Shown here: positions 1 through 64,000 of the stretch, piece after piece | How positions within the stretch are numbered: position 1 is the first letter of the stretch | How the letters are laid out: each line of letters opens with the position of its first letter | Source: Sphingobacteriales bacterium | GTDB lineage: Bacteria > Bacteroidota > Bacteroidia > Chitinophagales > CAIOSU01 | Length of the DNA: 64,000 bases | Assembly: GCA_027486795.1 (NCBI GenBank) | Contig: JAIXOI010000057.1 | Coordinates: 26,896 to 90,895 of the forward strand | Reading direction: 5' to 3' | Translations under genes and position numbers: made by a program | Notes under the pieces: model-generated | Told to the model about the DNA's origin: nothing | The model's database searches: none | Seen by the model: the letters and a program-made list of their open reading frames with translations, nothing else

Positions 1-458
1 TGGCGCTTTTGCGGCAGGCCGCCTACATAGTACTCAAAGTTATGGATGCGCATTTCTTGATGGTGATGCCCCACCAGCAGGTTGGGCAAACCAGGTGCCA
101 CCCCGCAATCAACTATGGCGGTTACGCCATTTTCTTGGGCTAGTTTGTTTAGCTCAAAAGGATCTTCCTCAAAAAAAGAAATATCCACCAAATTAATACC
201 CGCCTCAATAACTGCTTTTGCCATGGCAAACCCCAAAAAGCCAGGCACTGCGCCTACCACCAAATCAAAACCTTGAATGGCTTTTTTTATGTGGTCGGGC
301 TTGCTTAGGTCGGCAACTACGGTGTTAATACCGCGCTCAGCTAATGGCAGCAAAGCCTTTGTGCTTATATCGGCACTGGTTACGGTGTGCTGTTTCGCCA
401 AATCGAGCGCCATGGCGCTACCCACCATTCCTGCGCCAAGTACTATTATGTTTGCCAT
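1..458 (-). CDS. Saccharopine dehydrogenase-like NAD(P)-binding protein (N-terminal part; rest lies outside the window)
   Basis: Reverse translation from the ATG at 458 reads MANIIVLGAGMVGSAMALDLAK (Rossmann GxGxxG) ...GAVPGFLGFAMAKAVIEAGINLVDISFFEEDP...VDCGVAPG, typical of the Sacchrp_dh_NADP family. It is absent from the ORF track because it runs off the window edge. Confidence 0.65.
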   Translation of the reverse strand, partial: MANIIVLGAGMVGSAMALDLAKQHTVTSADISTKALLPLAERGINTVVADLSKPDHIKKAIQGFDLVVGAVPGFLGFAMAKAVIEAGINLVDISFFEEDPFELNKLAQENGVTAIVDCGVAPGLPNLLVGHHHQEMRIHNFEYYVGGLPQKR

Positions 459-533
459 ACGGCTAAAATAGCAAACCCACCTTTGATAACCTATTTAGTG
501 CCTTACTGATATTTTGTAAGTAAGCATTTCTTT

Positions 534-557
534 ACCTATTTGGATGCGCTTGCAACG
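534..557. repeat. Left copy of a bipartite direct repeat, ACCTATTTGG-N6-TTGCAACG, flanking the MmeI-like gene
   Basis: ACCTATTTGG at 534-543 and TTGCAACG at 550-557. The same two words recur in the same order at 3594-3603 and 3616-3623. A partial extra copy, AACCTATTT, lies at 488-496. Confidence 0.7.
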
Positions 558-635
558 CCACCACAAGAGTTGAATAAGTATGATCGCGCTTTGGAAAATT
601 CACCTCTGCGCTACAATTGGTAAAGGACCCAATGA

Positions 636-3515
636 TTAGGTTATTTGGGTCTTTTTTTCCTTTTTTGGTTTCTCTTTAGTAAACAAGTTAGCGGTATATT
701 TTTCATATAGTTCAAACAAAAAAACCATTCGGTTGGCATCACTAGTAAATGCCTGTGCTCTGTATGCCAAGTCCACAGCCTTATCCAATTCGTTATGTGC
801 TTTTACCAAAGTTGGTGGCATGGTCGTTGGGTCATATAGGTCGGCCAAAGAGCTATTAGGAAACTGCGTCCTTACATCTAATACTTTGTGCGCAGCAGCT
901 TCAATTGCTTTTATTTGTTTTTCGCTTGGGTTTTCGGGCCAAGGGAAGTTGTTGTACACAATATCTTTTGAATAGCGAAAATCACTTTTTAGCCGTCCAC
1001 AAACAGTTTTTACCCATGCCATGTGCAAGCTAGACATTAGCACCCCGAAGTGATACAATTTTCCGTTTGGCATTATTAAATTACCATTAGTTGAAATGGT
1101 ATTTTTATCTATGAAGCCCATTGGAATAAATTTTCTTCTTTCCGAGGAAACTACTGGGATAACTAAGCATCGTTCAGGATTATTTGTTTCTCTAAAAAGA
1201 GTAGGCGGAAGGTTTTGCATACCTTTATCGGTGCTATTTAATCTGTCAATTCTGACACGATTAACTCGTTCCATTACTAAAGGCATTTTTCTTAACTCAT
1301 TTGGTGGACAATCAACCAACCAAAGACAGTGTCGCTTTCTGTTATTGATAAATTCATCAGCACCAATTAATAGTTTTATCCATTTTTCTGCATTTGGCTC
1401 CTTGGATAACAAAAGCGCTAAGTCTTCTTCCTCCACGATTAAGCCTTCACTCTTCGCGTAATAATTTCCCTTTATGATTTCTGGAGCACTACAGATTGGC
1501 TTTTTCTTTTTTTCAACCAACAAATCTTTCGCATCAATCAAATAAGCATTGATATTCTTTGCCTTAATTTCATGGGCCTCGCCTTTAATATCCTCATAAT
1601 CAAAAATAAACTTGTTCATTGTATCATTGTTTGCGAAGCCAACTATGATACAATAAACCGCAGCATTTCCTTTGGCTTCATTATTCCATTTAAAAGTACG
1701 ATGGGCAAAATGAATTTTAATGCCGTATTTGTTTTGTAAAACACCCCAAAGTAAATGAGTCTGTTCACCTTGTACAATAGAATTTGTAGAGACGAATGCA
1801 ACTCTAATTTGGGTACCTTGTATATATTTGGCAGCCTTAATGTACCAACCTGTAACATAGTCGAGCGTGCCTCCACCTCCTACATTTCCATATAGTTTTC
1901 CAATTTGGTCACGTTGATATTGTTTCATTATATTGGACCCAATGAACGGTGGGTTGCCTATTATAAAGTCAAATTTCGTTTCATTTAATGGTTCCGGTTT
2001 ACCTTTATGTACTGAAAAAGATTCTACCTGAACATTTACTTTCCCATACTCTTGAGCAGGTTCGTTGACTATATAAACATTGGCATGCTTTGCTACAACG
2101 TCAATAGTATTAACTGGGTTTAGCAACGTTTGCCACTCAATTTCTAAAGCATCGCCATGCACTATAGTTGCGGCTTTTTTGAGTGGTAACCTTACAAAAT
2201 ATTGCCCAAATTCATTGCTAATTTGCATATTCATTTGGTGGTCAATTAGCCACATAGCTACTTCGGCAATCCGTGCCGGAAACTCTTCATACTCTATGCC
2301 ATAAAACTGATCAACATCCAGCCAAATTATTTCTCTAACGTCAAGAAAACCTTGTCCATCTTTGTTCAGCTTGCGCAATATAGCCAACTCTAGAAGCCTC
2401 AGCTCACGATAAGTTATTATCAGAAAATTGCCACAACCACAAGCAGGGTCAAGAAACTTTAGGGTGCTTAACTTTTTATGAAATTCGGGAAGTTTGTTTT
2501 TGTTGTCTTTTATACTTTCAAATTCTTTCCAGAGATCGTCCAAAAAAAGTGGTTTGATGAGCTTCAAGATATTGGTTTCGCTGGTGTAGTGCGCTCCTAA
2601 GTTTCTGCGCTCTTTGGGGTTCATTACGCTTTGAAACATTGACCCAAAAATTGCTGGTGATATCTTACTCCAGTCAATATAGCAACAATCAAGCAAGGCT
2701 TGACGCATCTTTGTGTCAAAGCTTGCCGTTGGCAGGTTTTCTTGAAAAAGCTTTCCGTTTACATAAGGAAAGTCGGCAAGTTGTTCGTCAAGATTTTTAA
2801 ACCGATTTTCTTGTGGCGTGTTTAACACTTGAAAGAGTTCTTGCAATTTTGATGCAAGGTCGCTACCGTCAATATTGGTTCGTTGTTCAATATATTCTTG
2901 AAACTGTTGCTTGTTGAAAATTGTAGTGTCTTCAGCAAACAAACAGAACAAAATACGAACCAAGTAAACTTCTAAAGGGTGTCCAGTATATCCAATTTCT
3001 TCGAGCCTATCGTGTAATTTACCCATTAACTCAGCCGCCCGGATGTTTGCTGGGTCCTGCTCTTTGTAAACTTTTTTCTGGTAGCCAATTAAGTAACCGA
3101 AATGCTGAACATTATTTACAAGGTCTTTAATTTTAAATTCAACTGTCTTTGATTCTTCCTGGTCATACAATCGGAAGTTTTCAAAGTCAGAAACAAGTAT
3201 GTATTTCGGAAGTTCGTGTTCTTTTAAACCGTGCAAATATTCTTTGGCTTGCTCAAAAGCCTTATCCAGGTTTTTGCCCTTGCTTTTCATCTCAACCAAA
3301 ATCATACCCTTCCACAGCAGGTCAATGTATCCATCTTTTTCACCTAGTTTCTTTACCCTATGCTCAAATGTTGAAACCCTTTTGCTAGTGATATCAAAAA
3401 CTTTGAAAAACTCAACCAAAAACGGTTTGGCGTCAGCCTCTTCATTTGAAGTATCTGCCCATTCATTGGAGAAATTTAATGCTCTACTTTTTATCTCGTT
3501 CCAACTTAAAACCAT
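636..3515 (-). CDS. MmeI-family type IIG/IIL restriction-modification enzyme (fused endonuclease, N6-adenine methyltransferase and target recognition domain)
   Basis: 959 aa. The N-terminus, MVLSWNEIKSRALNFSNEW...AKPFLVEFFKVF, is near-collinear with MmeI as I recall it. It has the PD-(D/E)xK-like D...EMK motif (IDLLWKGMILVEMKSKGK), SAM motif I (FLDPACGCGNFL), catalytic motif IV (NPPF) and a long C-terminal TRD. Confidence 0.9.
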   Translation of the reverse strand: MVLSWNEIKSRALNFSNEWADTSNEEADAKPFLVEFFKVFDITSKRVSTFEHRVKKLGEKDGYIDLLWKGMILVEMKSKGKNLDKAFEQAKEYLHGLKEHELPKYILVSDFENFRLYDQEESKTVEFKIKDLVNNVQHFGYLIGYQKKVYKEQDPANIRAAELMGKLHDRLEEIGYTGHPLEVYLVRILFCLFAEDTTIFNKQQFQEYIEQRTNIDGSDLASKLQELFQVLNTPQENRFKNLDEQLADFPYVNGKLFQENLPTASFDTKMRQALLDCCYIDWSKISPAIFGSMFQSVMNPKERRNLGAHYTSETNILKLIKPLFLDDLWKEFESIKDNKNKLPEFHKKLSTLKFLDPACGCGNFLIITYRELRLLELAILRKLNKDGQGFLDVREIIWLDVDQFYGIEYEEFPARIAEVAMWLIDHQMNMQISNEFGQYFVRLPLKKAATIVHGDALEIEWQTLLNPVNTIDVVAKHANVYIVNEPAQEYGKVNVQVESFSVHKGKPEPLNETKFDFIIGNPPFIGSNIMKQYQRDQIGKLYGNVGGGGTLDYVTGWYIKAAKYIQGTQIRVAFVSTNSIVQGEQTHLLWGVLQNKYGIKIHFAHRTFKWNNEAKGNAAVYCIIVGFANNDTMNKFIFDYEDIKGEAHEIKAKNINAYLIDAKDLLVEKKKKPICSAPEIIKGNYYAKSEGLIVEEEDLALLLSKEPNAEKWIKLLIGADEFINNRKRHCLWLVDCPPNELRKMPLVMERVNRVRIDRLNSTDKGMQNLPPTLFRETNNPERCLVIPVVSSERRKFIPMGFIDKNTISTNGNLIMPNGKLYHFGVLMSSLHMAWVKTVCGRLKSDFRYSKDIVYNNFPWPENPSEKQIKAIEAAAHKVLDVRTQFPNSSLADLYDPTTMPPTLVKAHNELDKAVDLAYRAQAFTSDANRMVFLFELYEKYTANLFTKEKPKKEKKTQIT

Positions 3516-3593
3516 GCTGATTTTTTAACTGTTTTTTATAATTGAATATTGCAAATGCTGATTGCTAGGGATTGCAACTGTAACTAAATTTTA

Positions 3594-3623
3594 ACCTATT
3601 TGGTTAGGTTTTTTATTGCAACG
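3594..3623. repeat. Right copy of the bipartite direct repeat, ACCTATTTGG-N12-TTGCAACG
   Basis: Exact 10-mer and 8-mer matches to 534-543 and 550-557, in the same order and orientation. Confidence 0.7.
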
Positions 3624-3817
3624 AAGAGATTTAAACTACTTCGAACCACCAAGCTACAAAAACTGTTGCAAAACATCATACTCATATACTACCAATGCCG
3701 AATGTTTAGTCGTGTGCAATAACTAATGTTCATTAAAGCAAAAGACTAGGAATGTAGGCAAAGTCATACTAGCAGAATATTCCACCCATCATACGCAAAT
3801 TAAAAGAGCATTTAAAG

Positions 3818-3825
3818 TAGCTTTG
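3818..3825 (+). promoter_or_regulatory. Candidate Bacteroidota -7 promoter box (TAGCTTTG = TAnnTTTG), 4 nt before the ATG at 3830
   Basis: Exact match to the TAnnTTTG consensus. No clear -33 TTTG at the proper spacing. Confidence 0.4.
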
Positions 3826-3829
3826 CACC

Positions 3830-4141
3830 ATGTCTCCAAACCGATTGCGAAATATAATGATTGGCATTACCTTGGCATCGGTGGTGGTGATGGTAGTGGC
3901 ATCGTATGTACTGAAGGATACGCCGCGCCAAGGCGGGTTTGTAAAAACTACCCCAAGTGGCCTAAGCCAACAAAACAAAAAGGAATACTACCCTACAGGC
4001 GAGCTGCGTGCCGAGGGCATGATGGATGGTTACTATAAAGAGGGCGAATGGATATATTATCGCAAAGATGGTAGCGTTGAGTTGGTAGAATATTACCACC
4101 AAGGCAATGTGGTTGATAGCAGCGCATTGGAAAGAAAATGA
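3830..4141 (+). CDS. Small membrane-anchored MORN-variant repeat protein
   Basis: One N-terminal TM segment (IMIGITLASVVVMVVASYVL), then YYPTGELRAEGMMDGYYKEGEWIYYRKDGSVELVEYYHQG, a MORN-variant/YwqK-like repeat pattern. Confidence 0.55.
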   Translation: MSPNRLRNIMIGITLASVVVMVVASYVLKDTPRQGGFVKTTPSGLSQQNKKEYYPTGELRAEGMMDGYYKEGEWIYYRKDGSVELVEYYHQGNVVDSSALERK

Positions 4142-5297
4142 GCGCTTTGATATTTATCACCTGTTTTCTCTCGACCACAGCACGTACTTTTGTGTTGTAT
4201 GGGTGGTACATCGCAAAATAAACATCGTGAACAATCTCCAGCAAAAGTCTAATTCTCAACAATCAGCAGTCGGTATATGGTTGCTCATAGGCGTGTTTAT
4301 GCTATTGATGCAGATTGTTATTGGCGGTGTAACGCGCCTTACGGGCTCGGGTTTAAGTATTACCAAATGGGAAATTGTGACAGGCACTATACCACCAATA
4401 GGTGAGGCGGAGTGGCAAGAGGCATTTGATTTGTACAAAGCATCGCCGCAATATGCCAAAATAAACCAAGGCATGGAGATGGGCGATTTTAAGTTCATCT
4501 TCTTTTGGGAGTATTTCCATCGTCTTTGGGCACGCTTAATGGGGTTTGTGTTCCTGTTTCCGTTTATCTATTTTTTAGCAAAGGGCTATTTGCGCAATAA
4601 GCTAGCCTTGCACCTTATAGGGGTAGTAGCATTGGCTATGGTGGTGGCATCGTTTGGCTGGATAATGGTAGCCAGCGGGTTGGTTAGCCGTCCTTATGTA
4701 AACGCTTATAAGCTCACGCTGCACCTTATGTTGGGCATTAGTTTGTTTGCTTACGTGTTTTGGTTGGCTATCAACTACCTGTGGCCTCGCGATGGGATAG
4801 CCAAACTGCAAGGTTTGAAAGGATGGAGCACAGGGGTAATTGCGGTGGCCGTTATACAACTGATATTGGGTGGCCTCATGAGCGGCATGAAGGCTGGTTT
4901 GTTCTTCCCTACTTGGCCTGATATGAATGGTGCTATGCTTCCCGATGTGCTGCAAGATGGCAGTCAGTGGCATTTAGATGCTTTTAAGCATTATGATACC
5001 AATGCCTTTGCCCCTGCCATAGTTCAGTTTGCGCACCGTGGCGTGGCGTATATACTTACGGCGTTGGTGCTAGTATTTACAGTAAGAGCATTCAAACAGC
5101 AGCCAGTTGGGCCAGCCAAGCTTGGTTTTACCCTGTTGCCAGTTTTATTGCTGGTGCAGGTTACGCTGGGTATTGTCACGGTTTTCAATAGCATTGGCAC
5201 TATACCTGTAAGCTGGGGAGTGCTGCACCAAGCGGGCGGGGTGTTACTGCTGGCCAATTTAATTTTTGTTAGGCACTTCTGTTTATCCAAGGCTTAA
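4107..5297 (+). CDS. ctaA: Heme A synthase (COX15/CtaA family)
   Basis: Polytopic membrane protein with GGVTRLTGSGLSITKWE near the N-terminus and conserved His residues (FHRLWA, HLMLG, FAHRGVAY, VLHQAGG). The start is uncertain. The ORF overlaps the previous gene by 35 nt, and the in-frame GTG at 4203 is an alternative start. Confidence 0.8.
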   Translation: MWLIAAHWKENERFDIYHLFSLDHSTYFCVVWVVHRKINIVNNLQQKSNSQQSAVGIWLLIGVFMLLMQIVIGGVTRLTGSGLSITKWEIVTGTIPPIGEAEWQEAFDLYKASPQYAKINQGMEMGDFKFIFFWEYFHRLWARLMGFVFLFPFIYFLAKGYLRNKLALHLIGVVALAMVVASFGWIMVASGLVSRPYVNAYKLTLHLMLGISLFAYVFWLAINYLWPRDGIAKLQGLKGWSTGVIAVAVIQLILGGLMSGMKAGLFFPTWPDMNGAMLPDVLQDGSQWHLDAFKHYDTNAFAPAIVQFAHRGVAYILTALVLVFTVRAFKQQPVGPAKLGFTLLPVLLLVQVTLGIVTVFNSIGTIPVSWGVLHQAGGVLLLANLIFVRHFCLSKA

Positions 5298-5456
5298 AGC
5301 TTTTGGTAGTCATTGTTATCATATTATTTCCTGCTCTTTGCAACGTCTGGTTATTTGTACCAATCTATTGCCCAAACAGTTTATTTACATCGCGTTTACA
5401 TAGCGGTAATATCTATTTGTGTAATTTAGTGGTTCCTCAAACCCCCTTGGTATATA

Positions 5457-6809
5457 ATGAGATTGCTCATAGTTGCGTTCGCCATTCTGGTTAGCCAGAA
5501 CATTCTATTTGCCGGAGCCGGAAACCGCAAATTAATTTCGGGCCCTATGCAGGGCCACACTACTGCCACCTATACCAATATGTGGATTTTGGTTCAAGAT
5601 GCAGGCATGGCTTCGGTTACGCTTATTGACACTTTAACTGGCGCGCGCTACACTACTATGCTCAAAACAGAGGGCAATGCAGTATATGAAGATTATTTTG
5701 CACTCTTGTTTGAGTTTAACGATTTGCCAACCAACCATGTGTACAGGGCCGAGATAACCGTTGACAGTGAACATTACGAAATTGACCGTATTTACCATAC
5801 CGCTAAGACCAATGTAACCGATACCTATCGTTTTATGGTTACCTCATGTGCACTTACCGTGCCTGTTGGTCTGCGTTGGTTGCACCCAGGAATTGAGGAT
5901 AGAACGTACAAACATGTGGTAAAAACCGAAGCCGATTTTAATCTTTGGATTGGGGATTATTTATATTATTTCCCAAAACACTACAAATCGCCCGAAAATA
6001 TGGCTGCGCATTGGGTATGGAAACGGAAAAGGAGGCTTATCGCCAAATTTACCGAAAGCATGCCCCAATATAGTATTTGGGACGACCATGAGTACGGATG
6101 GAACGATGCCGACGCCAGTTTCATTTTCAAAGAGCAATCGCTCAATTTATTCACTAAATACTGGGCAAATCCGGCCTACGGCACTCCTGAGACACCGGGT
6201 TGTTTCTTTAAGTTCGATTATCTCGATTCAGAGTTTTTTATGCTCGACGACCGATATTATCGCACCCAACCCAGTGATAGCATCCCTACAGTTTTAGGTA
6301 CTGGGCAAATGGCTTGGTTTAAACAGAATCTCAAACAATCAAAGGCCGTATTCAAATTCATTAGCATAGGCAGCCAAGTATTCAATCAACTTTCAGAGCA
6401 TGAATGTTATTGGCAATTCAAAGACGAATTGGGCGATATTATCAAATTCATTAAGGACGAGAATATAAGCGGAGTTATCTTCCTAACCGGAGATAGGCAT
6501 CATAGTGAGGTATTGAAACTGGACGTGGAGGGCAGTTACCCATTGTATGAGTTTACCAGCTCGGGCATTACCAGTTTCCGACGTCGCACCCGCAGAACTG
6601 CTGAAAGTGAAAATCCAAATCGCATTCCGGGTACTTTGGCCGATTACCAAAATTATGGCCGCGTAACTATTGAGGGCGAAACGGGCAACCGTGTTTGTTT
6701 AATGGAGATCTTCGATAACCGTGGCAAGCAGGTTTGGGAGTACCGCATTAATCAAAACGAACTTACTGCCAAACCTAGTAATGGAAATGTGCCAGTGAAG
6801 GTGGAGTAG
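5457..6809 (+). CDS. PhoD-like alkaline phosphatase / metallophosphatase
   Basis: Signal peptide, then WDDHEYGWNDAD and FLTGDRHHSE metallophosphatase motifs in a PhoD-like arrangement. Confidence 0.7.
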   Translation: MRLLIVAFAILVSQNILFAGAGNRKLISGPMQGHTTATYTNMWILVQDAGMASVTLIDTLTGARYTTMLKTEGNAVYEDYFALLFEFNDLPTNHVYRAEITVDSEHYEIDRIYHTAKTNVTDTYRFMVTSCALTVPVGLRWLHPGIEDRTYKHVVKTEADFNLWIGDYLYYFPKHYKSPENMAAHWVWKRKRRLIAKFTESMPQYSIWDDHEYGWNDADASFIFKEQSLNLFTKYWANPAYGTPETPGCFFKFDYLDSEFFMLDDRYYRTQPSDSIPTVLGTGQMAWFKQNLKQSKAVFKFISIGSQVFNQLSEHECYWQFKDELGDIIKFIKDENISGVIFLTGDRHHSEVLKLDVEGSYPLYEFTSSGITSFRRRTRRTAESENPNRIPGTLADYQNYGRVTIEGETGNRVCLMEIFDNRGKQVWEYRINQNELTAKPSNGNVPVKVE

Positions 6810-6911
6810 TCTACTTCAGTTAAATTAAGTTAACCCAAAATATCTTCATATTAGTTTATGGAATAGTTGCCGTTGTAGCATCATACACACAAACAACTAA
6901 ACTATTAGCTT

Positions 6912-7823
6912 ATGAAAACCATCTGGCTCTTAACTCTTACCACCATTTTGTTTATCGGTTGCCATTCCGCCTCAGAATCTTCAGATGCTGAAAGTTACAG
7001 TTACGCTTCCACTGAGGCTGACTTAGTATCCAAAGAAAAGTCTGCACCTGAACCAGCGGCATCTCCATCTGTCAAGGTAACCACGAACGGGTTTACTGAT
7101 GCTAACCTAAGTGGTTCGTTTGCAGTTAACCAGCCTTCTACTCCAACCATTAAAACGCCCGACAAAATCATTAAAACGGGCTACATTGAAATGGAGGTAG
7201 ACAATTATGCCAAAACCCTTTCCGATTTAGCCCAAAGGGTACAAGCCGCCCAAGGGTATATTAGTAGCCAAAATGAGCAGCGCGACAACTACCGCATTAC
7301 CAATACCTTGAGCATCAGGGTAGTGAACCAAAACTTCGATGCCCTAATCAATGGACTTGGTGAAATAGCAAAAAAAGTAGTGAGTAAAAGTGTGAACATG
7401 CAGGATGTAAGTGAAGAATATACTGATGTAGCCGCTCGTTTAAAAACCAAAAAGGAAGTAGCAGCGCGCTATAGCGACATTCTGAAATCAGCCAAAACCA
7501 TAAAGGATATTTTAGCGGTCGAGGAGCAATTGCGTGTCATCCGCGAAGAGATTGAATCTTCGGAAGGGCGATTGAAGTACCTAAACGACCAAGTATCGTA
7601 CAGCACTATTACGTTGCAAATATATGAGGAGCTTGAGTACCATGAGCCTGCCGCCCTGCAAGCTAATTTTGGCCAAAAGCTGCTATCGGCAGTTACCGGT
7701 GGCTGGAACGGTTTGCTTGGTTTTACTATTGGGTTGGTAACCATATGGCCTATGCTAATAGTAATAGTGATATCGGTTGTGCTTTTAGTTCGCAGGGTAA
7801 GGCGCAGAAGGGCAGTGGCCTAA
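6912..7823 (+). CDS. DUF4349-like lipoprotein with a C-terminal TM anchor
   Basis: Lipobox (LFIGC), a central coiled-coil region, and the C-terminal TM plus basic tail (WPMLIVIVISVVLLVRRVRRRR) characteristic of DUF4349 proteins. Confidence 0.55.
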   Translation: MKTIWLLTLTTILFIGCHSASESSDAESYSYASTEADLVSKEKSAPEPAASPSVKVTTNGFTDANLSGSFAVNQPSTPTIKTPDKIIKTGYIEMEVDNYAKTLSDLAQRVQAAQGYISSQNEQRDNYRITNTLSIRVVNQNFDALINGLGEIAKKVVSKSVNMQDVSEEYTDVAARLKTKKEVAARYSDILKSAKTIKDILAVEEQLRVIREEIESSEGRLKYLNDQVSYSTITLQIYEELEYHEPAALQANFGQKLLSAVTGGWNGLLGFTIGLVTIWPMLIVIVISVVLLVRRVRRRRAVA

Positions 7824-7864
7824 ATTCATTACTTGCCAGTATTTTGTTAATTTGCAGGCGTAGC

Positions 7865-8692
7865 ATGAATCAGCCCGCAACTATACCCCATTTTGATGTG
7901 CCTGAAGGCAAAAAAGTGTACTTCATTAGCGATGTGCACCTCGGTACGCCCGATGCCAACAGCAGCCGAGTACGTGAAACGTTGTTGGTTGATTGGCTTA
8001 CTGAGATAAGTATAGATGCCGCAGCATTGTTCATTGTTGGCGATTTGTTCGATTTTTGGTACGAATACCGCAAGGCTGTGCCCAAGGGTTATGTGCGGGT
8101 GTTGGGCAAATTGGCGGAGCTGCGCGACAAGGAATTGCCTATCTATTTTTTTACGGGCAACCACGACCAATGGATGTGGGACTACATGCAGCATGAACTA
8201 GGTATACCCGTTTTCAAAAAAGAGCAGCAGACCATTATCAATGGTAAAAAGTTCTTTATTGCTCACGGTGATGGTCTTGGCCCCGGCGACCACGGCTACA
8301 AGTTCATCAAAAAGATATTTACTAACCCGTTTTTCCAATGGTGCTTTCGTTGGGTGCATCCTGATGTTGGCATTACTATTGCTGAGTTTTGGAGCCGCCG
8401 CAGCAGATATGCTAATGGCCCCGTGCTAGAGCATTACTTAGGCGATGATAAGGAGTGGCTGGTGCAGTTTAGCCAAAGCGTGCTGCAAAAAGAACATTTT
8501 GATTACTTAATTTTTGGCCATCGGCACTTGGCGTTGGATATTACCTTCCCTTCGGGTAGCAGGTACCTAAACCTTGGCGATTGGCTCAATTACTATACTT
8601 ATGCCGTATTCGATGGGCAAGACATACAATTACTTTCGTATCGCGATGCTGACCCTAGCCTTGATGTGCTGGTGCGGAAGCTTGGCAGCTAG
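7865..8692 (+). CDS. lpxH: UDP-2,3-diacylglucosamine diphosphatase (LpxH-like metallophosphoesterase)
   Basis: Motifs DVHLG, GDLFDFW, GNHD, HGD and GHRH in LpxH order. I trimmed the ORF to the ATG at 7865 (MNQPATIPHF) because the longer ORF overlaps the preceding gene. Confidence 0.7.
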   Translation: MNQPATIPHFDVPEGKKVYFISDVHLGTPDANSSRVRETLLVDWLTEISIDAAALFIVGDLFDFWYEYRKAVPKGYVRVLGKLAELRDKELPIYFFTGNHDQWMWDYMQHELGIPVFKKEQQTIINGKKFFIAHGDGLGPGDHGYKFIKKIFTNPFFQWCFRWVHPDVGITIAEFWSRRSRYANGPVLEHYLGDDKEWLVQFSQSVLQKEHFDYLIFGHRHLALDITFPSGSRYLNLGDWLNYYTYAVFDGQDIQLLSYRDADPSLDVLVRKLGS

Positions 8693-9428
8693 CAACTATA
8701 CGTTGGTATATAGCCAGCCTATAAAAGGCACAGTGCTCACCTCCGATAAGTTTGGGGCTGCCTACGTTATTACCAGCAAAAAGGAGTTGTACAAATTCAG
8801 CCCAACGGCCAATGCGTTTGTTACTTATAGTCTCATTAAATATGGGCAGCCTACCCACATTGATGCTAGCAACCCGCTAAAAGTGATGCTGTTTTTCAAT
8901 GATTACGACATCATCGTGTTTTTGGACAATACCCTATCCGAAAAAACAGTGGTGCGGCTGCAAAACTTTGGTCTGCAGCAAGTTGATGTGGTATGTTTAG
9001 CCTTGGACAACAATATTTGGATGTACGATGAGCTCATTTTTAAGCTCCGTAAAGTTGACGAAAATCTTAACGTTATTCGCGAGAGCGACGATTTGAGCCT
9101 GCTGTTCAATGCTATGATTAAGCCTACCTTTTTGTTGGAAGCCGATAATCGCCTATTTGTAAATGTGCCTAATATGGGTGTGCATGTGTTTGATGTGTTC
9201 GGTGCCTTCAGCCAAACCATCGCTCTAAAGGGTTTAGACGATTTTCAGGTGTTTAAGCAACAATTGGTTTATTTTAAAGAGGGTAAGCTTTACAGCTATA
9301 ACCTACAAACTTTCGATACCCGCCAAATACCTTTGCCCGAAGTTAGCGGTACCATATTGGATGTACATATACAGAGCGAACGCTTGGTGGTGTTAACGGA
9401 TACGGAGTTGTTGGTGTATGCTTATTGA
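8646..9428 (+). CDS. Hypothetical secreted protein
   Basis: An ORF with a plausible signal peptide (MLTLALMCWCGSLAAS) if it starts at 8646. No recognisable catalytic motif. Confidence 0.45.
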   Translation: MLTLALMCWCGSLAASNYTLVYSQPIKGTVLTSDKFGAAYVITSKKELYKFSPTANAFVTYSLIKYGQPTHIDASNPLKVMLFFNDYDIIVFLDNTLSEKTVVRLQNFGLQQVDVVCLALDNNIWMYDELIFKLRKVDENLNVIRESDDLSLLFNAMIKPTFLLEADNRLFVNVPNMGVHVFDVFGAFSQTIALKGLDDFQVFKQQLVYFKEGKLYSYNLQTFDTRQIPLPEVSGTILDVHIQSERLVVLTDTELLVYAY

Positions 9429-9454
9429 GGTTCCGAGTTGCGGGTTACATTTTA

Positions 9455-9520
9455 GCCCCTTTAGGGGCGTAAAGTTGGTAACTATTGAAACAACAAATAG
9501 TCCATAATCCCTTTAGGGAT
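9455..9520. repeat. Two REP-like hairpins upstream of the RAYT gene (GCCCC-TTTA-GGGGC and ATCCC-TTTA-GGGAT)
   Basis: Hairpins at 9455-9468 and 9507-9520 share a CCC-TTTA-GGG core. Confidence 0.7.
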
Positions 9521-9565
9521 GATACATACACAACACTTATAAGTGCACTTAAACCAAAATTGCAC

Positions 9566-10027
9566 ATGGCAAATACCTACACTCAAATCCATTTGCAGAT
9601 TGTCTTCGCGGTTAAATACCGAGGTGCTATAATTGACAAGACCTGGAAAGAAAATTTGTACCGTTATATAACTAGAATTGTTCAGGCCAATAACCATAAG
9701 CTTTTGGCTATAAATGGAATGCCTGACCATATTCATTTATTTGTAGGAATGCGACCAACTCAATCCGTTTCTGATCTATTGCAAGATATAAAAGGTAGCT
9801 CCTCAAAATGGATTAACGATAACAAACTGGTAAAAGGTAAGTTTGAATGGCAAGAGGGCTATGGAGCTTTTTCTTACGCAATATCACAAATTGATGATGT
9901 CATTAAGTACATAAACAACCAAGAAGAGCATCATAAAAACAGGTCTTTTCGGGAGGAGTATTTAGCATTTCTGCAGAAATTCAAGGTAGATTATAATGAG
10001 CTGTATATTTTTAAGGATTTGGTTTGA
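9566..10027 (+). CDS. REP-associated tyrosine transposase-like protein (IS200/IS605 Y1_Tnp family)
   Basis: MANTYTQIHLQIVFAVKYR..., HUH motif (PDHIHLFVGM), and a C-terminal Tyr region (WQEGYGAFSY...YINNQEEHH). The start was moved to the ATG at 9566 because the upstream part of the tracked ORF covers the hairpins. Confidence 0.8.
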   Translation: MANTYTQIHLQIVFAVKYRGAIIDKTWKENLYRYITRIVQANNHKLLAINGMPDHIHLFVGMRPTQSVSDLLQDIKGSSSKWINDNKLVKGKFEWQEGYGAFSYAISQIDDVIKYINNQEEHHKNRSFREEYLAFLQKFKVDYNELYIFKDLV

Positions 10028-10077
10028 TTTTAATGCATATCACATCCAGTTATGGTTATGCCCGCAATAAGTGTGTG

Positions 10078-10142
10078 CCGCCCCTACAGGGCGGTGTGTT
10101 ATGGTCATTGACTTTTCTACCAACATTTCGTCCCTGTGGGAC
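10078..10142. repeat. Two REP-like hairpins downstream of the RAYT gene (CCGCCC-CTACA-GGGCGG and GTCCC-TGT-GGGAC)
   Basis: Hairpins at 10078-10094 and 10130-10142, of the same CCC-loop-GGG type as the upstream pair. Confidence 0.7.
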
Positions 10143-10157
10143 TTTTGCATGTTATTT

Positions 10158-10235
10158 CCAACTCGGAATTCGCAACCAGTAACCCGCAACTACATTTTTT
10201 CGAACTCGCAACCCGTAACTCGCAACTCGTAACTA
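10158..10235 (+). repeat. Heptamer-periodic array, G[CT]AACNC family (two blocks of 5 units)
   Basis: CCAACTC GGAATTC GCAACCA GTAACCC GCAACTA (10158-10192), then CGAACTC GCAACCC GTAACTC GCAACTC GTAACTA (10201-10235), ending 10 nt before the prfA ATG. Confidence 0.85.
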
Positions 10236-10241
10236 TCTTTG
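10234..10241 (+). promoter_or_regulatory. Candidate -7 promoter box TATCTTTG, 4 nt before the prfA ATG
   Basis: Exact TAnnTTTG. The same TATCTTTGCCC string is found upstream of rpsL. No -33 TTTG at canonical spacing. Confidence 0.4.
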
Positions 10242-10245
10242 CCCC

Positions 10246-11319
10246 ATGCTAGAGAAACTAGAACAATTAAAGAACAAGTGGGAAGACCTAGAGCAGCGCC
10301 TTTCAGATCCGTCGGTATTGTCTGACCAGAAGCGCTTTAAGCAGGTGAGCAAAGAGTATAAAGACTTAGGTGTAATAGTAGCTGCGTATAGAAAGTACAA
10401 AAACGTAATGGACAATATCCGGAGCAATAAAGAACTACTGCGTACCGAAAAAGATGAAGAGTTTAGGGAAATGGCAAAGCTCGACCTTGCCGAGTTGGAA
10501 ACACAGCAAGAGGAAATGGAGGCAGATATCCGTATGCTTTTGGTGCCGAAAGACCCAGAAGATGAGCGCGATGTGATGGTGGAGATACGCGCCGGAACAG
10601 GTGGCGACGAGGCCGGCATTTTTGCCGCCGATCTTTTTCGCATGTACACCCGCTTTTTCGATTTGCAGGGATGGAAGTATGAAGTGTTGAACGAAAGCCC
10701 AGGAACCTTAGGTGGCTACAAAGAGGTAGTAATGGAAGTAATCGGCGATGAGGTGTATAGCGTTATGAAGTATGAAAGCGGGGTGCACCGTGTGCAGCGT
10801 GTGCCCGCTACTGAGTCGCAAGGCCGCATACACACCTCGGCTGCATCGGTGGCTGTAATGCCAGAGGCTGATGAAGTAGATGTGCACCTCGACCCTAAAG
10901 ACATTAAAGTAGATACTTTCCGCAGTAGCGGTGCAGGTGGCCAGCACGTAAACAAAGTGGAATCGGCAGTGCGGATGACACACATGCCTACCGGTATAGT
11001 AGTGGAGTGCCAAGCAGAGCGCAGCCAGATAAAGAACCGCGAATCGGCAATGAAGAGTCTGCGTACCAAGTTATATGAAGTTGAGTTGGAAAAGCGCAAT
11101 GCCGAAGTGGCAGCAAAGCGCAAAACCCTCGTTTCAACTGGCGACCGTAGTGCCAAAATACGCACCTACAACTACCCGCAGGGGCGCATTACCGACCACC
11201 GAATCGGCTTTACGAGCTACAATTTACCCGATTTTATGGGAGGTAACATCAACGAAATGATACAAGCGCTGCAATTGGCCGAAAATATGGAGAAACTCAA
11301 GGCTGGCGGACTAGCTTAA
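10246..11319 (+). CDS. prfA: Peptide chain release factor 1
   Basis: GGQHVNK motif, an RF1-type PxT tripeptide (RVPATESQGRIHTS), and a length of 357 aa. Confidence 0.95.
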   Translation: MLEKLEQLKNKWEDLEQRLSDPSVLSDQKRFKQVSKEYKDLGVIVAAYRKYKNVMDNIRSNKELLRTEKDEEFREMAKLDLAELETQQEEMEADIRMLLVPKDPEDERDVMVEIRAGTGGDEAGIFAADLFRMYTRFFDLQGWKYEVLNESPGTLGGYKEVVMEVIGDEVYSVMKYESGVHRVQRVPATESQGRIHTSAASVAVMPEADEVDVHLDPKDIKVDTFRSSGAGGQHVNKVESAVRMTHMPTGIVVECQAERSQIKNRESAMKSLRTKLYEVELEKRNAEVAAKRKTLVSTGDRSAKIRTYNYPQGRITDHRIGFTSYNLPDFMGGNINEMIQALQLAENMEKLKAGGLA

Positions 11320-11439
11320 TTTTACCATTGTTACCAATTGAACCTTTCCTTTCATTGCAACCTTATAGAGGTTAACGCGTTCTTATTGAGTATCGTGTTC
11401 TGATTCAGAATCCTTAACTTTATCCTTCCAAAATAGCTT

Positions 11440-12897
11440 ATGATTATCACTCGCATTGTTGTATTTACGCTCTTGGTAGGCTTCATGGCCATACCAGCGC
11501 AAGCCTTAGAAGTGCAAGTGCGCCATTGCCGTTTTTATGCGCCAGAGATAGGCCCGTATGTAGAGACTGATTTACTAGTGCTAGGCAACAGCATTAAATA
11601 TGTGCCTGTTGCCAATGGGCTTTATAGAGGCGCAGTTGAGGTTACGCTCATATATAAGCAAAATGGAGAAGTAAAGGCATTTGATAAATACGTGCTAAAT
11701 ACCGTTGATATTGCCGATACCTTAAACGTAAATGTGGGGTTGGTTGATAAGCAGCGCTTCGTATTGCCTAATGGCACCTATGCACTTGAAGCTACTTTTA
11801 AAGACATTAATTCAGGCAAGATCGAAACCCATCAGGAAGACTTAGTTATTGACTATGATTATAAGCAAATAAAATTTAGCGACATTAGTTTGGTTGATGA
11901 GTATAAGGCTAGCGATGAAAGTAGCGTTTATACAAAGAGCGGATTGTACATGTCGCCATATGTGGTTAACTTTTATCATAACGATGTAAACAAGCTTTCT
12001 TTTTACGTAGAACTTTATAATCCTGGCGTTTTGCCTACTGATGAAGGTTTGCTGGTAACATATGCCATTTATAAGCAAGGTAGGTTTGAGCACGAGGATA
12101 AAATGCTCTCTGTTAAAAAAGTAAAAGCCCAAGAGGTTATCCCAATATTCGCAGAGTTCGACATCAGCAATCTTGTATCGGGCAATTATGAGTTGATGGT
12201 TGAGGTTCGAAACCGCAATAATGAAGTGGTTACCTCTCGAACCGCTTTTTTTCAAAGGATGAAGTTTTTTGAGCCCGTTGCGCTCGACTCTATTGGCACA
12301 CTCAGTATTGAGGGAACCTTTGTGGAGCTTTTTACCAAAGAGGAAATAGAGTATCAACTTCTTTCAATGATGCCGGTTGCCACCATAGGCGAAGTAGCAA
12401 CTATTAAGAGTGTTATAAAAAATGGCGATTTTGAAATCATGAAGCGCATTTTCTTTAATTTTTGGCTGGCTCGCAACGATGTAGACCCACTAAGTGCTTG
12501 GACAGTGCATGCCGATTTAATTAAACAAGTGAACTATAGTTTTGGTACCAATAGCCTATATGGCTTTAACACCGATAGAGGAAGGGTATACTTGCAATAT
12601 GGTGCACCCAACCAAAGGCAAGTGGCCGATAGAGAGCCTGGCAGTTATCCTTACGAAATTTGGCAGTATTATGAGAAAGTAGGTGGCAGGCAGAGTAACT
12701 TAAAGTTTGTTTTCTATAACACTGATTTGGTTACCAACCATTACACTCTTTTGCACTCTAATGCTGTTGGTGAAATTCGTAACGAACAGTGGCAGCAAAT
12801 GCTACAATCTAGCTTTACTGGAGGTAATACGCCTATAAATGAAGATAATAGCCAGAACCATTATGGTGGCCGCTCCAAAGAGCGCTTTGATGAATGA
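11440..12897 (+). CDS. GWxTD domain-containing protein
   Basis: Signal peptide. The C-terminal region, YGFNTDRGRVYLQYGAPNQ...YPYEIWQY, matches the GWxTD domain pattern. Confidence 0.65.
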   Translation: MIITRIVVFTLLVGFMAIPAQALEVQVRHCRFYAPEIGPYVETDLLVLGNSIKYVPVANGLYRGAVEVTLIYKQNGEVKAFDKYVLNTVDIADTLNVNVGLVDKQRFVLPNGTYALEATFKDINSGKIETHQEDLVIDYDYKQIKFSDISLVDEYKASDESSVYTKSGLYMSPYVVNFYHNDVNKLSFYVELYNPGVLPTDEGLLVTYAIYKQGRFEHEDKMLSVKKVKAQEVIPIFAEFDISNLVSGNYELMVEVRNRNNEVVTSRTAFFQRMKFFEPVALDSIGTLSIEGTFVELFTKEEIEYQLLSMMPVATIGEVATIKSVIKNGDFEIMKRIFFNFWLARNDVDPLSAWTVHADLIKQVNYSFGTNSLYGFNTDRGRVYLQYGAPNQRQVADREPGSYPYEIWQYYEKVGGRQSNLKFVFYNTDLVTNHYTLLHSNAVGEIRNEQWQQMLQSSFTGGNTPINEDNSQNHYGGRSKERFDE

Positions 12898-12906
12898 TAC
12901 GCACCT

Positions 12907-13779
12907 ATGGATCGATTGTCTTACTGGCTTGTAATAGGTTTTCTTTACCCGCTATCGAAGTTACCATTCGCAGCGTTGTATTTTCTTTCCGATTTTGCCT
13001 ATTACATAATGTACTACCTAGTGCGCTATCGTCGCAAGGTGGTAACCCAAAATCTGTCCAGAGCATTTCCCGAAAAAACAGAACAAGAGATAACGGCTAT
13101 CGCAAAAAAGTTTTACAGTAGCTTTTGTGATATCATTATCGAGAATGTTAAATTTCTTACAGTCAGTGCCAACGAACTAGAGCAGCGTTTCCAGATAACG
13201 AACCATGAGGTGGTGGATGAGTTATACCAGCAACGCCGCAGTGCTATTACTACCTTGGGCCACATGGGCAATTGGGAAATGGCCGGCCTCAATGCCAGCC
13301 ATACCGTGGGGCATCATTCGTTGGCCATATACAAGCCACTTAAAAACAAACACTTTGATGCGCTGGCTCGTAAAATGCGCGCACGATTTGGTATGGAACT
13401 AGTGGCCCAGAACCGCATGCGCCATTTGCTAACTACCTTGGATAAAGAAGCCTGCCTATTCCATTTTATAACCGACCAGACCCCAGGTGGCAAAGCCCCA
13501 AGCCATTGGATGACCTTCATGAACCAAGAGGCACCTATATACCTTGGTACCGAACGGGTGGCTAAAATGACCAACTTACCCGTTTTCTATTGCCACATTC
13601 TTCGTCAAAAACGCGGCTATTATACGTTAGAGTTAAAAGTAGTAACCGATAACCCTAGCACTTGCGCCCCCAATGAGATTACCGAAAGGCACACCCAATT
13701 GCTGGAAGCCAACATCCGTGAGCAGCCCGAAAGCTGGCTTTGGAGCCATAAAAGGTGGAAGCATAGGAAGCCCAATTAG
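12907..13779 (+). CDS. Lysophospholipid / lipid A biosynthesis acyltransferase (LpxL/HtrB family)
   Basis: N-terminal membrane helix, an HX4(D/E) acyltransferase motif (GHMGNWEM), and about 290 aa, as in the LpxL/LpxM family. Confidence 0.7.
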   Translation: MDRLSYWLVIGFLYPLSKLPFAALYFLSDFAYYIMYYLVRYRRKVVTQNLSRAFPEKTEQEITAIAKKFYSSFCDIIIENVKFLTVSANELEQRFQITNHEVVDELYQQRRSAITTLGHMGNWEMAGLNASHTVGHHSLAIYKPLKNKHFDALARKMRARFGMELVAQNRMRHLLTTLDKEACLFHFITDQTPGGKAPSHWMTFMNQEAPIYLGTERVAKMTNLPVFYCHILRQKRGYYTLELKVVTDNPSTCAPNEITERHTQLLEANIREQPESWLWSHKRWKHRKPN

Positions 13780-13810
13780 GAAATTTGGTAATGTGCTAAT
13801 TTGGAAATTA
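13779..13810. repeat. Octamer-periodic array GGAAATTT GGTAATGT GCTAATTT GGAAATTA
   Basis: Period 8, starting on the last base of the acyltransferase stop codon. AATTTGGAAAT (13798-13808) is the exact inverted partner of 13840-13850. Confidence 0.8.
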
Positions 13811-13841
13811 TCTATTTTATTTGAGTAATGGTTAAACCCAT

Positions 13842-13873
13842 TTCCAAATTTTCAAATTGACTCATTTTCAAAT
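13842..13873. repeat. Octamer-periodic array TTCCAAAT TTTCAAAT TGACTCAT TTTCAAAT (inverted partner of 13779-13810)
   Basis: Period 8. It overlaps the last about 8 codons and the stop codon of the transporter gene at 13852. TTCCAAATTTTCAAATTGA (13842-13860) recurs exactly at 43645-43663. Confidence 0.8.
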
Positions 13874-14892
13874 TGATTGCGACTCGCCAACCGTTGCGCA
13901 ATAATACTAGCTACCAGCAACTGCAAGGCGTGGTAAATCATAATCGGTAGAAGTATAATACCTGTCATACTGCTATCCGCAAAAAGCACTTTACTCATTA
14001 CGGTGCCTTGTACCAGGCTTTTTTTGCTGCCGCAAAACTGCGCGGTAATGGTATCCTCTCTATTAAATTTTAATAGTTTACTCACCAAATGCACTATACC
14101 ATACACGGTAACAAAGAGCCCTAACATGCCCAAGCCAAGCAGTAATAAAGCAGTAGCGCTAAAGCCTACAAATAGGTCCATGGTAAATGAGTGGCAGAAG
14201 GAGGTGTAAATAATAAGGAGGATGATAATTTGATCGAAGTAGCGCAATTTCATGCAATGCTTAGCCGTAAAACCTCCGAAGCGCCTATGTAATAATATAC
14301 CGAGCACAACAGGCACTATAACCTGTACGGTGAGCTTTAGTATCACGTCGCCTATCACATAATCGTCGCTTGTGGCTGCTATTACCAGCCCCATCCATAG
14401 AGGTGTTAAAAACACTCCTATAAGGCTACTGATGCTGGCATTGAATATGGCAGCGGGTATATTGCCCCCTGCAATAGATACCATTACTACCGAGGATGAT
14501 ACGGTAGAGGGTAATGAAGCTAAGAAAAATACCCCCAACCACAAGGTGTTGTTATCGGCATCCGGAAAAAGGAACCGAGTACTATATATAATAGCGGGAA
14601 ACAGAATAAACGTGGTGGTGTGAATGGTAGCGTGCAAACGCCAGTTTTTGAGGCCAGCTTTCATTTTCTCGGGGCTAAGCTTCAAGCCATAGAAGAAGAA
14701 AATAAGCGATACACCATAGGTAGTAAACTTACCCAGCGATACAGGCCCATCATAATTGCCAGGGCCGGGCAAAAGATAAGCCAGTCCAATCATGCCAAGC
14801 AGGGCTAGAATGAACCAGTCAAGACCCGCTTTGGCAGCGGTTGCACGTAGGGTGGCAAACGATAGGATAGAGGGGGCTGGTTTGGTCGTCAT
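13852..14892 (-). CDS. Bile acid:sodium symporter (BASS/SBF-like, YfeH-type) family transporter
   Basis: 346 aa polytopic membrane protein with an SBF-like pattern (GLKLSPEKMKAGLKNWRLH, LPSTVSSSVVM). Confidence 0.75.
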   Translation of the reverse strand: MTTKPAPSILSFATLRATAAKAGLDWFILALLGMIGLAYLLPGPGNYDGPVSLGKFTTYGVSLIFFFYGLKLSPEKMKAGLKNWRLHATIHTTTFILFPAIIYSTRFLFPDADNNTLWLGVFFLASLPSTVSSSVVMVSIAGGNIPAAIFNASISSLIGVFLTPLWMGLVIAATSDDYVIGDVILKLTVQVIVPVVLGILLHRRFGGFTAKHCMKLRYFDQIIILLIIYTSFCHSFTMDLFVGFSATALLLLGLGMLGLFVTVYGIVHLVSKLLKFNREDTITAQFCGSKKSLVQGTVMSKVLFADSSMTGIILLPIMIYHALQLLVASIIAQRLASRNQFENESI

Positions 14893-15152
14893 TTCGGGTG
14901 CTAAGTAGGCAAAGTTTTTTCAGAAATTGCGAAAAATGCCGTTGTTAAATGAGGCCAATACTATGTGGGTTTGTGGATAAACGTAGATTCTGGAAATTTT
15001 TTTCATTTTTTTTGATAGGGCAAAATGCTATGTATAAAGTAAAAAAGATTTCAAAAAACATTGATAATCAGTACAAATATGGCAATTTATTCAAAGAGCG
15101 AGAGGTTGCTTGCGGTGTTGTGCATTTATCTTCAACAAAAATGAAAAAATGA

Positions 15153-15184
15153 TTTGTAAATGAAGAATGGGTTAGCTATCTTTG
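15153..15184 (+). promoter_or_regulatory. Candidate Bacteroidota promoter of the rpsL operon (-33 TTTG at 15153-15156, -7 TATCTTTG at 15177-15184)
   Basis: Both consensus elements are present with a 20-nt spacer, 27 nt upstream of the rpsL ATG. Confidence 0.5.
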
Positions 15185-15211
15185 CCCTTCCAAAAATAGA
15201 ACGAGTAAAGT

Positions 15212-15625
15212 ATGCCTACTATTCAACAATTGGTAAGAAACGGAAGGAAGGTAATAGATACCCCTAGCAAGTCAAGAGCATTAGATTCTTGCCCACAGAA
15301 ACGTGGTGTTTGTACGAGGGTTTATACTACCACCCCTAAGAAGCCTAACTCAGCACTTCGTAAAGTAGCTAAAGTACGTTTGACCAACCAAACCGAGGTA
15401 ATCGCTTACATCGGTGGCGAAGGTCACAACCTACAAGAGCACTCAATCGTGCTTATCCGTGGCGGAAGGGTGAAAGATTTGCCAGGTGTACGTTACCACA
15501 TTGTACGTGGTGCTTTGGATACGTCAGGAGTAAACAACCGTAAGCAGAGTCGTTCTAAATACGGCACCAAACGTCCTAAGCCAGGACAAGTGGCAGCTCC
15601 AACTAAAGGTGGCAAGAAGAAATAA
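15212..15625 (+). CDS. rpsL: 30S ribosomal protein S12
   Basis: [13 protein letters not shown]..., KKPNSALRK, and its position as first gene of the rpsL-rpsG-fusA order. Confidence 0.97.
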
Positions 15626-15654
15626 TTAAGAAACAGGATTAGTATCAATATAGC

Positions 15655-16122
15655 ATGAGAAAGACCGCAGCAAAAAAACGTTTCCTAGAGCCAGATCCGA
15701 AATTCGGTGATACATTGGTTACACGTTTCGTAAATGACCTAATGCAGGACGGCAAGAAAAGTGTTGCTTTCAAGATTTTTTACGATGCGGTAGCGCAAGT
15801 AGAAAAAACCACTGGCGAAAGCGGATTGGAAACTTGGAGGAAAGCCTTGCACAACATTATGCCAGGAGTAGAAGTAAAGTCTCGCCGTATCGGTGGTGCT
15901 AACTTTCAAATCCCAACAGAAGTTCGTCCGGAGCGTAAAGTTTCTGTAGGTATCAAGTGGTTGATTAAATACTCTCGCTTGCGTAAAGGTAAAACCATGG
16001 CCGACAAATTGGCTGCCGAGGTTATTGCTGCTGCAAAAGGCGAAGGTGCAGCAATGAAGAAGAGAGAAGACACGCACCGTATGGCTGATGCCAACAAAGC
16101 ATTCTCACATTTTAGAGCTTAA
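15655..16122 (+). CDS. rpsG: 30S ribosomal protein S7
   Basis: 155 aa with the S7 pattern (KFGDTLVTRFVN, GGANFQIPTEVRPER). It lies between rpsL and fusA. Confidence 0.95.
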   Translation: MRKTAAKKRFLEPDPKFGDTLVTRFVNDLMQDGKKSVAFKIFYDAVAQVEKTTGESGLETWRKALHNIMPGVEVKSRRIGGANFQIPTEVRPERKVSVGIKWLIKYSRLRKGKTMADKLAAEVIAAAKGEGAAMKKREDTHRMADANKAFSHFRA

Positions 16123-16144
16123 TTTTTAGCAGAGGGATATAACA

Positions 16145-18298
16145 ATGGCACGCGATTTAAGATTCACAAGGAACATAGGTATTGCCGCTCACATTGATGC
16201 GGGCAAAACTACTACGTCTGAGCGTATCCTGTATTACACAGGTTTAACGCACAAGATTGGTGAGGTGCACGATGGTGGCGCTACTATGGATTGGATGGAG
16301 CAAGAGAAGGAACGTGGTATCACTATCACTTCGGCGGCTACTACCACTTTCTGGAAATTTCCTACCGAGCAAGGTAAGGCTCTACCAGAAACTAAAGAAT
16401 ACAAGATTAATTTGATTGATACTCCAGGACACGTTGACTTTACCGTAGAGGTTGAGCGCTCATTGCGTGTATTGGATGGCATGGTTGGTTTGTTCTGCGC
16501 CGTTGGTGGTGTTGAGCCTCAATCAGAAACAGTTTGGCGTCAAGCTAACCGCTACAAAGTGCCACGTATCGGTTTCGTAAATAAAATGGACCGCGCTGGT
16601 GCCGACTTCCTTGAAGTAGTTCGCCAGGTTCGTGTTATGTTGGGTGCGAACCCAGTTCCACTTCAGTTGCCTATTGGTGCTGAGGATGATTTTATCGGTA
16701 TCATTGATTTGGTAAAACGTAAGGCTTACTATTTTGACGAGGCCACCCAAGGTATGACCTATAAAGAGGAAGAAGTTCCTGCTGATATGGAAGCCGAAGT
16801 TGACGAATGGCGCGAGAAAATGCTTGAGGCCATCGCCGAATACGACGATACTTTGATGGAGAAATATTTCGAGGACCCTAATTCAATTAGCGACGCCGAA
16901 ATTAATGCTGCTATCCGTAAGGCAGTCATCGACATGAGCATCATCCCGATGTTGTGCGGTTCTGCTTTTAAAAACAAAGGCGTGCAAGCCATGTTGGATG
17001 CAGTTATTAAGTTCCTTCCTTCTCCTATGGATGTTGAAGCCGTAATGGGCATCAACCCTAAGAATGATCTTGAAGAGCCACGCAAACCAGATGCTAAAGA
17101 GCCTTTCGCTGCCCTAGCATTTAAGATTGCTACCGATCCGTTTGTAGGTCGCTTGGCTTTCTTCCGTGTGTATTCTGGTTTCCTTGATGCGGGTTCGTAC
17201 GTATTGAACAGCCGTAGTGGTAAGAAAGAGCGTATCAGTCGTATTTTGCAGATGCACTCTAACAAGCAGAACCCTATCGATCGTATCGAAGCGGGTGACA
17301 TTGGTGCAGCGGTAGGTTTCAAAGAAATCCGCACCGGAGATACGCTATGTGATGAGAAGTTCCCGATTGTGTTGGAGAGCATGACCTTCCCTGAGCCAGT
17401 TATCGGTTTGGCTATTGAGCCTAAAACTCAGGCTGATGCTGATAAGTTGGGTATGGGCTTGAGCAAGCTTGCTGAAGAGGATCCTACCTTCCGTGTGAAC
17501 TTTGATGACGAAACTGGCCAAACCGTTATCAGCGGTATGGGTGAGCTTCACTTGGAAATCATTGTTGACCGTTTGAAACGTGAGTTTAAAGTAGAAGTAA
17601 ACCAAGGTGCTCCACAGGTTGCTTACAAAGAGGCAATTACCAAAACTGTGAAACACCGCGAAACATACAAAAAACAAACTGGTGGTCGTGGTAAGTTTGC
17701 CGACATCCAATTCGAGATTGGCCCTGCCGACGAAGAATGGATGAAAGAGAACCCAACAGGTCTGCAGTTTATCAACGATATTTTTGGTGGTTCAATTCCT
17801 CGTGAATTTGTTCCATCTGTAGAGAAAGGTTTCAAAGAAGCCATGAAAACTGGTGTATTGGCCGGCTACCAAATGGATACAATGAAGATTCGTTTGTTTG
17901 ACGGTTCATATCACGATGTCGATTCAGATGCGTTATCGTTCGAGCTGTGTGCCCGTATCGGTTACCGTGAGTCTGCCCGTAAAGCTGGTGCACAATTGTT
18001 GGAGCCAATCATGAAATTGGAAGTTATCACTCCTGAAGAGAACACAGGTGACGTAGTAGGCGATTTGAACCGCCGTCGCGGTATGATGGAAGGCATGGAA
18101 ATCAAAAACAATGCCCAGTACATCAGAGCTAAGGTGCCTCTAAGCGAGATGTTCGGTTATGTAACCCAGTTGCGTACCCTAACATCAGGACGTGCCACTT
18201 CGATTATGGAGTTTAGCCACTATGCCCCAGCACCAAATAACGTTGCTGAAGCAGTAATGGCGAATGCAAAAGGTAAGAAAGTATCAATAGAAGATTAA
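16145..18298 (+). CDS. fusA: Elongation factor G
   Basis: [32 protein letters not shown] and NKMDR GTPase motifs; 717 aa. Confidence 0.97.
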
Positions 18299-18306
18299 TA
18301 TCTGCC

Positions 18307-18612
18307 ATGACACAAAGGATTCGAATAAAGCTTAAGTCTTACGACCACAATTTGGTAGACAAGTCTGCCGAGAAAATCGTTAAGACGGTAAGAATGTCTG
18401 GTGCTGTAGTTGCCGGCCCCATTCCACTGCCCACCGAGAAGAAAATCTTTACCGTGCTGAAAAGTCCGCACGTAAACAAGACCGCGCGTGAGCAGTTCCA
18501 ATTATGCACTTACAAGCGCCTAATGGATATTTATAGCTCTACTTCTAAAACCATTGATGCCTTAATGAAGCTGGAATTGCCTAGCGGTGTTGAGGTTGAA
18601 ATTAAAGCATAA
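18307..18612 (+). CDS. rpsJ: 30S ribosomal protein S10
   Basis: [21 protein letters not shown]; 101 aa. It follows fusA directly, with no tuf between them. Confidence 0.96.
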
Positions 18613-18617
18613 GCGCG

Positions 18618-19238
18618 ATGAAAGGATTGATCGGCAAGAAGGTCGGAATGACCAGTATATTCGACGAGAAAGGCAATATCGTACCCGTTACGGTTATTGA
18701 GGCAGGTCCAAACGTAGTTACCCAGGTTCGCACCCAGGAAACCGACGGTTACACCGCGCATCAGTTGTCGTACGGCGATCGTAAGGAGAAGAACACTCCT
18801 GCAGGCCTTAAAGGTCACTTTGCAAAGGCGGATACTACGCCTAAGACCAAAGTGGTTGAGTTTCGCGATTTTGAGTTCGCCAAAGAGCTAGGTGAGAGCG
18901 TAACGCTTGAGCAGTTCCAAGAGGGAGACAAAATTAGTGTAATCGGTATCTCAAAAGGTAAAGGTTTCCAAGGCGTAGTTAAACGTCACGGTTTTAGCGG
19001 TGTGGGTATGCAAACTCACGGTCAGCACAACCGTCAACGTCACGCTGGTTCAATCGGTTCTTCTTCATTCCCAAGCCGTGTATTTCCTGGCACAAGGATG
19101 AGTGGTAGAATGGGTACTGACCGTGTGAAAGTACGTAACTTGAAAGTTGTAAAAATATTATCAGATAAGAACCTGATATTGATCAAAGGCGCAGTGCCTG
19201 GTCACAATGGTTCTTATGTAATCATTGAGAAGAAGTAG
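18618..19238 (+). CDS. rplC: 50S ribosomal protein L3
   Basis: [32 protein letters not shown]. Confidence 0.96.
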
Positions 19239-19241
19239 GCC

Positions 19242-19871
19242 ATGAAGATCAAGGTTTTCAATATCGAAGGTAAAGAATCCGGTAAAACGGTTGAGCTACC
19301 AGAAGGTGTGTTCGGCATCGAGCCAAATGAACACGCACTCTATCTTGCTGTAAAGCAGTATATGGCCAACGGCCGTCAAGGTACTCACAAGAGCAAGCAG
19401 CGAAACGAGATTTCTGGTTCAACCAAGAAACTTAAAAAGCAAAAAGGTACAGGTACAGCGCGTGCCGGTAGCATCAAGAGCCCGGTATTCCGCGGTGGTG
19501 GTCGTATTTTTGGTCCACAGCCACGTGATTACAGTTTCAAGCTGAACAAGAAAGTTAAGGACTTAGCACGTAATAGTGCCCTTACCTTGAAGGCACAAAA
19601 CAATGGTATTGTTGTAGTTGAAGATATTACTTTGACTGCTCCAAAATCGAAAGAGTTGATCCGCATTTTGGGCAACTTAGGTGGAACTGGCAAAAAGACC
19701 TTGCTGTGTGTTGCGGAAAACGACAACAACCTCTACCTAAGCAGTCGCAACGTGCCTAAGAGCAAAGTAGCGGTAGCTACCGATATCAATACATATGATA
19801 TCATGAACTCTCAGGTATTGATATTTGCCGAAAGCTCTTTGAAGAATTTAGAAGAAGTATTTACAAAGTAA
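19242..19871 (+). CDS. rplD: 50S ribosomal protein L4
   Basis: 209 aa with KQKGTGTARAGSIKSPVFRGGG, in the S10 operon position. Confidence 0.95.
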   Translation: MKIKVFNIEGKESGKTVELPEGVFGIEPNEHALYLAVKQYMANGRQGTHKSKQRNEISGSTKKLKKQKGTGTARAGSIKSPVFRGGGRIFGPQPRDYSFKLNKKVKDLARNSALTLKAQNNGIVVVEDITLTAPKSKELIRILGNLGGTGKKTLLCVAENDNNLYLSSRNVPKSKVAVATDINTYDIMNSQVLIFAESSLKNLEEVFTK

Positions 19872-19888
19872 TTTAATACCACAAAACG

Positions 19889-20182
19889 ATGGTTGATATA
19901 CTTATAAAACCTATCATCACCGAAAAGATGACGAGTTTGGGCGAAAAGCTCAACCGCTTCGGATTTGTGGTGAACCGTGAGGCCAACAAGGTACAGATTA
20001 AGAAAGCTGTTGAAGCTATGTACGGTGTGAGCGTAAAAGAGGTTAATACCTTAGTTATGCCAGGCAAAGCCAAATCTCGCAACACTAAACGTGGCGTAGT
20101 TAAAGGCATGAAACGTCCGGTGAAAAAAGCCATTGTAACATTGGCTGATGGTGAAACGATTGACTTTTATAGCAACATTTAA
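19889..20182 (+). CDS. rplW: 50S ribosomal protein L23
   Basis: [12 protein letters not shown]...; 97 aa, between rplD and rplB. Confidence 0.94.
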
Positions 20183-20187
20183 GTGAT

Positions 20188-21012
20188 ATGGCACTGAAGA
20201 AATTTAAACCGGTTACTGCGGGTACTCGCCACAAGGTAGGTAACACCTACGCTGAGGTGACAACTGACACTCCTGAGAAGAGCTTGATTGCTCCTATCAA
20301 GAGGACAGGTGGCCGTAATAACCAAGGACGCATGAGCATGCGCTATATCGGTGGTGGCCACAAGCGCCAATATCGTATGGTAGACTTTAAGCGTAATAAG
20401 CACGATGTACCGGCTACTGTAGTATCTATTGAGTACGACCCGAACCGTACGGCATTTATTGCTCTTTTGCATTATGCCGATGGTGAGAAGCGTTACATTT
20501 TGGCTCCTAAAGGCCTAACTGTAGGTGCAACGGTAATGAGCGGCGAGAAGGCTACCCCTGATTTAGGTAATGCAATGTTTCTTCGCGACGTGCCGTTTGG
20601 TACTATCATTTGCAACGTAGAGCTTAACCCAGGACAAGGCGGCACACTAGCTCGCAGTGCTGGCAGCTATGCTCAGTTGGATGCTAAAGACGGTAAGTAC
20701 GCTGTTATTAAATTGCCTTCAGGCGAAACTCGTTTGATTCTGTTGACTTGCTTGGCTACTATCGGTAGCGTTTCAAATCCAGATCACAGTTTGCAGTCGT
20801 ATGGTAAGGCAGGTGCCAAACGTTGGCAAGGTCGTCGTCCGCGTGTTCGTGGTGTAGCCATGAACCCAGTGGATCACCCTATGGGTGGTGGTGAAGGTCG
20901 CTCTTCGGGTGGTCAGCCTAGGTCTCGCAATGGCAGGTATGCAAAAGGTGAGAAAACACGTGATAAGAATAAGGCTTCATCGAAGTTCATCATAAGCAAA
21001 CGTAAGAAATAA
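20188..21012 (+). CDS. rplB: 50S ribosomal protein L2
   Basis: [15 protein letters not shown]..., [18 protein letters not shown]. Confidence 0.97.
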
Positions 21013-21029
21013 GATAAGCGAAAAGCATT

Positions 21030-21296
21030 ATGGCAAGATCAATCAAAAAAGGTCCTTATATAGACCATAAATTGGGCCACAAGGTAGACGTGATGAATGA
21101 CGCGGGTAAAAAAAACGTCATCAAAACATGGTCACGCCGCTCAACTATCAGCCCTGATTTCGTAGGACATACGTTTGCAGTGCACAACGGGAATAAGTTT
21201 ATCCCGGTATATGTAACAGAAAATATGGTGGGTCATAAGTTGGGTGAGTTCGCTCCTACCCGTAACTTCCGTGGTCACACCGCTAAAAAGAAATAA
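21030..21296 (+). CDS. rpsS: 30S ribosomal protein S19
   Basis: [15 protein letters not shown]..., [23 protein letters not shown]. Confidence 0.96.
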
Positions 21297-21299
21297 GGC

Positions 21300-21686
21300 A
21301 TGGAAGCTGTAGCTAAATTGAGAAACTACCCCACTTCGCCGCGCAAGATGCGCTTGGTGGTCGACCTCATCCGTGGTTTGGAGGCCGAGAAGGCGTTGAA
21401 CATTTTGAAGTTCAGCAACAAACACGCATCACGTCCGTTGGAAAAGCTTTTGCTTTCTGCAGTGAGTAACTGGGAACAAAAGAATGATGGCGAGCGTGCT
21501 GAGGATAGCGAGCTTTTTGTAAAGCGTATTTTTGTTGATGAAGGCCGCACGCTTAAGCGCTTCCAGCCAGCACCGCAAGGCCGCGCATACCGTATACGCA
21601 AGCGCTCTAATCATGTAACAGTGATTGTAGACAGTAAGAAGAACATTGGTGTAACGGCTGAAAAAGCTGAAACCGCAAACGCATAA
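21300..21686 (+). CDS. rplV: 50S ribosomal protein L22
   Basis: [22 protein letters not shown]. Confidence 0.95.
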
Positions 21687-21702
21687 TAGAGGATAAAACA
21701 AC

Positions 21703-22494
21703 ATGGGTCAGAAAGTAAATCCAATATCCGCTCGCTTAGGTATCATTCGTGGTTGGGATTCCAACTGGTTTGGCGGAAAAGATTTTGCCGAAAAACTAGT
21801 TGAGGACGAAAAGATTCGCGAGTATCTTAATGCCCGTATCAACAAAGGCGGAATTGCCCGCGTGGTAATTGAGCGTACTTTGAAGCGCGTGACTATTACT
21901 ATTCACACAAGCCGTCCGGGTATTATTATCGGTAAAGGTGGTGGCGAGGTAGACCGTATTAAAGAAGAGTTGAAAAAATTCACTGGTAAGGAAATCGCAA
22001 TTAACATTGCTGAAATCCGTCGCCCGGAATTGGATGCCAACATTGTTGCAGAAACTATTTGCAAGCAGATTGAGGCTCGTATCAGCTACAAGCGTGCTAC
22101 TAAAATGTCAATCGCATCAACCATGCGTATGGGTGCCGAAGGTATCAAAGTAAGGTTGGGTGGTCGTTTGGCCGGTGCCGAGATTGCTCGTAGAGAAGAA
22201 TATAAAGAAGGTCGTACACCTTTGCACACTTTCCGTGCTGACATAGATTATGCATGGAAGGAAGCGCAAACAGTATATGGTAAAATAGGCGTAAAAGTTT
22301 GGATTTGCCGTGGTGAGGTTTTCGGTAAACGTGATCTTACTCCGAATTTAGGCGCAACCAAAGAAGCTACCGGTGGTAGTGGTGGTGGTGGAAACGCACC
22401 TCGTCAACCTCGTCGTGAAGAGGGCGGACGTGGTGGACGTGACCGTGACCGTGGTGGCCGAGGCGGAAACAGCGGTGGCGGAAAACGCAACTGA
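21703..22494 (+). CDS. rpsC: 30S ribosomal protein S3, with a C-terminal Gly/Arg-rich tail
   Basis: [23 protein letters not shown], a KH domain, and a tail of [40 protein letters not shown]. Confidence 0.96.
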
Positions 22495-22541
22495 TAATCC
22501 AAATAGAATTTTTTTTAAAAGAATAGATAAAGCGTAGCACA

Positions 22542-22961
22542 ATGTTACAACCTAAGCGCACCAAATACAGGAGAATGCAGAAAGGCCGCATGAAGGGTGA
22601 TGCCCTGCGTGGCAGCACAATTGCTTTCGGCTCTTTCGCTCTTAAAGCTGTAGAAGGTACTTGGATTACGAATCGCCAAATTGAGGCCGCCCGTATTGCA
22701 GTTACCAGGTTTATGAAAAGGGAAGGACAGGTTTGGATTAGAATTTTTCCTGACAAGCCTATCACCAAGAAGCCAGCCGAAGTAAGGATGGGTAAAGGTA
22801 AAGGTGCGCCAGAAGGTTGGGTGGCTATTGTTAAGCCAGGCCGTATCATATTCGAGGCTGACGGCGTAGCGCTCGAGGTTGCTCAAGAAGCGCTTCGTTT
22901 GGCTGCCCAGAAGCTACCTATTAAAACAAAATTCATAGTTCGTGCGGACTATGTTGCATAA
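22542..22961 (+). CDS. rplP: 50S ribosomal protein L16
   Basis: [19 protein letters not shown]... Confidence 0.96.
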
Positions 22962-22986
22962 CTAACGATTAGAATAAGTTACAGCG

Positions 22987-23199
22987 ATGGCTAAGACTCA
23001 AAAACAAGATTTTAAAGACCTAACTCCGCAAGAATTGCAAGATAAGGTTCAAGAATCGCAGATTGCATATAAAAAGGCTCGTTTCAACCATGCGGTATCA
23101 CCGCTTGACAATCCACTATCTTTGCGTGCTATGCGCCGGGATGTGGCTCGTTTGAAAACAGAGCTTACTGTAAGAACTAAAGCCGAAAAAACGAAGTGA
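22987..23199 (+). CDS. rpmC: 50S ribosomal protein L29
   Basis: 70 aa with [10 protein letters not shown]...[12 protein letters not shown]...[11 protein letters not shown]. Confidence 0.92.
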
Positions 23200-23459
23200 C
23201 CATGGAAGAAAGGAAACTGCGGAAAACCCGAGTAGGGGTGGTTACCAGCAACAAGATGACCAAAACTATAGCTGTTAAAGTAGAGCGTCAGGTGAAACAC
23301 CCGCTTTATGGAAAAGTTATGAAAAAGTCTAAGAAATTTTTGGCACACGATGAGGCAAGCGATTGCAACATAGGTGATGTGGTTAAAATTGAAGAGACTC
23401 GTCCATTGAGCAAGTTGAAAAAATGGCGTTTAGTAGAAATTATCGAAAGAGCTAAGTAA
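23196..23459 (+). CDS. rpsQ: 30S ribosomal protein S17
   Basis: [32 protein letters not shown]. It overlaps the rpmC stop by 4 nt. Confidence 0.95.
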
Positions 23460-23460
23460 G

Positions 23461-23829
23461 ATGATACAACAAGAATCAAGGCTCAAAGTAGCTGACAATA
23501 GTGGTGCAAAGGAAGTACTTTGTATCCGTGTATTGGGTGGAACCCGTCAACGTTATGCCACCGTAGGTGACAAAATAGTGGTGACCGTAAAGGACGCAAT
23601 TCCATCAGGTACGGTAAAGAAAGGACAAGTTTCCAAGGCTGTGGTAGTTCGCACTAGCCGCACTGTTAGGCGCAAGGATGGATCTTATATCCGTTTTGAC
23701 GAAAACGCTGCTGTGTTGTTGAACAACAACGATGAGCCACGTGGAACTCGTATATTTGGCCCAGTGGCCCGCGAACTGCGCGACGCACAATACATGAAAA
23801 TTATTTCACTAGCGCCTGAAGTACTTTAA
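23461..23829 (+). CDS. rplN: 50S ribosomal protein L14
   Basis: [27 protein letters not shown]. Confidence 0.97.
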
Positions 23830-23840
23830 TAGAAAGCGAG

Positions 23841-24188
23841 ATGAAATCAGGAATTCAAAATAACCGTTTCAGCCCAAAGCTGAAAATTAAGAAGAACGAC
23901 AACGTAGTTGTGTTGGCCGGAAACGATAAAGGCAAGAAAGGCCGTGTTATCGAAGTGATGGTTGACGAAGGCCGCGTATTGGTTGAAGGTGTGCACATTA
24001 TTTCGCGCCACACTAAACCGAATGCTGCTAACCCTAACGGTGGTATCGTTAAGAAAGAAGCTCCTATCCACGTAAGCAACGTAGCGTTGGTTGATCCGAA
24101 AACAGGAGCAGCTACCCGCGTAGGACGCAAAGTGGAGAATGGCAAAATTGTTAGAATCGCAAAAAAATCAGGGGAGGTTATTAAGTAA
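23841..24188 (+). CDS. rplX: 50S ribosomal protein L24
   Basis: [25 protein letters not shown] (KOW motif). Confidence 0.94.
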
Positions 24189-24736
24189 TGAGCTATACAC
24201 CCAGGTTAAAGAACTTCTACCGTGAAGAGGTAGTTCAAAAGCTAATGAAAGAGTTTAACTATTCTAGCATTATGCAAGTGCCACGTTTGGTGAAAGTGGT
24301 TGTAAACCAAGGTTTGGGAGATGCTACTCAAGACAAAAAAGTTGTTGACGTAGCTATCGAAGAAATCACACTCATAACTGGTCAGCGTGCGGTGCCTACT
24401 AAGGCTCGCAAATCAGAGTCAAACTTTAAGTTGCGTGAGTTTATGCCTATCGGCGCAAAAGTAACCATGCGTGGCGATCAAATGTTTGAATTTGTTGACC
24501 GTTTGATTTCAGTAGCGCTGCCACGTGTGCGAGATTTTAAAGGTATCAACCCTAAGAGCTTTGATGGTCGTGGTAACTATAGCATGGGTATCACTGAACA
24601 AATCATTTTTCCTGAGTTGAATATAGATAAGGTAAACAAAATCAACGGTATGGATGTAACTTTTGTTACTACCGCCAATACTGATAAAGAAGCGTTTGCC
24701 CTTTTGAAAGAACTAGGTTTACCATTCAGAAAATAA
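24188..24736 (+). CDS. rplE: 50S ribosomal protein L5
   Basis: [40 protein letters not shown]. Confidence 0.96.
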
Positions 24737-24751
24737 GCATAAGCATAAACC

Positions 24752-25021
24752 ATGGCAAAAAAATCAATCATAGCCAGAAACGCGAAGCGTGTACGTTTGG
24801 TAGCTAAATACGCAGTAAGAAGAGCTGAAATGAAAGCCGCTGGCGATTATGAAGGCTTGGATAAGCTACCAAAAAATGCATCACCAGTGCGCTTGCGCAA
24901 CCGTTGCAAACTAACTGGTAGGGCTCGTGGATACAGCAGAATGTTCGGTGTATCTCGTACTCCTTTCCGCGATTTGGCTTCTTATGGCAAAATCCCTGGT
25001 TTGACAAAAGCCAGCTGGTAA
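24752..25021 (+). CDS. rpsN: 30S ribosomal protein S14
   Basis: [13 protein letters not shown]...[13 protein letters not shown]...IPGLTKASW; 89 aa. Confidence 0.95.
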
Positions 25022-25060
25022 TCAATTAATTGAACAAGCGTCAGTGTAATAATAAAGAAC

Positions 25061-25465
25061 ATGATAACAACTGATCCAATAGCAGACTATCTTACTCGGA
25101 TTCGTAACGCGCAATTGGCCCGTCACAAAATCGTTGAGATTCCAGCATCTAACTTGAAAAAGAAGATGACTGAGCTTTTGTATGACCAAGGTTATATCCT
25201 TAAATATAAATTTGAGGATGTACCAGGCCAACAGGGCGCGATTAAAATCGCATTGAAGTACGATAAGAAATCCGGAGAACCGGTTATCCGCTCCCTTCGC
25301 CGTGTAAGCCGTCCAGGTTTGCGTCACTATGCTGGTAGCAATGATCTACCACGTGTATTGAACGGTTTGGGTATTGCCATCGTTTCAACTTCTCAAGGTA
25401 TAATGACCGTGAAAGAAGCGAAACAACGCAATATTGGTGGTGAAGTGTTGTGTGAAATATATTAA
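25061..25465 (+). CDS. rpsH: 30S ribosomal protein S8
   Basis: DPIADYLTRIRNAQLARHKIVEIPAS. Confidence 0.96.
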   Translation: MITTDPIADYLTRIRNAQLARHKIVEIPASNLKKKMTELLYDQGYILKYKFEDVPGQQGAIKIALKYDKKSGEPVIRSLRRVSRPGLRHYAGSNDLPRVLNGLGIAIVSTSQGIMTVKEAKQRNIGGEVLCEIY

Positions 25466-25486
25466 CAAGATTAAAGCATTACTGAA

Positions 25487-26041
25487 ATGTCACGTATAGG
25501 TAAAGCAACCATCAACCTGCCAAAAGGCGTAGAGGTTACTGTTGGTGAAGAAAATGTCATCAAAGTAAAAGGCCCTAAAGGCGAGTTGTTCGAGAAGTTG
25601 GACGAGCGCATTACGCTTTCTGTTGAAGATGGTGTGTTGACAGTAAAACGCCCGAACGATGAGAAAGAGGTTCGTGCATTGCACGGCTTGTATCGTTCAT
25701 TGGTGAACAACATGGTTATTGGCGTATCAGAGGGATACAAGAAGCAATTGGAATTGGTTGGTGTTGGTTACAAAGCCACTGCTACAGGCCAAAACCTTGA
25801 GTTGGCTGTAGGTTACTCTCACCCAATCATTGTCCAGTTCCCTAAAGAAGTTGCGGTATCTGCTACTATGGAGAAAGGTCAGAATCCAAAAGTATTTTTG
25901 GAGTCTATCGACAAGCAATTGCTTGGTCAAGTGGCAGCTAAAGTACGCTCATTGCGCAAACCAGAGCCATATAAAGGCAAAGGTATACGCTACAATAATG
26001 AATTTATTAGGAGAAAAGCCGGTAAGTCGGCCTCAAAATAA
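25487..26041 (+). CDS. rplF: 50S ribosomal protein L6
   Basis: MSRIGKATINLPKGVEVTV...; 184 aa. Confidence 0.95.
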   Translation: MSRIGKATINLPKGVEVTVGEENVIKVKGPKGELFEKLDERITLSVEDGVLTVKRPNDEKEVRALHGLYRSLVNNMVIGVSEGYKKQLELVGVGYKATATGQNLELAVGYSHPIIVQFPKEVAVSATMEKGQNPKVFLESIDKQLLGQVAAKVRSLRKPEPYKGKGIRYNNEFIRRKAGKSASK

Positions 26042-26061
26042 TCAGGTAAAAGTTAACTGAG

Positions 26062-26421
26062 ATGAATACCAGTAAAAAACTTGTTCGCAGAACAAAAATT
26101 CGCTATCGTATCCGCAAGAAAGCATTGGGTACGGCTGAGCGTCCTAGGTTAGCGGTTTTCCGTAGCAATAAGGAAATATATGCTCAGCTTATCGATGATG
26201 TTGCAGGCCACACCTTGGCTGCCGCTTCAAGTCGCGATGCTGCCATTGCAGGTGCTAAAGCCCCTAAAGTGGAAACTAGCAAAAAGGTTGGTGAAGCGTT
26301 GGCCGAGAAAGCTAAAGCTGCTGGCATTGAAACAGTAACTTTTGACCGTGGCGGTTACCTTTATCATGGCCGTGTTAAGGCTTTGGCTGAAGGTGCTCGT
26401 GAAAAAGGTCTCAATTTCTAA
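26062..26421 (+). CDS. rplR: 50S ribosomal protein L18
   Basis: [20 protein letters not shown]...[26 protein letters not shown]. Confidence 0.95.
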
Positions 26422-26445
26422 TAAGAACACTGGAAATAAACAGAT

Positions 26446-26961
26446 ATGTCTGAGAATTTGCATAGAGTAAAAGCCAGCGAGCTTGAATTGAAAGAGAAAG
26501 TGGTTAACATCCGCCGTGTAGCTAAGGTTACTAAAGGCGGCCGTACTTTCAGCTTCTCTGCCATTGTGGTAGTAGGAGACGGTAACGGAATTGTTGGTCA
26601 TGGACTAGGAAAAGCTCGTGAGGTACAAGAAGCCATCGCCAAAGGTATTGACGACGCAAAGAAGAATCTTATCAAGGTTCCTATTCACAAAGGCACCATT
26701 CCTCATGCCGTTAATGGTAAGTTTGGAGCTGGTAAAGTGTTGATTAAACCAGCTTCTGATGGTACAGGTGTACTTGCTGGTGGACCAATGCGTGCCGTGC
26801 TTGAGAGCGCTGGTATTCACAACGTACTTGCAAAATCGCTAGGTACTGGTAATGCGCACAACGTAATTAAGGCGACTATTGCCGGTTTGCAGTTGTTGCG
26901 TGAACCCGCTACCGTTTCGGCCCAGCGCCACATTCCATTAACCAAGGTATTTAAAGGTTAA
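26446..26961 (+). CDS. rpsE: 30S ribosomal protein S5
   Basis: [42 protein letters not shown]. Confidence 0.96.
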
Positions 26962-26965
26962 GATC

Positions 26966-27145
26966 ATGGCAAAAGTTAAAATTACATTGGTAAAGAGCGG
27001 TATTGACCGCCCGAAAGATCAAAAAGCCACCATTGTGGCCTTAGGATTGAAGAAGTTAAATTCTACAGTAGAAGTTGAAAACACCCCGCAGATTGCTGGG
27101 ATGATCAATAAGGTGAATCACCTGTTAAAAGTTGAGGAGATCTAA
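26966..27145 (+). CDS. rpmD: 50S ribosomal protein L30 (59 aa, below the ORF-track cut-off)
   Basis: Hand translation gives [59 protein letters not shown]. It is in the canonical position between rpsE and rplO. Confidence 0.9.
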
Positions 27146-27147
27146 AA

Positions 27148-27594
27148 ATGGATTTGTCAAATTTAAAACCTGCAGAAGGTTCGATAAAAAGCGGTAAACG
27201 TATTGGCCGCGGACAAGGCTCTGGCCGCGGTGGTACTTCAACACGCGGTCACAAAGGTGCTAAATCACGCTCAGGTTACAAAAGTAAACAAGGTTTTGAG
27301 GGCGGTCAAATGCCTATCCAAAGGCGCTTACCTAAATTCGGTTTTACTAATATTAACCGTGTAGAATTTGTACCTTTGAACCTCGATAAGCTTGAATATT
27401 TTGCCGCCGAGTGGAACGTAACTAAAATTGACGTTGAATTACTTCGTGAAAAAGGTATTGTCAGCCGAAATGAAAAAGTTAAAGTTCTAGGTCGTGGTGA
27501 ATTGAAAGCTAAACTAGAAATTGAAGTAAACGCAGCAAGCGACAAGGCTAAGGAAGCTATTGAAAAGGCTGGTGGAAGCGTAAAACTGGTATAA
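27148..27594 (+). CDS. rplO: 50S ribosomal protein L15
   Basis: LSNLKPAEGSIKSGKRIGRGQGSGRGGTSTRGHKGAKSRSG. Confidence 0.95.
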   Translation: MDLSNLKPAEGSIKSGKRIGRGQGSGRGGTSTRGHKGAKSRSGYKSKQGFEGGQMPIQRRLPKFGFTNINRVEFVPLNLDKLEYFAAEWNVTKIDVELLREKGIVSRNEKVKVLGRGELKAKLEIEVNAASDKAKEAIEKAGGSVKLV

Positions 27595-27609
27595 GCACTA
27601 ACAACTAGC

Positions 27610-28959
27610 ATGAAAGGCTTTATAGACACTATTAGAAACATTTGGCATATCGAGGACTTACGTGCTCGCATCCTTACTACTTTAGGGTTTATCCTAATTT
27701 ACAGGGTGGGTTCGTATATAGCGCTACCGGGTATTAACCCAGGGGAGCTGGAGGCTTTGCAACAACAAGGTCAGCAAGGTATGATTGCCATTATTAATAT
27801 TTTTGCAGGTGGTGCCTTTTCAAGGGCATCTATCTTTGCATTAGGTATAATGCCTTACATCTCGGCCTCCATTGTTATTCAACTTCTTACCCTTGCAGTT
27901 CCGTATTTCCAGAAGTTGCAAAAGGAAGGTGAAAGCGGTCGTCGTCAAATCAACCAAATTACTAGGTTCCTAACCGTTATTATCACTTTGTTTCAATCGG
28001 CAGGTTATATTGCAAACCTATATTACACTAGCGGAAGCGCCATTGAGATATCACAAACATTATTTTACCTGTCATCAGCGGTATGCTTGACAGCGGGTAC
28101 CATATTTGTAATGTGGATGGGTGAAAGGATTACAGAGAAAGGTATTGGTAATGGTATATCATTGCTTATAATGATTGGTATAGTGGCCAACTTGCCGCTA
28201 GCACTCGTAAATGAATTGGCTAACCGTACTGAAGGTGGTCAAGGTGGTTTGATTCCGTTTGTGTTGGAGCTTGCTGGCTTGGTTTTCGTGGTTATTGCAG
28301 TTATCTTATTAATACAGGGTACTCGTCGCATACCGGTTCAATATGCAAAGCGCGTGGTAGGAAACCGTCAGTATGGTGGTGTTCGTCAATACATCCCGTT
28401 GAAAATAAATGCAGCAGGCGTAATGCCAATCATTTTTGCGCAAGCATTGATGATGATACCAGCTACATTAGCACAGTTTGCAAACATAGATGCCGGTTCA
28501 TGGTATAATGATCCTACTTCGTTTTGGTACAGCACGCTTAATTTTTTGATGGTAGTATTGTTTACTTACTTCTACACGGCTCTAATCGTTAACCCGGTGC
28601 AGATGGCTGATGAGATGAAGAAAAATGGTGGCTTCATACCGGGTATTAAACCAGGTAGAAAGACCGCTGAGTATATTGACACAATCATGTCTCGTATTAC
28701 ATTGCCTGGTGCTTTGTTTTTAGGCGCTGTTGCTATATTGCCAGGTATCGTAGCGTCATTATTCAAAATGAATATGCAGTTTGCTTACTTCTATGGTGGT
28801 ACATCATTGCTTATCATGGTTGCGGTTATATTAGATACCTTACAACAAATAGAGAGTCACTTATTGATGCGCCATTATGATGGTTTAATGAAGAGTGGCC
28901 GCATAAAAGGACGCGGTACAGCATCGGCTGCTACTGGCGTAAGTGTTCAACAAGGATGA
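27610..28959 (+). CDS. secY: Preprotein translocase subunit SecY
   Basis: 449 aa, about 10 TM segments, with ALGIMPYISASIVIQLL and its position after rplO. Confidence 0.96.
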   Translation: MKGFIDTIRNIWHIEDLRARILTTLGFILIYRVGSYIALPGINPGELEALQQQGQQGMIAIINIFAGGAFSRASIFALGIMPYISASIVIQLLTLAVPYFQKLQKEGESGRRQINQITRFLTVIITLFQSAGYIANLYYTSGSAIEISQTLFYLSSAVCLTAGTIFVMWMGERITEKGIGNGISLLIMIGIVANLPLALVNELANRTEGGQGGLIPFVLELAGLVFVVIAVILLIQGTRRIPVQYAKRVVGNRQYGGVRQYIPLKINAAGVMPIIFAQALMMIPATLAQFANIDAGSWYNDPTSFWYSTLNFLMVVLFTYFYTALIVNPVQMADEMKKNGGFIPGIKPGRKTAEYIDTIMSRITLPGALFLGAVAILPGIVASLFKMNMQFAYFYGGTSLLIMVAVILDTLQQIESHLLMRHYDGLMKSGRIKGRGTASAATGVSVQQG

Positions 28960-29780
28960 TCTATTATAAGTCACAAGAGGAGATAGAGAAGCTGAGGAAA
29001 AGCGCACTGTTGGTTTCCAGGACACTGGCAGAAGTAGCTAAATATATTAAACCTGGAGAAAGTTCTTTGACCTTAGACCGCATAGCGGAAGAATATATTA
29101 GGGATAACGGCGGCAGACCTGCGTTTAAAAATTATAAAGGTTTCCCCTTTTCTCTTTGCATTTCGATGAATGAAACGGTAGTACATGGTTTCCCTAGTAC
29201 CCGCGAGTTGACCGAAACCGATATTATCTCTGTTGATTGCGGTGTTGAAATAGATGGCTATTACGGCGACACTGCTTACACCTTTGCTTTGGCGGGAATA
29301 AACAGTGACACTGAAAAATTGTTGCGCGCTACTAAAACCTCGCTGTATCTTGCAATAGAGCAGGCAGTAGCTGGCAACCGAATAGGAGATATTGGCTTTG
29401 CTATACAAAACTATGTAGAGCGAAACCTTGGACACGGTGTTGTTCGTGAGTTAGTTGGCCACGGTGTTGGTCGCAATTTACACGAAGACCCAGAGGTGCC
29501 CAACTATGGTAAACGTGGCAGCGGATTGAAGTTGCAAGAAGGGTTGGTAATAGCGATAGAGCCGATGGTTAACTTAGGTGTTCGTGGGGTAGTGCAACTG
29601 AAAGATGGTTGGACGATAAACACAGCTGACAGAAAACCATCAGCACACTACGAGTTGATGTTGGCCGTAAGAAAAGGAAGGGCGGATGTGCTTAGCACAT
29701 TTGATTACCTTGAGGCGGAAGAGGAGAAGAATGATAACTTAAGGAAAATTGAAGTAAACCAGGAATTGCTGGTAAGCTAA
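28956..29780 (+). CDS. map: Type I methionine aminopeptidase
   Basis: Metal ligands in context ([26 protein letters not shown]). It overlaps the secY stop by 4 nt, with no adk between. Confidence 0.93.
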
Positions 29781-29781
29781 T

Positions 29782-30000
29782 ATGGCAAAACAGGACTTAA
29801 TAAAATTGGATGGTATCATCGTGGAAGCGCTCTCGAACGCAATGTTCAGGGTACGCTTAGAAAATGACCACGAAGTGATTTCCCATATTTCAGGTAAAAT
29901 GAGGATGAACTACATCAAAATTTTACCCGGAGATAAAGTGGCACTTGAGATGTCGCCATACGATTTGAGTAAAGGAAGAATAACTTACAGATATAAATAA
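29782..30000 (+). CDS. infA: Translation initiation factor IF-1
   Basis: [53 protein letters not shown]. Confidence 0.96.
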
Positions 30001-30019
30001 CCAATAGGAGCGTAAGGAA

Positions 30020-30136
30020 ATGAAAGTAAGAGCATCCATCAAAAAGCGTAGCGTCGACTGCAAAATTGTGCGTCGGAAAGGCAGGCTGTACATCATCAAC
30101 AAGAAGAATCCGAAATTCAAACAACGTCAAGGTTAA
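30020..30136 (+). CDS. rpmJ: 50S ribosomal protein L36 (38 aa, below the ORF-track cut-off)
   Basis: Hand translation gives [38 protein letters not shown]. It lies between infA and rpsM. Confidence 0.9.
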
Positions 30137-30141
30137 TAATT

Positions 30142-30519
30142 ATGGCAAGGATAGCTGGTATTGATCTACCAAGAGAGAAACGTGGCCTCATCGGCCTTAC
30201 ATACATTTACGGAGTAGGTCCTAAAATTTCGCAAGAGGTTTTGGAGCGTGCAGGTGTTGACCCTAATATCCGTATAAAGGACTGGGACGATGAGCAAGTC
30301 GCTGCAATCCGCCAACTGCTTCAAGATGAGTACAAAGTGGAAGGTGCGTTACGTTCAGAAGTACAATTGAACATTAAGCGCCTGATGGACATAGGCTCAT
30401 ACCGTGGTATTCGCCACCGTAAAGGCCTACCTGTTCGTGGACAGCAAACTCGTACCAATGCTCGTACTCGCAAGGGTAAGAAGAAAACGGTTGCTAACAA
30501 GAAGAAAGTAACCAAGTAA
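30142..30519 (+). CDS. rpsM: 30S ribosomal protein S13
   Basis: [15 protein letters not shown]..., [17 protein letters not shown]. Confidence 0.96.
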
Positions 30520-30541
30520 TAGACCATAAGAAATCATAACA

Positions 30542-30934
30542 ATGGCAAAGACTAGTAATACTAAGGTTAAAAAGAGGGTAGTGAAGGTTGAACCTGAAGG
30601 TCAGGTGCACATCCAGGCTACGTTCAACAACATTATCATTTCGATAACCAACAAACAAGGCCAAGTGATTTCTTGGGGTTCTGCTGGTAAGGCTGGTTTC
30701 CGCGGTTCTAAAAAGAACACACCGTATGCTGCCCAAATTGCTGCTGAAACTGCTGCTAAAGTAGCATACGATGCTGGCATGCGTAAAGCAGAAGTGTTTG
30801 TTAAGGGCCCAGGTTCTGGTCGTGAGAGCGCCATCCGTACCGTTGCTAACAGTGGTATTGATGTAACCGTTATCAGGGATATTACCCCTATCCCACACAA
30901 TGGTTGTCGCCCTCCAAAGCGCCGCAGAGTTTAA
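30542..30934 (+). CDS. rpsK: 30S ribosomal protein S11
   Basis: [30 protein letters not shown]...[16 protein letters not shown]. Confidence 0.96.
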
Positions 30935-30971
30935 TCAATTAAAGAACAAGAGTAGCATAAATTAAGATACA

Positions 30972-31577
30972 ATGGCAAGATATATTGGCCCTTCTACTAA
31001 GATTGCTCGTAAATTTGGTGAGCCTATCTTTGGTTTCGACCGCGTGTTGGATAAGAAGAACTACCCACCAGGACAACATGGCAACAACAGGCGCCGCAAA
31101 GCAGCTTCTGAGTATGGCATTCAATTGCGCGAGAAGCAAAAAGCTAAATACACTTACGGTTTGCTGGAGCGCCAGTTTGCTGGTTTGTTTAAAGAGGCTG
31201 CACGTCGCCAAGGTGTAACAGGTGAAATCTTGTTGCAATTGTTGGAGTCAAGGTTAGACAACACAGTGTTCCGTTTGGGCATTGCCCCGACCCGTGCTGC
31301 TGCTCGCCAGTTGGTTTCGCACAAGCACATCATGGTAAACGGTGATTTGGTTAACATTCCAAGTTTCGTAGTACGTGTGGGTGATGTGGTAAGTGTTCGT
31401 GAAAAATCAAAGAACCTTGAGGCCATTACCGATAGTCTTGCTGGAACAAGCAAAAAATACAATTGGCTAGAGTGGGATTCTACTAACCTAAGGGGCCGCT
31501 ACATTGCAGTGCCTAGCCGCGAAGATATTCCTGAGAATATCCAAGAGCAGCTAATAGTAGAATTGTATTCTAAGTAA
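30972..31577 (+). CDS. rpsD: 30S ribosomal protein S4
   Basis: [21 protein letters not shown]...; S4 domain [26 protein letters not shown]. Confidence 0.96.
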
Positions 31578-31600
31578 TCACTTTTAAACAAGAATTATCC

Positions 31601-32602
31601 ATGGGAATCCTTACTTTTCAGAAGCCCGATAAAATTGTTATGCAGAAATCAACAGACTTCGATGGTCTGTTCGAATTTCGCCCTTTAGAGCCAGGCTTCG
31701 GTGTTACTATTGGCAATGCTCTTCGCAGGGTATTGTTGTCATCACTTGAAGGCTGGGCTATCTCAGGTGTAAAGTTTGATGGTATCACCCACGAGTTTTC
31801 TACTATCAAAGGTGTGCTTGAAGATGTTACTGACATCATCTTGAACTTAAAACAAGTTCGTATTAAGCGTGAAATGCGTGACGACGACAACACCATTGAA
31901 GAGAAAATTTATATCTCTTTAAAGGACAAAGAAACATTTACCGCTGGCGACATCGAGAAGCACACTAACGTGTTCCGCGTAATGAATCCAGATTTGGTAA
32001 TTTGCAATTTGGAGCCTTCTGTAAAACTAGAATTGGAATTGACCATCCGTAAAGGACGTGGTTATGTTCCTGCCGATGAGAATACCCCAGAGGATCTTCC
32101 TATTGGTTTGATTCCTATCGATTCTATTCATACGCCTATTAAAAACGTGCGTTATGCCGTTGAAAATACTCGTGTTGAACAGAAGACTGACTTTGAGAAA
32201 TTGGTTATCGAGGTTAACACTGACGGTACCATTCATCCAGAAGAAGCGATTAAGGAAGCTGCCAAGATTTTGATTCAGCACTTGATGCTTATCTCTGACG
32301 AAAACATCACCTTCGATACTTACGACAAGCAAGAAGACGATGTGGTTGATGAGCATATTTTGCACATGCGCAAGATTTTAAAAACACCTTTGGAAGATTT
32401 AGACCTTTCAGTGCGTGCATACAATTGCTTGAAGGCTGCCAAAATTAATACCTTGGCCGACCTCGTGCATTATGACACAAATGAGTTGTTGAAATTCCGC
32501 AACTTCGGTAAGAAGTCGTTGGTAGAAATAGAAGCATTGATTAATGAGAAAGGACTTACCTTCGGTATGGATCTTTCGAAGTACAAGTTAAACGAAGAGT
32601 AA
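31601..32602 (+). CDS. rpoA: DNA-directed RNA polymerase subunit alpha
   Basis: 333 aa with [28 protein letters not shown] and a C-terminal HhH domain ([22 protein letters not shown]). Confidence 0.96.
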
Positions 32603-32610
32603 TCTAAGTC

Positions 32611-33225
32611 ATGAGACACGGGAAGAAAGTAAATCACCTGGGCCGTACCAGCTCGCACCGTAAGGCTTTGCTAATGAACTTGGCTAATGCGCTTATAACA
32701 CACAAGCGCATTAAGACCACAGTAGCCAAAGCTAAATCGCTGCGCATATATGTTGAGCCCCTACTAAACCGCGGTAAAGTGGATACAACCCACAACCGTC
32801 GTATTGTATTCAGCTATTTGCAGCAGAAAGAAGTAATTACCGAGTTGTTCGGTCCTGTAGCTGCTAAAATCGGCGACCGCGCTGGTGGTTATACCCGTAT
32901 CATTCGCCTAGGCGAGCGCTATGGCGATGCTGCCGAAATGGCCATGATTGAATTGGTTGATTTCAACGAATTGTTGCTAGGCGATAAGAAGGAAGCTGGT
33001 GCTAAGAAGAAACGTACTCGCCGCAGTGGTAAGAGTGCTGATACTGCCGCTGCTAAACCTGCTGCCAAGAAAGAGGCTGCCCCAGTAAAAGCGGAAGAAA
33101 CTGCCCCAGAAGAGGTGGTTGACGAAACCCCAGTTGCTGTAGCTGCAGCCGAAACCCCTGCTGTTGAAGAGGCTCAAGCCCCTGAAGCTGCTGAAGAGGA
33201 TACTACCAAAGAAGAACAGGCTTAA
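32611..33225 (+). CDS. rplQ: 50S ribosomal protein L17, with an Ala/Glu/Lys/Pro-rich C-terminal extension
   Basis: [37 protein letters not shown]. About 80 aa of low-complexity tail follows the L17 core. Confidence 0.95.
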
Positions 33226-33250
33226 TAGTCTTTCATTCTTTAACATAACC

Positions 33251-33283
33251 AAAGGCCGTTCCATTAGGGACGGCCTTTTTTAT
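33251..33283 (+). terminator. Rho-independent terminator after rplQ
   Basis: AAAGGCCGT(T)CC-ATTAG-GGACGGCCTTT stem-loop followed by a T-run (TTTTTTATTTTT). Confidence 0.8.
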
Positions 33284-33346
33284 TTTTATTTTTTCTGCTT
33301 TTCGGAGGAACTATTTCAGCTCGGGATGCATTACACTGTTGTAACT

Positions 33347-33364
33347 TTAATGTTTGAACATTAA
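33347..33364. promoter_or_regulatory. Perfect 8-2-8 palindrome TTAATGTT-TG-AACATTAA upstream of the OYE reductase gene (candidate operator)
   Basis: An exact inverted repeat 24 nt upstream of the ATG at 33388. It contains a TTTG. Confidence 0.45.
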
Positions 33365-33387
33365 TTAAAAAACCAAGACCATAAGAA

Positions 33388-34473
33388 ATGAAACTATTTA
33401 GCGAATACCGACTAGGAAGCATTACCCTTAAGAACCGTGTAGTAATGGCACCTATGACCCGAAGCCGCGCCATTGGTAATGTACCAAATGAATTGATGGC
33501 CGAATACTATGCACAACGTGCAGGTGCAGGCCTAATTGTTACCGAAGGAGTTGCTCCATCGCCAAATGGATTGGGATATGCCCGCATACCAGGTATATTT
33601 AGCCAAGAGCAGGTAGCCGGTTGGAAACTGATAACCGATGCCATACATGCAAAAGGCGGTAAAGTCTTTATTCAATTGATGCACACAGGCCGTGTAAGTG
33701 TTGCCGATAATTTACCAGCTGGCGCAGAAGTACTGGCGCCAAGTGCAATACAATTGGATGGAACCATGTGGACCGATGCAAATGGTATGGTGCCATATCC
33801 AACTCCAAAGGAAATGACCGCCGCTGATATTGAAGCAACTATTGAAGAATATGTGACCGCATCAAAAAATGCCATTGCTGCCGGGTTTGACGGTGTAGAA
33901 TTGCATGGTGCCAATGGCTACTTGATTGAGCAGTTTTTGAATACCGCAACCAACAAACGCACCGATGCTTACGGCGGTAGCGCAACCAACCGCAACCGTT
34001 TTGCCATTGAGGTAGCCCAGCGCGTAGCAGCTGCTATTGGTGCCGATAAAACGGCCATGCGCGTATCGCCTTATGGAGTGTTTAATGGTATCGCCATTCA
34101 CGATGGATTGGATGCACAATACACAGAACTGGCTGCAGCCTTAGGTAAGATAGGCTTGGTATACTTGCACAACGTAGACCATAGCAGCCAAGGTGCCCCT
34201 GCCGTGCCAGAAGCTAGCAAAAAGAAACTTCAGGAGGCTTTTGGCGGTACTTTTATCTATAGCGGTGGCTTAGATAAAGCATCTGCTGAAGTAGTATTGG
34301 AAGAAGGCCGTGGCGATTTGGTGACCTTTGGACGTCCATTTATTGCGAATCCTGATTTGGTGGCCCGCTTGCAAAACGACTTAGAATTGGCGCAACCTGA
34401 TTATAACAAGCTGTATACCCCAGGTGCCGATGGCTACAGCGATTATCCTGCTGCTAGCGTAGCCGTGGCTTAA
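33388..34473 (+). CDS. NADH:flavin oxidoreductase, Old Yellow Enzyme family (alkene reductase)
   Basis: LKNRVVMAPMTRSRA, QLMHTGR, GFDGVELHGANGYLIEQFL, FGRPFIANPDL. Confidence 0.85.
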   Translation: MKLFSEYRLGSITLKNRVVMAPMTRSRAIGNVPNELMAEYYAQRAGAGLIVTEGVAPSPNGLGYARIPGIFSQEQVAGWKLITDAIHAKGGKVFIQLMHTGRVSVADNLPAGAEVLAPSAIQLDGTMWTDANGMVPYPTPKEMTAADIEATIEEYVTASKNAIAAGFDGVELHGANGYLIEQFLNTATNKRTDAYGGSATNRNRFAIEVAQRVAAAIGADKTAMRVSPYGVFNGIAIHDGLDAQYTELAAALGKIGLVYLHNVDHSSQGAPAVPEASKKKLQEAFGGTFIYSGGLDKASAEVVLEEGRGDLVTFGRPFIANPDLVARLQNDLELAQPDYNKLYTPGADGYSDYPAASVAVA

Positions 34474-34498
34474 AATAAGATTTTGCCCTTCTTAATCG

Positions 34499-34531
34499 AA
34501 AAGCGCCTGCCGCAAGGTGGGCGCTTTTTTA
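34499..34531. terminator. Stem-loop terminator between convergent genes (T-run on the + strand)
   Basis: AGCGCCTGCC-GCAA-GGTGGGCGCT followed by TTTTTT. It overlaps the stop codon of the minus-strand TPR gene. Confidence 0.7.
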
Positions 34532-35455
34532 TTTGCAGTGCTTTTCAATTAAACTTTCCACCTCAGGGCCATGTTTTGATGAAAAACCTAGGGCCAATGC
34601 TTTATAGAAATATTGGCAGGCCACGTCTTTCTGCTTCATTTTGAGATAGGCCAAGCCTAGGTTGCGGTAGGCGTATGAATTGCTCGGGTCGCCTTCTATG
34701 GCCTCTTTAATATACTTAATACCAACGTCCATTTGGCCCGCTGATACATAAGAGTAGCCGAGGTTGTTTTTTCTGATGTAATTGTTGGGCTCCATTTTTA
34801 CCAGATACTCAAATATAGCAATGGCTTCTTTATGCTTTCCTTGGAGGTTATACACCAAAGCCATATTGTTCAATGCCCTATTATCCTTTCTTACTTCGTT
34901 GGCCAATATTGCATACTTCAATCCTTCTTTGTTATAGCCCGCTACAATCCTGCTATGGCTCATGTCAAGCAAATAGTCAAAGTCTTTAGGGAATTTGGCG
35001 AGGCATTCTAGCAGAAAAGCCTCATTCTCCTCGTACTGCTGTAGCTTAAGTTTTACCTTGGCGTGGTAGTACCTTATGTTGCTGCATTGCGTATCGCCAA
35101 CACACAAGTTGTAGGCTTTATAAAACGCAGTATCGGCCTTGTGTATTTGGTTGAGTTTGTTGAGATAGTCTGCATATTTATAGTACAATTGGGCATTTGG
35201 TGGTGCGGTTTTCAGCATTTCTTCCATTTCGGTAATGCTCTCTTGGGTTATACCCACACAACTAAGGAGTTTAGCCTTTATCAAATATCCTTCGATGTCA
35301 TTAGGATCTATGGCCAATAAGCTATCGGTAAGTACTATTGCGGTATCATATTTTTTTTGATCCTGAAGTTCTTGAATTGTTGTAATGAGCTCTTCATTTT
35401 GGCTATACGAAAGTTGTGAAACGAGCAGTAACAACAGTATTGTGCGAATTTTCAT
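34529..35455 (-). CDS. Tetratricopeptide (TPR) repeat protein, secreted
   Basis: Signal peptide if started at MKIRTILLLLLVSQLSYSQ (35455), plus multiple TPR-like units (AYRNLGLAYLKMKQKDVACQYFYKALALG). Confidence 0.6.
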   Translation of the reverse strand: MKIRTILLLLLVSQLSYSQNEELITTIQELQDQKKYDTAIVLTDSLLAIDPNDIEGYLIKAKLLSCVGITQESITEMEEMLKTAPPNAQLYYKYADYLNKLNQIHKADTAFYKAYNLCVGDTQCSNIRYYHAKVKLKLQQYEENEAFLLECLAKFPKDFDYLLDMSHSRIVAGYNKEGLKYAILANEVRKDNRALNNMALVYNLQGKHKEAIAIFEYLVKMEPNNYIRKNNLGYSYVSAGQMDVGIKYIKEAIEGDPSNSYAYRNLGLAYLKMKQKDVACQYFYKALALGFSSKHGPEVESLIEKHCK

Positions 35456-35500
35456 ACGGTACCCTTTTTGTAAAAGTACAAATAGTAGCCTTGTGCTCAA

Positions 35501-35538
35501 AATAAATGAAAAAGGACCGAGGCCTGCTCCCTCGGTCC
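35501..35538 (-). terminator. Rho-independent terminator of gldM
   Basis: On the minus strand, GGACCGAGG-loop-CCTCGGTCC is followed by TTTTTCATTTATT. Confidence 0.7.
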
Positions 35539-35585
35539 TTAATGCCAGTGCACATGCCGTATGGTGTGCTAGCTAATGCTATTTA

Positions 35586-37214
35586 TCAGTTCAATTCGTA
35601 AATTAGGTTACCGACATCTTCAATGGTTCCGGCAACATTTGCTTTTATATTGTCAAGGTAAACAGTCACCTTTTTGCCGGCTTTAGCTTTGTTTACTATT
35701 TCTCTAATGTCTTGCACCAATACCTTGCTTTTTACGGTTTTACCGTTACCCTGTATTTCTCCATCAACCGAAACCATGTAGGTATATTCAACCACTTCGA
35801 AAGGAACGTTTAACGGAAACTCGTTCATGTCCAAATCAATGGTTTGTGCTACGCTAAATCTGTTCTTTGGCATCCTTGAGCTGCCCTTACCCAATACTAT
35901 GGGTATTGGCTTTGGTATTTTCTTTACCCTGAAGGTCATGTCGCCCATTTTCTTGTTTGTACCGTCAATATTGGCATACACATCAACCGTAACAGTGCCA
36001 GTAGCCGTTACCTTGGCACTATATGAGCCATTGCTGCCGCTTATGGTGCCACTGCTTATGCTTGCGGTTAGTTTATCGGCAGGCACGCCCGGTACCGATA
36101 TGGCCAGCGGGTTGGGCACTCCAATGTATAACACGTTCATCTTCTCGGCCGATACCACGGCTGTTGATTTGGATGATTGGTAGTTGAACTCAAAAGGTAA
36201 ATAGCGAAAGCCCACACCATCGGGCTCGCGCAGTTTTATAACGCCTGTGTGCGAGTTAATGCCCACCTTGTTGCTTAGTTCGCTAAACGAAGCCATTCCG
36301 CCCCTAACTTCAAGCTTTTGGTAGCCATCCTTCAATGGAAAGTCAGCCACTGCTTCCTTCAATTTCTTAGTGCCTTGCTCGTACATGGCGGCTGGGTCTT
36401 TAAAATCGCCTACAAACACTTCCACCTCTTGCGTGCTGCTGGTAGCAGCTACAAATATATCGGCACGGAACTCTTGTTGGCCGGCAAGTACAAAACCGTT
36501 TTCGTTGATGGAGGTGGCAAAAAGCTTGTCGAACTTATACACGCCTACATCTACTTTCTTGTAAATCTCGTTGAGCATCAGGGTTTCGGCATTGCGCACG
36601 TCGCCTTGCAGTTTGCTCAGCAAGGCTATAGTAGCAGCAATGGGTACCTTCTCAAAGTTATAACTTACCCAATCCTTTTTACCCAAGCGCTCTGCTTCGG
36701 TTTTATCGTAGTGGGTGCTTAAGGGCATTTGAAGGTCTAGTTTTTTTAGGTCTTCGTCGTTTAGTACGCCAGATAGAAGCAACTGGCTGCGCAGCTCATT
36801 TACCTTTTGCTGCAGTTCATAGCCTTTCTTTTCGTATACCAGCAACCTTGTACCCACATCTACATCCTTTTTGCCTTTTAGGCCGCCATCTTCGTCAATG
36901 CCGCCGCTTTTGGCTATAATGTTGGCCTTCAGGTCTTCAATATAGGTATAGAAACCCTGGCTCAGGATTTGTACCCTTCGGGCTTCCTTAATAAAGGGCT
37001 CCGTTTTTACGGGGTTGTTGGCATATTTTTGTTCAAATTGGCCCATTAAGGCAGCATTTTTGCTTACCAGGCTTTGGTTGGTGGCTTTTATGCCGTCATC
37101 AATTAGCCGGAAGGAATTGAGCACTTCGGCAGAAACATTCAGGGCTAGCAGGGCTGTTAGCACCAGATACATCATATTGATCATCTGCTGCCGGGGTTCT
37201 TTAGGGATTGACAT
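35586..37214 (-). CDS. gldM: Gliding motility / T9SS protein GldM (PorM family)
   Basis: The N-terminus PRQQMINMMYLVLTALLALNVSAEVLNSF matches the GldM signature TM helix. The C-terminal region has MNVLYIGVPNPLAISVPGV. Length 542 aa. Confidence 0.85.
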   Translation of the reverse strand: MSIPKEPRQQMINMMYLVLTALLALNVSAEVLNSFRLIDDGIKATNQSLVSKNAALMGQFEQKYANNPVKTEPFIKEARRVQILSQGFYTYIEDLKANIIAKSGGIDEDGGLKGKKDVDVGTRLLVYEKKGYELQQKVNELRSQLLLSGVLNDEDLKKLDLQMPLSTHYDKTEAERLGKKDWVSYNFEKVPIAATIALLSKLQGDVRNAETLMLNEIYKKVDVGVYKFDKLFATSINENGFVLAGQQEFRADIFVAATSSTQEVEVFVGDFKDPAAMYEQGTKKLKEAVADFPLKDGYQKLEVRGGMASFSELSNKVGINSHTGVIKLREPDGVGFRYLPFEFNYQSSKSTAVVSAEKMNVLYIGVPNPLAISVPGVPADKLTASISSGTISGSNGSYSAKVTATGTVTVDVYANIDGTNKKMGDMTFRVKKIPKPIPIVLGKGSSRMPKNRFSVAQTIDLDMNEFPLNVPFEVVEYTYMVSVDGEIQGNGKTVKSKVLVQDIREIVNKAKAGKKVTVYLDNIKANVAGTIEDVGNLIYELN

Positions 37215-37435
37215 GCTTGGGAGGATTTTGTTGGTGAAAAAATATTTTCGGATTTATTTCCTTCACAACGCAACCTTCAACTTTTTTATTTCGTCTAAAT
37301 AATTGACTAACAATTGTTTATGGTAAAATGTGCTTGTCTTTTTGACATGCATGTGCGACAGGCAATACCTAGCGCATTACAAAATGTAAAGCGCAGGTAG
37401 CTAAAAATATTTTTAAAATAGTTTTGTTTTGGCGC

Positions 37436-37472
37436 TGCCTACCCAACGCTCCGGATAAATTTTGCCTACCCA
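37436..37472. promoter_or_regulatory. Direct repeat TGCCTACCCA x2 upstream of the XRE regulator gene (candidate operator)
   Basis: Exact 10-mers at 37436-37445 and 37463-37472, 60-97 nt upstream of the ATG at 37533. Confidence 0.3.
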
Positions 37473-37532
37473 TATACTAAAAGCTCCTGCCACATAGTTA
37501 TTCTACTATCCGGCAAAACATAAGGGGCTACT

Positions 37533-37751
37533 ATGATAAACAACCATTTGAAAGTGGAGCGCGCCAAGCGTAATCTTACCCAAGCACAATTGGCTCAACT
37601 AATAGGGGTGAGCCGCCAAACTATCAATGCCATCGAAAAACGAAAGCTAGTGCCCAGCACCATGGTTGCGCTTCGGTTATCGGTTTGTTTTGAAACCTGT
37701 GTAAACAATATTTTTGAGCTGGAAGATGCACAAATAAAGAAAAAATGTTGA
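37533..37751 (+). CDS. XRE-family helix-turn-helix transcriptional regulator (72 aa)
   Basis: LKVERAKRNLTQAQLAQLIGVSRQTINAIEKRK is a classic Cro/C1 HTH. Confidence 0.8.
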   Translation: MINNHLKVERAKRNLTQAQLAQLIGVSRQTINAIEKRKLVPSTMVALRLSVCFETCVNNIFELEDAQIKKKC

Positions 37752-37760
37752 TTGCTTATT

Positions 37761-37784
37761 GAGAATTTCATATCTTAAATTCTC
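37761..37784. promoter_or_regulatory. Inverted repeat GAGAATTT-N8-AAATTCTC between the XRE gene and the CMD-family gene
   Basis: Perfect 8-bp arms, 10 nt after the XRE stop and 17 nt before the next ATG. It could be an operator or a weak hairpin. Confidence 0.35.
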
Positions 37785-37801
37785 AAACCAAAAACAACAA
37801 C

Positions 37802-38338
37802 ATGGCATATATCGATTTACCAAAAGAATTGCCGGGCATTTTAGGCCCAATGACCTTTAGGCCCGAAACAGCAAAACACCTTAATGCCCTGGCAGAAACG
37901 TTGCTGAGAGGACCATCAACACTTACTTCAGGAGAGCGCGAATTGATTGCGGCGTATGTGTCGCATCAAAACAATTGTTTGTTTTGCCACTCATCGCATG
38001 GGGCGGCTGCGGCGCACCACTATGGGCGCAACTATGAGCTGGTAGACCAAGTGAAAAACAATTATCAATCGGCTCCAATATCCGATAAGCTTAAAGCCTT
38101 ATTGGGCGTTGCTGGCAAAGTGCAGAAAGGTGGTAGGCACGTAACCCCAGAAGATATTGAGGCTGCCCGTGCCAAAGGAGCTACCGACCTAGAAATACAT
38201 GATACCGTGCTTATTGCCGCTGCCTTTTGTATGTTTAACAGGTATGTGGATGGCTTGAACACTTGGGCACCGGCCGAAACCCTTGCTTATGATGATATGG
38301 GCAAGCGCCTAGCTGAAGTAGGTTATAACAGTTTCTGA
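37802..38338 (+). CDS. Carboxymuconolactone decarboxylase / AhpD-like (peroxidase-related) family protein
   Basis: GERELIAAYVSHQNNCLFCHSSHG (CxxC-H motif of AhpD-like/CMD proteins); 178 aa. Confidence 0.65.
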   Translation: MAYIDLPKELPGILGPMTFRPETAKHLNALAETLLRGPSTLTSGERELIAAYVSHQNNCLFCHSSHGAAAAHHYGRNYELVDQVKNNYQSAPISDKLKALLGVAGKVQKGGRHVTPEDIEAARAKGATDLEIHDTVLIAAAFCMFNRYVDGLNTWAPAETLAYDDMGKRLAEVGYNSF

Positions 38339-38360
38339 GAATATCGATGATACTTGGTAT

Positions 38361-38394
38361 AGAGGCATTTCGAAAGGGATGCCTCTTTTTATTT
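38361..38394 (+). terminator. Rho-independent terminator after the CMD-family gene
   Basis: AGAGGCAT-loop-ATGCCTCT followed by TTTTTATTT. Confidence 0.75.
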
Positions 38395-38397
38395 GAC

Positions 38398-38697
38398 TTA
38401 CTCTTCAACAATTACGAAAACCTCTTCGTTTTCTTTTTTCATTAAGTACTCTTCCCGTGCAAATTTCTCCAGTTTCTCGGAATTGCTAAACAAGCCTTTT
38501 GCTTCTGCTTCTACCTCTACGGCCTTTACTTGGTAGTATGCTTTTTCCCTTTCAAGGTCGGTAAGCTCTTGCTTGAGCTTAAATTGGGTAACGAGGTTGT
38601 GCCTATCGAAAAACACCAGCCATACCAAGAAAACCAAGGAGGTAAGCACATACTTGTTTCGCAAAAAGGATGGTATGGTGATGTTAGGTATTTGCAT
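38398..38697 (-). CDS. Septum formation initiator (FtsB/DivIC-like) protein
   Basis: 99 aa from MQIPNITIPS: one TM segment (LTSLVFLVWLVFF), then a coiled coil (LKQELTDLEREKAYYQ). The tracked 201-aa ORF was trimmed because its 5' part overlaps eno and the intergenic repeats. Confidence 0.55.
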   Translation of the reverse strand: MQIPNITIPSFLRNKYVLTSLVFLVWLVFFDRHNLVTQFKLKQELTDLEREKAYYQVKAVEVEAEAKGLFSNSEKLEKFAREEYLMKKENEEVFVIVEE

Positions 38698-38720
38698 TGG
38701 TGTAAAGGTAGAAAATATTG

Positions 38721-38752
38721 AGACACAAGACACAAGACATAAGACACAAGAT
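38721..38752. repeat. Heptamer array AGACACA AGACACA AGACATA AGACACA AGAT
   Basis: Period 7. 38721-38738 is the exact reverse complement of 38831-38848 (18 nt). Confidence 0.9.
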
Positions 38753-38785
38753 TTGTTGCGTTGTAGCAAAATTTGTTCAAAGCAA

Positions 38786-38828
38786 CCTAAAACAAAAGAA
38801 TGCCCGAAAACTTGTTTTCGGGCATTCT
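38786..38828 (-). terminator. Rho-independent terminator of eno (15-bp perfect stem)
   Basis: AGAATGCCCGAAAAC / GTTTTCGGGCATTCT (38797-38811 / 38814-38828). On the minus strand it is followed by TTTGTTTTAGG. Confidence 0.8.
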
Positions 38829-38831
38829 TAG

Positions 38832-38863
38832 TCTTGTGTCTTGTGTCTGAAATCTTGTGTCTA

Positions 38864-38866
<3 letters not shown>
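38832..38866. repeat. Heptamer array TCTTGTG TCTTGTG TCTGAAA TCTTGTG TCTATCA (inverted partner of 38721-38752)
   Basis: Period 7. The last unit contains the eno stop codon (38864-38866). Confidence 0.9.
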
Positions 38867-40248
<1,382 letters not shown>

Positions 40249-40250
40249 AA

Positions 40251-41348
40251 CTATAGCATTGCCACAAAATCGTCAAACAAATAGCGGCTATCAATAGGTC
40301 CAGGGCTACTTTCTGGGTGGTATTGTACCGAGAAAGCGTTTTTACCTTTTACTTTGATACCTGCAACGGTATTGTCGTTTAAGTTTACATGGGTTACCTC
40401 AACTTTGCCGCTATTTTGAGCATCTTCAAACTGCACGCTAAAACCGTGGTTTTGCGAAGTAATTTCGCATTTACCGGTTACCAGGTTCTTTACTGGGTGG
40501 TTCAAGCCACGGTGGCCATTGAACATTTTATAGGTACCGATGCCGTTGGCCAAAGCTAATATCTGGTGCCCCAAACAAATGCCAAATGTCGGCTTGTTGG
40601 TATTCAATATTTCTTTAGTGGTTTCAATGGCATAAGGCATAGAAGCCGGATCGCCAGGGCCGTTAGAAATAAAATAGCCATCGGCACCCCAAGCCTGCAG
40701 TTCGGCAAAGGGGGTTTTGGCCGGGAATACTTTGGTATATACTCCGCGCTCATTTAAGCAGCGCAATATGTTTTTCTTGATGCCCAAATCTAAAACAGCT
40801 ACGCGCTTTGGGGCATTTTCGGCACCCGTATAGTACACTTCTTTGGTGCTAACCACCGAGCTTAACTCCAATCCTTCCATTGATGGGGTCTCGGCCAATT
40901 TGGCTTTTAGCACCTCAAGGTCGGTAGTTTCCGATGAGATTATGGCGTTCATGGCGCCAGCGCTGCGAATGTGGCGCACAATTGCTCGGGTATCCAAGTC
41001 GCAAATTGATACCACACCCTCATTTTCCAAATACTCCTGTATACTCAAGGTAGCTTGGTAGCGGCTATACACTTTACCTGAGTAGTTTTTAACAACTAGG
41101 CCAGCTATTTTTACCCCATCGCTTTCAACGTCAATTTCGTTTACGCCATAGTTGCCTATGTGGTCGCCGGTCATTACCAATATTTGGCCGTAGTACGATG
41201 GGTCAGTAAATACTTCCTGATAGCCAGTCATGCCAGTGTTAAAGCAAATTTCGCCAGTTGTTGTACCAATTTTTCCGGCAGATTTGCCATAAAAAGCGGT
41301 TCCATCTGCTAGCAGCAGCACTGCTTGTTTGGGGCCGTTTTCAGTCAT
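40251..41348 (-). CDS. carA: Carbamoyl-phosphate synthase small (glutaminase) subunit
   Basis: AVLLLADGTAFYGKS..., a GATase triad context (PTFGICLGHQ, ...HPE), with the start set at MTENGPKQ (41348). Confidence 0.9.
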   Translation of the reverse strand: MTENGPKQAVLLLADGTAFYGKSAGKIGTTTGEICFNTGMTGYQEVFTDPSYYGQILVMTGDHIGNYGVNEIDVESDGVKIAGLVVKNYSGKVYSRYQATLSIQEYLENEGVVSICDLDTRAIVRHIRSAGAMNAIISSETTDLEVLKAKLAETPSMEGLELSSVVSTKEVYYTGAENAPKRVAVLDLGIKKNILRCLNERGVYTKVFPAKTPFAELQAWGADGYFISNGPGDPASMPYAIETTKEILNTNKPTFGICLGHQILALANGIGTYKMFNGHRGLNHPVKNLVTGKCEITSQNHGFSVQFEDAQNSGKVEVTHVNLNDNTVAGIKVKGKNAFSVQYHPESSPGPIDSRYLFDDFVAML

Positions 41349-41502
41349 GATTTGGGTGGGTTTGAACTGGCCACAAAGGTAAGTCAAAAATGATAAAGGA
41401 GTGCAGCATGATAATGCTAAGCCTTGCTAAAAAGATAAAAAAACAAAGCTGTATTTGGGAATAATTGCCAAAAAGTAACAGTGCAGGATATCTCTTAAAG
41501 GC

Positions 41503-43485
41503 TTAACTATAAAACCGCCAAATCAAACCAACCTTAAATGCTCGTGGTGGGGCGGGATATTTGTAGGCATTAAAGTAGCCATTTTCTTTAAACATGCCTT
41601 GGTTTACATGTTCCATTTTAAGGAAAATAACCAACTCAGATACTTGAACATTGACAAATAAATCCATCACTGGATAGAACTTAAGCGCCTCTGCATTTTG
41701 CACATGAAACTGGCCCGTAAGCGGGAAGTAGCCAAAAGCGTTATAATTGGTGTTGTAAAACACATCGACCCCAACCCGGCCATTTAGGTTATTTTTAAAA
41801 AGCGATTTCTCGTAGTAAAGCGTATTGCGGCCCCAATAAGTAGGTAAAGGCAGCACTTTATCGTTGCTCACAAACTGTACCCTGATTTCGTTTTCAAGGC
41901 CCATGTCCCAGAATGTGAGGGTATGTTTCAATTTAAACACTATAGCTTGTAAGCTGCCATCCATTTGCCCTGGTAATCGGTTCGCATCCATGTAAGCATA
42001 GTTGCTCATGTTGTAAAAGTAGCCACCAAGGGTAAGTCTATATTTGGGCAGTGTATACTCTAGCCCAGCACGGAAGGTTTGGGTTTTGGCTAGGTTTTGC
42101 TGAAGGGTAAAGCCACTAAAGGAAAGGTTATTGTATAGCCAATTTTGCTCAGCGTTTCGCAATGAAGCCACGGCGTTTATTTCGCCAGCTTTTTTTGAGC
42201 GGTAACCCATTCGAGCGCTTACGTATAGGTCGTTGGCATTATACCCTAGCAACTGGTAGTTAGCGGTTCCTTCGTAAGTAAATCGTTTATCGGATAGCGG
42301 GTGGTCGCCAATGCGAATGTTGGCCGATAGACCAGAAAAAGCACTGCTGAGGTTGCCATTGCTCACATCAATAAGTTGTTGCTCGATATGGGCGTCAATC
42401 AAGAAGTTGCGATATTTCGCTCCACTTGAGTCAGCGGAAAGTATTTTGGCGAATTGAATACCTAATCGGTTGCCCCATTGTTTTTGTCGAACATTAAAAC
42501 TTAGGCTGTCAGCATCAACATAAAAGTTGCCATAATAATCGGCATTTGGGTTCTGGTCAGCAAACGCATATTTAAGATTTTTGATTTGCAGTTCGTGGTA
42601 TATTACCCAATCTGCAAAAAAACGTTGTGCTTTGGTGGTGTCATCTAACTGGAACCCAATAATTTTGCCTTGCCTTATCTCTTGGCGCACTACAAACTGA
42701 AAATCGCGCATGAAGGTTTTGGCGCTTTCCAGCTCTACGGCAACTAGCGACGAGGTGGTGTATGAAGAGTCTCTGAAAATATCGGTGCCTTGCGAGCCTC
42801 CGTTGTCTTGTACCCTTACGCTATTGAACAGGAGCATCATGCTCAGGCCATACTTCCCACTAGGGGCTTCGTATCGCGATGTGAGGGCAAGATTGTTGTG
42901 ACTGGTTTCTTGGGCTAGGTAGGAGCCTGGCGAGGCAAACCGGTTAAAATTAAAAGCAAAATTGAAATGCTTGCCAATATTTTGGTTGTGAGTTACCCTG
43001 GCTGATTGCTCACGGTTGGCACCAATAAGCAAAAACAGGTTGGTAAATGGCTGGTCGAGCGTATACCAGCGCAAGTTGTTGCGGTGGAACATGTACAAAT
43101 CATATTGTTCAAGGCCCAGCGTAAATTTAACATCCTGCTTCGGGATGATAGTGAGCGGAATGTGGGCAAGCCCTAGGTTGCCTAAGTTGCGATACCTAAA
43201 GTTATTTTCTTGTTGCCCTGGCTCGTAATATTGCTTGCCATCTAAAGTAGTATCAAGCGGCTGTGGCGCAACAAACTCATCACCTATAGTAAAGTAGGGT
43301 AGGCGTGAGTAAAATCGGCGCTTTAGCGTGTCACCATCTGCCGTTAATATGGGTTTGGTACTGTCCGTTCTAGATACTTCGGTTTCGGCACCCAACCCTT
43401 TTTTTGAAGAATTTTGCGCATACGCTGCTATTGGCAATAGGGTTATTGCCAATAGCAGGGTTAGTATATGGTTGGTTATGCGCAA
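41503..43485 (-). CDS. Outer-membrane beta-barrel protein (putative porin family)
   Basis: Signal peptide (LLLAITLLPIAAYAQ), alternating beta-strand-like composition rich in Y/N/G/F over 660 aa, and an aromatic C-terminal strand (VGLIWRFYS). Confidence 0.5.
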   Translation of the reverse strand: MRITNHILTLLLAITLLPIAAYAQNSSKKGLGAETEVSRTDSTKPILTADGDTLKRRFYSRLPYFTIGDEFVAPQPLDTTLDGKQYYEPGQQENNFRYRNLGNLGLAHIPLTIIPKQDVKFTLGLEQYDLYMFHRNNLRWYTLDQPFTNLFLLIGANREQSARVTHNQNIGKHFNFAFNFNRFASPGSYLAQETSHNNLALTSRYEAPSGKYGLSMMLLFNSVRVQDNGGSQGTDIFRDSSYTTSSLVAVELESAKTFMRDFQFVVRQEIRQGKIIGFQLDDTTKAQRFFADWVIYHELQIKNLKYAFADQNPNADYYGNFYVDADSLSFNVRQKQWGNRLGIQFAKILSADSSGAKYRNFLIDAHIEQQLIDVSNGNLSSAFSGLSANIRIGDHPLSDKRFTYEGTANYQLLGYNANDLYVSARMGYRSKKAGEINAVASLRNAEQNWLYNNLSFSGFTLQQNLAKTQTFRAGLEYTLPKYRLTLGGYFYNMSNYAYMDANRLPGQMDGSLQAIVFKLKHTLTFWDMGLENEIRVQFVSNDKVLPLPTYWGRNTLYYEKSLFKNNLNGRVGVDVFYNTNYNAFGYFPLTGQFHVQNAEALKFYPVMDLFVNVQVSELVIFLKMEHVNQGMFKENGYFNAYKYPAPPRAFKVGLIWRFYS

Positions 43486-43560
43486 ACTTTATTTTTTGTC
43501 TGAACCTTTATTAAAAATGGATATTAGCTCAACTCAAAACAGGCTCCTCACCCTTTTTCA

Positions 43561-43579
43561 GGGGGAGGGTGGGAGGGGG
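43561..43579 (+). other. G-quadruplex-type motif GGGGGAGGGTGGGAGGGGG
   Basis: Four G-runs of 3 or more Gs separated by single-nucleotide loops, in the gap between the PNP stop and the porin start. Confidence 0.6.
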
Positions 43580-43644
43580 TTGTTGATACGACCATTGCAT
43601 TTGATTTGGCCTACATACCCAGTTCGAAACTAAATCTCAATAAC

Positions 43645-43663
43645 TTCCAAATTTTCAAATTGA
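43645..43663. repeat. Copy of an octamer-family element, TTCCAAATTTTCAAATTGA
   Basis: 19-nt exact match to 13842-13860, lying directly 3' of the minus-strand PNP stop codon (43666-43668). Confidence 0.85.
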
Positions 43664-43665
43664 AT

Positions 43666-44490
43666 TTACAAACTCTCAATCAACTCCCTCAATACCGTAG
43701 TTAGTTTTGGTTCAGCCTCGCTGGCTACACGTATTACATCTTCCAGAGAGGTTTCTTTAATGTTTTCTTCTGGGTAGCCCATATCCGTAATTACCGAAAT
43801 GGCGAATACCGGCAACTCCATGTGTTTGGCTACAATAACTTCTGGCACTGTGCTCATACCCACACAATCTCCGCCTATGGTATAGAACATTTTATATTCT
43901 GCTGGGGTCTCCAAAGTAGGCCCTTGCACACCTACATATACGCCAGCGTGAATGCGGTAGCCGTGCTTTAAGCCAATCTCTAAACCTTTTTGTACCAACG
44001 ATTTGTCATACGTTTTAAGCATATCCGGGAAACGTGGACCCAACTCATCGTAGTTTTTGCCACGCAACGGATGCTCAGGTTGCATATTTATATGGTCACG
44101 CAAAATCATTAAGTCACCGTTTTGGTAACTTGGGTTTAAGCCACCTGAGGCGTTGGAGATAAAAAGGGTTTTTATACCCAAGTATTTAAATACTCTTACT
44201 GGGAAGGTAACTTGCTGCATGCTGTATCCTTCGTAGTAGTGAAAACGGCCTTGCATGGCCACTACTTTTTTACCGTTTAGGTTGCCGAAAATCAATCGGC
44301 CCTTGTGGCTCTCCACTGTCGATACAGGGAAGTTTGGTATGTTGCTGTAAGGCAGCTCGGCTACCAATTCAATTTCTTCGGCAAGGTTTCCTAGTCCAGT
44401 GCCTAGTATAATGGCATAGTCGGGTTGGAAGTTAACGGTGGCTTTAATGAATTTTACGGTCTCTTCAATTTTTTCAAGCAAATGCTCCAT
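43666..44490 (-). CDS. Purine nucleoside phosphorylase (trimeric PNP family)
   Basis: GRLIFGNLNGKKVVAMQGRFHYYEGY, SNASGGLN, GPTLETPAE..., VGMSTVPEV. Confidence 0.85.
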   Translation of the reverse strand: MEHLLEKIEETVKFIKATVNFQPDYAIILGTGLGNLAEEIELVAELPYSNIPNFPVSTVESHKGRLIFGNLNGKKVVAMQGRFHYYEGYSMQQVTFPVRVFKYLGIKTLFISNASGGLNPSYQNGDLMILRDHINMQPEHPLRGKNYDELGPRFPDMLKTYDKSLVQKGLEIGLKHGYRIHAGVYVGVQGPTLETPAEYKMFYTIGGDCVGMSTVPEVIVAKHMELPVFAISVITDMGYPEENIKETSLEDVIRVASEAEPKLTTVLRELIESL

Positions 44491-44492
44491 GA

Positions 44493-45581
44493 TTAGGGTT
44501 GTATGGCGTTTCGGTTTTTCAATTCCCTTAAACGGGATAAATAGTTTAATATTTCAGTATCGAACAGGGCTTTGTCTTCCGCGAAGAACTCTACCTGCAT
44601 CGGTTGCACAAAAATCGGTATTTTCCGCTCAATAAACCATTGGCGGTAGGTATGCAGCCGCACAGCATCTTTTTCGGTAGTGATTATGGCTTTCTGCGCC
44701 GACTCTAAGTTGGCAAAGGCCGTCACCATGTGCTCAGCATCATGTGCACTGTAGGCGTGGTGGTCGGGGTATTGCATGGCATGTACCTGCTTAAACTTCG
44801 GGGTTAAATACTCCAACAAGGGTTTAGGGTTGGCTATGCCCGCCAACATTATTATCTCCACATCGGTGCCTTGAGCCAGCTTTTCGGCTGGGTTCATTAG
44901 GTTGTAGGCAGGTGCATATTGTAGGTAACTGAAAAACAGTTTTTGATTGGCCAAAGGCTTTAGCTCCTGCCTTACAGCCGCTTTTTGTTGTGCGGTAAGG
45001 TCGGGCGGGCACTTGGTAACGATGATAAACTGTGCCCTAGCTGCTCCAGCAATTGGTTCCCTAAGGCTGCCGGCAGGTATCAATTCATCGCGGGTATATA
45101 AGTTGTTGTAGTCGGTAAGCAGTATGCTCAGCCCAGCGTCAATGCTTCGGTGCTGAAAGGCATCATCCAACAACAGCACTTCGGTAGCTGGCCAATCGCT
45201 CAACAGTTGCGGCACGGCCATCACCCTATCCTCGCCTACGCTTACGCCCACTTGTGGGTATTTCCATTTTATTAGTTGTGGTTCGTCGCCCACCTGTTCT
45301 GGGGTGGTTTCAGCTGTGGCAGCAAAGTATCCTTTGGTTTTGCGCATATAGCCCCGGCTGAGGGTAGCCACATGAAAGTGCGGGCTAATGAGCCTTATAA
45401 GGTACTCAATATGCGGTGTTTTACCGGTGCCTCCGTAGCTAAGGTTGCCTACGTTTATTACCGGCAGATCAAACTGTATACTTTTGTAATGCCCATTATC
45501 AAACAGCCAGTTTCGGGTGCGCACCACGCTGCCGTATATAAACGTGATGGGCGATAAAAGCATACTGGTAATTGATGGCAT
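44493..45581 (-). CDS. lpxK: Tetraacyldisaccharide 4'-kinase
   Basis: VINVGNLSYGGTGKTPHIEYLI (LpxK P-loop context) and LLDDAFQH; 362 aa. Confidence 0.85.
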   Translation of the reverse strand: MPSITSMLLSPITFIYGSVVRTRNWLFDNGHYKSIQFDLPVINVGNLSYGGTGKTPHIEYLIRLISPHFHVATLSRGYMRKTKGYFAATAETTPEQVGDEPQLIKWKYPQVGVSVGEDRVMAVPQLLSDWPATEVLLLDDAFQHRSIDAGLSILLTDYNNLYTRDELIPAGSLREPIAGAARAQFIIVTKCPPDLTAQQKAAVRQELKPLANQKLFFSYLQYAPAYNLMNPAEKLAQGTDVEIIMLAGIANPKPLLEYLTPKFKQVHAMQYPDHHAYSAHDAEHMVTAFANLESAQKAIITTEKDAVRLHTYRQWFIERKIPIFVQPMQVEFFAEDKALFDTEILNYLSRLRELKNRNAIQP

Positions 45582-45665
45582 GTTGTAAAACTAGTACGTT
45601 TTGCGAATAAGAATACAGCTAATGCTACGTTAAATGGTAAGCATGCCAATTTAGTTCGTATACCG

Positions 45666-45673
45666 TATCTTTG
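45666..45673 (+). promoter_or_regulatory. Candidate -7 promoter box TATCTTTG, 6 nt before the ATG at 45680
   Basis: Exact TAnnTTTG. Confidence 0.35.
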
Positions 45674-45679
45674 TTTATC

Positions 45680-45895
45680 ATGAAATATGCCCTTGTTGCG
45701 CTCTTTTTTGTTGCCTTGTCTTCCTCTTGCAAGAAAACACAATCATGTATTGATACTAGCAAGATTGACTATACCCGATTTTGTGGCAACACCTACGACC
45801 CTGTGTGTGGTTGCGACGACTTCACCTATAACAACGCCTGTGAAGCCGAGCGCAGTGGTGTAGTTTCTTGGATTGGTGGGCCGTGCTTACAATAG
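45680..45895 (+). CDS. Small lipoprotein with a Kazal-type serine protease inhibitor-like domain
   Basis: Lipobox (ALSSSC). FCGNTYDPVCGCDDFTYNNACEAERSGV...GPC matches the Kazal cysteine and PVCG..TY.N.C pattern. Confidence 0.55.
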   Translation: MKYALVALFFVALSSSCKKTQSCIDTSKIDYTRFCGNTYDPVCGCDDFTYNNACEAERSGVVSWIGGPCLQ

Positions 45896-46083
45896 AGATG
45901 GATTAATTGGTTAGAATTATCTTTTAAAGCTATTTTTTTTGCTTAATTTTTAATGATTGCAAAGGCTTAAGATATCCATCTGCAAATTTTCTGGATACTT
46001 GATACGCAATACTAGGTACTAAAAAAACAAATTCCTTATCTTCATAGCATTCAATCCAAATTATCCAAAAATTCTCCTCAACA

Positions 46084-47655
46084 ATGGATACGTCCACTCT
46101 TGCCCGTGTTACGGTTACCAACCCCATTAATCTTAAAGAACTTTATTCGTTTGAAGAGCCAACCACGGCCGAGCTCGATCAAGTGTTTGCCCGTGCTCGT
46201 GCCATGGAGCCTGTGCTGCGTAAAATGAGCGTAAAGGAAAGAGTGGGTCACATGAATAATGTGAGGCAGTATATTATCGACAATCGCGAATGGATACTTG
46301 ACCGTATTATAGAAGAAACAGGCAAGAGCCGCATGGATGCCCTTACTGCTGAGGTGTTTGAGGTAACCGATGTGTTTGATTACTTTGAGAAAGTAACCGA
46401 GAAGCTGCTAAAAGATAAGAGTGTTTATACCCCGCTGCCGTTGTTGGGCAAAAAATCGAAAATATATTGGGAGCCTTTAGGTACAGTATTGATTATCGCT
46501 CCTTGGAATTTTCCATTCTACCAGGGCATTGTGCCAGCCATGTTGGCCTTTTTGGCAGGCAACCCAGTGTTGTTTAAGCCTAGCGAAGTGACCCCGATGA
46601 AGGGCGTGATGGAGAAAGTGTTGGAAGGGGCTGGTTTTCCTAAAGATGCCATACAAGTAGTGTACGGTGCTAAAAACACTGGCGCACAATTGATTGAGCG
46701 CCGCCCCGCTAAAATACACTTTACCGGCAGCGTGAATACGGGCAAGAAGATTATGGCCCTGGCCGCACAACAACTGATACCCGTTGATTTGGAGCTTGGA
46801 GGTAAAGACCCTAGCTTGGTATTTGAAGACGTAGACCTAGAGCGCACTGTGAACGGCATTATGTGGGGCGCTTTTACCAATGCAGGCCAAAGCTGCACTA
46901 GTATCGAGCGTTTGTATATACACGAGAGCATCTATCAGCCGCTCCTGGATATGCTGGTTGAAAAAACCAAGAAGCTTACCGTAAGCCATGCGGGTCGCGA
47001 TTACAAATCGCCAGCCGATGTAGATATGGGCACCGTTACAGCCGAGTTTCAAATAAGAATTATTGAAGACCATATAAAAGACGCTGTGGAGCGTGGCGGC
47101 AAGGTATTGTGCGGTGGTAGCCGCCAGCCAGGGACGCACCATTTTCCGCCAACCATTGTGGCCGACGTAGACCATAGCTTTAAAATAGCCAGTGTGGAAA
47201 CCTTCGGCCCGGTGATAGCGGTAATGAAATTCAAAACCGAAGAAGAGGCCATCCGTTTGGCAAACGACTCGCCATATGGCTTAAGTGCCAGTGTGTGGAG
47301 CAAAGACTTAAAACGCGCCGAGCGTGTAGCCCGAGAGATTATTACCGGCAACGTGAGCATCAATAGCCACATGCTTACCGAGGGCAACCCAGCGTTACCA
47401 TTTGGTGGTATAAAGGATAGCGGCTTTGGTCGCTACAAAGGCGAAGCAGGCATCTACACATTCTGCAACAGCAAATCGGTATTGATTGACGTACAAGGCA
47501 AAAAGATAGAGCCACATTGGTACCCGTTTACCCCTGAGAAATATGCGTTGTTAACCGATTTGATGGTTGCGTTGTTTAGTAAATCGAAGAATTGGGTAAA
47601 ATTTGCCGTTTCAGGATTGAAAATCGACAACATCGGTACGAAACAGAAATTGTAA
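46084..47655 (+). CDS. Aldehyde dehydrogenase family protein
   Basis: PWNFPF, FTGSVNTGKKI, ELGGKDP and GQSCTSIER (catalytic Glu and Cys). 523 aa, with about 60 extra C-terminal residues. Confidence 0.85.
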   Translation: MDTSTLARVTVTNPINLKELYSFEEPTTAELDQVFARARAMEPVLRKMSVKERVGHMNNVRQYIIDNREWILDRIIEETGKSRMDALTAEVFEVTDVFDYFEKVTEKLLKDKSVYTPLPLLGKKSKIYWEPLGTVLIIAPWNFPFYQGIVPAMLAFLAGNPVLFKPSEVTPMKGVMEKVLEGAGFPKDAIQVVYGAKNTGAQLIERRPAKIHFTGSVNTGKKIMALAAQQLIPVDLELGGKDPSLVFEDVDLERTVNGIMWGAFTNAGQSCTSIERLYIHESIYQPLLDMLVEKTKKLTVSHAGRDYKSPADVDMGTVTAEFQIRIIEDHIKDAVERGGKVLCGGSRQPGTHHFPPTIVADVDHSFKIASVETFGPVIAVMKFKTEEEAIRLANDSPYGLSASVWSKDLKRAERVAREIITGNVSINSHMLTEGNPALPFGGIKDSGFGRYKGEAGIYTFCNSKSVLIDVQGKKIEPHWYPFTPEKYALLTDLMVALFSKSKNWVKFAVSGLKIDNIGTKQKL

Positions 47656-47656
47656 C

Positions 47657-47688
47657 TTGGAAATTTGAGCATTTGCTAATTTGGAAAT
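47657..47688. repeat. Octamer array TTGGAAAT TTGAGCAT TTGCTAAT TTGGAAAT
   Basis: Period 8, beginning 2 nt after the ALDH stop codon. Same family as 13779-13810. Confidence 0.85.
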
Positions 47689-47762
47689 GAGGTTTTGTGT
47701 GTAGTGGAGAGATAAATTAGCCTGTTACTTCTATTTTCAAGTTTTTGAAATTGCTACATCCT

Positions 47763-47815
47763 CAAATTGAATTTCCATTTTCACATTTTCAAATTAGCAC
47801 ATTTTCAAATTAGTT
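47763..47815. repeat. Octamer array (CAAATTGA) ATTTCCAT TTTCACAT TTTCAAAT TAGCACAT TTTCAAAT TAGTT, running into the ATG
   Basis: Period 8, an imperfect inverted partner of 47657-47688. CAAATTAGCACATT (47790-47803) is the exact reverse complement of 13790-13803. Confidence 0.85.
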
Positions 47816-49207
47816 ATGTACGACTACATCATTATCGGCACTGGGCCATCGGGCGGAAACATTGCCCACAACTTGTTTAAAGCCGGCGCCAATATCTTGG
47901 TACTTGAAGCTGGAAAGCTAATGAACAAAAAAACCTTTCCGCGCACTGAGGCCGATACCTCGGCAAGGCTCTATTGGGGCGGCGGCATTGAGTTTGATAC
48001 CGATGCTAAAATGGGTTTTTTGCGCACCCGCGTGGTGGGCGGTACTTCCATTGTAAACCAATGCCTGCTCGATCGTTTTGATGATATTGCCTTTAATGAT
48101 TGGAAGGCCGAAAGTGGCGTCAATTGGTTCACCAATGAGCAGTTGGCTAAGCACTACGATACGGTAGAACATGCATTGGCCTTGCACACCTTTACGGCTA
48201 ATGAAATGAACCGCAATGCACAGCTTTTTACTCAAAGCTGCGATAAAATAGGCGTAAAATGGGGATACCTCCGCAAAGGGCAAAGCGATTGTGCCCAGGA
48301 ACGCGGTAATGATTGCATGGCCTGCTTGGGCGGTTGCCACCGCGATAGCAAACAAAGCTCATATGCTGGCTACTTGCGCGACGATATTGCAGCAGGATTG
48401 AATATACAAACCGAGACCGAGGTAACGCAAATTGTAAATAATGGAAACACGGTTACACTGCATGCCTTACAACAAGGTAAACCCTTAACCTTTCAAGCCA
48501 AAAACATAGTGCTGGCTGGTGGTGCTTTTGGCACTACTAAAATGCTCCTGCAATCTGGTTTTAAGAAGCAGTTGCCAGCCTTGGGCAAAAACTTTAGCAC
48601 GCACCCGCAGTTTATGAGTTTCGGCTTGTTTAATGAAGAGATACATGCTTATAAGGGCTATTTCCAAACGGTGGCCTCAAAAGACCCGAACCTTCGCCAA
48701 AAAGGTTATAAGTTAGAGAATGTGTTTGCCCCGCCTATCTCTGCAGCTATGTTGTTCAGCCGCACGGGAGCGTATCACCAAGAGATTATGCGCAACTATA
48801 CTCGCATGACCTGTATAGAAGTGGCCGTGCGCGACGAAAATGCCGGCGAGATAAAAGTGGATAATAAAGGAAAGCTAACCATTGATAAACCCTTTACCGC
48901 CCAAGACCGCCGCCGCCGCGATGAAGGCCGCGAATTGATAGCGAATATACTCACCAATGAAGGTGCTAAAAAGGTATATGCCAGTCCGTTTTCGGTTGGG
49001 TTGCACCTAATGGGAGGCAGCGTTATGGGTACAGACTCTGCCAAATCGGTAGTTGACCCAGAATTTAGGGTGCATGGCTACAAAAACATGTTTGTTGCCG
49101 ATAGCAGTATATACCCCAATGCCCCAGGCATTAACCCATCGTTAACCATTATGGCATTAGCACAAAAATTAAGTGACCAATTAATAGGAGCAAACCATGG
49201 CATCTAA
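47816..49207 (+). CDS. GMC-family FAD-dependent oxidoreductase
   Basis: MYDYIIIGTGPSGG (FAD GxGxxG), a C-terminal GMC signature region (HLMGGSVMG...FVADSSIYPNAPGINPSLTIMALA); 463 aa. Confidence 0.8.
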   Translation: MYDYIIIGTGPSGGNIAHNLFKAGANILVLEAGKLMNKKTFPRTEADTSARLYWGGGIEFDTDAKMGFLRTRVVGGTSIVNQCLLDRFDDIAFNDWKAESGVNWFTNEQLAKHYDTVEHALALHTFTANEMNRNAQLFTQSCDKIGVKWGYLRKGQSDCAQERGNDCMACLGGCHRDSKQSSYAGYLRDDIAAGLNIQTETEVTQIVNNGNTVTLHALQQGKPLTFQAKNIVLAGGAFGTTKMLLQSGFKKQLPALGKNFSTHPQFMSFGLFNEEIHAYKGYFQTVASKDPNLRQKGYKLENVFAPPISAAMLFSRTGAYHQEIMRNYTRMTCIEVAVRDENAGEIKVDNKGKLTIDKPFTAQDRRRRDEGRELIANILTNEGAKKVYASPFSVGLHLMGGSVMGTDSAKSVVDPEFRVHGYKNMFVADSSIYPNAPGINPSLTIMALAQKLSDQLIGANHGI

Positions 49208-49598
49208 TTATCTAAGCAACTCGGCCCTGAAAGCCATTAATCGCATTGGCGATATGATGATACCTCGCAACGGTGAGTTCCCTTCCTTCAGCGAAGTGGG
49301 CGGCATAGCCTATATCGATGACTTGGTATCGTATGCCCCACCAGCGGACATAAAAGACCTAAATCTCTTGCTTACTATACTGGCCTTCATGCCCAACTTT
49401 GTTTTGAGGTGGCTATTAAACAGGATGGAAAACTCCATGGAAAGCAGTGGCCCATTGGCACCTATTTTCCGTATGTTGGATGTTGGCTTACGCGGCCTTA
49501 TTTTCTCATGCTACTACACCGAAAAAATACCCGCCAGCTACACAGGCAAAAAGCCGTTGGATATTATCGGGTTTGATTTGACCAGGGTGGAGGATTAA
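49197..49598 (+). CDS. Hypothetical protein, overlapping the GMC oxidoreductase gene by 11 nt
   Basis: 133-aa ORF overlapping the GMC gene end by 11 nt. No motif recognised. Confidence 0.45.
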   Translation: MASNYLSNSALKAINRIGDMMIPRNGEFPSFSEVGGIAYIDDLVSYAPPADIKDLNLLLTILAFMPNFVLRWLLNRMENSMESSGPLAPIFRMLDVGLRGLIFSCYYTEKIPASYTGKKPLDIIGFDLTRVED

Positions 49599-49669
49599 GG
49601 GGTATGCGTTGCGTACTTCGGCTCCGCTCAGTATGACATAATGGGGGTTTATTGATATTGCTGTAGTAT

Positions 49670-51037
49670 CTAAAACAACCGCTCATACAACTCCTGCACC
49701 TTATTTACGGCTATCACTTCAATATTATACTTCCTTAGGTCGAGGCCTTTTACGCTGGCGCCACTTACAAATATTTTCTTGAAGCCTAGCTTGTCGGCTT
49801 CGCTAATGCGCTGATCGATGCGGTTTACGGCACGTATTTCGCCAGATAGGCCTACCTCGCCACTAAAGCAATAAGTGGGCGGCACCACTTGGTCTTCGAA
49901 AGAAGATAGTAAGGCGCAAACCACTGCCAAATCAATGGCTGGGTCTTCTACGCGCAGGCCACCCGCTATATTCAAAAACACGTCTTTGGTTCCAAATTGA
50001 AACCCAGAGCGTTTCTCTAGTACTGCCAATAGCATCTGCAATCGGCGCAAGTCAAACCCTGTGGCGCTGCGCTGGGGGCTACCATATACGGCGTGGGTTA
50101 CCAATGCTTGGGTCTCAATGAGCATGGGGCGCATGCCTTCAATAGTGCCAGCAATGGTTACACCGCTAAGCACTTCTTCGTGCTGGTTGAGGAGGAATTC
50201 GCTAGGGTTGCTTACTTCGCGCAGGCCACCATTGCCCATTTCGTATATGCCCAGTTCGCTGGTGCTACCAAAGCGGTTTTTGCTGGTGCGCAGTATGCGG
50301 TAGTTGTAATTGCGGTCGCCTTCAAATTGCAATACCGTATCTACTATGTGCTCCAATACCTTTGGGCCAGCTATGCTGCCTTCTTTGGTGATGTGTCCAA
50401 TGAGCATTACGGGTGTGGCGGTTTCTTTGGCGTAGCGTTGCATTTCGCTGGCGCACTCCCGTATTTGCGATACACTGCCGGGTGTAGACTCAATATACTG
50501 CGACTGCAAGGTTTGTATCGAATCAATAATCACCAAACCTGGCTTCAATTCCTTTAGGTGGCGGAAGATTTTGTATGTAGCCGTTTCGGTAAGAATGTAG
50601 CAGTTTTCTGCTTTCAATCCCAACCGCCTAGCGCGCATAGATATTTGCTCAGCACTTTCCTCGCCGCTTACGTACACCACTTTTAGTTTCGGCACACTCA
50701 GCGCCAACTGCAGCATCAGTGTTGATTTGCCGATGCCCGGGTCGCCGGCAATAAGCACCAGTGAGCCTGGCACAATGCCACCGCCCAATACGCGGTTCAG
50801 CTCTTGGTCGGGCATACTGATGCGGTAGGTCTGTTGCTCTTCAATATCCTCCAACAATTGCGGAACGGCCTCTGCCGAGCCAATGTCCTTTTTAAGCTGT
50901 GCCTTTGGTGTATCATCCTTCTCTAAAACTTCTTCTACAAAGGTGTTCCATTGCCCGCACGACGAGCAGCGGCCAATCCACTTGGGCGATTGTGCGCCAC
51001 AATTCTGGCAGCTATAGATGGTGCGTATTTTCGACAT
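49670..51037 (-). CDS. radA: DNA repair protein RadA/Sms
   Basis: Zinc finger CQNCGAQSPKWIGRCSSCGQWNT, Walker A GDPGIGKST, KNRFG motif and a Lon-like C-terminal domain. Confidence 0.93.
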   Translation of the reverse strand: MSKIRTIYSCQNCGAQSPKWIGRCSSCGQWNTFVEEVLEKDDTPKAQLKKDIGSAEAVPQLLEDIEEQQTYRISMPDQELNRVLGGGIVPGSLVLIAGDPGIGKSTLMLQLALSVPKLKVVYVSGEESAEQISMRARRLGLKAENCYILTETATYKIFRHLKELKPGLVIIDSIQTLQSQYIESTPGSVSQIRECASEMQRYAKETATPVMLIGHITKEGSIAGPKVLEHIVDTVLQFEGDRNYNYRILRTSKNRFGSTSELGIYEMGNGGLREVSNPSEFLLNQHEEVLSGVTIAGTIEGMRPMLIETQALVTHAVYGSPQRSATGFDLRRLQMLLAVLEKRSGFQFGTKDVFLNIAGGLRVEDPAIDLAVVCALLSSFEDQVVPPTYCFSGEVGLSGEIRAVNRIDQRISEADKLGFKKIFVSGASVKGLDLRKYNIEVIAVNKVQELYERLF

Positions 51038-51049
51038 GAAACAAATATA

Positions 51050-51084
51050 GTATCAAGTAGTGAGTATCAAGTATCAAGTACTAG
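51050..51084. repeat. Heptamer array GTATCAA GTAGTGA GTATCAA GTATCAA GTACTAG
   Basis: Period 7, starting 13 nt upstream of the radA start codon (51037, minus strand). Confidence 0.85.
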
Positions 51085-51102
51085 ACATGATGAAGATATT
51101 GC

Positions 51103-51270
51103 TTAAGCTTCTGCGTTGAGGCGGGTTCTCCAGTTTACGGTGCGTAGCTTATCGGTAATACGTTGCTTGGTGGCCTCTAAAAACAGAAAGCGCTCAATGT
51201 TCGCTATTTTATCGTTGGTAACTGCAGCAGGGGCTTGTGCTCTTTTACTGCGTTTGCGGTGCTTTATCAT
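51103..51270 (-). CDS. Possible small basic protein (55 aa, below the ORF-track cut-off)
   Basis: Hand translation of the minus strand gives MIKHRKRSKRAQAPAAVTNDKIANIERFLFLEATKQRITDKLRTVNWRTRLNAEA*. It has the same orientation as radA. It competes with a less protein-like 61-aa plus-strand ORF (51116-51301). Confidence 0.25.
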   Translation of the reverse strand: MIKHRKRSKRAQAPAAVTNDKIANIERFLFLEATKQRITDKLRTVNWRTRLNAEA

Positions 51271-51371
51271 AACCTTAGTAATTTTATTAGCACTAAGATA
51301 GTATTTTGCAAATTAAAATAGCAAATAAAAACTAAAAATAATTGCAATAAAATTTAGCTAAGGTTGGTAAA

Positions 51372-52385
51372 TTATTTCAAAAACCTTGTGCCATCAAGGT
51401 TTAGCCACTGCAGTGCGGCACCGCTTAGTAAAGTTAGTTTAGTATCATTGGGGTAAGGCATGGAGTGGATTAAATGCCCTGGCTGCAGCTCACCCAGCGG
51501 AAAAGGATAGTCGGTGCCTAAGCATACTTTATCGGCACCAATCAGGTTAACGATATAGTCGAGCATAGCAGGGTCGTGCACGAGGCTATCCAGCCAAAAC
51601 TTGCCTAAGTATTCTCGCGGGTTTATGGGATTATCAACGGCTACCAAATCGGGTCTAACGTTGAAGCCGTGCTCAATGCGGCCAATAGTTGCTGGGAACG
51701 AACCACCGCCATGCGCAAATGCCACCCGTAGGTTTGGCAAGCGCTCAAATATGCCCCCAAATATCATAGAGCAAATGGCCAGCGAGGTTTCGGCAGGCAT
51801 ACCCACGAGCCACGGCAACCAATATTTATCCATTTTACCTTTGCCCATCATATCCCAAGGGTGCACAAATATGGCGGCGCCTAAGCGGTTGGCAGCTTCA
51901 AAAAAGGGGAATAGCTCTGGGTCGTTCAGGTTCCAATCGTTAACATGCGAACCGATTTGCACGCCTGCCAAACCCAATTCGCCCATGCAGCGCTCCAGTT
52001 CTTGTATTGCTAATTGTGGGTCTTGCAACGGCACGGTGCCCAATGCAACATATCGGGTAGGGTAGCGGCGCGCCACATCGGCAATATGGTCGTTCAAGAA
52101 ACGGGATACTTCTAGCGCATCCTTGCCTTTTGCCCAATAATTGAATAGCACGGGTATGGTGCTGAGTACCTGCACGTGCACCCCTTGGTGGTCGCATTCG
52201 TGCATGCGCACCTCGGGGTCCCAGCAGTTACTTTCCACCTCCCTGAAAAACTTATCATCTACCATCATCCGCGCACAGCATGCCTTGTGATGGTCAAGGC
52301 TCACAAAGCCCCCATAGCCGAATTTATTAGCCCAATTGGGCATTTTTTCGGGCATAATGTGGGTGTGGATGTCGATGGTAAGCAT
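51372..52385 (-). CDS. 2-amino-3-carboxymuconate-6-semialdehyde decarboxylase (ACMSD, amidohydrolase_2 family)
   Basis: From MLTIDIHTHIMPEKMPNWANKFGYGGFVSLDHH through WLPWLVGMPAETSLAICSMIFGG, FAHGGGSFP and GTDYPFPLGE, it is collinear with animal ACMSD as I recall it. The start was trimmed to 52385. Confidence 0.82.
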   Translation of the reverse strand: MLTIDIHTHIMPEKMPNWANKFGYGGFVSLDHHKACCARMMVDDKFFREVESNCWDPEVRMHECDHQGVHVQVLSTIPVLFNYWAKGKDALEVSRFLNDHIADVARRYPTRYVALGTVPLQDPQLAIQELERCMGELGLAGVQIGSHVNDWNLNDPELFPFFEAANRLGAAIFVHPWDMMGKGKMDKYWLPWLVGMPAETSLAICSMIFGGIFERLPNLRVAFAHGGGSFPATIGRIEHGFNVRPDLVAVDNPINPREYLGKFWLDSLVHDPAMLDYIVNLIGADKVCLGTDYPFPLGELQPGHLIHSMPYPNDTKLTLLSGAALQWLNLDGTRFLK

Positions 52386-52425
52386 GGGCAAGTTGTTTAC
52401 ATAATGCTTTGCTAAGATAGCAAAC

Positions 52426-53031
52426 TCAACCTGAGCAAGCAGCATAAACCACCAGCCTGATACCAAAACCTATCATTACCACCCCGATGATGCGGTAAGC
52501 TACTGTTAAGTTTTGGGGCTGGATAAAGGCTTTGATGCGGTGCGCTAAAAGCACTTTGAGGCTATCGAGGGTGAAAATGCCCAGTAGGCAGCCAAGCAAG
52601 TATTGGTACATGCCACCACTATAGCCATATTTGTGGCCTGCATAACCTATTACGGTGAGCCATACTCCAAACACAAACGGGTTAACGAAGTTGACCAAAA
52701 AGCCGCTCACAAATGCGCCCGTTAAGCCACCAGCGCTGGGCTTAGCCTCGGTGTTGTACGAGGGGCTTACGATATACCTGCCGCCAATAGCAAACAGAAT
52801 GGTAGCTCCCACAATGCTCACGTAGGTTGTGTTCTCTACCTTTTGCAAAAAGGCTACCGTGCCCGCAACGCATAGTGCCACTGCAACTATATCGCTAACT
52901 ATAATGCCCAAGGCTACCATAAGGCCAGCGGTGCGGCCCTTTTGTAGGGTGTTTTGCAGTAATGTGAAAAACACCGGCCCCACAAAAACAATCATGGCCA
53001 AACCCCATAAATAGCCTTCTAAAAACGCCAT
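52426..53031 (-). CDS. LysE/RhtB-family amino acid exporter
   Basis: 201 aa with 5-6 TM segments and an N-terminus LWGLAMIVFVGPVFFTLLQNTLQKGR typical of the LysE family. Confidence 0.7.
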   Translation of the reverse strand: MAFLEGYLWGLAMIVFVGPVFFTLLQNTLQKGRTAGLMVALGIIVSDIVAVALCVAGTVAFLQKVENTTYVSIVGATILFAIGGRYIVSPSYNTEAKPSAGGLTGAFVSGFLVNFVNPFVFGVWLTVIGYAGHKYGYSGGMYQYLLGCLLGIFTLDSLKVLLAHRIKAFIQPQNLTVAYRIIGVVMIGFGIRLVVYAACSG

Positions 53032-53050
53032 GGGTGCAAAATAGAAATAT

Positions 53051-54112
53051 TCAATGAGTTATGGTAAATATGGCGGTAGCGGGGCGTTGAGTAGCCATGC
53101 CCGCTATTGTTTCTTTGTTGATTAGTTTTTGGGCATTGGGCTGTGCAAACACTTCCTGCATATTGCGTATGGCTCCTGCTGGCACTTGGGCTTCAAGTAA
53201 CGCAGCTAGAAGCTCGTCTCGTTGCCAAGTGGAGGCTGCTAGCTGTAGCTGGTTCAATAAACTTTCGCGGTTGGTTACCCGTTTGCTATTGGTACTATAC
53301 TTTTCATCGGTAGGCAAAATAGATAGCTTGAGCACGTTGCACAGGTTCTCGAATTGCGCATGGTTGCCCACCGCTAACACAATCTGCCCGCAATCGGCAC
53401 AAGTAAGGGTTTCGCCATAAGGGGCAATGTTGGGGTGCAAGCTGCCAAGGCGCTGCGGTATATGCCCAGCCATAAGCCAGTTGGTGGCTTGGTTGGCTAA
53501 AGATGCTATGGCCGCATCGTATAACGATACGGACACCATGGCTCCCAACCCCGTGCGCTCGCGTTGCAGCAGTGCCAGCAATATGCCTTCTTTTAGTTGA
53601 TGCGCCGCCATCAAATCAATCACTGCCACGGGCCATTTTATGGGTCCGCTTTCGGGTGTGCCGTTCATGTACATTAGCCCAGCTTCGGCTTGCAGCACTA
53701 CATCAAATGCTGTGCGGCTATCGTTTGGTCCAAAGCCAGTGATGTTGGCATATATGAGTTTCGGGTTGAGGGCTTTTAATGTTTCATAATCCAGTCCCAG
53801 TTTAACATCATCGGTGGCCTTAAAGTTAGTGAGCACTATATCGGCATTGGCTATTAGGTCTAGCACCGCTTTTTTGCCTGCTGTGGTTTTCAGGTCGATG
53901 GATTGGTACTCTTTACCATAATTAACCGAACTAAAATAGGCCGAAACCTCGCTTTGGGCATCTTCGGTGGGTAGTTTCCACTGGCGGGTTACGTCGCCGC
54001 CATCGGGGTTTTCAATCTTGATAACCTTGGCACCCAATTCAGCTAAAAACATACCCACGGCTGGCCCCGCCAATACGCTTGCTAGTTCTATTACGGTTAG
54101 GTGCTTGAGCAT
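53051..54112 (-). CDS. Family III CoA-transferase (CaiB/BaiF family)
   Basis: LTVIELASVLAGPAVGMFLAELGAKVIKIENPDGGDVTRQW, ITGFG...; 353 aa. Confidence 0.85.
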   Translation of the reverse strand: MLKHLTVIELASVLAGPAVGMFLAELGAKVIKIENPDGGDVTRQWKLPTEDAQSEVSAYFSSVNYGKEYQSIDLKTTAGKKAVLDLIANADIVLTNFKATDDVKLGLDYETLKALNPKLIYANITGFGPNDSRTAFDVVLQAEAGLMYMNGTPESGPIKWPVAVIDLMAAHQLKEGILLALLQRERTGLGAMVSVSLYDAAIASLANQATNWLMAGHIPQRLGSLHPNIAPYGETLTCADCGQIVLAVGNHAQFENLCNVLKLSILPTDEKYSTNSKRVTNRESLLNQLQLAASTWQRDELLAALLEAQVPAGAIRNMQEVFAQPNAQKLINKETIAGMATQRPATAIFTITH

Positions 54113-54125
54113 GGAGGGGTTTACA

Positions 54126-54146
54126 GGTTGAGGGTTACGAGTTGCG
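54126..54146. repeat. Heptamer array GGTTGAG GGTTACG AGTTGCG (inverted G[CT]AACNC family)
   Basis: GTTACGAGTTGCG (54134-54146) is the exact reverse complement of 10221-10233. The array lies 14 nt upstream of the CoA-transferase ATG and is followed by TTTTCAAATTT (54149-54159), an octamer-family word. Confidence 0.8.
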
Positions 54147-54218
54147 TGTTTTCAAATTTAAAGATTCATAACGAATACTAGTCACTATTCACTAACAACT
54201 ACTTACTTTGTAACAATC

Positions 54219-55103
54219 ATGATAATAACCCGCATAGCACCCACGCCCAGTGGTTACCTGCACCAAGGTAATGCCTTTAACTTTTTGCTCAACTGGCTAT
54301 TGGCCCGTTCGCAGGGAGGTAAGGTGCTATTGCGCATCGATGATTTGGATGCGCCACGTGCGAAACCCGAATTCATTAATGATGTGTTTGAGACATTAGA
54401 TTGGTTGGGTATCTATTGGGATATGGGGCCAACCGGGCCAGATGATTTGGCGGCTGCCTGGAGCCAAAGCCATCGCTTGCCTTTGTACCATGAATTGCTA
54501 GATATCTTAAAAGAACATGACCATCTGTTTGCTTGCGAATGCTCACGGAAGGATTTGGCCGATAGTAGTGGGGTATATCCTGGAACTTGCTTGCACAAAG
54601 GCATTGCCATGGATACGACCGATGTTGCTTGGCGTGTTAAGGTTGAAGCGGATGCCTTCATGCATTTTACGGATGGTTGGCAAGGAGCCATACAATACGC
54701 ATTAGGGCAGGAGATGGGCAGCTTTGTGGTGCGCCGCCGAGACGGAATACCTGCTTACCAAATAGCCTCATTGGCCGATGATGTGCATTTTGGCGTTAAC
54801 TCAATTGCCCGTGGCATGGATTTATTGCCATCAACGGCGGCGCAGCTATATTTGGCCAAGTTGTTGGGCAATAGCTCATTTGTTAAAACCCAGTTTTATC
54901 ACCACCCATTGGTATTGGACAATGCAGGGCAAAAGCTCTCCAAATCAGCAGGAAGTGTATCGCTCAACCATTGGCGCAGCGAGGGCTTACCCGCAAGTGT
55001 TTTGCTGGACAATTTTTGTAAGTGGGCAGGTATTGAGGTTGATGGGGAAGTGCAAAGTGCAAGAGAACTATTGTCTATCACACCTAAATCTTGGAAGTTC
55101 TAA
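54219..55103 (+). CDS. gluQ: tRNA glutamyl-Q(34) synthetase (GluQRS)
   Basis: IITRIAPTPSGYLHQGNAFNF (HIGH-like), a KLSKS motif, and a truncated GluRS catalytic domain of 294 aa. Confidence 0.82.
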   Translation: MIITRIAPTPSGYLHQGNAFNFLLNWLLARSQGGKVLLRIDDLDAPRAKPEFINDVFETLDWLGIYWDMGPTGPDDLAAAWSQSHRLPLYHELLDILKEHDHLFACECSRKDLADSSGVYPGTCLHKGIAMDTTDVAWRVKVEADAFMHFTDGWQGAIQYALGQEMGSFVVRRRDGIPAYQIASLADDVHFGVNSIARGMDLLPSTAAQLYLAKLLGNSSFVKTQFYHHPLVLDNAGQKLSKSAGSVSLNHWRSEGLPASVLLDNFCKWAGIEVDGEVQSARELLSITPKSWKF

Positions 55104-55108
55104 TATTC

Positions 55109-56641
55109 TTACCACCCCATTTTCACTACCCTCACCACTTGCTGGTTGCCACCTTGTTGAATCGTGAGCAAATAAACTCCTTCGGGCAAAGCATCTAGTC
55201 CGTTTATAGTATATCTGTTGCCGTTGTTCTCTGGCGCGGGTAAATTTACTTGCCGACCAGCAATATCTATTAAGCTAAATTGGGGCAAGTTGGTAAGCTT
55301 ACCGCTATGCTCAAATGAAATACTACTGGTAAAAGGGTTAGGCCCTATGCTCCAGTCATTTTTGGCATTTATGGCGTCAATTCCCACAGTACGGTTGTCA
55401 ACTACAATTACTGGTAGGGTTACCTCTTCGCAGCGGCCTTGTGGGCAGGCTGTGTTGCAAACGGTAAGGGTTACACTATATAAGCCGCCTTCGGTGTACC
55501 AGTGGCTAGGGCTTTGGTTTTGGGCATTGTTGGTGGTGCTGTTGGCATCGTCAAAATCCCAAGCAAAGGTATTTGCGTTGAATGATAGGCTGTAAAAATT
55601 TACCTCCACGCTATCGTCGCCATTATTTAGCGTAGCAGGTATTGGTAAGTAGCCAAAGATGGCAATTGGGTCGAAACAACGGATGGTATCCCTAAATTCG
55701 GCGCTTTGGTATATCTCGTCACCGTTTATCAACCAGGCAGTCACTTTTAATACAGGCACACCTTCATCTCTATCAAACCAGCTATATTCAATTACTGTAT
55801 CTGGCACAAACTGATTAGGGATAAAGTCGCCTAAGGTAATAGTGTTGCCAAACACAGTAACACTATCGCGGTTGTGTATTACCGAGCGGTGTTTCAATAC
55901 GCTATCATAAGTAGCATATGGTGTTATCAATGTTCCCCATCCATCAACATAGTTGCTGCGGGTTTGGGCATGCTTGTACGAAAAGGAGAAGTTGATGCCA
56001 GTACCTGGTATTGAATCTAATTTGATGGCGTAACTGCTCACCGAAGTAGTGCTATCGCCGAAGCGCAGCGGAAACCTGTAAATCCTATCGGGGTTGTCGT
56101 AGGCCACCACCAGCGGTACGTTCGATATCCGGGCACCAATGCCATTTTGGTATAGCCCGCTGTTGTCCTTTTCGTAAAGGTTATAAACTTGGGTAAGTGA
56201 GGTAATGCCCAGATTGATACTATCGTTGGTAAGCTCGGCCAAATTGAAGTTGGCGGCCCAACTGGTAAGGCAATTGGTGTTGCATTGGGCGTTGCACAAG
56301 CCAGTGCAAACAAAATCGATGCCACCCGTGCCTAGGCAATCGCTGTAGCAGGAGTTAAAGCAGTTGAATGCGCATGTTAACAAGTAAGAAGGCAGAAAGC
56401 CCGTAGCATTAGGCGTAGTGAAACTGCGGATGCGCTGCGAAAAAGGGTATAGGTTGTTGTGGTCCCATACTGCATTGGCTCCGGTAGGCCTAAAATCTTC
56501 GTTGCCAAGGTCGAAAATACTTACCTGACTCACTAAAAAGCTATCGCCTGTGCCCGCAAAATAGCTTGAGAAGTATGAGTTTTGCGCCGATGCCGTGAGC
56601 AGTATGAGCAAAGAGCAAACAACTAGTATAAAACGGGCCAT
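55109..56641 (-). CDS. T9SS C-terminal sorting domain protein with a PKD-like domain and a Cys-rich segment
   Basis: Signal peptide (MARFILVVCSLLILLTASAQ), Cys-rich CAFNCFNSCYSDCLGTGGIDFVCTGLCNAQCNTNC, a PKD-like stretch (FAWDFDD...GGLYSVTLTV), and a type A sorting domain tail (GPNPFTSS...GVYLLTIQQGGNQQVVRVVK). Confidence 0.7.
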   Translation of the reverse strand: MARFILVVCSLLILLTASAQNSYFSSYFAGTGDSFLVSQVSIFDLGNEDFRPTGANAVWDHNNLYPFSQRIRSFTTPNATGFLPSYLLTCAFNCFNSCYSDCLGTGGIDFVCTGLCNAQCNTNCLTSWAANFNLAELTNDSINLGITSLTQVYNLYEKDNSGLYQNGIGARISNVPLVVAYDNPDRIYRFPLRFGDSTTSVSSYAIKLDSIPGTGINFSFSYKHAQTRSNYVDGWGTLITPYATYDSVLKHRSVIHNRDSVTVFGNTITLGDFIPNQFVPDTVIEYSWFDRDEGVPVLKVTAWLINGDEIYQSAEFRDTIRCFDPIAIFGYLPIPATLNNGDDSVEVNFYSLSFNANTFAWDFDDANSTTNNAQNQSPSHWYTEGGLYSVTLTVCNTACPQGRCEEVTLPVIVVDNRTVGIDAINAKNDWSIGPNPFTSSISFEHSGKLTNLPQFSLIDIAGRQVNLPAPENNGNRYTINGLDALPEGVYLLTIQQGGNQQVVRVVKMGW

Positions 56642-56801
56642 AGTAAGTTGGTTAAAAACCCTCAAAAGATAGCAAAAATGGCTAACGGTAACTAATGCTA
56701 CGCTATTTACTTTAAATTACACCATTAAAATACCCATATCAAGTTGCCAATTGCTATTTTTATAACACGGCAGCAAATGCAGCGGTATTAGGGCAACAAA
56801 T

Positions 56802-58667
56802 ATGAACAGGCTCTTTATTAAATACTTGGTCTCTTTATTGGCCATATCTATTATTCCAGCTTTTCTGGGTGGTATGCTGCTGCTATCGTTTCTTAAGGTA
56901 AATATGAATGGCCTTAAGAGCGAGCTCAATACTCAAGTATCGCAGGTGCTTACTCGCGAAATATCTTATAAAGATGAGGCAATTGCCCAAACCGAGGGCA
57001 TGTATGTACAAGAGGAGATAGACCGCATAGGTAACAAAATAAGTGCTATGGCTATGGCTCCGGGCTTTGTTGACCTCGAGTTGTTGGACATTAGTGCGTT
57101 TGTAGAGAACTTTATTAGCAACGAGCCTGCTGTGCTCGAAATTGCTGTGGTAGATAAGTGGGGCGAAGTGGTTTTTGATAAAGTGAACTCCCTTTCGGTA
57201 ATGAGTGAAGAGTATAGCGACCTAGTTGACGAAGATTTGCTCAAAACCATCCAAGCCAAAGAGTCCTATTTATCTGATGTTAGCATCTCTAGCCGCTCAC
57301 AACTTCCTTATGTTACGTTGGGGCAGCCGATTATTCAGTTTGGCGGAAATTTTGCTGGTGGCATTATCTTAAACCTGAATCTTAGTTTTATTTGGGATAT
57401 AGCAGCTTCTAAGCAAGTGGGCGAGAGTGGCAAACTCTATATTATCTCTTCGGAGGGCCAATTGATTTCACACCCATCTACTCGCGAGTTGTACCAAAAC
57501 TCCGACTACTCTAAATACGAGTACATACGCGAGATTATGGCTACCAAAAACGGCACTATCCAAACCTCAACTAGTTTGGTATCATACTTTACCAATAAAT
57601 ATGGCTGGATAACCATTATCGAGATTCCCGTTGAGCAGGCGCTAGCAACCGTAAACGATAACCAGCTATTGGTTGAATCGTTTATATCTGATACAAACCG
57701 TTCCATGGGTTTTGTAGCCGTGGCCATTCTTGCATTTATTCTTATCCTTACCATTGTCATTTCTATTTATGTTACTCGTTGGCTTATTACTCCAATCGTA
57801 AACCTTACCGAAGCTACCCGAACCGTATCGAGCGGCAACTTAACCATGGTTATCTCAAAAAACTCTAGAGACGAAATTGGGGAGCTTACCGACTCGTTTA
57901 ATTTAATGACCGAACAGTTGCGCTTGAAACAAGAGGAACTACTGAAAAGCAACGCATATATTAAGTTGCAAGCCGAAGAGTTGTTGGATAGGTACAACTC
58001 CGATTTAGAGCAGTTTGCCTATGTTACTACCCATGATTTAATAGAGCCGCTGCGCATGATAACCAGCTATATTCAGCTTTTACAGCGCCGTTACCGGAAT
58101 ATATATGACGATGAGGCCAAAGAGTTTATGCGCTTTGTGGTAGAAGGGGTGGATAGGATGCATAACATTATAAACGATTTGTTTGAGTACTCGCACATAC
58201 GCACCGATGTGAAGGACTTTGAAAAGGTAGATGTAAACGAGGTACTGGCGGCCACCACCAAAAAGCTAAGCAAAGAAATTATTGATTCGGGGGCAACTAT
58301 AACCAGTATTGGCCTGCCCGAGTTGAGGGCCGTGCAGAGCAATTTGGTGCAGGTTTTCCAAAACTTGCTTGGCAATGCCATTAAATTCAGACAAAAGGAA
58401 GTGCCGTTGCAAATAAAAATAACCTGCGACGATCGCGAGCACGATTGGCTGTTTTCGGTTGAAGATAATGGCATGGGTTTCGATCCACAATACAAAGAAA
58501 AAGTGTTCGAGATTTTTAAACGCCTCAACAAACGCGACGATTATCCAGGCTCGGGCATGGGCTTGGCTATTAGCAAAAATATAGTTGAGCGTCATGGCGG
58601 CAAAATCTGGGTCGATTCGCGCTTGGGCATAGGTACCACCTTTTACTTTACCATCAAGAAGTATTAG
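56802..58667 (+). CDS. Sensor histidine kinase (two TM segments, periplasmic Cache-like domain, HAMP, HisKA, HATPase_c)
   Basis: HAMP (ITPIVNLTEATRTVSSGNL...EIGELTDSFNLM), H-box FAYVTTHDLIEPLRMI, N-box LLGNAIKF, G-boxes DNGMGF and GSGMGLAI. Confidence 0.85.
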   Translation: MNRLFIKYLVSLLAISIIPAFLGGMLLLSFLKVNMNGLKSELNTQVSQVLTREISYKDEAIAQTEGMYVQEEIDRIGNKISAMAMAPGFVDLELLDISAFVENFISNEPAVLEIAVVDKWGEVVFDKVNSLSVMSEEYSDLVDEDLLKTIQAKESYLSDVSISSRSQLPYVTLGQPIIQFGGNFAGGIILNLNLSFIWDIAASKQVGESGKLYIISSEGQLISHPSTRELYQNSDYSKYEYIREIMATKNGTIQTSTSLVSYFTNKYGWITIIEIPVEQALATVNDNQLLVESFISDTNRSMGFVAVAILAFILILTIVISIYVTRWLITPIVNLTEATRTVSSGNLTMVISKNSRDEIGELTDSFNLMTEQLRLKQEELLKSNAYIKLQAEELLDRYNSDLEQFAYVTTHDLIEPLRMITSYIQLLQRRYRNIYDDEAKEFMRFVVEGVDRMHNIINDLFEYSHIRTDVKDFEKVDVNEVLAATTKKLSKEIIDSGATITSIGLPELRAVQSNLVQVFQNLLGNAIKFRQKEVPLQIKITCDDREHDWLFSVEDNGMGFDPQYKEKVFEIFKRLNKRDDYPGSGMGLAISKNIVERHGGKIWVDSRLGIGTTFYFTIKKY

Positions 58668-59188
58668 TGTTCGCTGCCCGGTACAGGTCCGCCAGGGCCT
58701 CGGTTTTTGTATTCGCGCAGCACTTCTATCTTAAAATCGCGCTCGGCTTTTTGCAGTAGGGCAATTTTTTTCACGGGCAATATGGTACGCAGTTTCTGTA
58801 GGTTCTCAATCTCCAGATTCGATTCTTTTTGCTTTAGCCATATATGCTCATCCAGCATTTTGTTCATTTCTGCCTCGGTTAGCACATCAAACTTGGTGGC
58901 AAGCGTTTTTGCCAATTTCATTTGTGCGCGGTGCACTTCCATCTTTGCATCTTGGTAAGCATTATATACTGGCCAGAAAACTTGTGCTTCGGCAGTATTA
59001 AGGTTGAGCCTGTTTGTCAAGAAAGCCACTTTTAGGGCTTTAATTTTTTCTTCTGGTATTCTCTCGCCGTGGTGGTTTCCGCCACCAGGGTTGTCGTGGT
59101 GTGGCACTTGGGCCAAAGAGTAAGTGCCACTAACTACCATGAGTATAAACAAAATAGTGGTGTGCAACAGGATGTTTTTCATAACCAA
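58664..59188 (-). CDS. Periplasmic Spy/CpxP-like (LTxxQ-type) protein
   Basis: Signal peptide, a His/Gly-rich stretch, then LNLNTAEAQVFWPVYNAYQD and a helical remainder. Confidence 0.5.
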   Translation of the reverse strand: MVMKNILLHTTILFILMVVSGTYSLAQVPHHDNPGGGNHHGERIPEEKIKALKVAFLTNRLNLNTAEAQVFWPVYNAYQDAKMEVHRAQMKLAKTLATKFDVLTEAEMNKMLDEHIWLKQKESNLEIENLQKLRTILPVKKIALLQKAERDFKIEVLREYKNRGPGGPVPGSEH

Positions 59189-59679
59189 TCCTCCAAAAGT
59201 GTTTCGTCATCAATCATTTCGAGCAGTAATGAGTTATAATCGTCGCTGTTAGCGTTATCATCAAGATACTGAAAGGCAGGATTTGCCGATAGCACCAACA
59301 TTAGGCTATCGTCTTGCATTACATGGTTGTCGAGCAACGCTTCATCTTGCATGGCCAATTGCAGCAAGTCGTCGTTGGATAGCGAATCAAAGGCCAAGCC
59401 GTTGTTGCTTACAGTGCCAATGGGCCAGAGTATAATTGCCAAAGTAATGCTTGCCGCTGCGGCTAAGCCTACTAGGCCAAATGGAATGATCCGAAAGGTG
59501 CGTTTTTTATCGGAAACTGGCTGTGCGGCTTTATGCAATACCTCGGTGACCAGTGTACCAAAGTATGCATCGTTAGGCATAGGCACCACAGGCTTGTGTG
59601 CCGTTGACAGCAATGTGGACAGTTCAGCCAATTCTTCCTTGGCGCTCGGTATAGGTTTGTATGGTTCGTTTGCCTTCAT
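59179..59679 (-). CDS. Hypothetical single-pass membrane protein
   Basis: From MKANEPYKPIPS (59679): a cytoplasmic N-terminus, one TM segment (IIPFGLVGLAAAASITLAIILW) and an acidic C-terminus. It overlaps the downstream Spy-like gene by 10 nt. Confidence 0.45.
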   Translation of the reverse strand: MKANEPYKPIPSAKEELAELSTLLSTAHKPVVPMPNDAYFGTLVTEVLHKAAQPVSDKKRTFRIIPFGLVGLAAAASITLAIILWPIGTVSNNGLAFDSLSNDDLLQLAMQDEALLDNHVMQDDSLMLVLSANPAFQYLDDNANSDDYNSLLLEMIDDETLLEDWL

Positions 59680-59946
59680 TCGTTGGTTTGACAACTTATT
59701 AGCGCAAAGGTTTAATTTATTGCTCAATTTTCTAATTGTTAGAAAGGCAATAGGGTTTTTGTTGGTTTCATACTTCCATAAAAAGTATTTGGATAATAAA
59801 ATATTAGTTGGTACTCTTTGCATATTCCAGTTCTTTGGCATTGCTTTTTATTGCTTACCAGTAGCCTGTGATTATTAGGTTTCATCTTCATTTTCAACCA
59901 ATAGCGTAACAATTTTTGCTCAACAACGTATGAAGGAATATAGCTT

Positions 59947-59976
59947 TTGACCAAGAGTTATAAGTTGACCAAAGAG
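59947..59976 (+). promoter_or_regulatory. Direct repeat TTGACCAAGAG / TTGACCAAAGAG upstream of the T9SS cargo gene
   Basis: Two copies at 59947-59957 and 59965-59976, 12-41 nt before the ATG at 59988. Confidence 0.3.
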
Positions 59977-59987
59977 AGGAACAGAAC

Positions 59988-62291
59988 ATGAAGAGGATGA
60001 CCGAGAGGAGCAAGATGTTTTGCATCTTATTAGTAGTATGCAGTGCTATACTACACTCCGCAACCGCACAAGCAGCAACCATTACCACCTTGTTTGGTGG
60101 GTCGTGGGAGGTAGGTGCCATTTGGGACAGCGGTTTGCAGCCCACATCAACCGACGATGTAGTGATTACGACGGGAAACAACGTGACCCTCACATCGAAT
60201 GTTACGGTTGCAAGCCTTGTTGTTAATTCAGAAGATTTAACAGTATTTACTATCAACTCCGGTTACACCTTAACGGTAACAGGAGATGTTACAATTTACG
60301 GCTCGCCCGATGCAACTTCATCGCAAATTGCCTGCAACGGCAATATTGTAATTGGCGGCAATTTGGTTTTTGAAGGCGATGCATCTAATGCGCAGGCACA
60401 GCTTTCAATGGGCGATGGCAGCACCGCAACCCTTAGCGGCAATATAGTGTTTACTGGTTTTGGCCGTGTTTGGAGCGGGAGTACAGCCAACATTCATACT
60501 TTTACTTTCAACGGTTCGGGCAATCGTGACATTAGATTCACTGGCAACCGTTTCCGTAACATTGTATTCAATACCGGCGGCAATATCACCGCCCAATCAA
60601 ACCTTACCACAACTACCGTTTACGGTAACATTGATATTGTAAGCGGTACTTTCAAAAATGCCGGCTATTCAATGCTAGGTAACAGCGGTCGCACTTTTAC
60701 CATTCGCACCGGAGCAACACTTGAAATTTCGGGCACCGTTGGCTTGCCCAGTACATTTTCAATGGTAATTGAGCCAAGTAGCACTATCCATTATGCGGGC
60801 GGAAGCCAAACCGTGGGCGTACCAAACAATAGCCAAAACTACGCAAACCTTCAAATTTCGGGCACGGGCACGAAAACGCTAGCTGGCAATACCACTGTAA
60901 CGGGTAACGTATCTATCACGGGTTCAACACTTGATGTGCACAGCATAAACAATTACAGCTTGACTATAGCGGGCAACTTTAGTAATGGTGCCACCTTTAA
61001 TGCACGAGCTGGTTCGGTTATACTTAATGGCACCGCTTTAAAGGACATTACCTCTGGCGGAACAACTTTTTACAACGTAACCTTTAACAATGTGGCTGGT
61101 TTTAATTTGAACGACGATATGACCGTGACTAATGTGGCTACACTAACCAACGGTGTAATTTCTACGGGTTCGAACCGACTCATATTGCAAAATACCGATG
61201 CCGCTGCTATAACTGGTTATAGCAGCGTACGCTTCATCAATGGCCGCCTGCGCAGGTATATGACCACCAATACCAGCACCTATGCTTTTCCGGTGGGCAA
61301 TAGCACTGCATCATCTAGCTATCACTTAGCAGAGATTATTAACAATAACATGACTGGCTTAAGCTATATGGACGCTCGCTTTGGGGCATTGACAAACCAT
61401 AACGATGCAGATCTTTCGGTTAGCGATAGTTATATGACTTATTTGTCTATTGCTCCTTGGGGCGTATGGCATTTAACTCCCAACTCGCAACCATCAGGTG
61501 GCAGCTATGATGTGCGCCTGTCGACCGCTAACATGGGTTTACTGAGCAACAACCAGTTTGCAATCGTTAAACGCGATGACGGCTCTACTTCCGGTGCCGA
61601 TTGGGGCGCACCAGGTACCATAAACAATGACAATGGTGCGGGTCGTATGGTAGCCGATGGCTATGCTATTAGGTACGGTTTAAATAGCTTTTCTGAATTT
61701 GGTTTGGGTCGTGCGAGTACCAATGGCAATCCGCTGCCAATTGAATTGGTAAGTTTTGCAGCCAACGTAAACAGCAACAACGAGGTGGTTTTGAATTGGG
61801 TAACCGCGATAGAAATAAACAACGAGTTTTTTACCATTGAGCGCAGTGTCGATGGTGAACATTTTGAAGAAGTAACCCGTGTAGCGGGTGCGGGTAGTAG
61901 CAACGTGAGCAGCACTTACAGTGCCATTGACGGAAACCCTGCAGTGGGCCTTAGCTACTACCGATTGAAACAAACCGATTTTGACGGGGCCTTTGAATAC
62001 TCAAATTTGGCAAGTGTGGTGCTTAATGATGCGGCACAAACTACCGTGCAAATATCGGTTTACCCCAACCCAGCAAATGCGGGTCAACAAATTCAGGTAA
62101 ACATTAGTGCAGCCGTCATTGACTATACTATTGAGGTGTATGAAATGGGCAGTGGCAAATTGATTTACCGCGGTATTTCAATGGGTCAACAGAATCAATT
62201 GGATATGCCCGAAGGCCTTGCCGTTGGCGCATATTTGGTTAGGGTATCGAATGATACGGAGGTACAGAACCAAAAGCTGTTTGTACGATAA
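59988..62291 (+). CDS. Large secreted T9SS cargo protein (repetitive Gly/Thr/Asn-rich, beta-helix-like region plus C-terminal sorting domain)
   Basis: Signal peptide (FCILLVVCSAILHSATAQA), repeated G.T..G/N.T.TGN segments, a LPIELVSF...LNWVT...F.IERSVDG domain, and a type A sorting tail (VYPNPANAG...GAYLVRVSNDTEVQNQKLFV). Confidence 0.7.
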   Translation: MKRMTERSKMFCILLVVCSAILHSATAQAATITTLFGGSWEVGAIWDSGLQPTSTDDVVITTGNNVTLTSNVTVASLVVNSEDLTVFTINSGYTLTVTGDVTIYGSPDATSSQIACNGNIVIGGNLVFEGDASNAQAQLSMGDGSTATLSGNIVFTGFGRVWSGSTANIHTFTFNGSGNRDIRFTGNRFRNIVFNTGGNITAQSNLTTTTVYGNIDIVSGTFKNAGYSMLGNSGRTFTIRTGATLEISGTVGLPSTFSMVIEPSSTIHYAGGSQTVGVPNNSQNYANLQISGTGTKTLAGNTTVTGNVSITGSTLDVHSINNYSLTIAGNFSNGATFNARAGSVILNGTALKDITSGGTTFYNVTFNNVAGFNLNDDMTVTNVATLTNGVISTGSNRLILQNTDAAAITGYSSVRFINGRLRRYMTTNTSTYAFPVGNSTASSSYHLAEIINNNMTGLSYMDARFGALTNHNDADLSVSDSYMTYLSIAPWGVWHLTPNSQPSGGSYDVRLSTANMGLLSNNQFAIVKRDDGSTSGADWGAPGTINNDNGAGRMVADGYAIRYGLNSFSEFGLGRASTNGNPLPIELVSFAANVNSNNEVVLNWVTAIEINNEFFTIERSVDGEHFEEVTRVAGAGSSNVSSTYSAIDGNPAVGLSYYRLKQTDFDGAFEYSNLASVVLNDAAQTTVQISVYPNPANAGQQIQVNISAAVIDYTIEVYEMGSGKLIYRGISMGQQNQLDMPEGLAVGAYLVRVSNDTEVQNQKLFVR

Positions 62292-62332
62292 CAGCACCAA
62301 AAACGATAACAAACTGCTACAAACGGGGCGTT

Positions 62333-62370
62333 TCTTTATGGAAGCGCCTCGTTTTTGTTTTTAGGGAGGA
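62333..62370 (+). terminator. Rho-independent terminator after the T9SS cargo gene
   Basis: ACGGGGCGTTTC-loop-GAAGCGCCTCGT (12 bp including 2 G-U pairs), followed by TTTTTGTTTTT. Confidence 0.75.
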
Positions 62371-62372
62371 AA

Positions 62373-63137
62373 CTATTTGCTAAGAAAGTGGCGCACGGCA
62401 TCCAGAAATTCCTTTGGGGCTTCGGCATGCAACCAATGGCCTGCATTTGCAATGGTTACCACTTCAAGGTTAGTAAAATGTTCTCTGAAATTGACCAAAT
62501 CTTTTTCCTCCACGTACTTCGATTTGCCCCCTCTGATAACTAAGGTAGGGAACTCAAACTTGCCATTCAACTCAATGCCTTTAACTACTTCGTTAAACTG
62601 TTGGTAAAGCACATCAAGGTTCATCTTCCATTCGTATCGGCCATCAGGGTTTCTATCCAGGCTTTTTAATAGAAACTGCAACATGCCTTCCTCTTCTATC
62701 TTTTCACGCAGCATTCGTTCCGCATCGCCGCGTTGCTTCACTTCATCGAGTTTTACATTATAGAGGGCTTCAAAAATAGTATCGTAGTTCCAGGTATATT
62801 GCCTTGCAGCTATATCGGCAATTATTAGCTTTTCAATCATTTCGGGGTAGCGGTTGGCAAACTCCATAACCGTTTTTCCGCCCATGGAGTGGCCTAGCAA
62901 TGATGCCTTTGCTATATCTTGCTCCACCATGAATACTTTTAAATCTTCCGCCATCAGGGCGTAACTGTGCTCAGGGTAATGTGGGCTTCGGCCATGGTTT
63001 CGCTCATCTACTATATACACGGTGGCCATATCGCTGAGGGCACGGGCGTGCGTTTGCCAGTTGTCGAGCGAGCCTATGAAGCCATGTAATATAATAAGCG
63101 GTGAGCCAGTGCCCGATACTTTAAAGTTTAGCGACAT
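62373..63137 (-). CDS. Alpha/beta hydrolase (YbfF-like esterase)
   Basis: PLIILHGF, nucleophile elbow GHSMGG, and a C-terminal GHWLHAE (catalytic His); 254 aa. Confidence 0.8.
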   Translation of the reverse strand: MSLNFKVSGTGSPLIILHGFIGSLDNWQTHARALSDMATVYIVDERNHGRSPHYPEHSYALMAEDLKVFMVEQDIAKASLLGHSMGGKTVMEFANRYPEMIEKLIIADIAARQYTWNYDTIFEALYNVKLDEVKQRGDAERMLREKIEEEGMLQFLLKSLDRNPDGRYEWKMNLDVLYQQFNEVVKGIELNGKFEFPTLVIRGGKSKYVEEKDLVNFREHFTNLEVVTIANAGHWLHAEAPKEFLDAVRHFLSK

Positions 63138-63147
63138 AATTCTGGTT

Positions 63148-63753
63148 TTATTCCCCTTCTTTTTTGGGGGCTAAATCTTGTTTTTGGTCGTGCTGTAGTT
63201 TAATGATTTTGGCTCGGGTATTCTCAATAAAGGTACCGCCCATTTCCATAGCATTTACACTAACTGTTCTGAACCGGTTTTTCATACTCGTTTCTATTGC
63301 ATTCAACTCTGAGAATGGGTCGTTGGGGTTTTTCTGCATGGCCTCGTAGGCAATGTTCAGGCACCAAACGCCCCAAGCATCATTTGAGTTAATTAATGGG
63401 TTTTCTTCGGTAAACTGGGCAATGAACATCAAGGGCCTATCGCGCACAAACTTAAAGGCGTATATGCTTACTATATCCCTAAAGCTCATGGGCTGGCTAA
63501 TTAGCTTGGTAGTGGCAGCAAAATAAAAGCGCAATCTTAATGAGTCTTGAATAAAAAGGCTGTCCAGCATATCCAAGGTTTGGGGCGTTTCGGCTGGTTT
63601 TTTGCCTTGGTAGTATTCTTTAGCTATGGGCAGTATTAGTGGGTCTTTTAAGTAAGTTGCTTCTATACTAGCTTGGCTAGGCTTACTGGCCTCTTTTGGC
63701 TGGCAGCCAAACAATCCAACTATCATCAACAACAGTATTAGGGTATATCTCAT
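63148..63753 (-). CDS. Hypothetical lipoprotein
   Basis: Lipobox (IVGLFGC). No other motif recognised. Confidence 0.45.
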   Translation of the reverse strand: MRYTLILLLMIVGLFGCQPKEASKPSQASIEATYLKDPLILPIAKEYYQGKKPAETPQTLDMLDSLFIQDSLRLRFYFAATTKLISQPMSFRDIVSIYAFKFVRDRPLMFIAQFTEENPLINSNDAWGVWCLNIAYEAMQKNPNDPFSELNAIETSMKNRFRTVSVNAMEMGGTFIENTRAKIIKLQHDQKQDLAPKKEGE

Positions 63754-63816
63754 TTTGAGGTTGGTTTGATTAATTTAGCAACCGTATTTAACAGGTTGAC
63801 GCTAAAATTAACACCA

Positions 63817-64000
63817 ATGGCAGCTAAAAAGAAATTTGGACAAGGAGGAATCGTGTTTTCTACCGATCCTGACTTTAGGCTCGATGCAGATGAACCCGAA
63901 AATGAGGAAACCTTAGCGCCTAAAGACCAACTGCTATACGTATCGCTCGACCGCAAGCAGCGGGGCGGAAAAACCGTTACCATGGTTGAAGGGTTTGTAG
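63817..64000 (+). CDS. SUI1/YciH-family translation initiation factor (N-terminal part; continues beyond the window)
   Basis: Hand translation gives MAAKKKFGQGGIVFSTDPDF...LYVSLDRKQRGGKTVTMVEGFV, matching the YciH/SUI1 pattern. Confidence 0.7.
   Translation, partial: MAAKKKFGQGGIVFSTDPDFRLDADEPENEETLAPKDQLLYVSLDRKQRGGKTVTMVEGFV

What the first reader, a model, noticed from the sequence alone, without database searches (positions are those of the whole stretch)
488..3623. Low-GC ~3.1 kb insert carrying a solitary MmeI-family enzyme, bracketed by a bipartite direct repeat
ACCTATTTGG (534-543 and 3594-3603) followed by TTGCAACG (550-557 and 3616-3623) occurs on both sides of the gene, in the same order and orientation. 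A third partial copy, AACCTATTT, lies at 488-496. My hand counts of single 60-nt lines inside the gene give about 27-38% G+C, against about 48-57% in the flanking genes; these are spot counts, not a full calculation. The segment contains no integrase or transposase. This pattern fits a horizontally acquired single-gene defence cassette that inserted at, or recombined through, a site of roughly 25 nt.
Basis: partly seen in the sequence, partly recalled or inferred. Interest (0 to 1): 0.55.

Follow-up and report, generated by a model that had tools for sequence, protein, structure and literature searches.

The report
Recently inserted solitary MmeI-type restriction gene
A single foreign gene for a combined restriction-and-methylation enzyme was recently spliced into the short promoter region between two housekeeping genes.

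Summary
The low G+C is real but smaller than estimated: the gene is 37.4% against 44.3% for the window and 46-49% for the neighbouring genes. It is still the strongest outlier in the 64 kb.

ORF 636-3515 (-) is an intact, full-length MmeI-family Type IIL/IIG enzyme. Six relatives (about 97%, 94% and 73-80% nucleotide identity) lack the gene. They carry a conserved 67-nt spacer between the saccharopine-dehydrogenase-like gene and the 103-aa/ctaA genes.

Alignment sets the true insert at 471-3817, with the right edge uncertain up to 3820. That is 3347 nt replacing 43 ancestral nt. There is no target duplication, no terminal repeat, no recombinase and no tRNA.

They are absent from every empty site and from the flanks of the nearest homologues. 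They are barely above chance (4-10% of shuffles).

So horizontal acquisition is supported, and insertion or recombination through a ~25-nt site is refuted. The most likely route is illegitimate or microhomology recombination of incoming DNA. Both junctions abut the core promoter boxes of the flanking genes. This is a known phenomenon and a new family member, of low interest.

The parts
471..3817 (.). Inserted foreign block of 3347 nt. The right edge is uncertain between 3817/3818 and 3820/3821. It replaces 43 ancestral nt (L001 5765-5807).
   Evidence: blastn: window 1-470 matches L001 5295-5764 and window 3818-7022 matches L001 5808-9012. The same breakpoints appear with L002, L094, L095, L097 and L098. 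G+C is about -3.5 sd for the gene-sized window and the tetranucleotide distance of 471-3817 is +3.8 sd.
636..3515 (-). Intact 959-aa MmeI-family Type IIL/IIG restriction-modification enzyme: nuclease, helical spacer, N6-adenine methyltransferase, TRD and C-terminal domain.
   Evidence: All five Pfam MmeI domains match, E 1e-26 to 7e-89. PADLOC REase_MTase_IIG scores 1189 bits. Against MmeI structure 5HR4 the match is E=0, 1092 bits, with the D...EMK, DPACGCGNF and GNPPF motifs conserved.
3516..3817 (-). Imported non-coding DNA upstream of the enzyme gene (302 nt, about 33% G+C). It holds repeat copy B and a cluster of four TTGCAA palindromes (3549, 3572, 3616, 3666).
   Evidence: No ORF with a family match and no Rfam hit.
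471..635 (-). Imported non-coding DNA downstream of the enzyme gene (165 nt). It now forms the upstream region of the saccharopine-dehydrogenase-like gene and holds repeat copy A and the partial copy.
   Evidence: A pseudo-ORF on the + strand has no Pfam match and no homologue.
534..557 (+). Repeat copy A: ACCTATTTGG-N6-TTGCAACG. The gapped similarity extends over about 515-557. It starts 63 nt inside the left junction. On the minus strand its proximal end is 76 nt upstream of the ATG at 458.
   Evidence: (family D5).
3594..3623 (+). Repeat copy B: ACCTATTTGG-N12-TTGCAACG. It ends 194 nt inside the right junction. On the minus strand its proximal end is 79 nt upstream of the enzyme's ATG at 3515.
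488..496 (+). Third partial copy, AACCTATTT.
463..470 (-). TATTTTAG, a -7-type core promoter box variant (Bacteroidota consensus TAnnTTTG). It lies 4 nt upstream of the left gene's ATG and is retained host DNA directly abutting the left junction.
   Evidence: Sequence. That it acts as a promoter box is inferred from the published consensus, which I recall from memory.
3818..3825 (+). TAGCTTTG, a perfect TAnnTTTG box 4 nt upstream of the ATG at 3830, directly abutting the right junction. Base 3820 is G in all insert-bearing contigs and C in all empty sites.
   Evidence: The same box-N4-ATG geometry occurs at two other genes in the window.
625..652 (.). Weak hairpin (GGACCCAA...TTGGGTCC) spanning the enzyme's stop codon (636-638). 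A possible terminator, with a T-run on the + strand.
   Evidence: z about -1.4, not significant.
1..458 (-). 5' part of the saccharopine-dehydrogenase-like gene (host, cut by the window edge).
   Evidence: Pfam Sacchrp_dh_NADP, E 3.6e-17. The full 371-aa gene is present in L081.
3830..5297 (+). Host genes: a 103-aa protein (3830-4141, with only a sub-threshold MORN_2 match) overlapping ctaA/COX15 (4107-5297).

Best explanation
Window 471-3817 (right edge possibly up to 3820) is foreign, lower-G+C DNA carrying one gene, an intact MmeI-family Type IIL restriction-modification enzyme. In a very recent ancestor of this strain it replaced 43 bp of the 67-bp divergent promoter spacer between the saccharopine-dehydrogenase-like gene and the 103-aa/ctaA genes.

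Shown:
- The insert is the derived state.
- Its exact limits.
- It has no target duplication, terminal repeats, recombinase, tRNA or structured ends.
- The enzyme is intact.

Inferred:
- A linear piece of DNA from a low-G+C Bacteroidota donor entered by transformation, conjugation or transduction.
- It was joined by illegitimate or microhomology-mediated recombination. Both junctions lie at the outer edges of the two -7-type promoter boxes, each 4 nt upstream of its ATG, and the right box carries a single junction-linked base change. This fits either a crossover within the box or survival only of events that spared both core promoters.
- The insert then persisted because a self-contained restriction-modification gene gives phage defence and resists loss.

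By family analogy, the single polypeptide methylates one adenine on one strand of an asymmetric 6-7-bp site. It cuts unmodified DNA about 20/18 nt away. The TRD residues K843/D845/R847/G811 predict a site ending in purine-A-G.

The ACCTATTTGG/TTGCAACG repeat is an internal feature of the imported flanks. It is most likely chance or a donor regulatory remnant, and it is not the recombination site.
For: Empty sites. L001 (92.6-94.4% nt identity), L094 (95.7-97.0%), L095, L097 and L098 (~94%) and L002 (73-80%) all have the two genes 67 nt apart. They share a conserved 43-nt core that is absent from the window.

Insert-bearing contigs. L081-L083, L092, L093 and L096 are 99.6% or more identical (L083 checked at protein level only) and come from several independent assemblies.

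Breakpoints. 470/471 and 3817/3818 are the same against every empty site. Base 3820 is G in all insert-bearing contigs and C in all empty sites.

No mobile-element marks. No terminal direct or inverted repeats beyond chance. No stable end hairpins. No tRNA or Rfam RNA. No other gene in the block.

Composition. GC 0.374 against 0.443, GC3 0.354 against 0.45-0.52, tetranucleotide z +3.8. The nearest homologues (at most 84% aa) are in genomes of 33-37% G+C, in unrelated neighbourhoods, with similarity confined to the coding region.

Enzyme. All five MmeI domains match, and the match to 5HR4 is E=0 with catalytic motifs kept.

Specificity. The rule for positions 4 and 6 comes from PMC2731914, applied to the alignment.

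Precedent. Restriction-modification indels without long target duplication are the commonest class in within-species comparisons: 149 of 158 indels (PMC2853133).
Against: - The joining mechanism is inferred only. No donor copy at 90% identity or more was found, so the donor-side junction sequences are unknown.
- That both junctions sit next to promoter boxes could reflect selection on outcomes or coincidence. The left box (TATTTTAG) is an imperfect match to the consensus. Exact TAnnTTTG boxes are found upstream of only a few genes in the window.
- Enzyme activity, methylation pattern and recognition site are untested.
- The repeat is not strictly at chance level (p about 0.04-0.1). Its two copies lie at similar distances (76 and 79 nt) upstream of same-strand start codons, so a function is not excluded.
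Confidence: 0.8

Rival explanations
1. The cassette integrated at, or recombined through, a ~25-nt site (ACCTATTTGG...TTGCAACG) that now flanks it as a direct repeat, as an att site or long target duplication would.
For: The two words occur in the same order and orientation on both sides of the gene. The 10-mer is unique to these two places in the 64 kb.
Against: All six empty sites lack both words. The repeats lie 63 and 194 nt inside the imported DNA. The spacers differ (6 against 12 nt). The similarity is reached by 4-10% of shuffles. TTGCAACG is a common word in this window. There is no recombinase.
Confidence: 0.03
2. The repeat marks an older mobile unit (about 534-3623) that was delimited in the donor. 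The present insert is that unit plus some donor flanking DNA, moved here by a second, illegitimate event.
For: Both copies are inside the imported DNA, as this model requires. The similarity is marginally non-random. Furuta et al. report restriction-modification genes flanked by direct repeats more often than expected.
Against: The nearest homologues (76-79% nt over the coding region) have unrelated flanks without these words. No donor copy was found. The statistical support is weak.
Confidence: 0.08
3. The repeated element (minus strand: CGTTGCAA-N6/12-CCAAATAGGT) is a functional upstream promoter or operator element. One copy serves the enzyme gene. The other now supplies upstream promoter sequence to the saccharopine-dehydrogenase-like gene, whose own upstream DNA was replaced.
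For: Both copies lie on the coding strand of a downstream gene, at nearly the same distance from its ATG: 79 nt from 3515 and 76 nt from 458. TTGCAA palindromes are strongly clustered upstream of the enzyme gene: 4 in 123 nt against 0.1 expected. The insertion removed everything upstream of the left gene's -7 box.
Against: The distance match was noticed after the fact. There is no match to sigma-70-type or TAnnTTTG promoter patterns at the repeat. The motif is not conserved upstream of homologues. With only two copies, covariation or conservation cannot be assessed.
Confidence: 0.12
4. The gene is ancestral at this locus and was deleted in the relatives.
For: None beyond the presence/absence pattern itself.
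Against: Empty sites at three divergence levels share the same conserved 43-nt sequence. It is absent from the window and could not be regenerated by independent deletions. The block is the strongest compositional outlier in the window. Only a clade of 99.6% or higher identity carries it.
Confidence: 0.02
5. An assembly or binning chimera has joined unrelated DNA.
For: The source is metagenome-derived.
Against: Identical junctions and gene were recovered in several independent assemblies: Logan SRR16126904, SRR16126905, SRR30952542 and SRR16126882, and NCBI GCA_027488445.1.
Confidence: 0.01

Closest known systems
MmeI (Methylophilus methylotrophus), prototype of the Type IIL / MmeI family of single-chain restriction-modification enzymes (PDB 5HR4)
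   Same: Same five-domain order and full-length alignment (E=0, 1092 bits). The nuclease D...E-x-K, the SAM-binding DPACGCGNF and the catalytic GNPPF motifs are conserved. It is solitary, with no separate methyltransferase gene.
   Different: About 45 extra residues (467-511) just before the NPPF motif. The TRD has K/D where MmeI has E806/R808, G for A774 and V for E751. The predicted site therefore differs from TCCRAC and ends in purine-A-G. Activity was not tested.
Restriction-modification gene indels and substitutions between conspecific genomes (Furuta, Abe and Kobayashi 2010, NAR, PMC2853133)
   Same: A restriction-modification gene present in one strain and absent from close relatives, with conserved flanks and no linked mobility gene. 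This falls in their class F, 'others', the commonest indel class.
   Different: It is not their 'insertion with long target duplication', because no target sequence is duplicated. Instead 43 nt of target were lost.
Integrase- or transposase-borne genomic islands, and IS200/IS605-type elements (a Y1 transposase gene lies 6 kb away)
   Same: A compositionally foreign block with clean empty sites.
   Different: No recombinase in the block, no att or target duplication, no terminal inverted repeats, no subterminal hairpins and no tRNA target.

Membership tests
MmeI family (Type IIL/IIG restriction-modification enzymes) | Single polypeptide with the N-terminal nuclease, helical spacer, methyltransferase, TRD and C-terminal domains in that order | tested here: met
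   Pfam MmeI_N 11-173, MmeI_hel 179-257, MmeI_Mtase 333-638, MmeI_TRD 662-861 and MmeI_C 865-945, all far above cut-off. PADLOC REase_MTase_IIG scores 1189 bits.
MmeI family (Type IIL/IIG restriction-modification enzymes) | PD-(D/E)xK-type nuclease motif (MmeI D70...E80-x-K82) | tested here: met
   In the alignment to 5HR4, query GYIDLLWKGMILVEMKSKGK aligns with MmeI GFVDLFWPGILLIEMKSRGK.
MmeI family (Type IIL/IIG restriction-modification enzymes) | Gamma-class N6-adenine methyltransferase motifs I (DPACGxGxF) and IV (NPPF) | tested here: met
   FLDPACGCGNFL and IGNPPFIG are conserved.
MmeI family (Type IIL/IIG restriction-modification enzymes) | No separate cognate methyltransferase; the gene stands alone | tested here: met
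   It is the only gene in the 3347-nt insert, and the neighbours are housekeeping genes.
MmeI family (Type IIL/IIG restriction-modification enzymes) | Methylation of one strand only, and cleavage about 20/18 nt from an asymmetric site | not testable with these tools
   Needs a methylome or enzyme assay. Only a partial site (…R-A-G) is predicted from TRD residues.
   Six empty sites lack ACCTATTTGG and TTGCAACG.
   The junctions are at 470/471 and 3817/3818. The repeats are at 534-557 and 3594-3623.
   None in the block. The nearest is a Y1 transposase gene at 9566-10027, 5.7 kb away.
Horizontally acquired genomic islet | Empty-site relatives with conserved flanks, and foreign composition | tested here: met
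   for the empty sites. for composition.
Restriction-modification insertion with long target duplication (Furuta 2010) | Direct repeats of tens to hundreds of bp, derived from a single copy in the target | tested here: not met
   No duplication. Instead 43 nt of target were deleted.

The most novel reading that the evidence does not exclude
The -7 core promoter boxes (TAnnTTTG, 4 nt upstream of the ATG) of leaderless Bacteroidota genes might serve as generic microhomology docking points. Whole gene-plus-intergenic cassettes could then be swapped into divergent promoter regions between distant Bacteroidota without any recombinase. In that reading the imported flanks, including the CGTTGCAA-N6/12-CCAAATAGGT element and the TTGCAA array, act as portable upstream promoter or operator DNA. 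That DNA would now control both the enzyme gene and the neighbouring host gene.
Probability: 0.1. Interest if true: 0.45.

Novelty: new member of a known kind. Interest (0 to 1): 0.2.

Why it matters
It is a clean, datable example of a solitary restriction-modification gene entering a genome with no mobile-element machinery. The insert-bearing clade is 99.6% or more identical, and the nearest empty-site relative is about 97% identical. The junctions are resolved to the base, and 43 bp of a divergent promoter were lost.

Such cases help show how defence genes spread and how promoter regions tolerate insertion. The phenomenon and the enzyme family are both well described.

The enzyme itself probably has a recognition site different from MmeI, predicted to end in R-A-G. 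That is of minor practical interest for enzyme discovery.

Tried and rejected
1. Repeat as target duplication or att site. Rejected by the empty sites.
2. Terminal direct or inverted repeats of the true insert. Scores are at shuffle level.
3. Subterminal hairpins of IS200/IS605 type, prompted by the Y1 transposase 6 kb away. Fold z-scores are near 0.
4. The ancestral 43-mer relocated inside the insert or elsewhere in the window. Not found.
5. The left imported flank as the 3' remnant of a donor gene (a + strand pseudo-ORF ending at 623). No Pfam match and no homologue.
6. Donor search. The nearest proteins are only 84% identical, with unrelated flanks. Exact-pattern scans of metagenome contigs with both imported flanks found nothing. 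There are only distant coding-region matches on plasmids and phages.
7. A non-coding RNA or tRNA at the locus. None.
8. Repeat words as the enzyme's own recognition site. TTGCAAC ends in C, but the TRD has the K/D pair that specifies G at position 6. AAATAG has T at position 4, but the Arg that specifies a purine is retained. Judged unlikely.
9. A tract of raised divergence in the host flanks next to the insert, which would indicate import by homologous recombination from a diverged relative that already carried it. No clear tract.
10. The same locus as a hotspot with other cargo. L003 and L004 have different synteny with housekeeping genes, so they are uninformative.
11. Sigma-70-type promoter and terminator scans. 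Counts are at shuffle level.
Full report
**Observation**

ACCTATTTGG is at 534-543 and 3594-3603, and TTGCAACG is at 550-557 and 3616-3623. AACCTATTT is at 488-496 and again at 3593-3601. The spacers between the two words differ, 6 nt against 12 nt.

The 10-mer occurs only at these two places in the 64 kb. Shuffles expect 0.24 copies, and 4 of 100 shuffles reach two. TTGCAACG occurs 8 times against 4.06 expected, so it is a common word here.

I aligned the two non-coding flanks of the gene (471-635 and 3516-3817) against each other. The best gapped local alignment has 49 columns and a score of 16. That score is reached by 4.4% of dinucleotide-preserving shuffles in direct orientation and by 7.5% in either orientation. 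A shared exact word of at least 10 nt appears in 9.5% of shuffles. The repeat is real but only marginally beyond chance.

| Region | G+C |
|---|---|
| Enzyme gene, 636-3515 | 0.374 |
| Left gene | 0.487-0.491 |
| 103-aa gene and ctaA | 0.462 |
| Whole window | 0.443 |

Gene-sized windows have a standard deviation of 0.020, and this is the lowest in the 64 kb, about -3.5 sd. GC3 is 0.354 against 0.45-0.52 in the neighbours. The tetranucleotide distance of 471-3817 from the window average is +3.8 sd, the largest in the window.

**What the gene is**

ORF 636-3515 (-) encodes 959 aa. It matches all five Pfam MmeI domains in order: N-terminal nuclease, helical spacer, methyltransferase, TRD and C-terminal domain (E 7e-89 to 1e-26). 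It also matches the PADLOC Type IIG model at 1189 bits.

Against solved structures it hits MmeI itself (5HR4) at E=0 and 1092 bits over essentially the full length. The nuclease D...E-M-K, the DPACGCGNF and the GNPPF motifs are all conserved. There is one extra segment of about 45 residues (467-511) just before the NPPF motif.

I applied the residue-to-base rules that Morgan and Luyten established by mutagenesis (PMC2731914) to that alignment. The enzyme has K843 and D845 where MmeI has E806 and R808, which specifies G rather than C at position 6. It keeps the Arg at the R810 position and has Gly at the A774 position, which points to a purine at position 4. It has Val at the E751 position, so position 3 is not predictable. 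The predicted site therefore ends in purine-A-G. This is an inference, not a measurement.

No other real gene lies in the block.

**Empty sites and true boundaries**

A scan of one genome per species with ctaA, plus an exact-sequence look-up of the 103-aa protein, recovered relatives of three kinds.

| Loci | Nucleotide identity to window | State |
|---|---|---|
| L081, L082, L083, L092, L093, L096 | 99.6% or more (L083: protein level only) | Carry the insert |
| L094 | 95.7-97.0% | Empty |
| L001, L095, L097, L098 | about 93-95% | Empty |
| L002 | 73-80% | Empty |

In every empty locus the saccharopine-dehydrogenase-like gene and the 103-aa gene are divergent and only 67 nt apart. blastn gives window 1-470 = L001 5295-5764 and window 3818-7022 = L001 5808-9012. 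The same breakpoints appear against every other empty site.

So 3347 nt (471-3817) stand where the relatives have 43 nt (ATGTTTTCTGTTGGGTAGTGGTTAATACCACAGCATCTCTTGT). That 43-mer is conserved even in the 78%-identity relative, and it is not found anywhere in the insert or the window. The empty state is therefore ancestral and the window carries a derived insertion-with-deletion.

Base 3820 is G in all insert-bearing contigs and C in all empty sites. The right junction may therefore lie up to three bases further right.

The same junctions occur in several independent assemblies, so this is not an assembly chimera.

It does not. None of the empty sites contains either word.

Both repeat copies lie inside the imported DNA. 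Copy A starts 63 nt from the left junction, and copy B ends 194 nt from the right junction. They are not a target duplication or an attachment site for this event.

**How it got in**

The true insert has none of the usual marks of a mobile element:
- no terminal direct or inverted repeats above shuffle level;
- no stable hairpins at its ends;
- no recombinase gene;
- no tRNA or other known RNA nearby.

No plasmid or phage record carries anything closer than about 60-72% identity over parts of the coding region.

The nearest protein homologues are only 84% identical. They sit in unrelated neighbourhoods of genomes with 33-37% G+C, and some are inside defence clusters. Nucleotide similarity to them stops at the ends of the coding region. 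Exact-pattern scans of metagenome contigs with either imported flank found nothing. The donor is therefore unsampled, but it was probably a low-G+C member of the Bacteroidota.

Both junctions fall exactly at the outer edge of an 8-nt box that lies 4 nt upstream of a start codon:
- On the right is TAGCTTTG, then CACC, then ATG. This is a perfect match to the Bacteroidota -7 consensus TAnnTTTG, which I cite from memory of the literature.
- On the left, read on the minus strand, is TATTTTAG, then CCGT, then ATG. This is one base off the consensus.

Two other genes in the window show the same box-N4-ATG geometry. The 43 nt that were lost are precisely the DNA between the two boxes.

I infer one of two things. 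The join may have used these short boxes as microhomology; the junction-linked G/C difference inside the right box fits a crossover there. Or only events that spared both core promoters survived. These two cannot be separated without the donor sequence.

The host flanks next to the insert show no clear tract of raised divergence. There is thus no sign that the insert arrived with homologous flanks from a diverged relative.

**What the repeat might be**

Read on the minus strand, which is the coding strand of both the enzyme gene and the left host gene, each copy is CGTTGCAA-N6/12-CCAAATAGGT. The copies lie 79 and 76 nt upstream of an ATG (3515 and 458).

TTGCAA palindromes are strikingly clustered upstream of the enzyme gene. 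Four fall in 3549-3671 against 0.1 expected, the densest cluster in the 64 kb. The TTGCAACG half of copy B is one member of that cluster.

These facts allow a regulatory reading. However, the distance match was noticed after the fact. The words are not conserved upstream of homologues, and no promoter-pattern match falls on them.

The words are also unlikely to be the enzyme's own site. TTGCAAC ends in C, and AAATAG has T at position 4, and both contradict the TRD residues.

I rate chance or a donor-specific remnant as most likely, a regulatory element at about 0.12, and an older mobile-unit boundary at about 0.08.

**Comparison with what is known**

The enzyme meets every sequence-testable criterion of the MmeI family. 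Its biochemical hallmarks (single-strand methylation, cleavage at 20/18) cannot be tested here.

The event belongs to the class that Furuta, Abe and Kobayashi catalogued: restriction-modification indels between conspecific genomes with conserved flanks. In their data, cases without long target duplication are the majority, 149 of 158 indels (PMC2853133). It is not a long-target-duplication insertion, nor an integrase- or transposase-borne island.

**Verdict**

The general reading, a horizontally acquired single-gene defence cassette, is well supported. The specific mechanism, a ~25-nt site, is refuted.

This is a new member of a known enzyme family, acquired in a known way. It is documented unusually cleanly, and interest is low (0.2).

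Noticed in passing
window 3549-3671: Four copies of the palindrome TTGCAA (at 3549, 3572, 3616, 3666) within 123 nt upstream of the enzyme gene. About 0.1 are expected, and this is the densest cluster in the 64 kb. Three of the four read ATTGCAA. It may be an operator-like array, but its function is unknown.
   Followed up: partly
window 459-470 and 3818-3832; also 10246 (+) and 51037 (-): A recurring geometry of TAnnTTTG-type box, then 4 nt, then ATG. It suggests leaderless transcripts in this organism. Both insertion junctions abut such boxes.
   Followed up: partly
window 9440-10186 (gene 9566-10027, +): A solitary IS200-like Y1 transposase gene (Pfam Y1_Tnp, E 6e-30) sits in a low-G+C patch (about 0.36). 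This patch has no continuous counterpart in the syntenic region of L002, so it looks like a second, independent insertion 5.7 kb from the first.
   Followed up: partly
window 636-3515 (-), residues 467-511: An extra segment of about 45 residues relative to MmeI, just before the NPPF motif. Close homologues fall into two length classes, about 907-927 aa and about 950-974 aa. I did not check whether this segment accounts for the difference.
   Followed up: no
window 3830-4141 and 4107-5297: The 103-aa gene overlaps ctaA by 35 nt. Its 'MORN' label rests on a sub-threshold MORN_2 match only (E 0.0023, 18.4 bits against a cut-off of 29.6).
   Followed up: partly
window 51500-54500: The second-strongest tetranucleotide outlier in the window (z +2.75), this time with high G+C (0.49). 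Not examined.
   Followed up: no
L087 7868-12850; L090 4783-9302: The nearest homologues of the enzyme sit next to other defence genes: an EcoRV-like endonuclease, SLFN/AlbA_2 and GmrSD in a Gelidibacter genome, and KilA-N plus McrBC in a metagenome contig. In the window, by contrast, the gene is solitary between housekeeping genes.
   Followed up: no
window 471-623 (+): An in-frame pseudo-ORF, broken by one stop, ends at 623 just before the hairpin at 625-652. Both ACCTATTT words would be read as Thr-Tyr-Leu in this frame. No homologue was found, so a gene-remnant origin is unsupported.
   Followed up: yes

Follow-up and report, generated by a model that had tools for sequence, protein, structure and literature searches.

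Intergenic repeats of seven nucleotides are an already described class in bacteria (Mrazek 2007, as summarized in PMC4679880 and PMC4692102). According to the same sources, heptamers are the commonest class of long SSRs in many bacteria, and slippage has been proposed for them. TAACTGA repeats lie upstream of start codons in genomes that include five Bacteroidetes, with cold-shock proteins (Csp) or S1 proposed as their binders, and the CspB protein of B. subtilis binds as one protein per heptamer (PMC4679880). In Xanthomonas, heptamer pairs occur in inverted arrangement (PMC4692102). A preliminary description of the DNA studied here likened its arrays to the cyanobacterial STRR heptamers, which we consider apt; its statement that they belong to no described repeat family was too strong.

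The window, i.e., the whole 64-kb stretch of DNA analyzed, contains the following arrays and associated features.

9427-9449, plus strand: AACTCGY after-stop arm (GAGGTTCCGAGTTGCGGGTTAC), overlapping the stop codon of the gene at 8574-9428
9566-10027, plus strand: RAYT (Y1_Tnp) gene between two AACTCGY arms; context, not an array member
10158-10235, plus strand: AACTCGY before-start arrays in two blocks, 10158-10193 and 10203-10235
13773-13808, plus strand: 16-mer after-stop arm that overlaps the lipid-A acyltransferase stop; 83% identical to 47654-47688
13840-13875, minus strand: 16-mer after-stop arm of the convergent SBF-like gene, whose last 8 codons and stop codon fall within it; 86% identical to 47775-47811
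38718-38751, minus strand: CAAG+NNN before-start arm, on the gene strand TCTTGTGTCT..., with 20 nt between its end and the ATG of ftsB/DivIC
38796-38829, minus strand: intrinsic-terminator-like site of eno, a perfect 16-bp hairpin followed by TTTTGTTTT
38832-38862, minus strand: CAAG+NNN (AGACACA) after-stop arm, 1 nt past the stop codon of eno
40150-40213, minus strand: TGGTTAT before-start array, which reads AACCAAT on the gene strand and stops 2-3 nt short of the eno ATG
40215-40248, minus strand: TGGTTAT after-stop arm, beginning 2 nt past the carA stop codon (gap 40249-40250)
43642-43665, minus strand: short 16-mer after-stop copy directly 3' of the PNP stop codon
45991-46005, plus strand: copy of the GTATCAA family with before-start orientation, 78 nt ahead of the aldehyde dehydrogenase gene
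47657-47689, plus strand: 16-mer after-stop arm, 1 nt past the aldehyde dehydrogenase stop codon
47732-47813, plus strand: 16-mer before-start arms ending 2 nt ahead of the GMC oxidoreductase ATG, with a perfect 16-nt duplication at 47782-47813
51049-51083, minus strand: GTATCAA element (TAGTATCAAGTAGTGAGTATCAAGTATCAAG on the plus strand) in before-start orientation
54113-54146, minus strand: AACNNNN array on the 5' side of the CoA-transferase gene
54174-54205, plus strand: array of NNCACTA heptamers ahead of the gene that begins at 54219

Arrays were called with Tandem Repeats Finder, which reported 7-nt units at 10203-10234 (4.6 copies), AGACACA at 38721-38751 (4.4 copies), TGGTTAT at 40151-40213 (8.6 copies), 8-nt units at 13774-13809, 13840-13874 and 47772-47811 (4.5, 4.4 and 5.1 copies), 4.6 copies at 51049-51080, and further arrays at 38831-38848 and 40222-40243. 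When inverted repeats across the window were ranked by length, the top four were the array pairs of the preliminary description. Perfect inverted stretches measured 18 nt at 38721/38831, 14 nt at 40150/40229, 13 nt at 9436/10179 (10179-10191 on the before-start side), 11 nt at 13798/13840 and 10 nt at 47674/47790. A strict scan (four units, at least 80% match) found period 7 alone, with every match intergenic, and the z scores of the intergenic autocorrelation at lags 7, 14 and 8 were 3.7, 5.4 and 1.7. Significant 7/8-nt periodicity was present in 8 of the 33 window gaps of at least 30 nt (one of the eight being a T-run) and in none of the gaps of a 50-kb E. coli control. The periodic arrays are real, and both their coordinates and the inverted-repeat ranking agree with the shared architecture originally described, namely 7- or 8-nt units, inverted pairing and arms at stop and start codons. 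The distances are also as claimed. After the lipid-A acyltransferase, aldehyde dehydrogenase and eno genes, an arm begins between -6 and +2 nt relative to the stop, and the arms ahead of eno, GMC, prfA, radA and the CoA-transferase gene finish 2-13 nt from the start. Two arrays, 54174-54205 and 45991-46005, were missing from the earlier list; the periodicity score of the former was reached by 0 of 300 shuffles.

 The AACTCGY arrays are followed by a -7 box (TATCTTTG, 10234-10241) and the prfA ATG at 10246, the GTATCAA element lies upstream of the -7 box TATATTTG and the radA ATG, and a TACCTTTA box separates the CAAG+NNN arm from the ftsB/DivIC ATG. At the CoA-transferase gene the -7 box (TAAATTTG, 54160-54153) is upstream of the AACNNNN array, which is probably the 5' leader of this gene. 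The RAYT was identified through PF01797 (E=1e-29). Its own repeats are TCCC-N3-5-GGGA hairpins with a GGTAG/CTACC tail, a hairpin type common to 80 homologue loci and the window (9455-9468, 9507-9520, 10080-10097 and 10116-10142), and not the heptamer arrays.

We surveyed 81 Bacteroidota sequences (the window and 80 others), comprising 165 kb of intergenic DNA. Period-7 arrays numbered 43 versus 0.15 expected by shuffling and period-8 arrays 11 versus 0, whereas periods 5, 6 and 9-12 were at or near chance. By location, 46 period-7 arrays were intergenic versus 5 coding, with the gene maps of the 80 other loci being crude ORF calls. The excess over shuffled sequence and the intergenic location extend beyond the window, as does the architecture, and the distribution among lineages is patchy: 52 of the 81 genomes had no array (30.7 expected), and six had at least five (1 expected). 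Many arrays are unpaired. Arms abut start codons in 29 cases versus 16.1 expected under uniform placement, an excess for which direct function at cistron boundaries could be an alternative explanation.

The words had been described as locus-specific, which did not hold: they appeared so because the window is small. The CAAG+NNN, TGGTTAT, AACTCGY and 16-mer families were found again at other gaps in five relatives (78-91% nucleotide identity), the source genome being seen over 64 kb and the relatives over about 20 kb each. The claim of unrelated words with no single consensus accordingly stands for the consensus and fails for the unrelatedness, as these are genus-wide families. The count of at least five word families also needs amending, since AGACACA and GTATCAA form one superfamily, CAAG+NNN, and the true unit of the "8-nt" family is 16 nt (the 16-mer AATTTGRAAATGNGCT). 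A module of about 30 nt, TAGTATCAAG-(TA/AT)GTGA-GTATCAAGTATCAAG, retains its irregular unit in each copy and occurs 5' of radA in the window, 3' of Aldh and 5' of GMC in L168, 3' of eno and 5' of ftsB in L167 and L168, and 3' of eno in L171; the form at radA recurs elsewhere in L167, L168 and L171. Both 16-mer arms are 83-86% alike at two window loci with unrelated spacers. The family is also present 3' of the aldehyde dehydrogenase gene in L170 (~80% nucleotide identity); the copy after PNP is longer in L167 and L168 than in the window, and the L174 copy of the 13773-13808 arm is nearly identical. Orthologues of the AACTCGY after-stop arm in L174 and L177 have 5 units, the ftsB before-start array is also present in L170 and L171, and L020 carries a composite array-hairpin-array element in duplicate. 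Words were reused more within genomes (16%) than between them (4.9%), and the majority occurred once in the sample. The arrays behave as dispersed, REP-like, genus-wide families that move between gaps.

Orthologous gaps revealed both of the changes that the preliminary description had proposed to look for. At ~91% nucleotide identity, L168 has gained one 7-nt unit at carA-eno relative to the window, and L167 carries two different families there. In an orthologous gap of two Spirosoma genomes, every unit of both arms reads GAAAGAG[TC] in L047 but GAATGAG[TC] in L059, so that the two arms change in concert; elsewhere, a complete hairpin of L059 is missing from L047. The arrays also follow an orientation rule, with a word X after stops and its reverse complement before starts, in 38 of 38 intergenic copies (five families, curated gene map). 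In the wider sample C exceeds G in 24 of the 31 start-nearest arrays and G exceeds C in 24 of the 27 stop-nearest ones (Fisher p=3e-7). The AGACACA family is an exception to the excess of G after stops. In Bacteroidota, translation initiates without Shine-Dalgarno pairing and requires unstructured leaders. Unpaired start-proximal arrays fold worse than shuffles (z +0.6 to +1.2, the CoA-transferase array being at +1.2), in keeping with the report that initiation in Flavobacterium johnsoniae depends on leaders being unstructured (PMC6847099).

Could the arrays act as RNA? Stop- and start-proximal arms would then pair in the polycistronic transcript, the stem either masking an SD-less leader until the terminating ribosome melts the first arm (translational coupling) or protecting or terminating the upstream message, as REP/BIME elements do. 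Such hairpins, which we regard as doubtful, would account for arms adjoining stop and start codons, for highly stable predicted stems (z -5.3 and -11.2 in the window, the former for carA-eno with dG -34.4; -5.6 to -10.9 in Spirosoma), for orthologous gaps that retain the stem as both arms change together, and for the pair of AGACACA arms that encloses the eno terminator-like site, the best of its region. However, among 19 periodic hairpin gaps, some of them mutually related, 13 had the stabler fold on the antisense strand and 6 on the sense strand, with no significant difference (Wilcoxon p=0.32), although ordinary structured gaps favor the sense strand by 79 to 52 (p=0.015); G-U pairs made up 7.5% of pairs in sense and 11.8% in antisense. 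This one available test therefore lends no support to the REP/BIME-like RNA role raised in the preliminary description. In addition, the L167 carA-eno gap holds two non-complementary arrays (z +1.6), complementary arms can lie ~750 nt apart across a gene and terminator (L167, L168; RAYT), A/U-rich 16-mer pairs do not exceed shuffles in stability (z -1.1 to -1.4), unpaired arrays are common, and convergent genes show the same architecture. An improbable option is that single-stranded RNA or DNA binds rows of OB-fold proteins (cold-shock protein or S1) that keep leaders open or regulate translation, with the 7-nt period as the footprint. The sharp period of 7, sometimes 8, fits this, as do units with a constant 3-4-nt core and variable positions (CAAG+NNN, AAC+NNNN, AACC+NNN), polarity that follows the transcript strand, arrays immediately 5' of start codons, and ftsB leader units (GTCTTGT) that we take to resemble the published CspB-preferred heptamer. 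Yet the words are too diverse to be recognized by one sequence-specific protein, AACCAAT and other A/C-rich words are atypical Csp ligands, and stop-proximal arms would require a second explanation.

That the arrays are purely local SSRs is possible but unlikely. They would arise by in-place slippage with an intrinsic 7-8-nt preference, their inverted partners by local template switching, with neither inter-locus copying nor function; location and polarity would reflect purifying selection alone, against frameshifts in genes and against G in leaders. The one-unit gain in L168, orthologous arms of unequal length (3 versus 5 units), rapid word turnover, the many words seen once, the absence of a sense-RNA stability bias and the published commonness of heptamers, with slippage as the proposed cause, are in line with such an origin. 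It is at odds with the recurrence of the ~30-nt module and its irregular unit at unrelated loci in several genomes, with 16-mer arms common to two loci despite unrelated spacers, with a vocabulary kept across the genus while positions shift, and with near-chance periods 5, 6 and 9-12, which would be equally harmless in intergenic DNA. Recombination at inverted arrays causing phase-variable inversion of the enclosed segment is very unlikely. In its favor, arms flank 30-110-nt segments with terminator- or promoter-like sequence, 6 of 6 short-read contigs break exactly at an array, and the PNP-porin gap contains a 44-nt element whose orientation is opposite to that in L167. Against it, contig breaks are expected wherever an inverted repeat approaches the k-mer length, the 44-nt element is not bounded by arrays and has flanks that disagree with an arm-to-arm inversion, there is no adjacent recombinase gene, and words vary between loci. 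We give least credence to arrays being REP/REPIN elements mobilized by the RAYT in the window. The gene is flanked by one of the families, as had been described, lying between inverted AACTCGY arms that share a 13-nt perfect inverted repeat, and the arrays are dispersed through intergenic DNA as short elements, often in inverted doublets. The link itself fails, since only 4 of 80 homologue loci have a 7/8-nt array within 400 nt, the hairpins of the RAYT differ, and single modules are not palindromes. Furthermore, the close relative L174, which lacks the RAYT, keeps the array pair between the same two genes, with the same before-start arrangement, so that the RAYT sits between arms whose presence is independent of it.

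Our preferred reading, held tentatively and at somewhat less than even confidence, is that the arrays are periodic elements of a foldback or REPIN-like kind, with slippage driving their evolution and the requirement for G-poor leaders acting as a filter. The modules would be short intergenic repeats of about 25-40 nt made of degenerate 7-nt units, 3-9 in number, with one family using 8+8-nt units instead. They are typically organized as an inverted pair, X...RC(X), that brackets the entire gap. Such pairs recall foldback elements or REPIN-like doublets, except that the arms are periodic and not themselves palindromic. Modules are presumably copied from gap to gap. We found neither a transposase nor a target-site duplication or clean filled-versus-empty site for them, and copying could be ectopic conversion among existing arrays rather than transposition. 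Arrays would grow and shrink by replication slippage, one unit per step, while a process at the DNA level, for instance gene conversion or template switching, may maintain the likeness of the arms. Other DNA can lie between the arms, examples being the RAYT, a PEMT-family gene and a 167-aa ORF. Selection on the transcript would set the orientation that survives beside a gene: because SD-less initiation needs unstructured leaders, the G-poor arm would come to lie beside the start codon, with its C-poor complement on the stop side, and the hairpin would be a by-product rather than a selected function. This reading leaves the preference for 7 nt unexplained and does no more than take it over from the slippage proposal credited to Mrazek 2007.

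The arrays fall within a known, barely studied class, the bacterial heptamer intergenic repeats. Newly found here are their orientation rule, their compositional polarity, the gain of a unit and the concerted change of arms in Spirosoma.

The arrays are a genuine feature of the window and lie far above chance. Tandem Repeats Finder recovered them where the preliminary description had placed them, with 4.4-8.6 copies each, and the inverted pairs it had named are the four longest inverted repeats in the entire 64 kb, with perfect inverted stretches of 10-18 nt; repeat scans thus confirmed the architecture of periodic units and inverted pairs. A strict scan of the window (four units, at least 80% match) returned arrays of period 7 only, in intergenic DNA only, and intergenic autocorrelation peaked at lag 7 (z 3.7) and lag 14 (z 5.4). 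Eight of the 33 window gaps of at least 30 nt were significantly periodic, one of these being a mere T-run, and identical criteria yielded no periodic arrays in a 50-kb stretch of E. coli. Two arrays had been overlooked, at 54174-54205 and 45991-46005. At gathering threshold, no part of the window (1-64000) matched an Rfam family, despite the long ribosomal-protein gene cluster present in it. The GldM and Porin_10 genes and the closest enolase relatives (the best, at 81% and 78% identity, from uncultured Chitinophagaceae/Chitinophagales genomes) place the window in Bacteroidota, Chitinophagales. Its gene names, given earlier from sequence alone, are correct for prfA, the lipid-A acyltransferase, the SBF-like transporter, ftsB/DivIC, eno, carA, the porin, PNP, aldehyde dehydrogenase, GMC oxidoreductase, radA and the CoA-transferase.

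Arrays of this architecture recur outside the window, in other Bacteroidota enolase neighbourhoods. Our sample covered those of 80 species (1.3 Mb; 81 sequences including the window) with a crude ORF map, on which 46 period-7 arrays were intergenic versus 5 coding, intergenic DNA being only 12% of the sequence; the corresponding numbers for period 8 were 13 and 5, and periods 6 and 9-14 gave at most 5 arrays each. When 854 gaps were compared with their dinucleotide shuffles, 43 period-7 arrays were observed versus 0.15 expected and 11 period-8 arrays versus 0 expected, with periods 5, 6 and 9-12 at or close to chance level. The spread is patchy: 52 of the 81 sequences had no arrays (30.7 expected), and the six with at least five arrays (about one expected) were spread over several orders. 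Approximately one-third of the strict arrays had several 9-mers in common with a reverse-complement partner at most 300 nt away, and one locus (L020) carried in duplicate a composite of array, GC hairpin and array. At the sampled loci, similar words were three times likelier inside one genome than between genomes.

The words had been taken to be locus-specific, which does not hold, as word families recur at different gaps of related genomes. Nucleotide identity of these relatives to the window is ~91% for L167 and L174, 82-91% for L168 and 72-83% for L170, L171 and L172; L177 was placed solely by its prfA protein, 86% identical to the window's. The comparison covered about 20 kb of each relative, next to the 64 kb of the source genome. 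Both unit-number change and word replacement were observed in the orthologous carA-eno gap, where L168 has the TGGTTAT/AACCAAT hairpin of the window with one additional 7-nt unit, the arrays of L170 and L171 belong to the window's family, and L167 carries an AGACA[CT]A array and an ACATCGT array in place of the hairpin. The arm after the gene at 8574-9428 has three versus five units between orthologues. The 16-mer family after the aldehyde dehydrogenase stop is kept in sequence and site in L170 at ~80% nucleotide identity, and that in the convergent lipid-A acyltransferase/SBF gap is nearly unaltered in L174; the two window copies of this family are 83-86% identical in both arms, with unrelated spacers. 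The GTATCAA module has a defined form of ~30 nt, TAGTATCAAG-xxGTGA-GTATCAAGTATCAAG, with an identical irregular unit at each of the following sites.

Sites of the GTATCAA module
Window: 5' of radA
L168: 3' of the aldehyde dehydrogenase gene, 5' of the GMC oxidoreductase gene, 3' of eno, 5' of ftsB
L167: 3' of eno, 5' of ftsB
L171: 3' of eno

Because a further relative, L179, carries the hybrid array CAAGACA-CAAGTAT-CAAGACA, we treat AGACACA and GTATCAA as one superfamily, CAAG+NNN. Changes of word in both arms were seen between two Spirosoma species (enolase 81% identical in nucleotides). Both have inverted heptamer arrays in the orthologous eno-ftsB gap, each built from words of its own. Two gaps further on, all units of the two arms read GAAAGAG[TC] in one species and GAATGAG[TC] in the other, and a full hairpin in one species stands where the other's gap is 21 nt.

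The arrays show a clear polarity relative to genes. Within 12 nt of a start codon we observed 29 arrays, versus 16.1 expected under uniform placement in the gap, and the excess at stop codons was small (25 versus 19.1). On the sense strand of the adjacent gene, C exceeded G in 24 of the 31 start-nearest arrays (19 genomes), whereas G exceeded C in 24 of the 27 stop-nearest arrays (17 genomes; Fisher p=3e-7). Five families were also judged against a curated gene map of the window and of five relatives; each of the 38 intergenic copies compiled follows one rule, with X after stops and its reverse complement, RC(X), before starts. An X...RC(X) pair fits this rule under any arrangement of flanking genes; the fact that calls for an explanation is that the first arm is the G-rich, C-poor one.

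Flavobacterium johnsoniae is reported to have no Shine-Dalgarno (SD) sequences; weak secondary structure and adenines upstream tune its initiation, and transcription starts 4-5 nt past the -7 element (PMC6847099). An exact scan for the -7 box pattern TAnnTTTG found the following boxes shortly before start codons.

10234-10241, + strand, TATCTTTG, ends 5 nt before the prfA ATG
51049-51042, - strand, TATATTTG, ends 5 nt before the radA ATG
3818-3825, + strand, TAGCTTTG, ends 5 nt before the ATG of the gene starting at 3830

With a start 4-5 nt past the box, the mRNAs of prfA, radA and the gene at 3830 would be leaderless or nearly so, and the arrays at prfA and radA would cover positions of about -12 to -45 in promoters that are probably leaderless. 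For the CoA-transferase gene, the -7 box is upstream of the array, which fills the probable leader; the arrays thus have no fixed place relative to promoters. Exact -7 boxes are rare close to arrays in the 80 Bacteroidota loci. The 8-nt family is not a series of tandem -7 boxes, since TAATTTGG does not match TAnnTTTG in the exact scan, and a stop codon in all three frames does not account for periods 7 and 8, as the GTATCAA and GGTTATT arrays are stop-free in every frame. A G-poor array cannot self-pair by G-C or G-U and would thus leave the leader unstructured, and we infer that orientation is filtered by the need for such a leader.

The RAYT gene (Y1_Tnp, 9566-10027) lies between two AACTCGY arms upstream of prfA, and a link between it and the arrays had been proposed. 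This link failed: only 4 of 80 metagenome loci have arrays within 400 nt of a RAYT homologue, and L174 has the arrays without a RAYT. Instead of copies of the arrays, the homologues' flanks (most of the 22 inspected among these 80 loci) carry a TCCC-N3-5-GGGA hairpin with a ATATnGGTAGAAA tail, often in several copies per locus. This repeat, TCCC-loop-GGGA with a GGTAG tail, corresponds to the GTAG-tagged REP class as outlined in PMC3733652. The window RAYT has four such hairpins, of the form (G/A)(T/C)CCC-N3-4-GGG(A/G)(C/T), one of which ends in a TCTACCAACAT tail.

9455-9468, RAYT-flanking hairpin
9507-9520, RAYT-flanking hairpin
10080-10097, RAYT-flanking hairpin
10116-10142, RAYT-flanking hairpin

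Between the orthologous genes of L174 the order is stop codon, GGTTACGAG... array, 48 nt, AACTCG... arrays, TATCTTTG and ATG, and in L177 a RAYT lies inside the AACTCGY bracket; the RAYT thus sits between the arms of a pair that exists regardless of it. That the arrays are REPs mobilized by the RAYT is therefore scarcely credible. L167 has a second RAYT (Y1_Tnp; 8146-8637), with GC-hairpin repeats of its own, in the stretch from the porin gene to carA, which in the window is free of RAYTs; within the genus, the gene's position varies.

Other genes also lie between arms. In the eno-ftsB gap, a PEMT-family gene of 202 aa is found in L167 (11399-12007), L168 (11396-12004) and L171 (11415-12023); it has been lost from the window and L170, with a remnant of its last ~10 nt (3' end near 38770-38790 in the window) and the downstream TTTTGCTACA motif at 38764-38790, and ORF 38398-39003 across this gap is spurious. 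Similarly, inverted GTATCAA modules bracket a 167-aa ORF without a Pfam match between the aldehyde dehydrogenase and GMC oxidoreductase genes of L168 (780-1283), two genes that are directly adjacent in the window, without this ORF.

The stability of the paired gaps raises the possibility of a functional RNA stem. The carA-eno stem of the window has a dG of -34.4 (z -5.3). That of the eno-ftsB stem is -64.6 (z -11.2), and within this stem lies a terminator-like hairpin of 16 perfect base pairs with a T-run after it. The Spirosoma gaps described above all form extended stems (z -5.6 to -10.9). Pairs of the A/U-rich 16-mer are no more stable than shuffles, and structure is below the shuffle level in the unpaired arrays 5' of the prfA, radA and CoA-transferase genes (z +0.6 to +1.2). 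A consensus RNA structure of the carA-eno gap in four relatives was uninformative, with 12 weak pairs only, the tandem units aligning in several registers. Folding both strands of 433 co-directional gaps gave no sense-strand advantage in the 19 periodic, structured ones, of which 13 had the stabler antisense strand and 6 the stabler sense strand (Wilcoxon p=0.32, not significant), G-U pairs making up 7.5% of pairs in the sense versus 11.8% in the antisense; in the 132 structured, non-periodic gaps the sense strand was stabler, by 79 to 52 (p=0.015). RNA-level selection for a sense hairpin is thus unsupported. Since there is also no hairpin of any kind in the L167 carA-eno gap, and complementary arms can be ~750 nt apart with a terminator and a gene in between, we do not take the hairpin as the selected feature; a functional RNA stem is rather improbable, and the strand symmetry suggests a DNA-level origin of the pairs. 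Nor are the arrays intrinsic terminators, as no T-run follows the array stems, the sole such site being the separate hairpin at 38829-38796, enclosed by arms. The arrays might instead be read as single-stranded RNA, with the modules serving as cistron-boundary signals across Bacteroidota. Rows of an OB-fold protein with a 7-nt footprint (cold-shock protein or S1) would then occupy the start-proximal arrays and keep SD-less leaders open, and the complementary stop-proximal arrays would determine whether a read-through transcript exposes the leader. We consider this reading improbable, and hold the same low opinion of an OB-fold protein track as such.

At the DNA level, invertons are very improbable. 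Arm-to-arm inversion was considered for the PNP-porin gap, but the only inverted piece there is a GC-rich, partly palindromic element of 44 nt (43543-43586; CAACAACCCCCTCCC...CCCCTGAAAAAGGGTGAGGAGC), whose flanks do not fit such an event. The element has the opposite orientation in L167 and L168, and one resembling it lies 5' of the L179 prfA gene; it may be a further small palindrome that is mobile. No target-site duplications were seen at pair boundaries, the relatives compared, at 78-91% nucleotide identity, being too diverged for clean empty sites. Local slippage alone is a stronger candidate, but still an unlikely one. Reports going back to 2007 rank heptanucleotide repeats as the most frequent class of long simple sequence repeat (LSSR) in many bacteria, and polymerase slippage has been proposed for them (Mrazek 2007, as cited in PMC4679880 and PMC4692102). 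The unit-number differences among relatives are of this kind; the defined module form dispersed over several gaps and the matched change in every unit of both arms stand beside them. The reading that we tentatively prefer is that the modules are dispersed foldback- or REPIN-like elements with periodic arms, which would evolve by slippage plus concerted change in both arms, and whose orientation beside genes would be filtered by the demands of SD-less leaders.

The STRR heptamers of heterocystous cyanobacteria, CCCCAGT, TTGGTCA and CAACAGT, likewise form several intergenic families per genome; however, STRR membership is defined by taxon and specific heptamers, and the window belongs to another phylum, has other words and contains no arrays of these three. 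The likeness to LSSRs, as these are described in the secondary accounts (Mrazek 2007, via PMC4679880 and PMC4692102), is closer: tandem head-to-tail copies of a 5-11-nt unit above chance (period 7, 43 versus 0.15), with 7 nt preferred over 6 or 9, many words, patchy lineages, a strong bias towards non-coding DNA of units whose length is not a multiple of three (period 7, 46 intergenic versus 5 coding), and unit-number variation among close relatives (+1 in the L168 carA-eno gap; 3 versus 5 units). Our arrays depart from the LSSRs of those accounts in being short and degenerate (3-9 units), in belonging to dispersed families with a defined module form, and in lying mostly as inverted pairs in fixed orientation to flanking genes. 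Beggiatoaceae, Cyanobacteria and five Bacteroidetes carry TAACTGA repeats just 5' of start codons; the gaps concerned in the Bacteroidetes also hold other heptamer repeats, and contigs end within repeat regions (MacGregor 2015, PMC4679880). As there, our arrays are heptamers in "forward" orientation a few nt 5' of starts (29 within 12 nt versus 16.1 expected), in genomes with weak or absent use of SD sequences; however, many words are used here rather than one, and the inverted pairing, stop-proximal partner and polarity are absent from PMC4679880. The window has no TAACTGA arrays, and its one match, inside a gene, is at chance level. The GGGAATC and GGGGA(T/C)T repeats of Xanthomonas and Nostoc are also intergenic heptamer arrays, with some inverted pairs on opposite strands, found in the same gene gaps of related species with variable length and sequence (Rehm 2015, PMC4692102); they are G-rich and quadruplex-capable, whereas the arrays here are not built of G-tracts and form several families.

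REP, BIME and REPIN elements share with our modules a short, dispersed, intergenic character and inverted doublets able to form a long hairpin, often at gene 3' ends. REPs occur in tens to hundreds of copies per genome. However, a REP unit is a 20-40-nt imperfect palindrome, whereas a single arm here is a direct tandem array; there is no RAYT link, and true GTAG-tagged REPs lie separately, beside the arrays. Foldback elements and MITEs offer a further likeness. The arms of eukaryotic FB elements are built from short tandem subrepeats, and bacterial MITEs include the Correia and RUP elements; as in these, terminal inverted arms surround a short non-coding element of variable size, with cargo between them at some loci and solo arms at others. 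Here, however, no transposase, visible target-site duplication or proven transposition was found, and the arms adjoin codons rather than arbitrary intergenic sites. Integrons have cassettes between inverted sites with a 7-nt core (attC consensus GTTRRRY), an analogy that we rejected as there is no integrase and the words, by eye, misfit the core. Heptamer repeats are thus known as a class, of which, according to PMC4692102, no detailed literature exists, and we rate the present arrays as a variant of a known, poorly understood kind. In the literature outside most subscription journals we found no description of multi-family, strand-polar, paired heptamer modules in Bacteroidota.

The arrays also affect assembly and annotation. 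The source organism is otherwise known only from short metagenome contigs, and the six enolase-bearing public short-read contigs (Logan, L001-L006), 100% identical to the window, all end at 38722, precisely where the AGACACA array begins; stopping there, they are uninformative on polymorphism in the source population and on inversion of the segments between arms. The arrays thus break short-read de Bruijn assemblies exactly at gene boundaries (6/6 contigs). They can also lengthen or shorten called ORFs. The final 8 codons and stop of the SBF-like gene (13852-13875) lie in a repeat arm, beyond the Pfam domain, which ends at residue 336 of 346; the protein's C-terminal tail appears to come from the array. 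Start-codon miscalls are a further effect: the public enolase call of L170 (443 aa) starts 16 codons too early (10001-10048; MTNNQSTNNQLTNQPT-MSIII...), as the G-poor leader array, AACCAAT, forms an open frame in phase with the gene.

This locus and its relatives provide a concrete anatomy for the heptamer class in a phylum from which there are hardly any descriptions of it: modules of defined form, strict stop/start orientation, concerted evolution of paired arms and replacement of families between related species. Should the single-stranded-RNA reading be true, the so far unexplained period of 7 nt in bacterial heptamer repeats would gain a molecular cause. These repeats would be a natural probe of leader function in Bacteroidota if the demands of SD-less translation underlie the orientation rule.

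Follow-up and report, generated by a model that had tools for sequence, protein, structure and literature searches.

Enzymes of the HUH/Y1 type are understood through two models, the transposases of the IS200/IS605 insertion sequences and the RAYTs with their REP and REPIN sequences. Elements of the IS200 type (subclass 1.1, modelled on IS608 and ISDra2) are about 700 bp long, carry short subterminal hairpins and occur as multiple, near-identical copies. The two ends of an IS200/IS605 element, as in IS608 and ISDra2, lie on one strand. In the REPtron of a RAYT, or class-2 TnpA-REP (Nunvar 2010; Bertels & Rainey 2011; Ton-Hoang 2012), a single-copy Y1 gene sits amid inverted hairpins, units cluster in alternating orientation beside the gene, gene-less inverted doublets are found elsewhere, and inheritance is vertical with occasional loss. 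Two or more REPs stand around the RAYT gene, inverted relative to one another (Nunvar 2010, PMC2817692).

A further group, subclass 1.2, was defined in 2018 and is an orphan, IS200-like in sequence, with neither IS behaviour nor a known DNA partner. According to Quentin et al. (2018; BMC Genomics 19:475, PMC6006769) its hosts are Bacteroidetes or Cyanobacteria, its members lack IS-like identical copies and are low in copy number, with paralogues only ~36% identical, and it is entered as "REP: no". The sole REP descriptor in the section of that paper dealing with REPs is a 5' GT[AG]G at the hairpin foot, and a screen of class 1 genes is not mentioned there. Bertels et al. (2017; PMC5581495) distinguish an "IS200 Group 3" that clusters with IS200 and is called RAYT-like; its genes are neither duplicated nor plasmid-borne, and 16-mers abound in their flanks (21 occurrences). 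In these respects the group resembles the gene considered here; the text of that account names no sequence motifs, taxa or repeat anatomy.

The gene studied here lies in a stretch of 64,000 nucleotides from an uncultured Sphingobacteriales bacterium, the whole of which was analysed and is called the window. We propose that it is probably a resident, single-copy gene of subclass 1.2, encoding an IS200-like HUH/Y1 nuclease-ligase of single-stranded DNA, that sits with its own DNA sites and acts in a REPtron-like way.

Classification of the Y1 protein

The initial annotation described a RAYT-type transposase of 153 aa with HIH as its HUH motif and a C-terminal Tyr. The gene itself is borne out: the HUH motif is H55-I56-H57 in D54-H-I-H57, W95-Q96 is present, Tyr115 lies in YINNQEEHH (115-123), and residues 5-119 match Pfam PF01797 (Y1_Tnp) at 104.2 bits against a cutoff of 23, which supports its identity as a Y1 HUH enzyme. 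A Y1 HUH gene amid inverted hairpins is indeed what the locus holds, but the label RAYT-type has to be given up. The protein scores 82 bits with NCBIfam NF033573 (IS200/IS605; equivalog cutoff 55) and only 30.5 bits with NF047646 (REP_Tyr_transpos, class-2 RAYT; equivalog cutoff 80). Its best PDB match is the ISDra2 TnpA (2xm3, E 6e-8), whose catalytic Tyr pairs with Y115 in the alignment; ISDra2 and IS608 TnpA are its nearest solved relatives, the catalytic HUH, Tyr and Gln all aligning, and no TnpA-REP chain appeared among the matches of the PDB search.

In a motif census of 94 homologues WQ was found in all and DH[IVL]H in 84, and YIxNQExHH was the dominant form around the Tyr; all 94 carry the Q form, as does the window protein, and not the Y---NP of class 2. 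The subclass 1.2 signature (DH[IV]H, WQ, Y---Q--HH, ~148 aa) is present in the window protein, where YINNQEEHH stands against a subclass consensus of YIKNQKEHH. By this published motif signature (Quentin et al. 2018) the protein fits TnpAY1 subclass 1.2, IS200-like, rather than a class-2 RAYT.

Hairpins and arms in the window

The gene and the features around it are listed in Table 1. The positions that the initial annotation gave for the gene, the four hairpins and the 13-mers all proved correct, and the features far exceed chance. Perfect NNCCC-loop(3-5)-GGGNN hairpins occur five times in the 64 kb, four of them flanking the Y1 gene; shuffled sequence yields 1.5 on average and at most 4. Folded as single strands, the four have energies of -3 to -8 kcal/mol, and only that at 10078-10094 (-8.2 kcal/mol, z = -4.4) has a notable z; the significance of the hairpins lies in their clustering and conservation, not in their stability.

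Table 1. Positions of the Y1 gene, its arms and the neighbouring heptamer repeats in the window
Feature	Position	Strand	Description
Left heptamer arm	9430..9448	+	GTTCC GAGTTGC GGGTTAC; contains 13-mer AGTTGCGGGTTAC at 9436-9448
Distal left unit	9455..9481	+	GCCCC-TTTA-GGGGC (9455-9468), 8-nt linker GTAAAGTT, tail GGTAA (9477-9481)
Proximal (inner) left hairpin	9507..9520	+	ATCCC-TTTA-GGGAT, then GATACA
Y1 HUH gene	9566..10027	+	153 aa; stop codon included
Proximal (inner) right hairpin	10078..10094	+	CCGCCC-CTACA-GGGCGG
Distal right unit	10117..10142	-	GTCCC-ACA-GGGAC, linker GAAATGTT, tail GGTAG; mirrors distal left unit. On the plus strand: CTACC (10117-10121), 8 nt, hairpin GTCCC-TGT-GGGAC (10130-10142)
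Right heptamer array R1	10159..10191	+	AACTCGG AATTCGC AACCAGT AACCCGC AACT; 13-mer complement at 10179-10191
prfA-proximal array R2	10203..10241	+	AACTCGC AACCCGT AACTCGC AACTCGT AACT, then TATCTTTG (10234-10241), which ends 4 nt ahead of the prfA ATG

Both outer hairpins keep an asymmetric tail that had been overlooked, 8 nt followed by GGTAA on the left and the mirrored CTACC on the right. The element proper is the 688 nt from about 9455 to 10142, in which the Y1 gene lies between mirror-image arms of ~75-80 nt each. These arms were recognised by a model (R1) built from the 4-nt-loop units of relatives only, with the window excluded. Its best match in the window was the distal right unit (10111-10144, minus strand, 31.9 bits, E 1.7e-5), followed by the distal left unit (9453-9487, plus strand, 22.3 bits, E 0.0036) and the proximal left hairpin, which was matched in part (9507-9524, 16.6 bits, E 0.084); nothing else in the window fell below E = 1, and no full-length unit was found in the 64 kb beyond the gene's two distal units. 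The left tail, GGTAA in the window, is GGTAG at the related loci L089, L092 and L220 (position 9481 differs from L089), and the proximal left hairpin is identical in sequence across all four. With this altered tail, a left match of just 22 bits and no units beyond its own arms, the window copy may be inert.

A search of the region against Rfam gave no match at E <= 1, and a sigma-70 promoter scan gave no sites, which carries no information, since promoters of Bacteroidota differ from the sigma-70 type.

Conservation of the arms in relatives

In 80 relatives, each from a different Bacteroidota genome, the arms share one anatomy: a distal unit consisting of a 5-bp hairpin with a GC core, 8 nt and GGTAG, a spacer of ~25 nt and a proximal hairpin, with the two arms inverted and the proximal hairpins in most cases near the start and stop codons, where they could serve expression. 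Strict hairpin-plus-tail units in the expected orientation were present in 70 of the 80. Model R1 made 287 matches in the 1.22 Mb of these loci. By nhmmer, 300 of 309 unit matches (~97%) lay no more than 2 kb from the Y1 gene, the other nine being scattered over the remaining 905 kb, a density away from the gene of about one per 100 kb. Within 150 nt of the gene the orientations were U+ 73 and D- 67 versus U- 6 and D+ 10. When the search was anchored on GGTAG, a perfect hairpin of 4-5 bp was found 7-9 nt upstream at 79 of 88 sites, against 3.8 in shuffles. Pairing is preserved in the stem variants GTCCC, ATCCC, GTTCC, GTGCC and GCGCC, and the alignments show that the hairpin has outlasted changes in either half of the stem; the 8-nt spacing and the orientation rule are fixed. 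Left and right arms of the window, L089 and L092 and a gene-less copy at L022 align over their full length. Comparison of these loci shows that homologous genes across Bacteroidota share a conserved gene-plus-arms architecture.

The layout of a single HUH gene flanked by hairpins, which had been likened to that described for RAYTs, is upheld, inverted orientation included, and is kept in relatives. The flanking pair demanded of a RAYT (Nunvar 2010) is seen in the window, at 9453-9487(+) and 10111-10144(-), and in the family (73 + 67 versus 16 exceptions). The features of a REPtron set out above are shared, and as in REPs a GTAG-containing motif adjoins the hairpin. The differences are that the window protein falls on the IS200 side, with Y---Q in place of Y---NP and a score below the REP_Tyr_transpos cutoff; that the hairpin has only 5 bp, with GGTAG 8 nt to its 3' side instead of GT[AG]G at its 5' foot; and that units are concentrated near the gene, being rare elsewhere in relatives and absent elsewhere from the window. 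From subclass 1.2 as described the locus differs in the conserved inverted double-hairpin arms of the window gene and of 70 of its 80 relatives; it agrees in size and motifs, in being low in copy number, in its host (Bacteroidetes) and in not behaving as an IS. That Quentin et al. (2018) assign no REPs to the subclass is a point against pairing it with a repeat family; the REP descriptor in their REP section, a 5' GT[AG]G at the hairpin foot, would miss arms of the window type.

At the GGTAG-anchored loci the 5' flank of the hairpin shows no conserved sequence and no IS608-style guide, and because this flank is not conserved, guide pairing with the cut site is not evident. When three relatives' loci were searched against Rfam, the only recurrent match was the unrelated Flavo-1 motif, and a literature search with the sequence words of the unit found no relevant description.

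Gene-less copies and the spread of units

Double-arm copies without a gene occur at L022 (3678-3845, 8962-9125 and 9166-9330) and L038 (20282-20459), and the similarity among them begins and ends where the distal hairpins have their outer feet. Mean identity between units is 0.77 within a locus versus 0.68 between loci, and pairs at least 90% identical make up 15% within but 0.1% between loci. Tandem units and gene-less double-arm copies show, at the level of sequence, that arms have been copied locally. In metagenomes, 110 of 120 loci matching the unit pattern are without a Y1 gene, and the G of GGTAG, left unspecified in the search pattern, is present in nearly all of the matching loci; some genomes carry many gene-less units in dispersed positions. 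Many of the matched metagenome contigs have the unit at their end. Copies that share one exact core showed on alignment no common sequence outside the unit, so these would be a mix of elements or organisms.

On contigs of ERZ1066118/20 (~60% GC) a three-hairpin doublet lies within an element of ~183 nt having a 19-nt terminal inverted repeat, ACGTGAGTTATGGGTTGTC, and apparent 7-bp target duplications flank 5-6 of its seven copies. This genome is not closely related to the source genome of the window, protein matches being weak only. Its repeats and duplications point to mobilisation by a different, DDE-type transposase, and at least one dispersed population would then need no Y1 enzyme.

Site occupancy and inheritance

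The junction between the upstream hypothetical gene and prfA, which the initial annotation had proposed to compare in relatives, was recovered through homologues of the upstream gene, there being no homologue of that gene or of prfA in the 80 species-representative loci. The site is occupied in five lineages (the window, L089/L090, L172, L092 and L220) and empty in two (L091 and L095). At L091 the left heptamer arm, the element and array R1 are all absent; L095 has lost the element and retains both inner flanks and the heptamer arrays, with gap edges near the outer hairpin feet that can be placed approximately at a divergence of ~10%. Identity between the window and L092 is 76% for the Y1 gene, 81% for the upstream gene and 86% for prfA, and between L092 and L220 it is 89.5% for Y1 and 87% for the upstream gene. 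Parsimony favours a history in which the element has occupied this site since before the two clades split and was lost twice. Exact matches to the protein came from one locus only, on 15 contigs, and no second gene copy exists in the 80 relatives' loci (20 kb each); the relatives are labelled Bacteroidota. The low-copy, non-IS pattern and the Bacteroidetes host that mark subclass 1.2 are what was found.

No extra units occur in the 64 kb of the window or in 20 kb of L092. Absence of further hairpins, together with an invariant locus, was what the initial annotation would have read as a purely domesticated gene; the outcome is mixed, since the 64 kb of the window agree with the first part, but relatives differ in whether the site is occupied, and many gene-less copies are present in other genomes.

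Proposed action of the Y1 protein and its alternatives

If the gene is resident and acts on its own sites, as we consider probable, the Y1 protein would bind the hairpin in single-stranded DNA, read the linker and GGTAG, cut there by means of Tyr115 and the HUH metal site, and rejoin the ends such that arm units multiply or rearrange. All of this, from the binding to the place and strand of the cut, we infer by analogy with the TnpA of IS608 and ISDra2 and with E. coli TnpA-REP, and we know of no biochemical activity for any subclass 1.2 protein. The system would act like a RAYT/REP REPtron and not like a self-copying insertion sequence. The conserved, oriented and amplified hairpin-GGTAG arms are a candidate substrate for subclass 1.2, and a subclass reported without partner repeats seems, from these comparisons, to have them. 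A wider proposal, to which we give somewhat less than an even chance, is that Y1 proteins of subclass 1.2 act as partner enzymes for an undescribed family of double-hairpin repeats that runs through the whole phylum Bacteroidota and includes gene-less REPIN-like doublets. Were this so, partnerships of the REP/RAYT kind would extend beyond the class-2 (RAYT) branch, with a second one on the IS200 side, and a family of small structured repeats, now passed over in annotation and assembly, would be added for the Bacteroidota.

The gene could instead be fully domesticated, with hairpins that are only expression signals (5' leader structure, terminators) and not DNA substrates. The proximal hairpins near the start and stop codons would suit such a role, as would the T run that follows the hairpin at 10130-10142 on the plus strand, the only terminator-like match in the scan, and the gene occurs once, descends vertically and shows purifying selection, with a dN/dS of 0.15-0.23 in comparison with close relatives. 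Expression, however, has no need of mirror symmetry with GGTAG placed on opposite strands at a constant 8 nt, nor would its signals be amplified as arrays in both orientations beside the gene or survive without the gene, as double-arm copies, at distant loci and on metagenome contigs, and we think full domestication unlikely.

It is improbable that we are dealing with an ordinary IS200-type insertion sequence of ~700 bp that has tnpA only, is currently active and uses the hairpins as left-end and right-end recognition structures. Such an element is suggested by the score above the IS200 equivalog cutoff, the 688-nt size with subterminal hairpins, the presence and absence at this site among relatives with the L095 gap edges close to the hairpin feet, and a synonymous divergence of the Y1 gene 4-6 times below that of neighbouring genes, as a recent arrival would show. 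Multiple near-identical copies were, however, not found in the sequence covered (the window, 15 contigs and the relatives' loci), the window having a single copy; the element occupies the same site in two clades with a divergence that tracks the host genes, and the parsimonious two losses account for the empty sites. The low copy number and divergent paralogues of the subclass also argue against it. Its tails lie on opposite strands at the two ends, which are mirror images and thus inverted, whereas those of IS200/IS605 elements share one strand.

Heptamer repeats around the element

Returning to the resident gene with its own arms, its outer limits need to be separated from the repeats in which it sits. 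The 13-mer AGTTGCGGGTTAC occurs in the window as two exact copies and five with at most two mismatches, against 1.6 expected, and the heptamer dimer AACYCGYAACYCGY has eight matches against 0.18 expected. Heptamers of the form AACYCGY/GRGTTRY are found without a Y1 gene at 54130-54150 of the window and at 6240-6418 and 9130-9150 of L092. Array length varies among the window, L089, L092 and L220, and array R2 is present at occupied and empty sites alike. By this comparison the left heptamer arm belongs to the host AACYCGY/GRGTTRY repeats, outside the Y1 element, and array R2 to the host's promoter-proximal sequence. An inverted pair of heptamer arrays does enclose the unit, as had been observed, but the claim that 13-nt terminal inverted repeats close it does not stand, since heptamers lie upstream of other genes and the prfA-proximal array stays at empty sites; the apparent terminal repeat arises from the position of the element inside an inverted host heptamer pair. 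An outer inverted repeat was also considered as a feature of the family and rejected: it exceeded shuffles at only four of 36 two-armed loci, the window included, and these four are unrelated in sequence.

The weakest explanation, a TIR-bounded element (9436-10191) whose cargo is the Y1 gene with its hairpins and which is moved by another transposase, gains from the joint absence of left arm, element and R1 at L091 and from the resemblance of the ERZ1066118/20 repeat, with its target duplications, to the GAGTTGCGGGTTAC of the window, but is very improbable given that neither element-specific repeats nor a target-site duplication was found (the window flanks are GGTTCCG and ACATTTT), that heptamers occur upstream of other genes without the element, that the arrays vary in length among the window, L089, L092 and L220, that L095 lost the element yet retains inner flanks and arrays, that most relatives lack the outer inverted repeats, and that the state at L091 would equally result if a long quasi-palindrome were deleted under stimulation by its hairpins. 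For the resident gene that we prefer, one could speculate that such elements favour, or help create, palindromic heptamer-repeat sites.

Heptamer repeats near genes have been described before. Intergenic direct repeats of heptanucleotides ahead of start codons are the subject of MacGregor (2015, PMC4679880) and of Mrazek (2007), as cited in that paper; the TAACTGA repeats described lie within a few nt of start codons in Beggiatoaceae, Cyanobacteria and five Bacteroidetes. The window heptamers are of another sequence, and several of the window arrays form inverted pairs with a locus-specific heptamer, of which none is described in PMC4679880. The likeness is in position: in the window, AACYCGY arrays (10203-10234 and 54130-50) as well as further arrays of period 7 likewise lie a few nt at most from starts.

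Hairpin-bearing arms of the Y1 gene

Comparison with relatives revealed a repeat unit beside the Y1 gene that is conserved, structured, oriented, locally amplified and tied to the gene, a flank pattern that could not have been seen from a single locus and was hence beyond the reach of the initial annotation. A one-genome-per-species scan gave 80 relatives, each on its own contig with a distinct isolate or strain title, whose Y1 proteins are 61-71% identical to that of the window; prfA adjoins the gene in none of the 80. Their upstream flank consists, in order, of a short CCC/GGG-core hairpin, 8 nt, GGTAG and a run of A, with a second hairpin approximately 25 nt beyond, directly before the start codon, and the downstream flank mirrors it exactly. 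Units were recovered by a strict search at 70 of these loci. The covariance model, built from 56 relatives' units with the window excluded, gave 287 matches in the 1.22 Mb of relatives' loci. In the nhmmer version 156 of 309 matches were less than 150 nt from the gene, 106 at 150-500 nt and 38 at 500-2000 nt, with nine in the other 905 kb, an approximately hundred-fold enrichment near the gene; within 150 nt, 73 units were upstream-plus and 67 downstream-minus, with 16 exceptions. When GGTAG alone was used as the anchor, which does not bias towards pairing, 79 of 88 sites were preceded, at a distance of 7-9 nt, by a perfect hairpin of 4-5 bp (3.8 in shuffles), and in this set the stems differ between genomes with pairing preserved. 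Left and right arms align over their whole length in the window, in one occupied locus of each clade described below (L089, L092; L-numbers denote fetched loci of relatives or metagenome contigs) and in one gene-less copy.

In the window, all coordinates of the initial annotation proved correct, including its four CCC-loop-GGG hairpins and an exact 13-nt inverted pair. Five perfect NNCCC-loop-GGGNN hairpins occur in the 64 kb (shuffle mean 1.5) and four of them flank the Y1 gene, a clustering that is not chance; folded as single-stranded DNA they are weak (-3 to -8 kcal/mol). Since the covariance model made without the window matches the distal units, the four hairpins are the two arms of the family. 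An unfiltered run on the window gave no other full-length match above noise, the next scoring 10 bits. In a Flavobacterium locus (L011) the Rfam Flavo-1 RNA motif is matched at 1124-1205 (73 bits), 10609-10668 (59 bits) and 17538-17590 (35 bits, below the gathering score of 42), one of them approximately 150 nt beyond the 3' end of the Y1 gene; the motif seems to be a distinct dispersed repeat with no relation to the hairpin-GGTAG unit.

Features of the window and loci compared with it (window numbering)
Feature	Position	Strand	Observation
Y1 gene	9566..10027		153 aa; 180-aa frame from TTG in ORF list, start set at MANTYTQ as in relatives
13-nt inverted pair	9436-9448 and 10179-10191		exact
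Distal left unit	9453-9487	+	covariance model, 22.3 bits, E 0.0036
Outer left tail	9477-9481		GGTAA
Inner left hairpin	9507-9524		partial covariance model match; sole other match with E < 1
Distal right unit	10111-10144	-	covariance model, 31.9 bits, E 1.7e-5
Outer right tail	10117-10121		CTACC
TATCTTTG	10234-10248		directly 3' of heptamer array, 4 nt before prfA ATG
Period-7 arrays	38718-38753 with 38831-38860		pair encloses terminator-like hairpin
Period-7 arrays	40150-40213 with 40222-40243		few nt from start codon of minus-strand gene ending 40147
Period-7 array	51049-51080		few nt from start codon of minus-strand gene ending 51037
Period-7 array	54120-54150		few nt from start codon of minus-strand gene ending 54112
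MmeI-family restriction-modification fusion gene	~636-3515	-	959 aa; ~6 kb upstream of Y1 locus (gene calls of L001)
Site in window and L089/L090 (clade A)			occupied; upstream gene 97% (L089/L090 vs window)
Site in L172 (metagenome contig, clade A)			occupied; Y1 94.8%
Site in L091 (clade A)			empty, 67-nt spacer; upstream gene 95%
Site in L092 (clade B)			occupied; upstream gene 81%
Site in L220 (clade B)			occupied; upstream gene 79%
Site in L095 (clade B)			empty, 187-nt spacer; upstream gene 80%
Site in L099			prfA 12 nt from upstream gene, without element; upstream gene 53%
~183-nt ERZ element			L102, L105, L111, L114, L125, L153, L160, L162, L218
ERZ flanking duplications			CAGTTTA, TAAAAAA, TAAACTG, AACATTA, others

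Family and possible action of the Y1 protein

The description of the gene as RAYT-type assigned it to the wrong family, because profiles, solved structures and motifs all place it on the IS200 side. The protein scores 104 bits against Pfam Y1_Tnp. Among NCBIfam models it passes the IS200/IS605 equivalog with 82 bits (cutoff 55) and fails the one for REP-associated tyrosine transposases, where it reaches 30.5 bits against a cutoff of 80. Its closest solved structures are ISDra2 TnpA (2xm3, E 6e-8), archaeal IS200 proteins and IS608 TnpA, with the TnpA-REP chain absent from these matches, and Y115 and Q119 align with the catalytic Tyr and Gln of solved relatives. In its motifs (DHIH, WQ, YINNQEEHH) and length it matches TnpAY1 subclass 1.2 of Quentin 2018 (PMC6006769), which has the signature DH[IV]H, WQ, YIKNQKEHH, a median of 148 aa and a mean of 1.7 copies per genome, is hosted by Cyanobacteria and Bacteroidetes, and is described as IS200-related but without IS properties and entered as "REP: no". 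Among 94 homologues WQ is present in all, DH[IVL]H in 84, and YIxNQExHH predominates. The Y1 protein is an IS200-like HUH/Y1 protein, predicted to be catalytically intact, and its gene is under purifying selection (dN/dS 0.15-0.23). The middle HUH residue is usually hydrophobic; clade B includes H-T-H in L092 (10918-11379) and H-S-H in L220 (3919-4380), and three further homologues have one His substituted (DHIQ, DQVH), changes that may weaken catalysis in some lineages.

By analogy with IS608 and ISDra2 TnpA and E. coli TnpA-REP, the protein would bind the hairpin in single-stranded DNA, read the linker and GGTAG, cut through Tyr115 and then rejoin the ends, and such cutting and rejoining would increase the number of arm units. 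In being mirror images, the ends match the RAYT/REP layout and are unlike those of an IS200 transposon. Activity of the local copy is doubtful, because the 64-kb window has no satellite units and one of its tails is mutated compared with relatives. The REP search described by Quentin 2018 (PMC6006769) was aimed at tnpAREP-like genes and used a descriptor that required GT[AG]G at the hairpin's 5' foot, which the hairpin-GGTAG units would not fit. Bertels 2017 (PMC5581495) mentions an "IS200 Group 3" that lacks duplicates and has abundant flanking 16-mers, which may be the same family. Literature searches on the unit sequence and related terms yielded nothing further.

History of the site

The exact window protein occurs in this context only, on 15 contigs with 100% identical DNA. 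The comparison of the upstream-gene/prfA junction that the initial annotation had proposed was made with a graded series of upstream-gene homologues: the site is occupied in the window, L089/L090, L172, L092 and L220, and empty in L091 and L095. Protein identities define two clades, with L220 outside L092 and L095, and Y1 identities parallel them (window-L089 95%, L092-L220 89.5%, window-L092 76%). Both clades share the proximal left hairpin ATCCCTTTAGGGAT. The simplest history is a single old arrival followed by two losses. Sequence on either side of the arms is retained in L095, and therefore the edges of this loss lie near the outer hairpin feet; in L091 the arms and inner heptamer arrays are gone together. 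Enzyme-mediated excision and deletion of a quasi-palindrome stimulated by hairpins are both compatible with each of the two losses.

In comparisons with L089 and L172, the Y1 gene shows 4-6 times less synonymous divergence than four genes beside it (dS 0.08 against 0.38-1.08 for L089, and 0.13 against 0.46-0.98 for L172), with dN similar or higher; in more distant comparisons synonymous sites of the gene reach saturation. The low dS may mean that lineages have recently exchanged the occupied allele, or that the gene is constrained at the nucleotide level. Bertels 2017 (PMC5581495) describes two RAYT groups as slowly evolving.

Spread of the units

Unit arrays stand beside the Y1 gene in both orientations in many genomes (e.g. 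L064, L083, L077). Those of L083 (9529-9830 and 10560-11100, either side of the gene) are tandem, with a period of approximately 185 nt, and each repeat holds a three-hairpin doublet made up of a unit, a central perfect palindrome CGTCCCGTACGGGACG and an inverted unit. Gene-less double-arm copies of approximately 170 nt were found three times in L022 and once in L038, 10 kb from the gene; the L022 copies resemble one another from the outer foot of one distal hairpin to that of the other, where the similarity stops, and they lack flanking duplications. Mean unit identity is 0.77 within one locus vs 0.68 between loci, and pairs at least 90% identical make up 15% within a locus vs 0.1% between loci.

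A metagenome scan with a pattern derived from the window's unit, in which the G of GGTAG was left open, gave at least 120 loci; among the matches listed, the stretch fetched lacked a Y1 gene in 110, the G was present in nearly all, and many were at contig ends. A caveat comes from one set of contigs, those of ERZ1066118/20 (approximately 60% GC, similar coverage), in which the GGTAG three-hairpin doublet lies inside an element of approximately 183 nt that is bounded by 19-nt terminal inverted repeats (ACGTGAGTTATGGGTTGTC), has 7-bp duplications at its flanks in 5-6 of 7 copies, and is probably dispersed by a different transposase. These contigs carry approximately 26 period-7 arrays per 100 kb, many of them inverted pairs, and some copies of the element lie inside heptamer arrays.

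Heptamer arrays and the outer inverted repeat

The 13-nt repeat, initially taken to close the unit, is composed of AACYCGY heptamers. It is host context and not a terminus of the element, because such heptamers occur elsewhere, the prfA-proximal array is kept at occupied and empty sites alike, and an outer repeat is rare. AACYCGY heptamers immediately precede other start codons that have no Y1 gene near them (window 54130-54150; L092 6391-6418 and 9130-9150) and just 3' of the stop codon of the upstream-gene homologue in L096 (1396-1423). Among 36 two-armed loci (35 relatives and the window), an outer inverted repeat beyond that of shuffles was found in the window, L081 and two A-rich cases only. 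The similar terminal repeat of the ERZ element leaves a small doubt about the host-context reading. In L081 a 17-nt exact repeat TAATTTTGATGTGCTGG (approximately 27 nt if imperfect), unrelated in sequence to the 13-nt repeat, encloses the Y1 element approximately 50 nt outside each arm, which hints that such elements may be located inside pre-existing palindromes.

Throughout these Bacteroidota loci period-7 arrays are frequent: 1.2 Mb contains 49 of them, and arrays of periods 5, 6, 8 and 9 number 7, 18, 16 and 1. Those of the window have locus-specific heptamers (AGACACA, TGGTTAT, AGTATCA, AACYCGY) and several form inverted pairs. A class of heptamer repeats close to the 5' side of start codons has been described, without an explanation (PMC4679880); it does not account for inverted pairs whose units differ from locus to locus.

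The placing of TATCTTTG before prfA recurs in L091, L092, L095 and L220. The Bacteroidetes -7 promoter consensus is TAnnTTTG, which this sequence fits, and its position suggests that the prfA leader is very short or absent.
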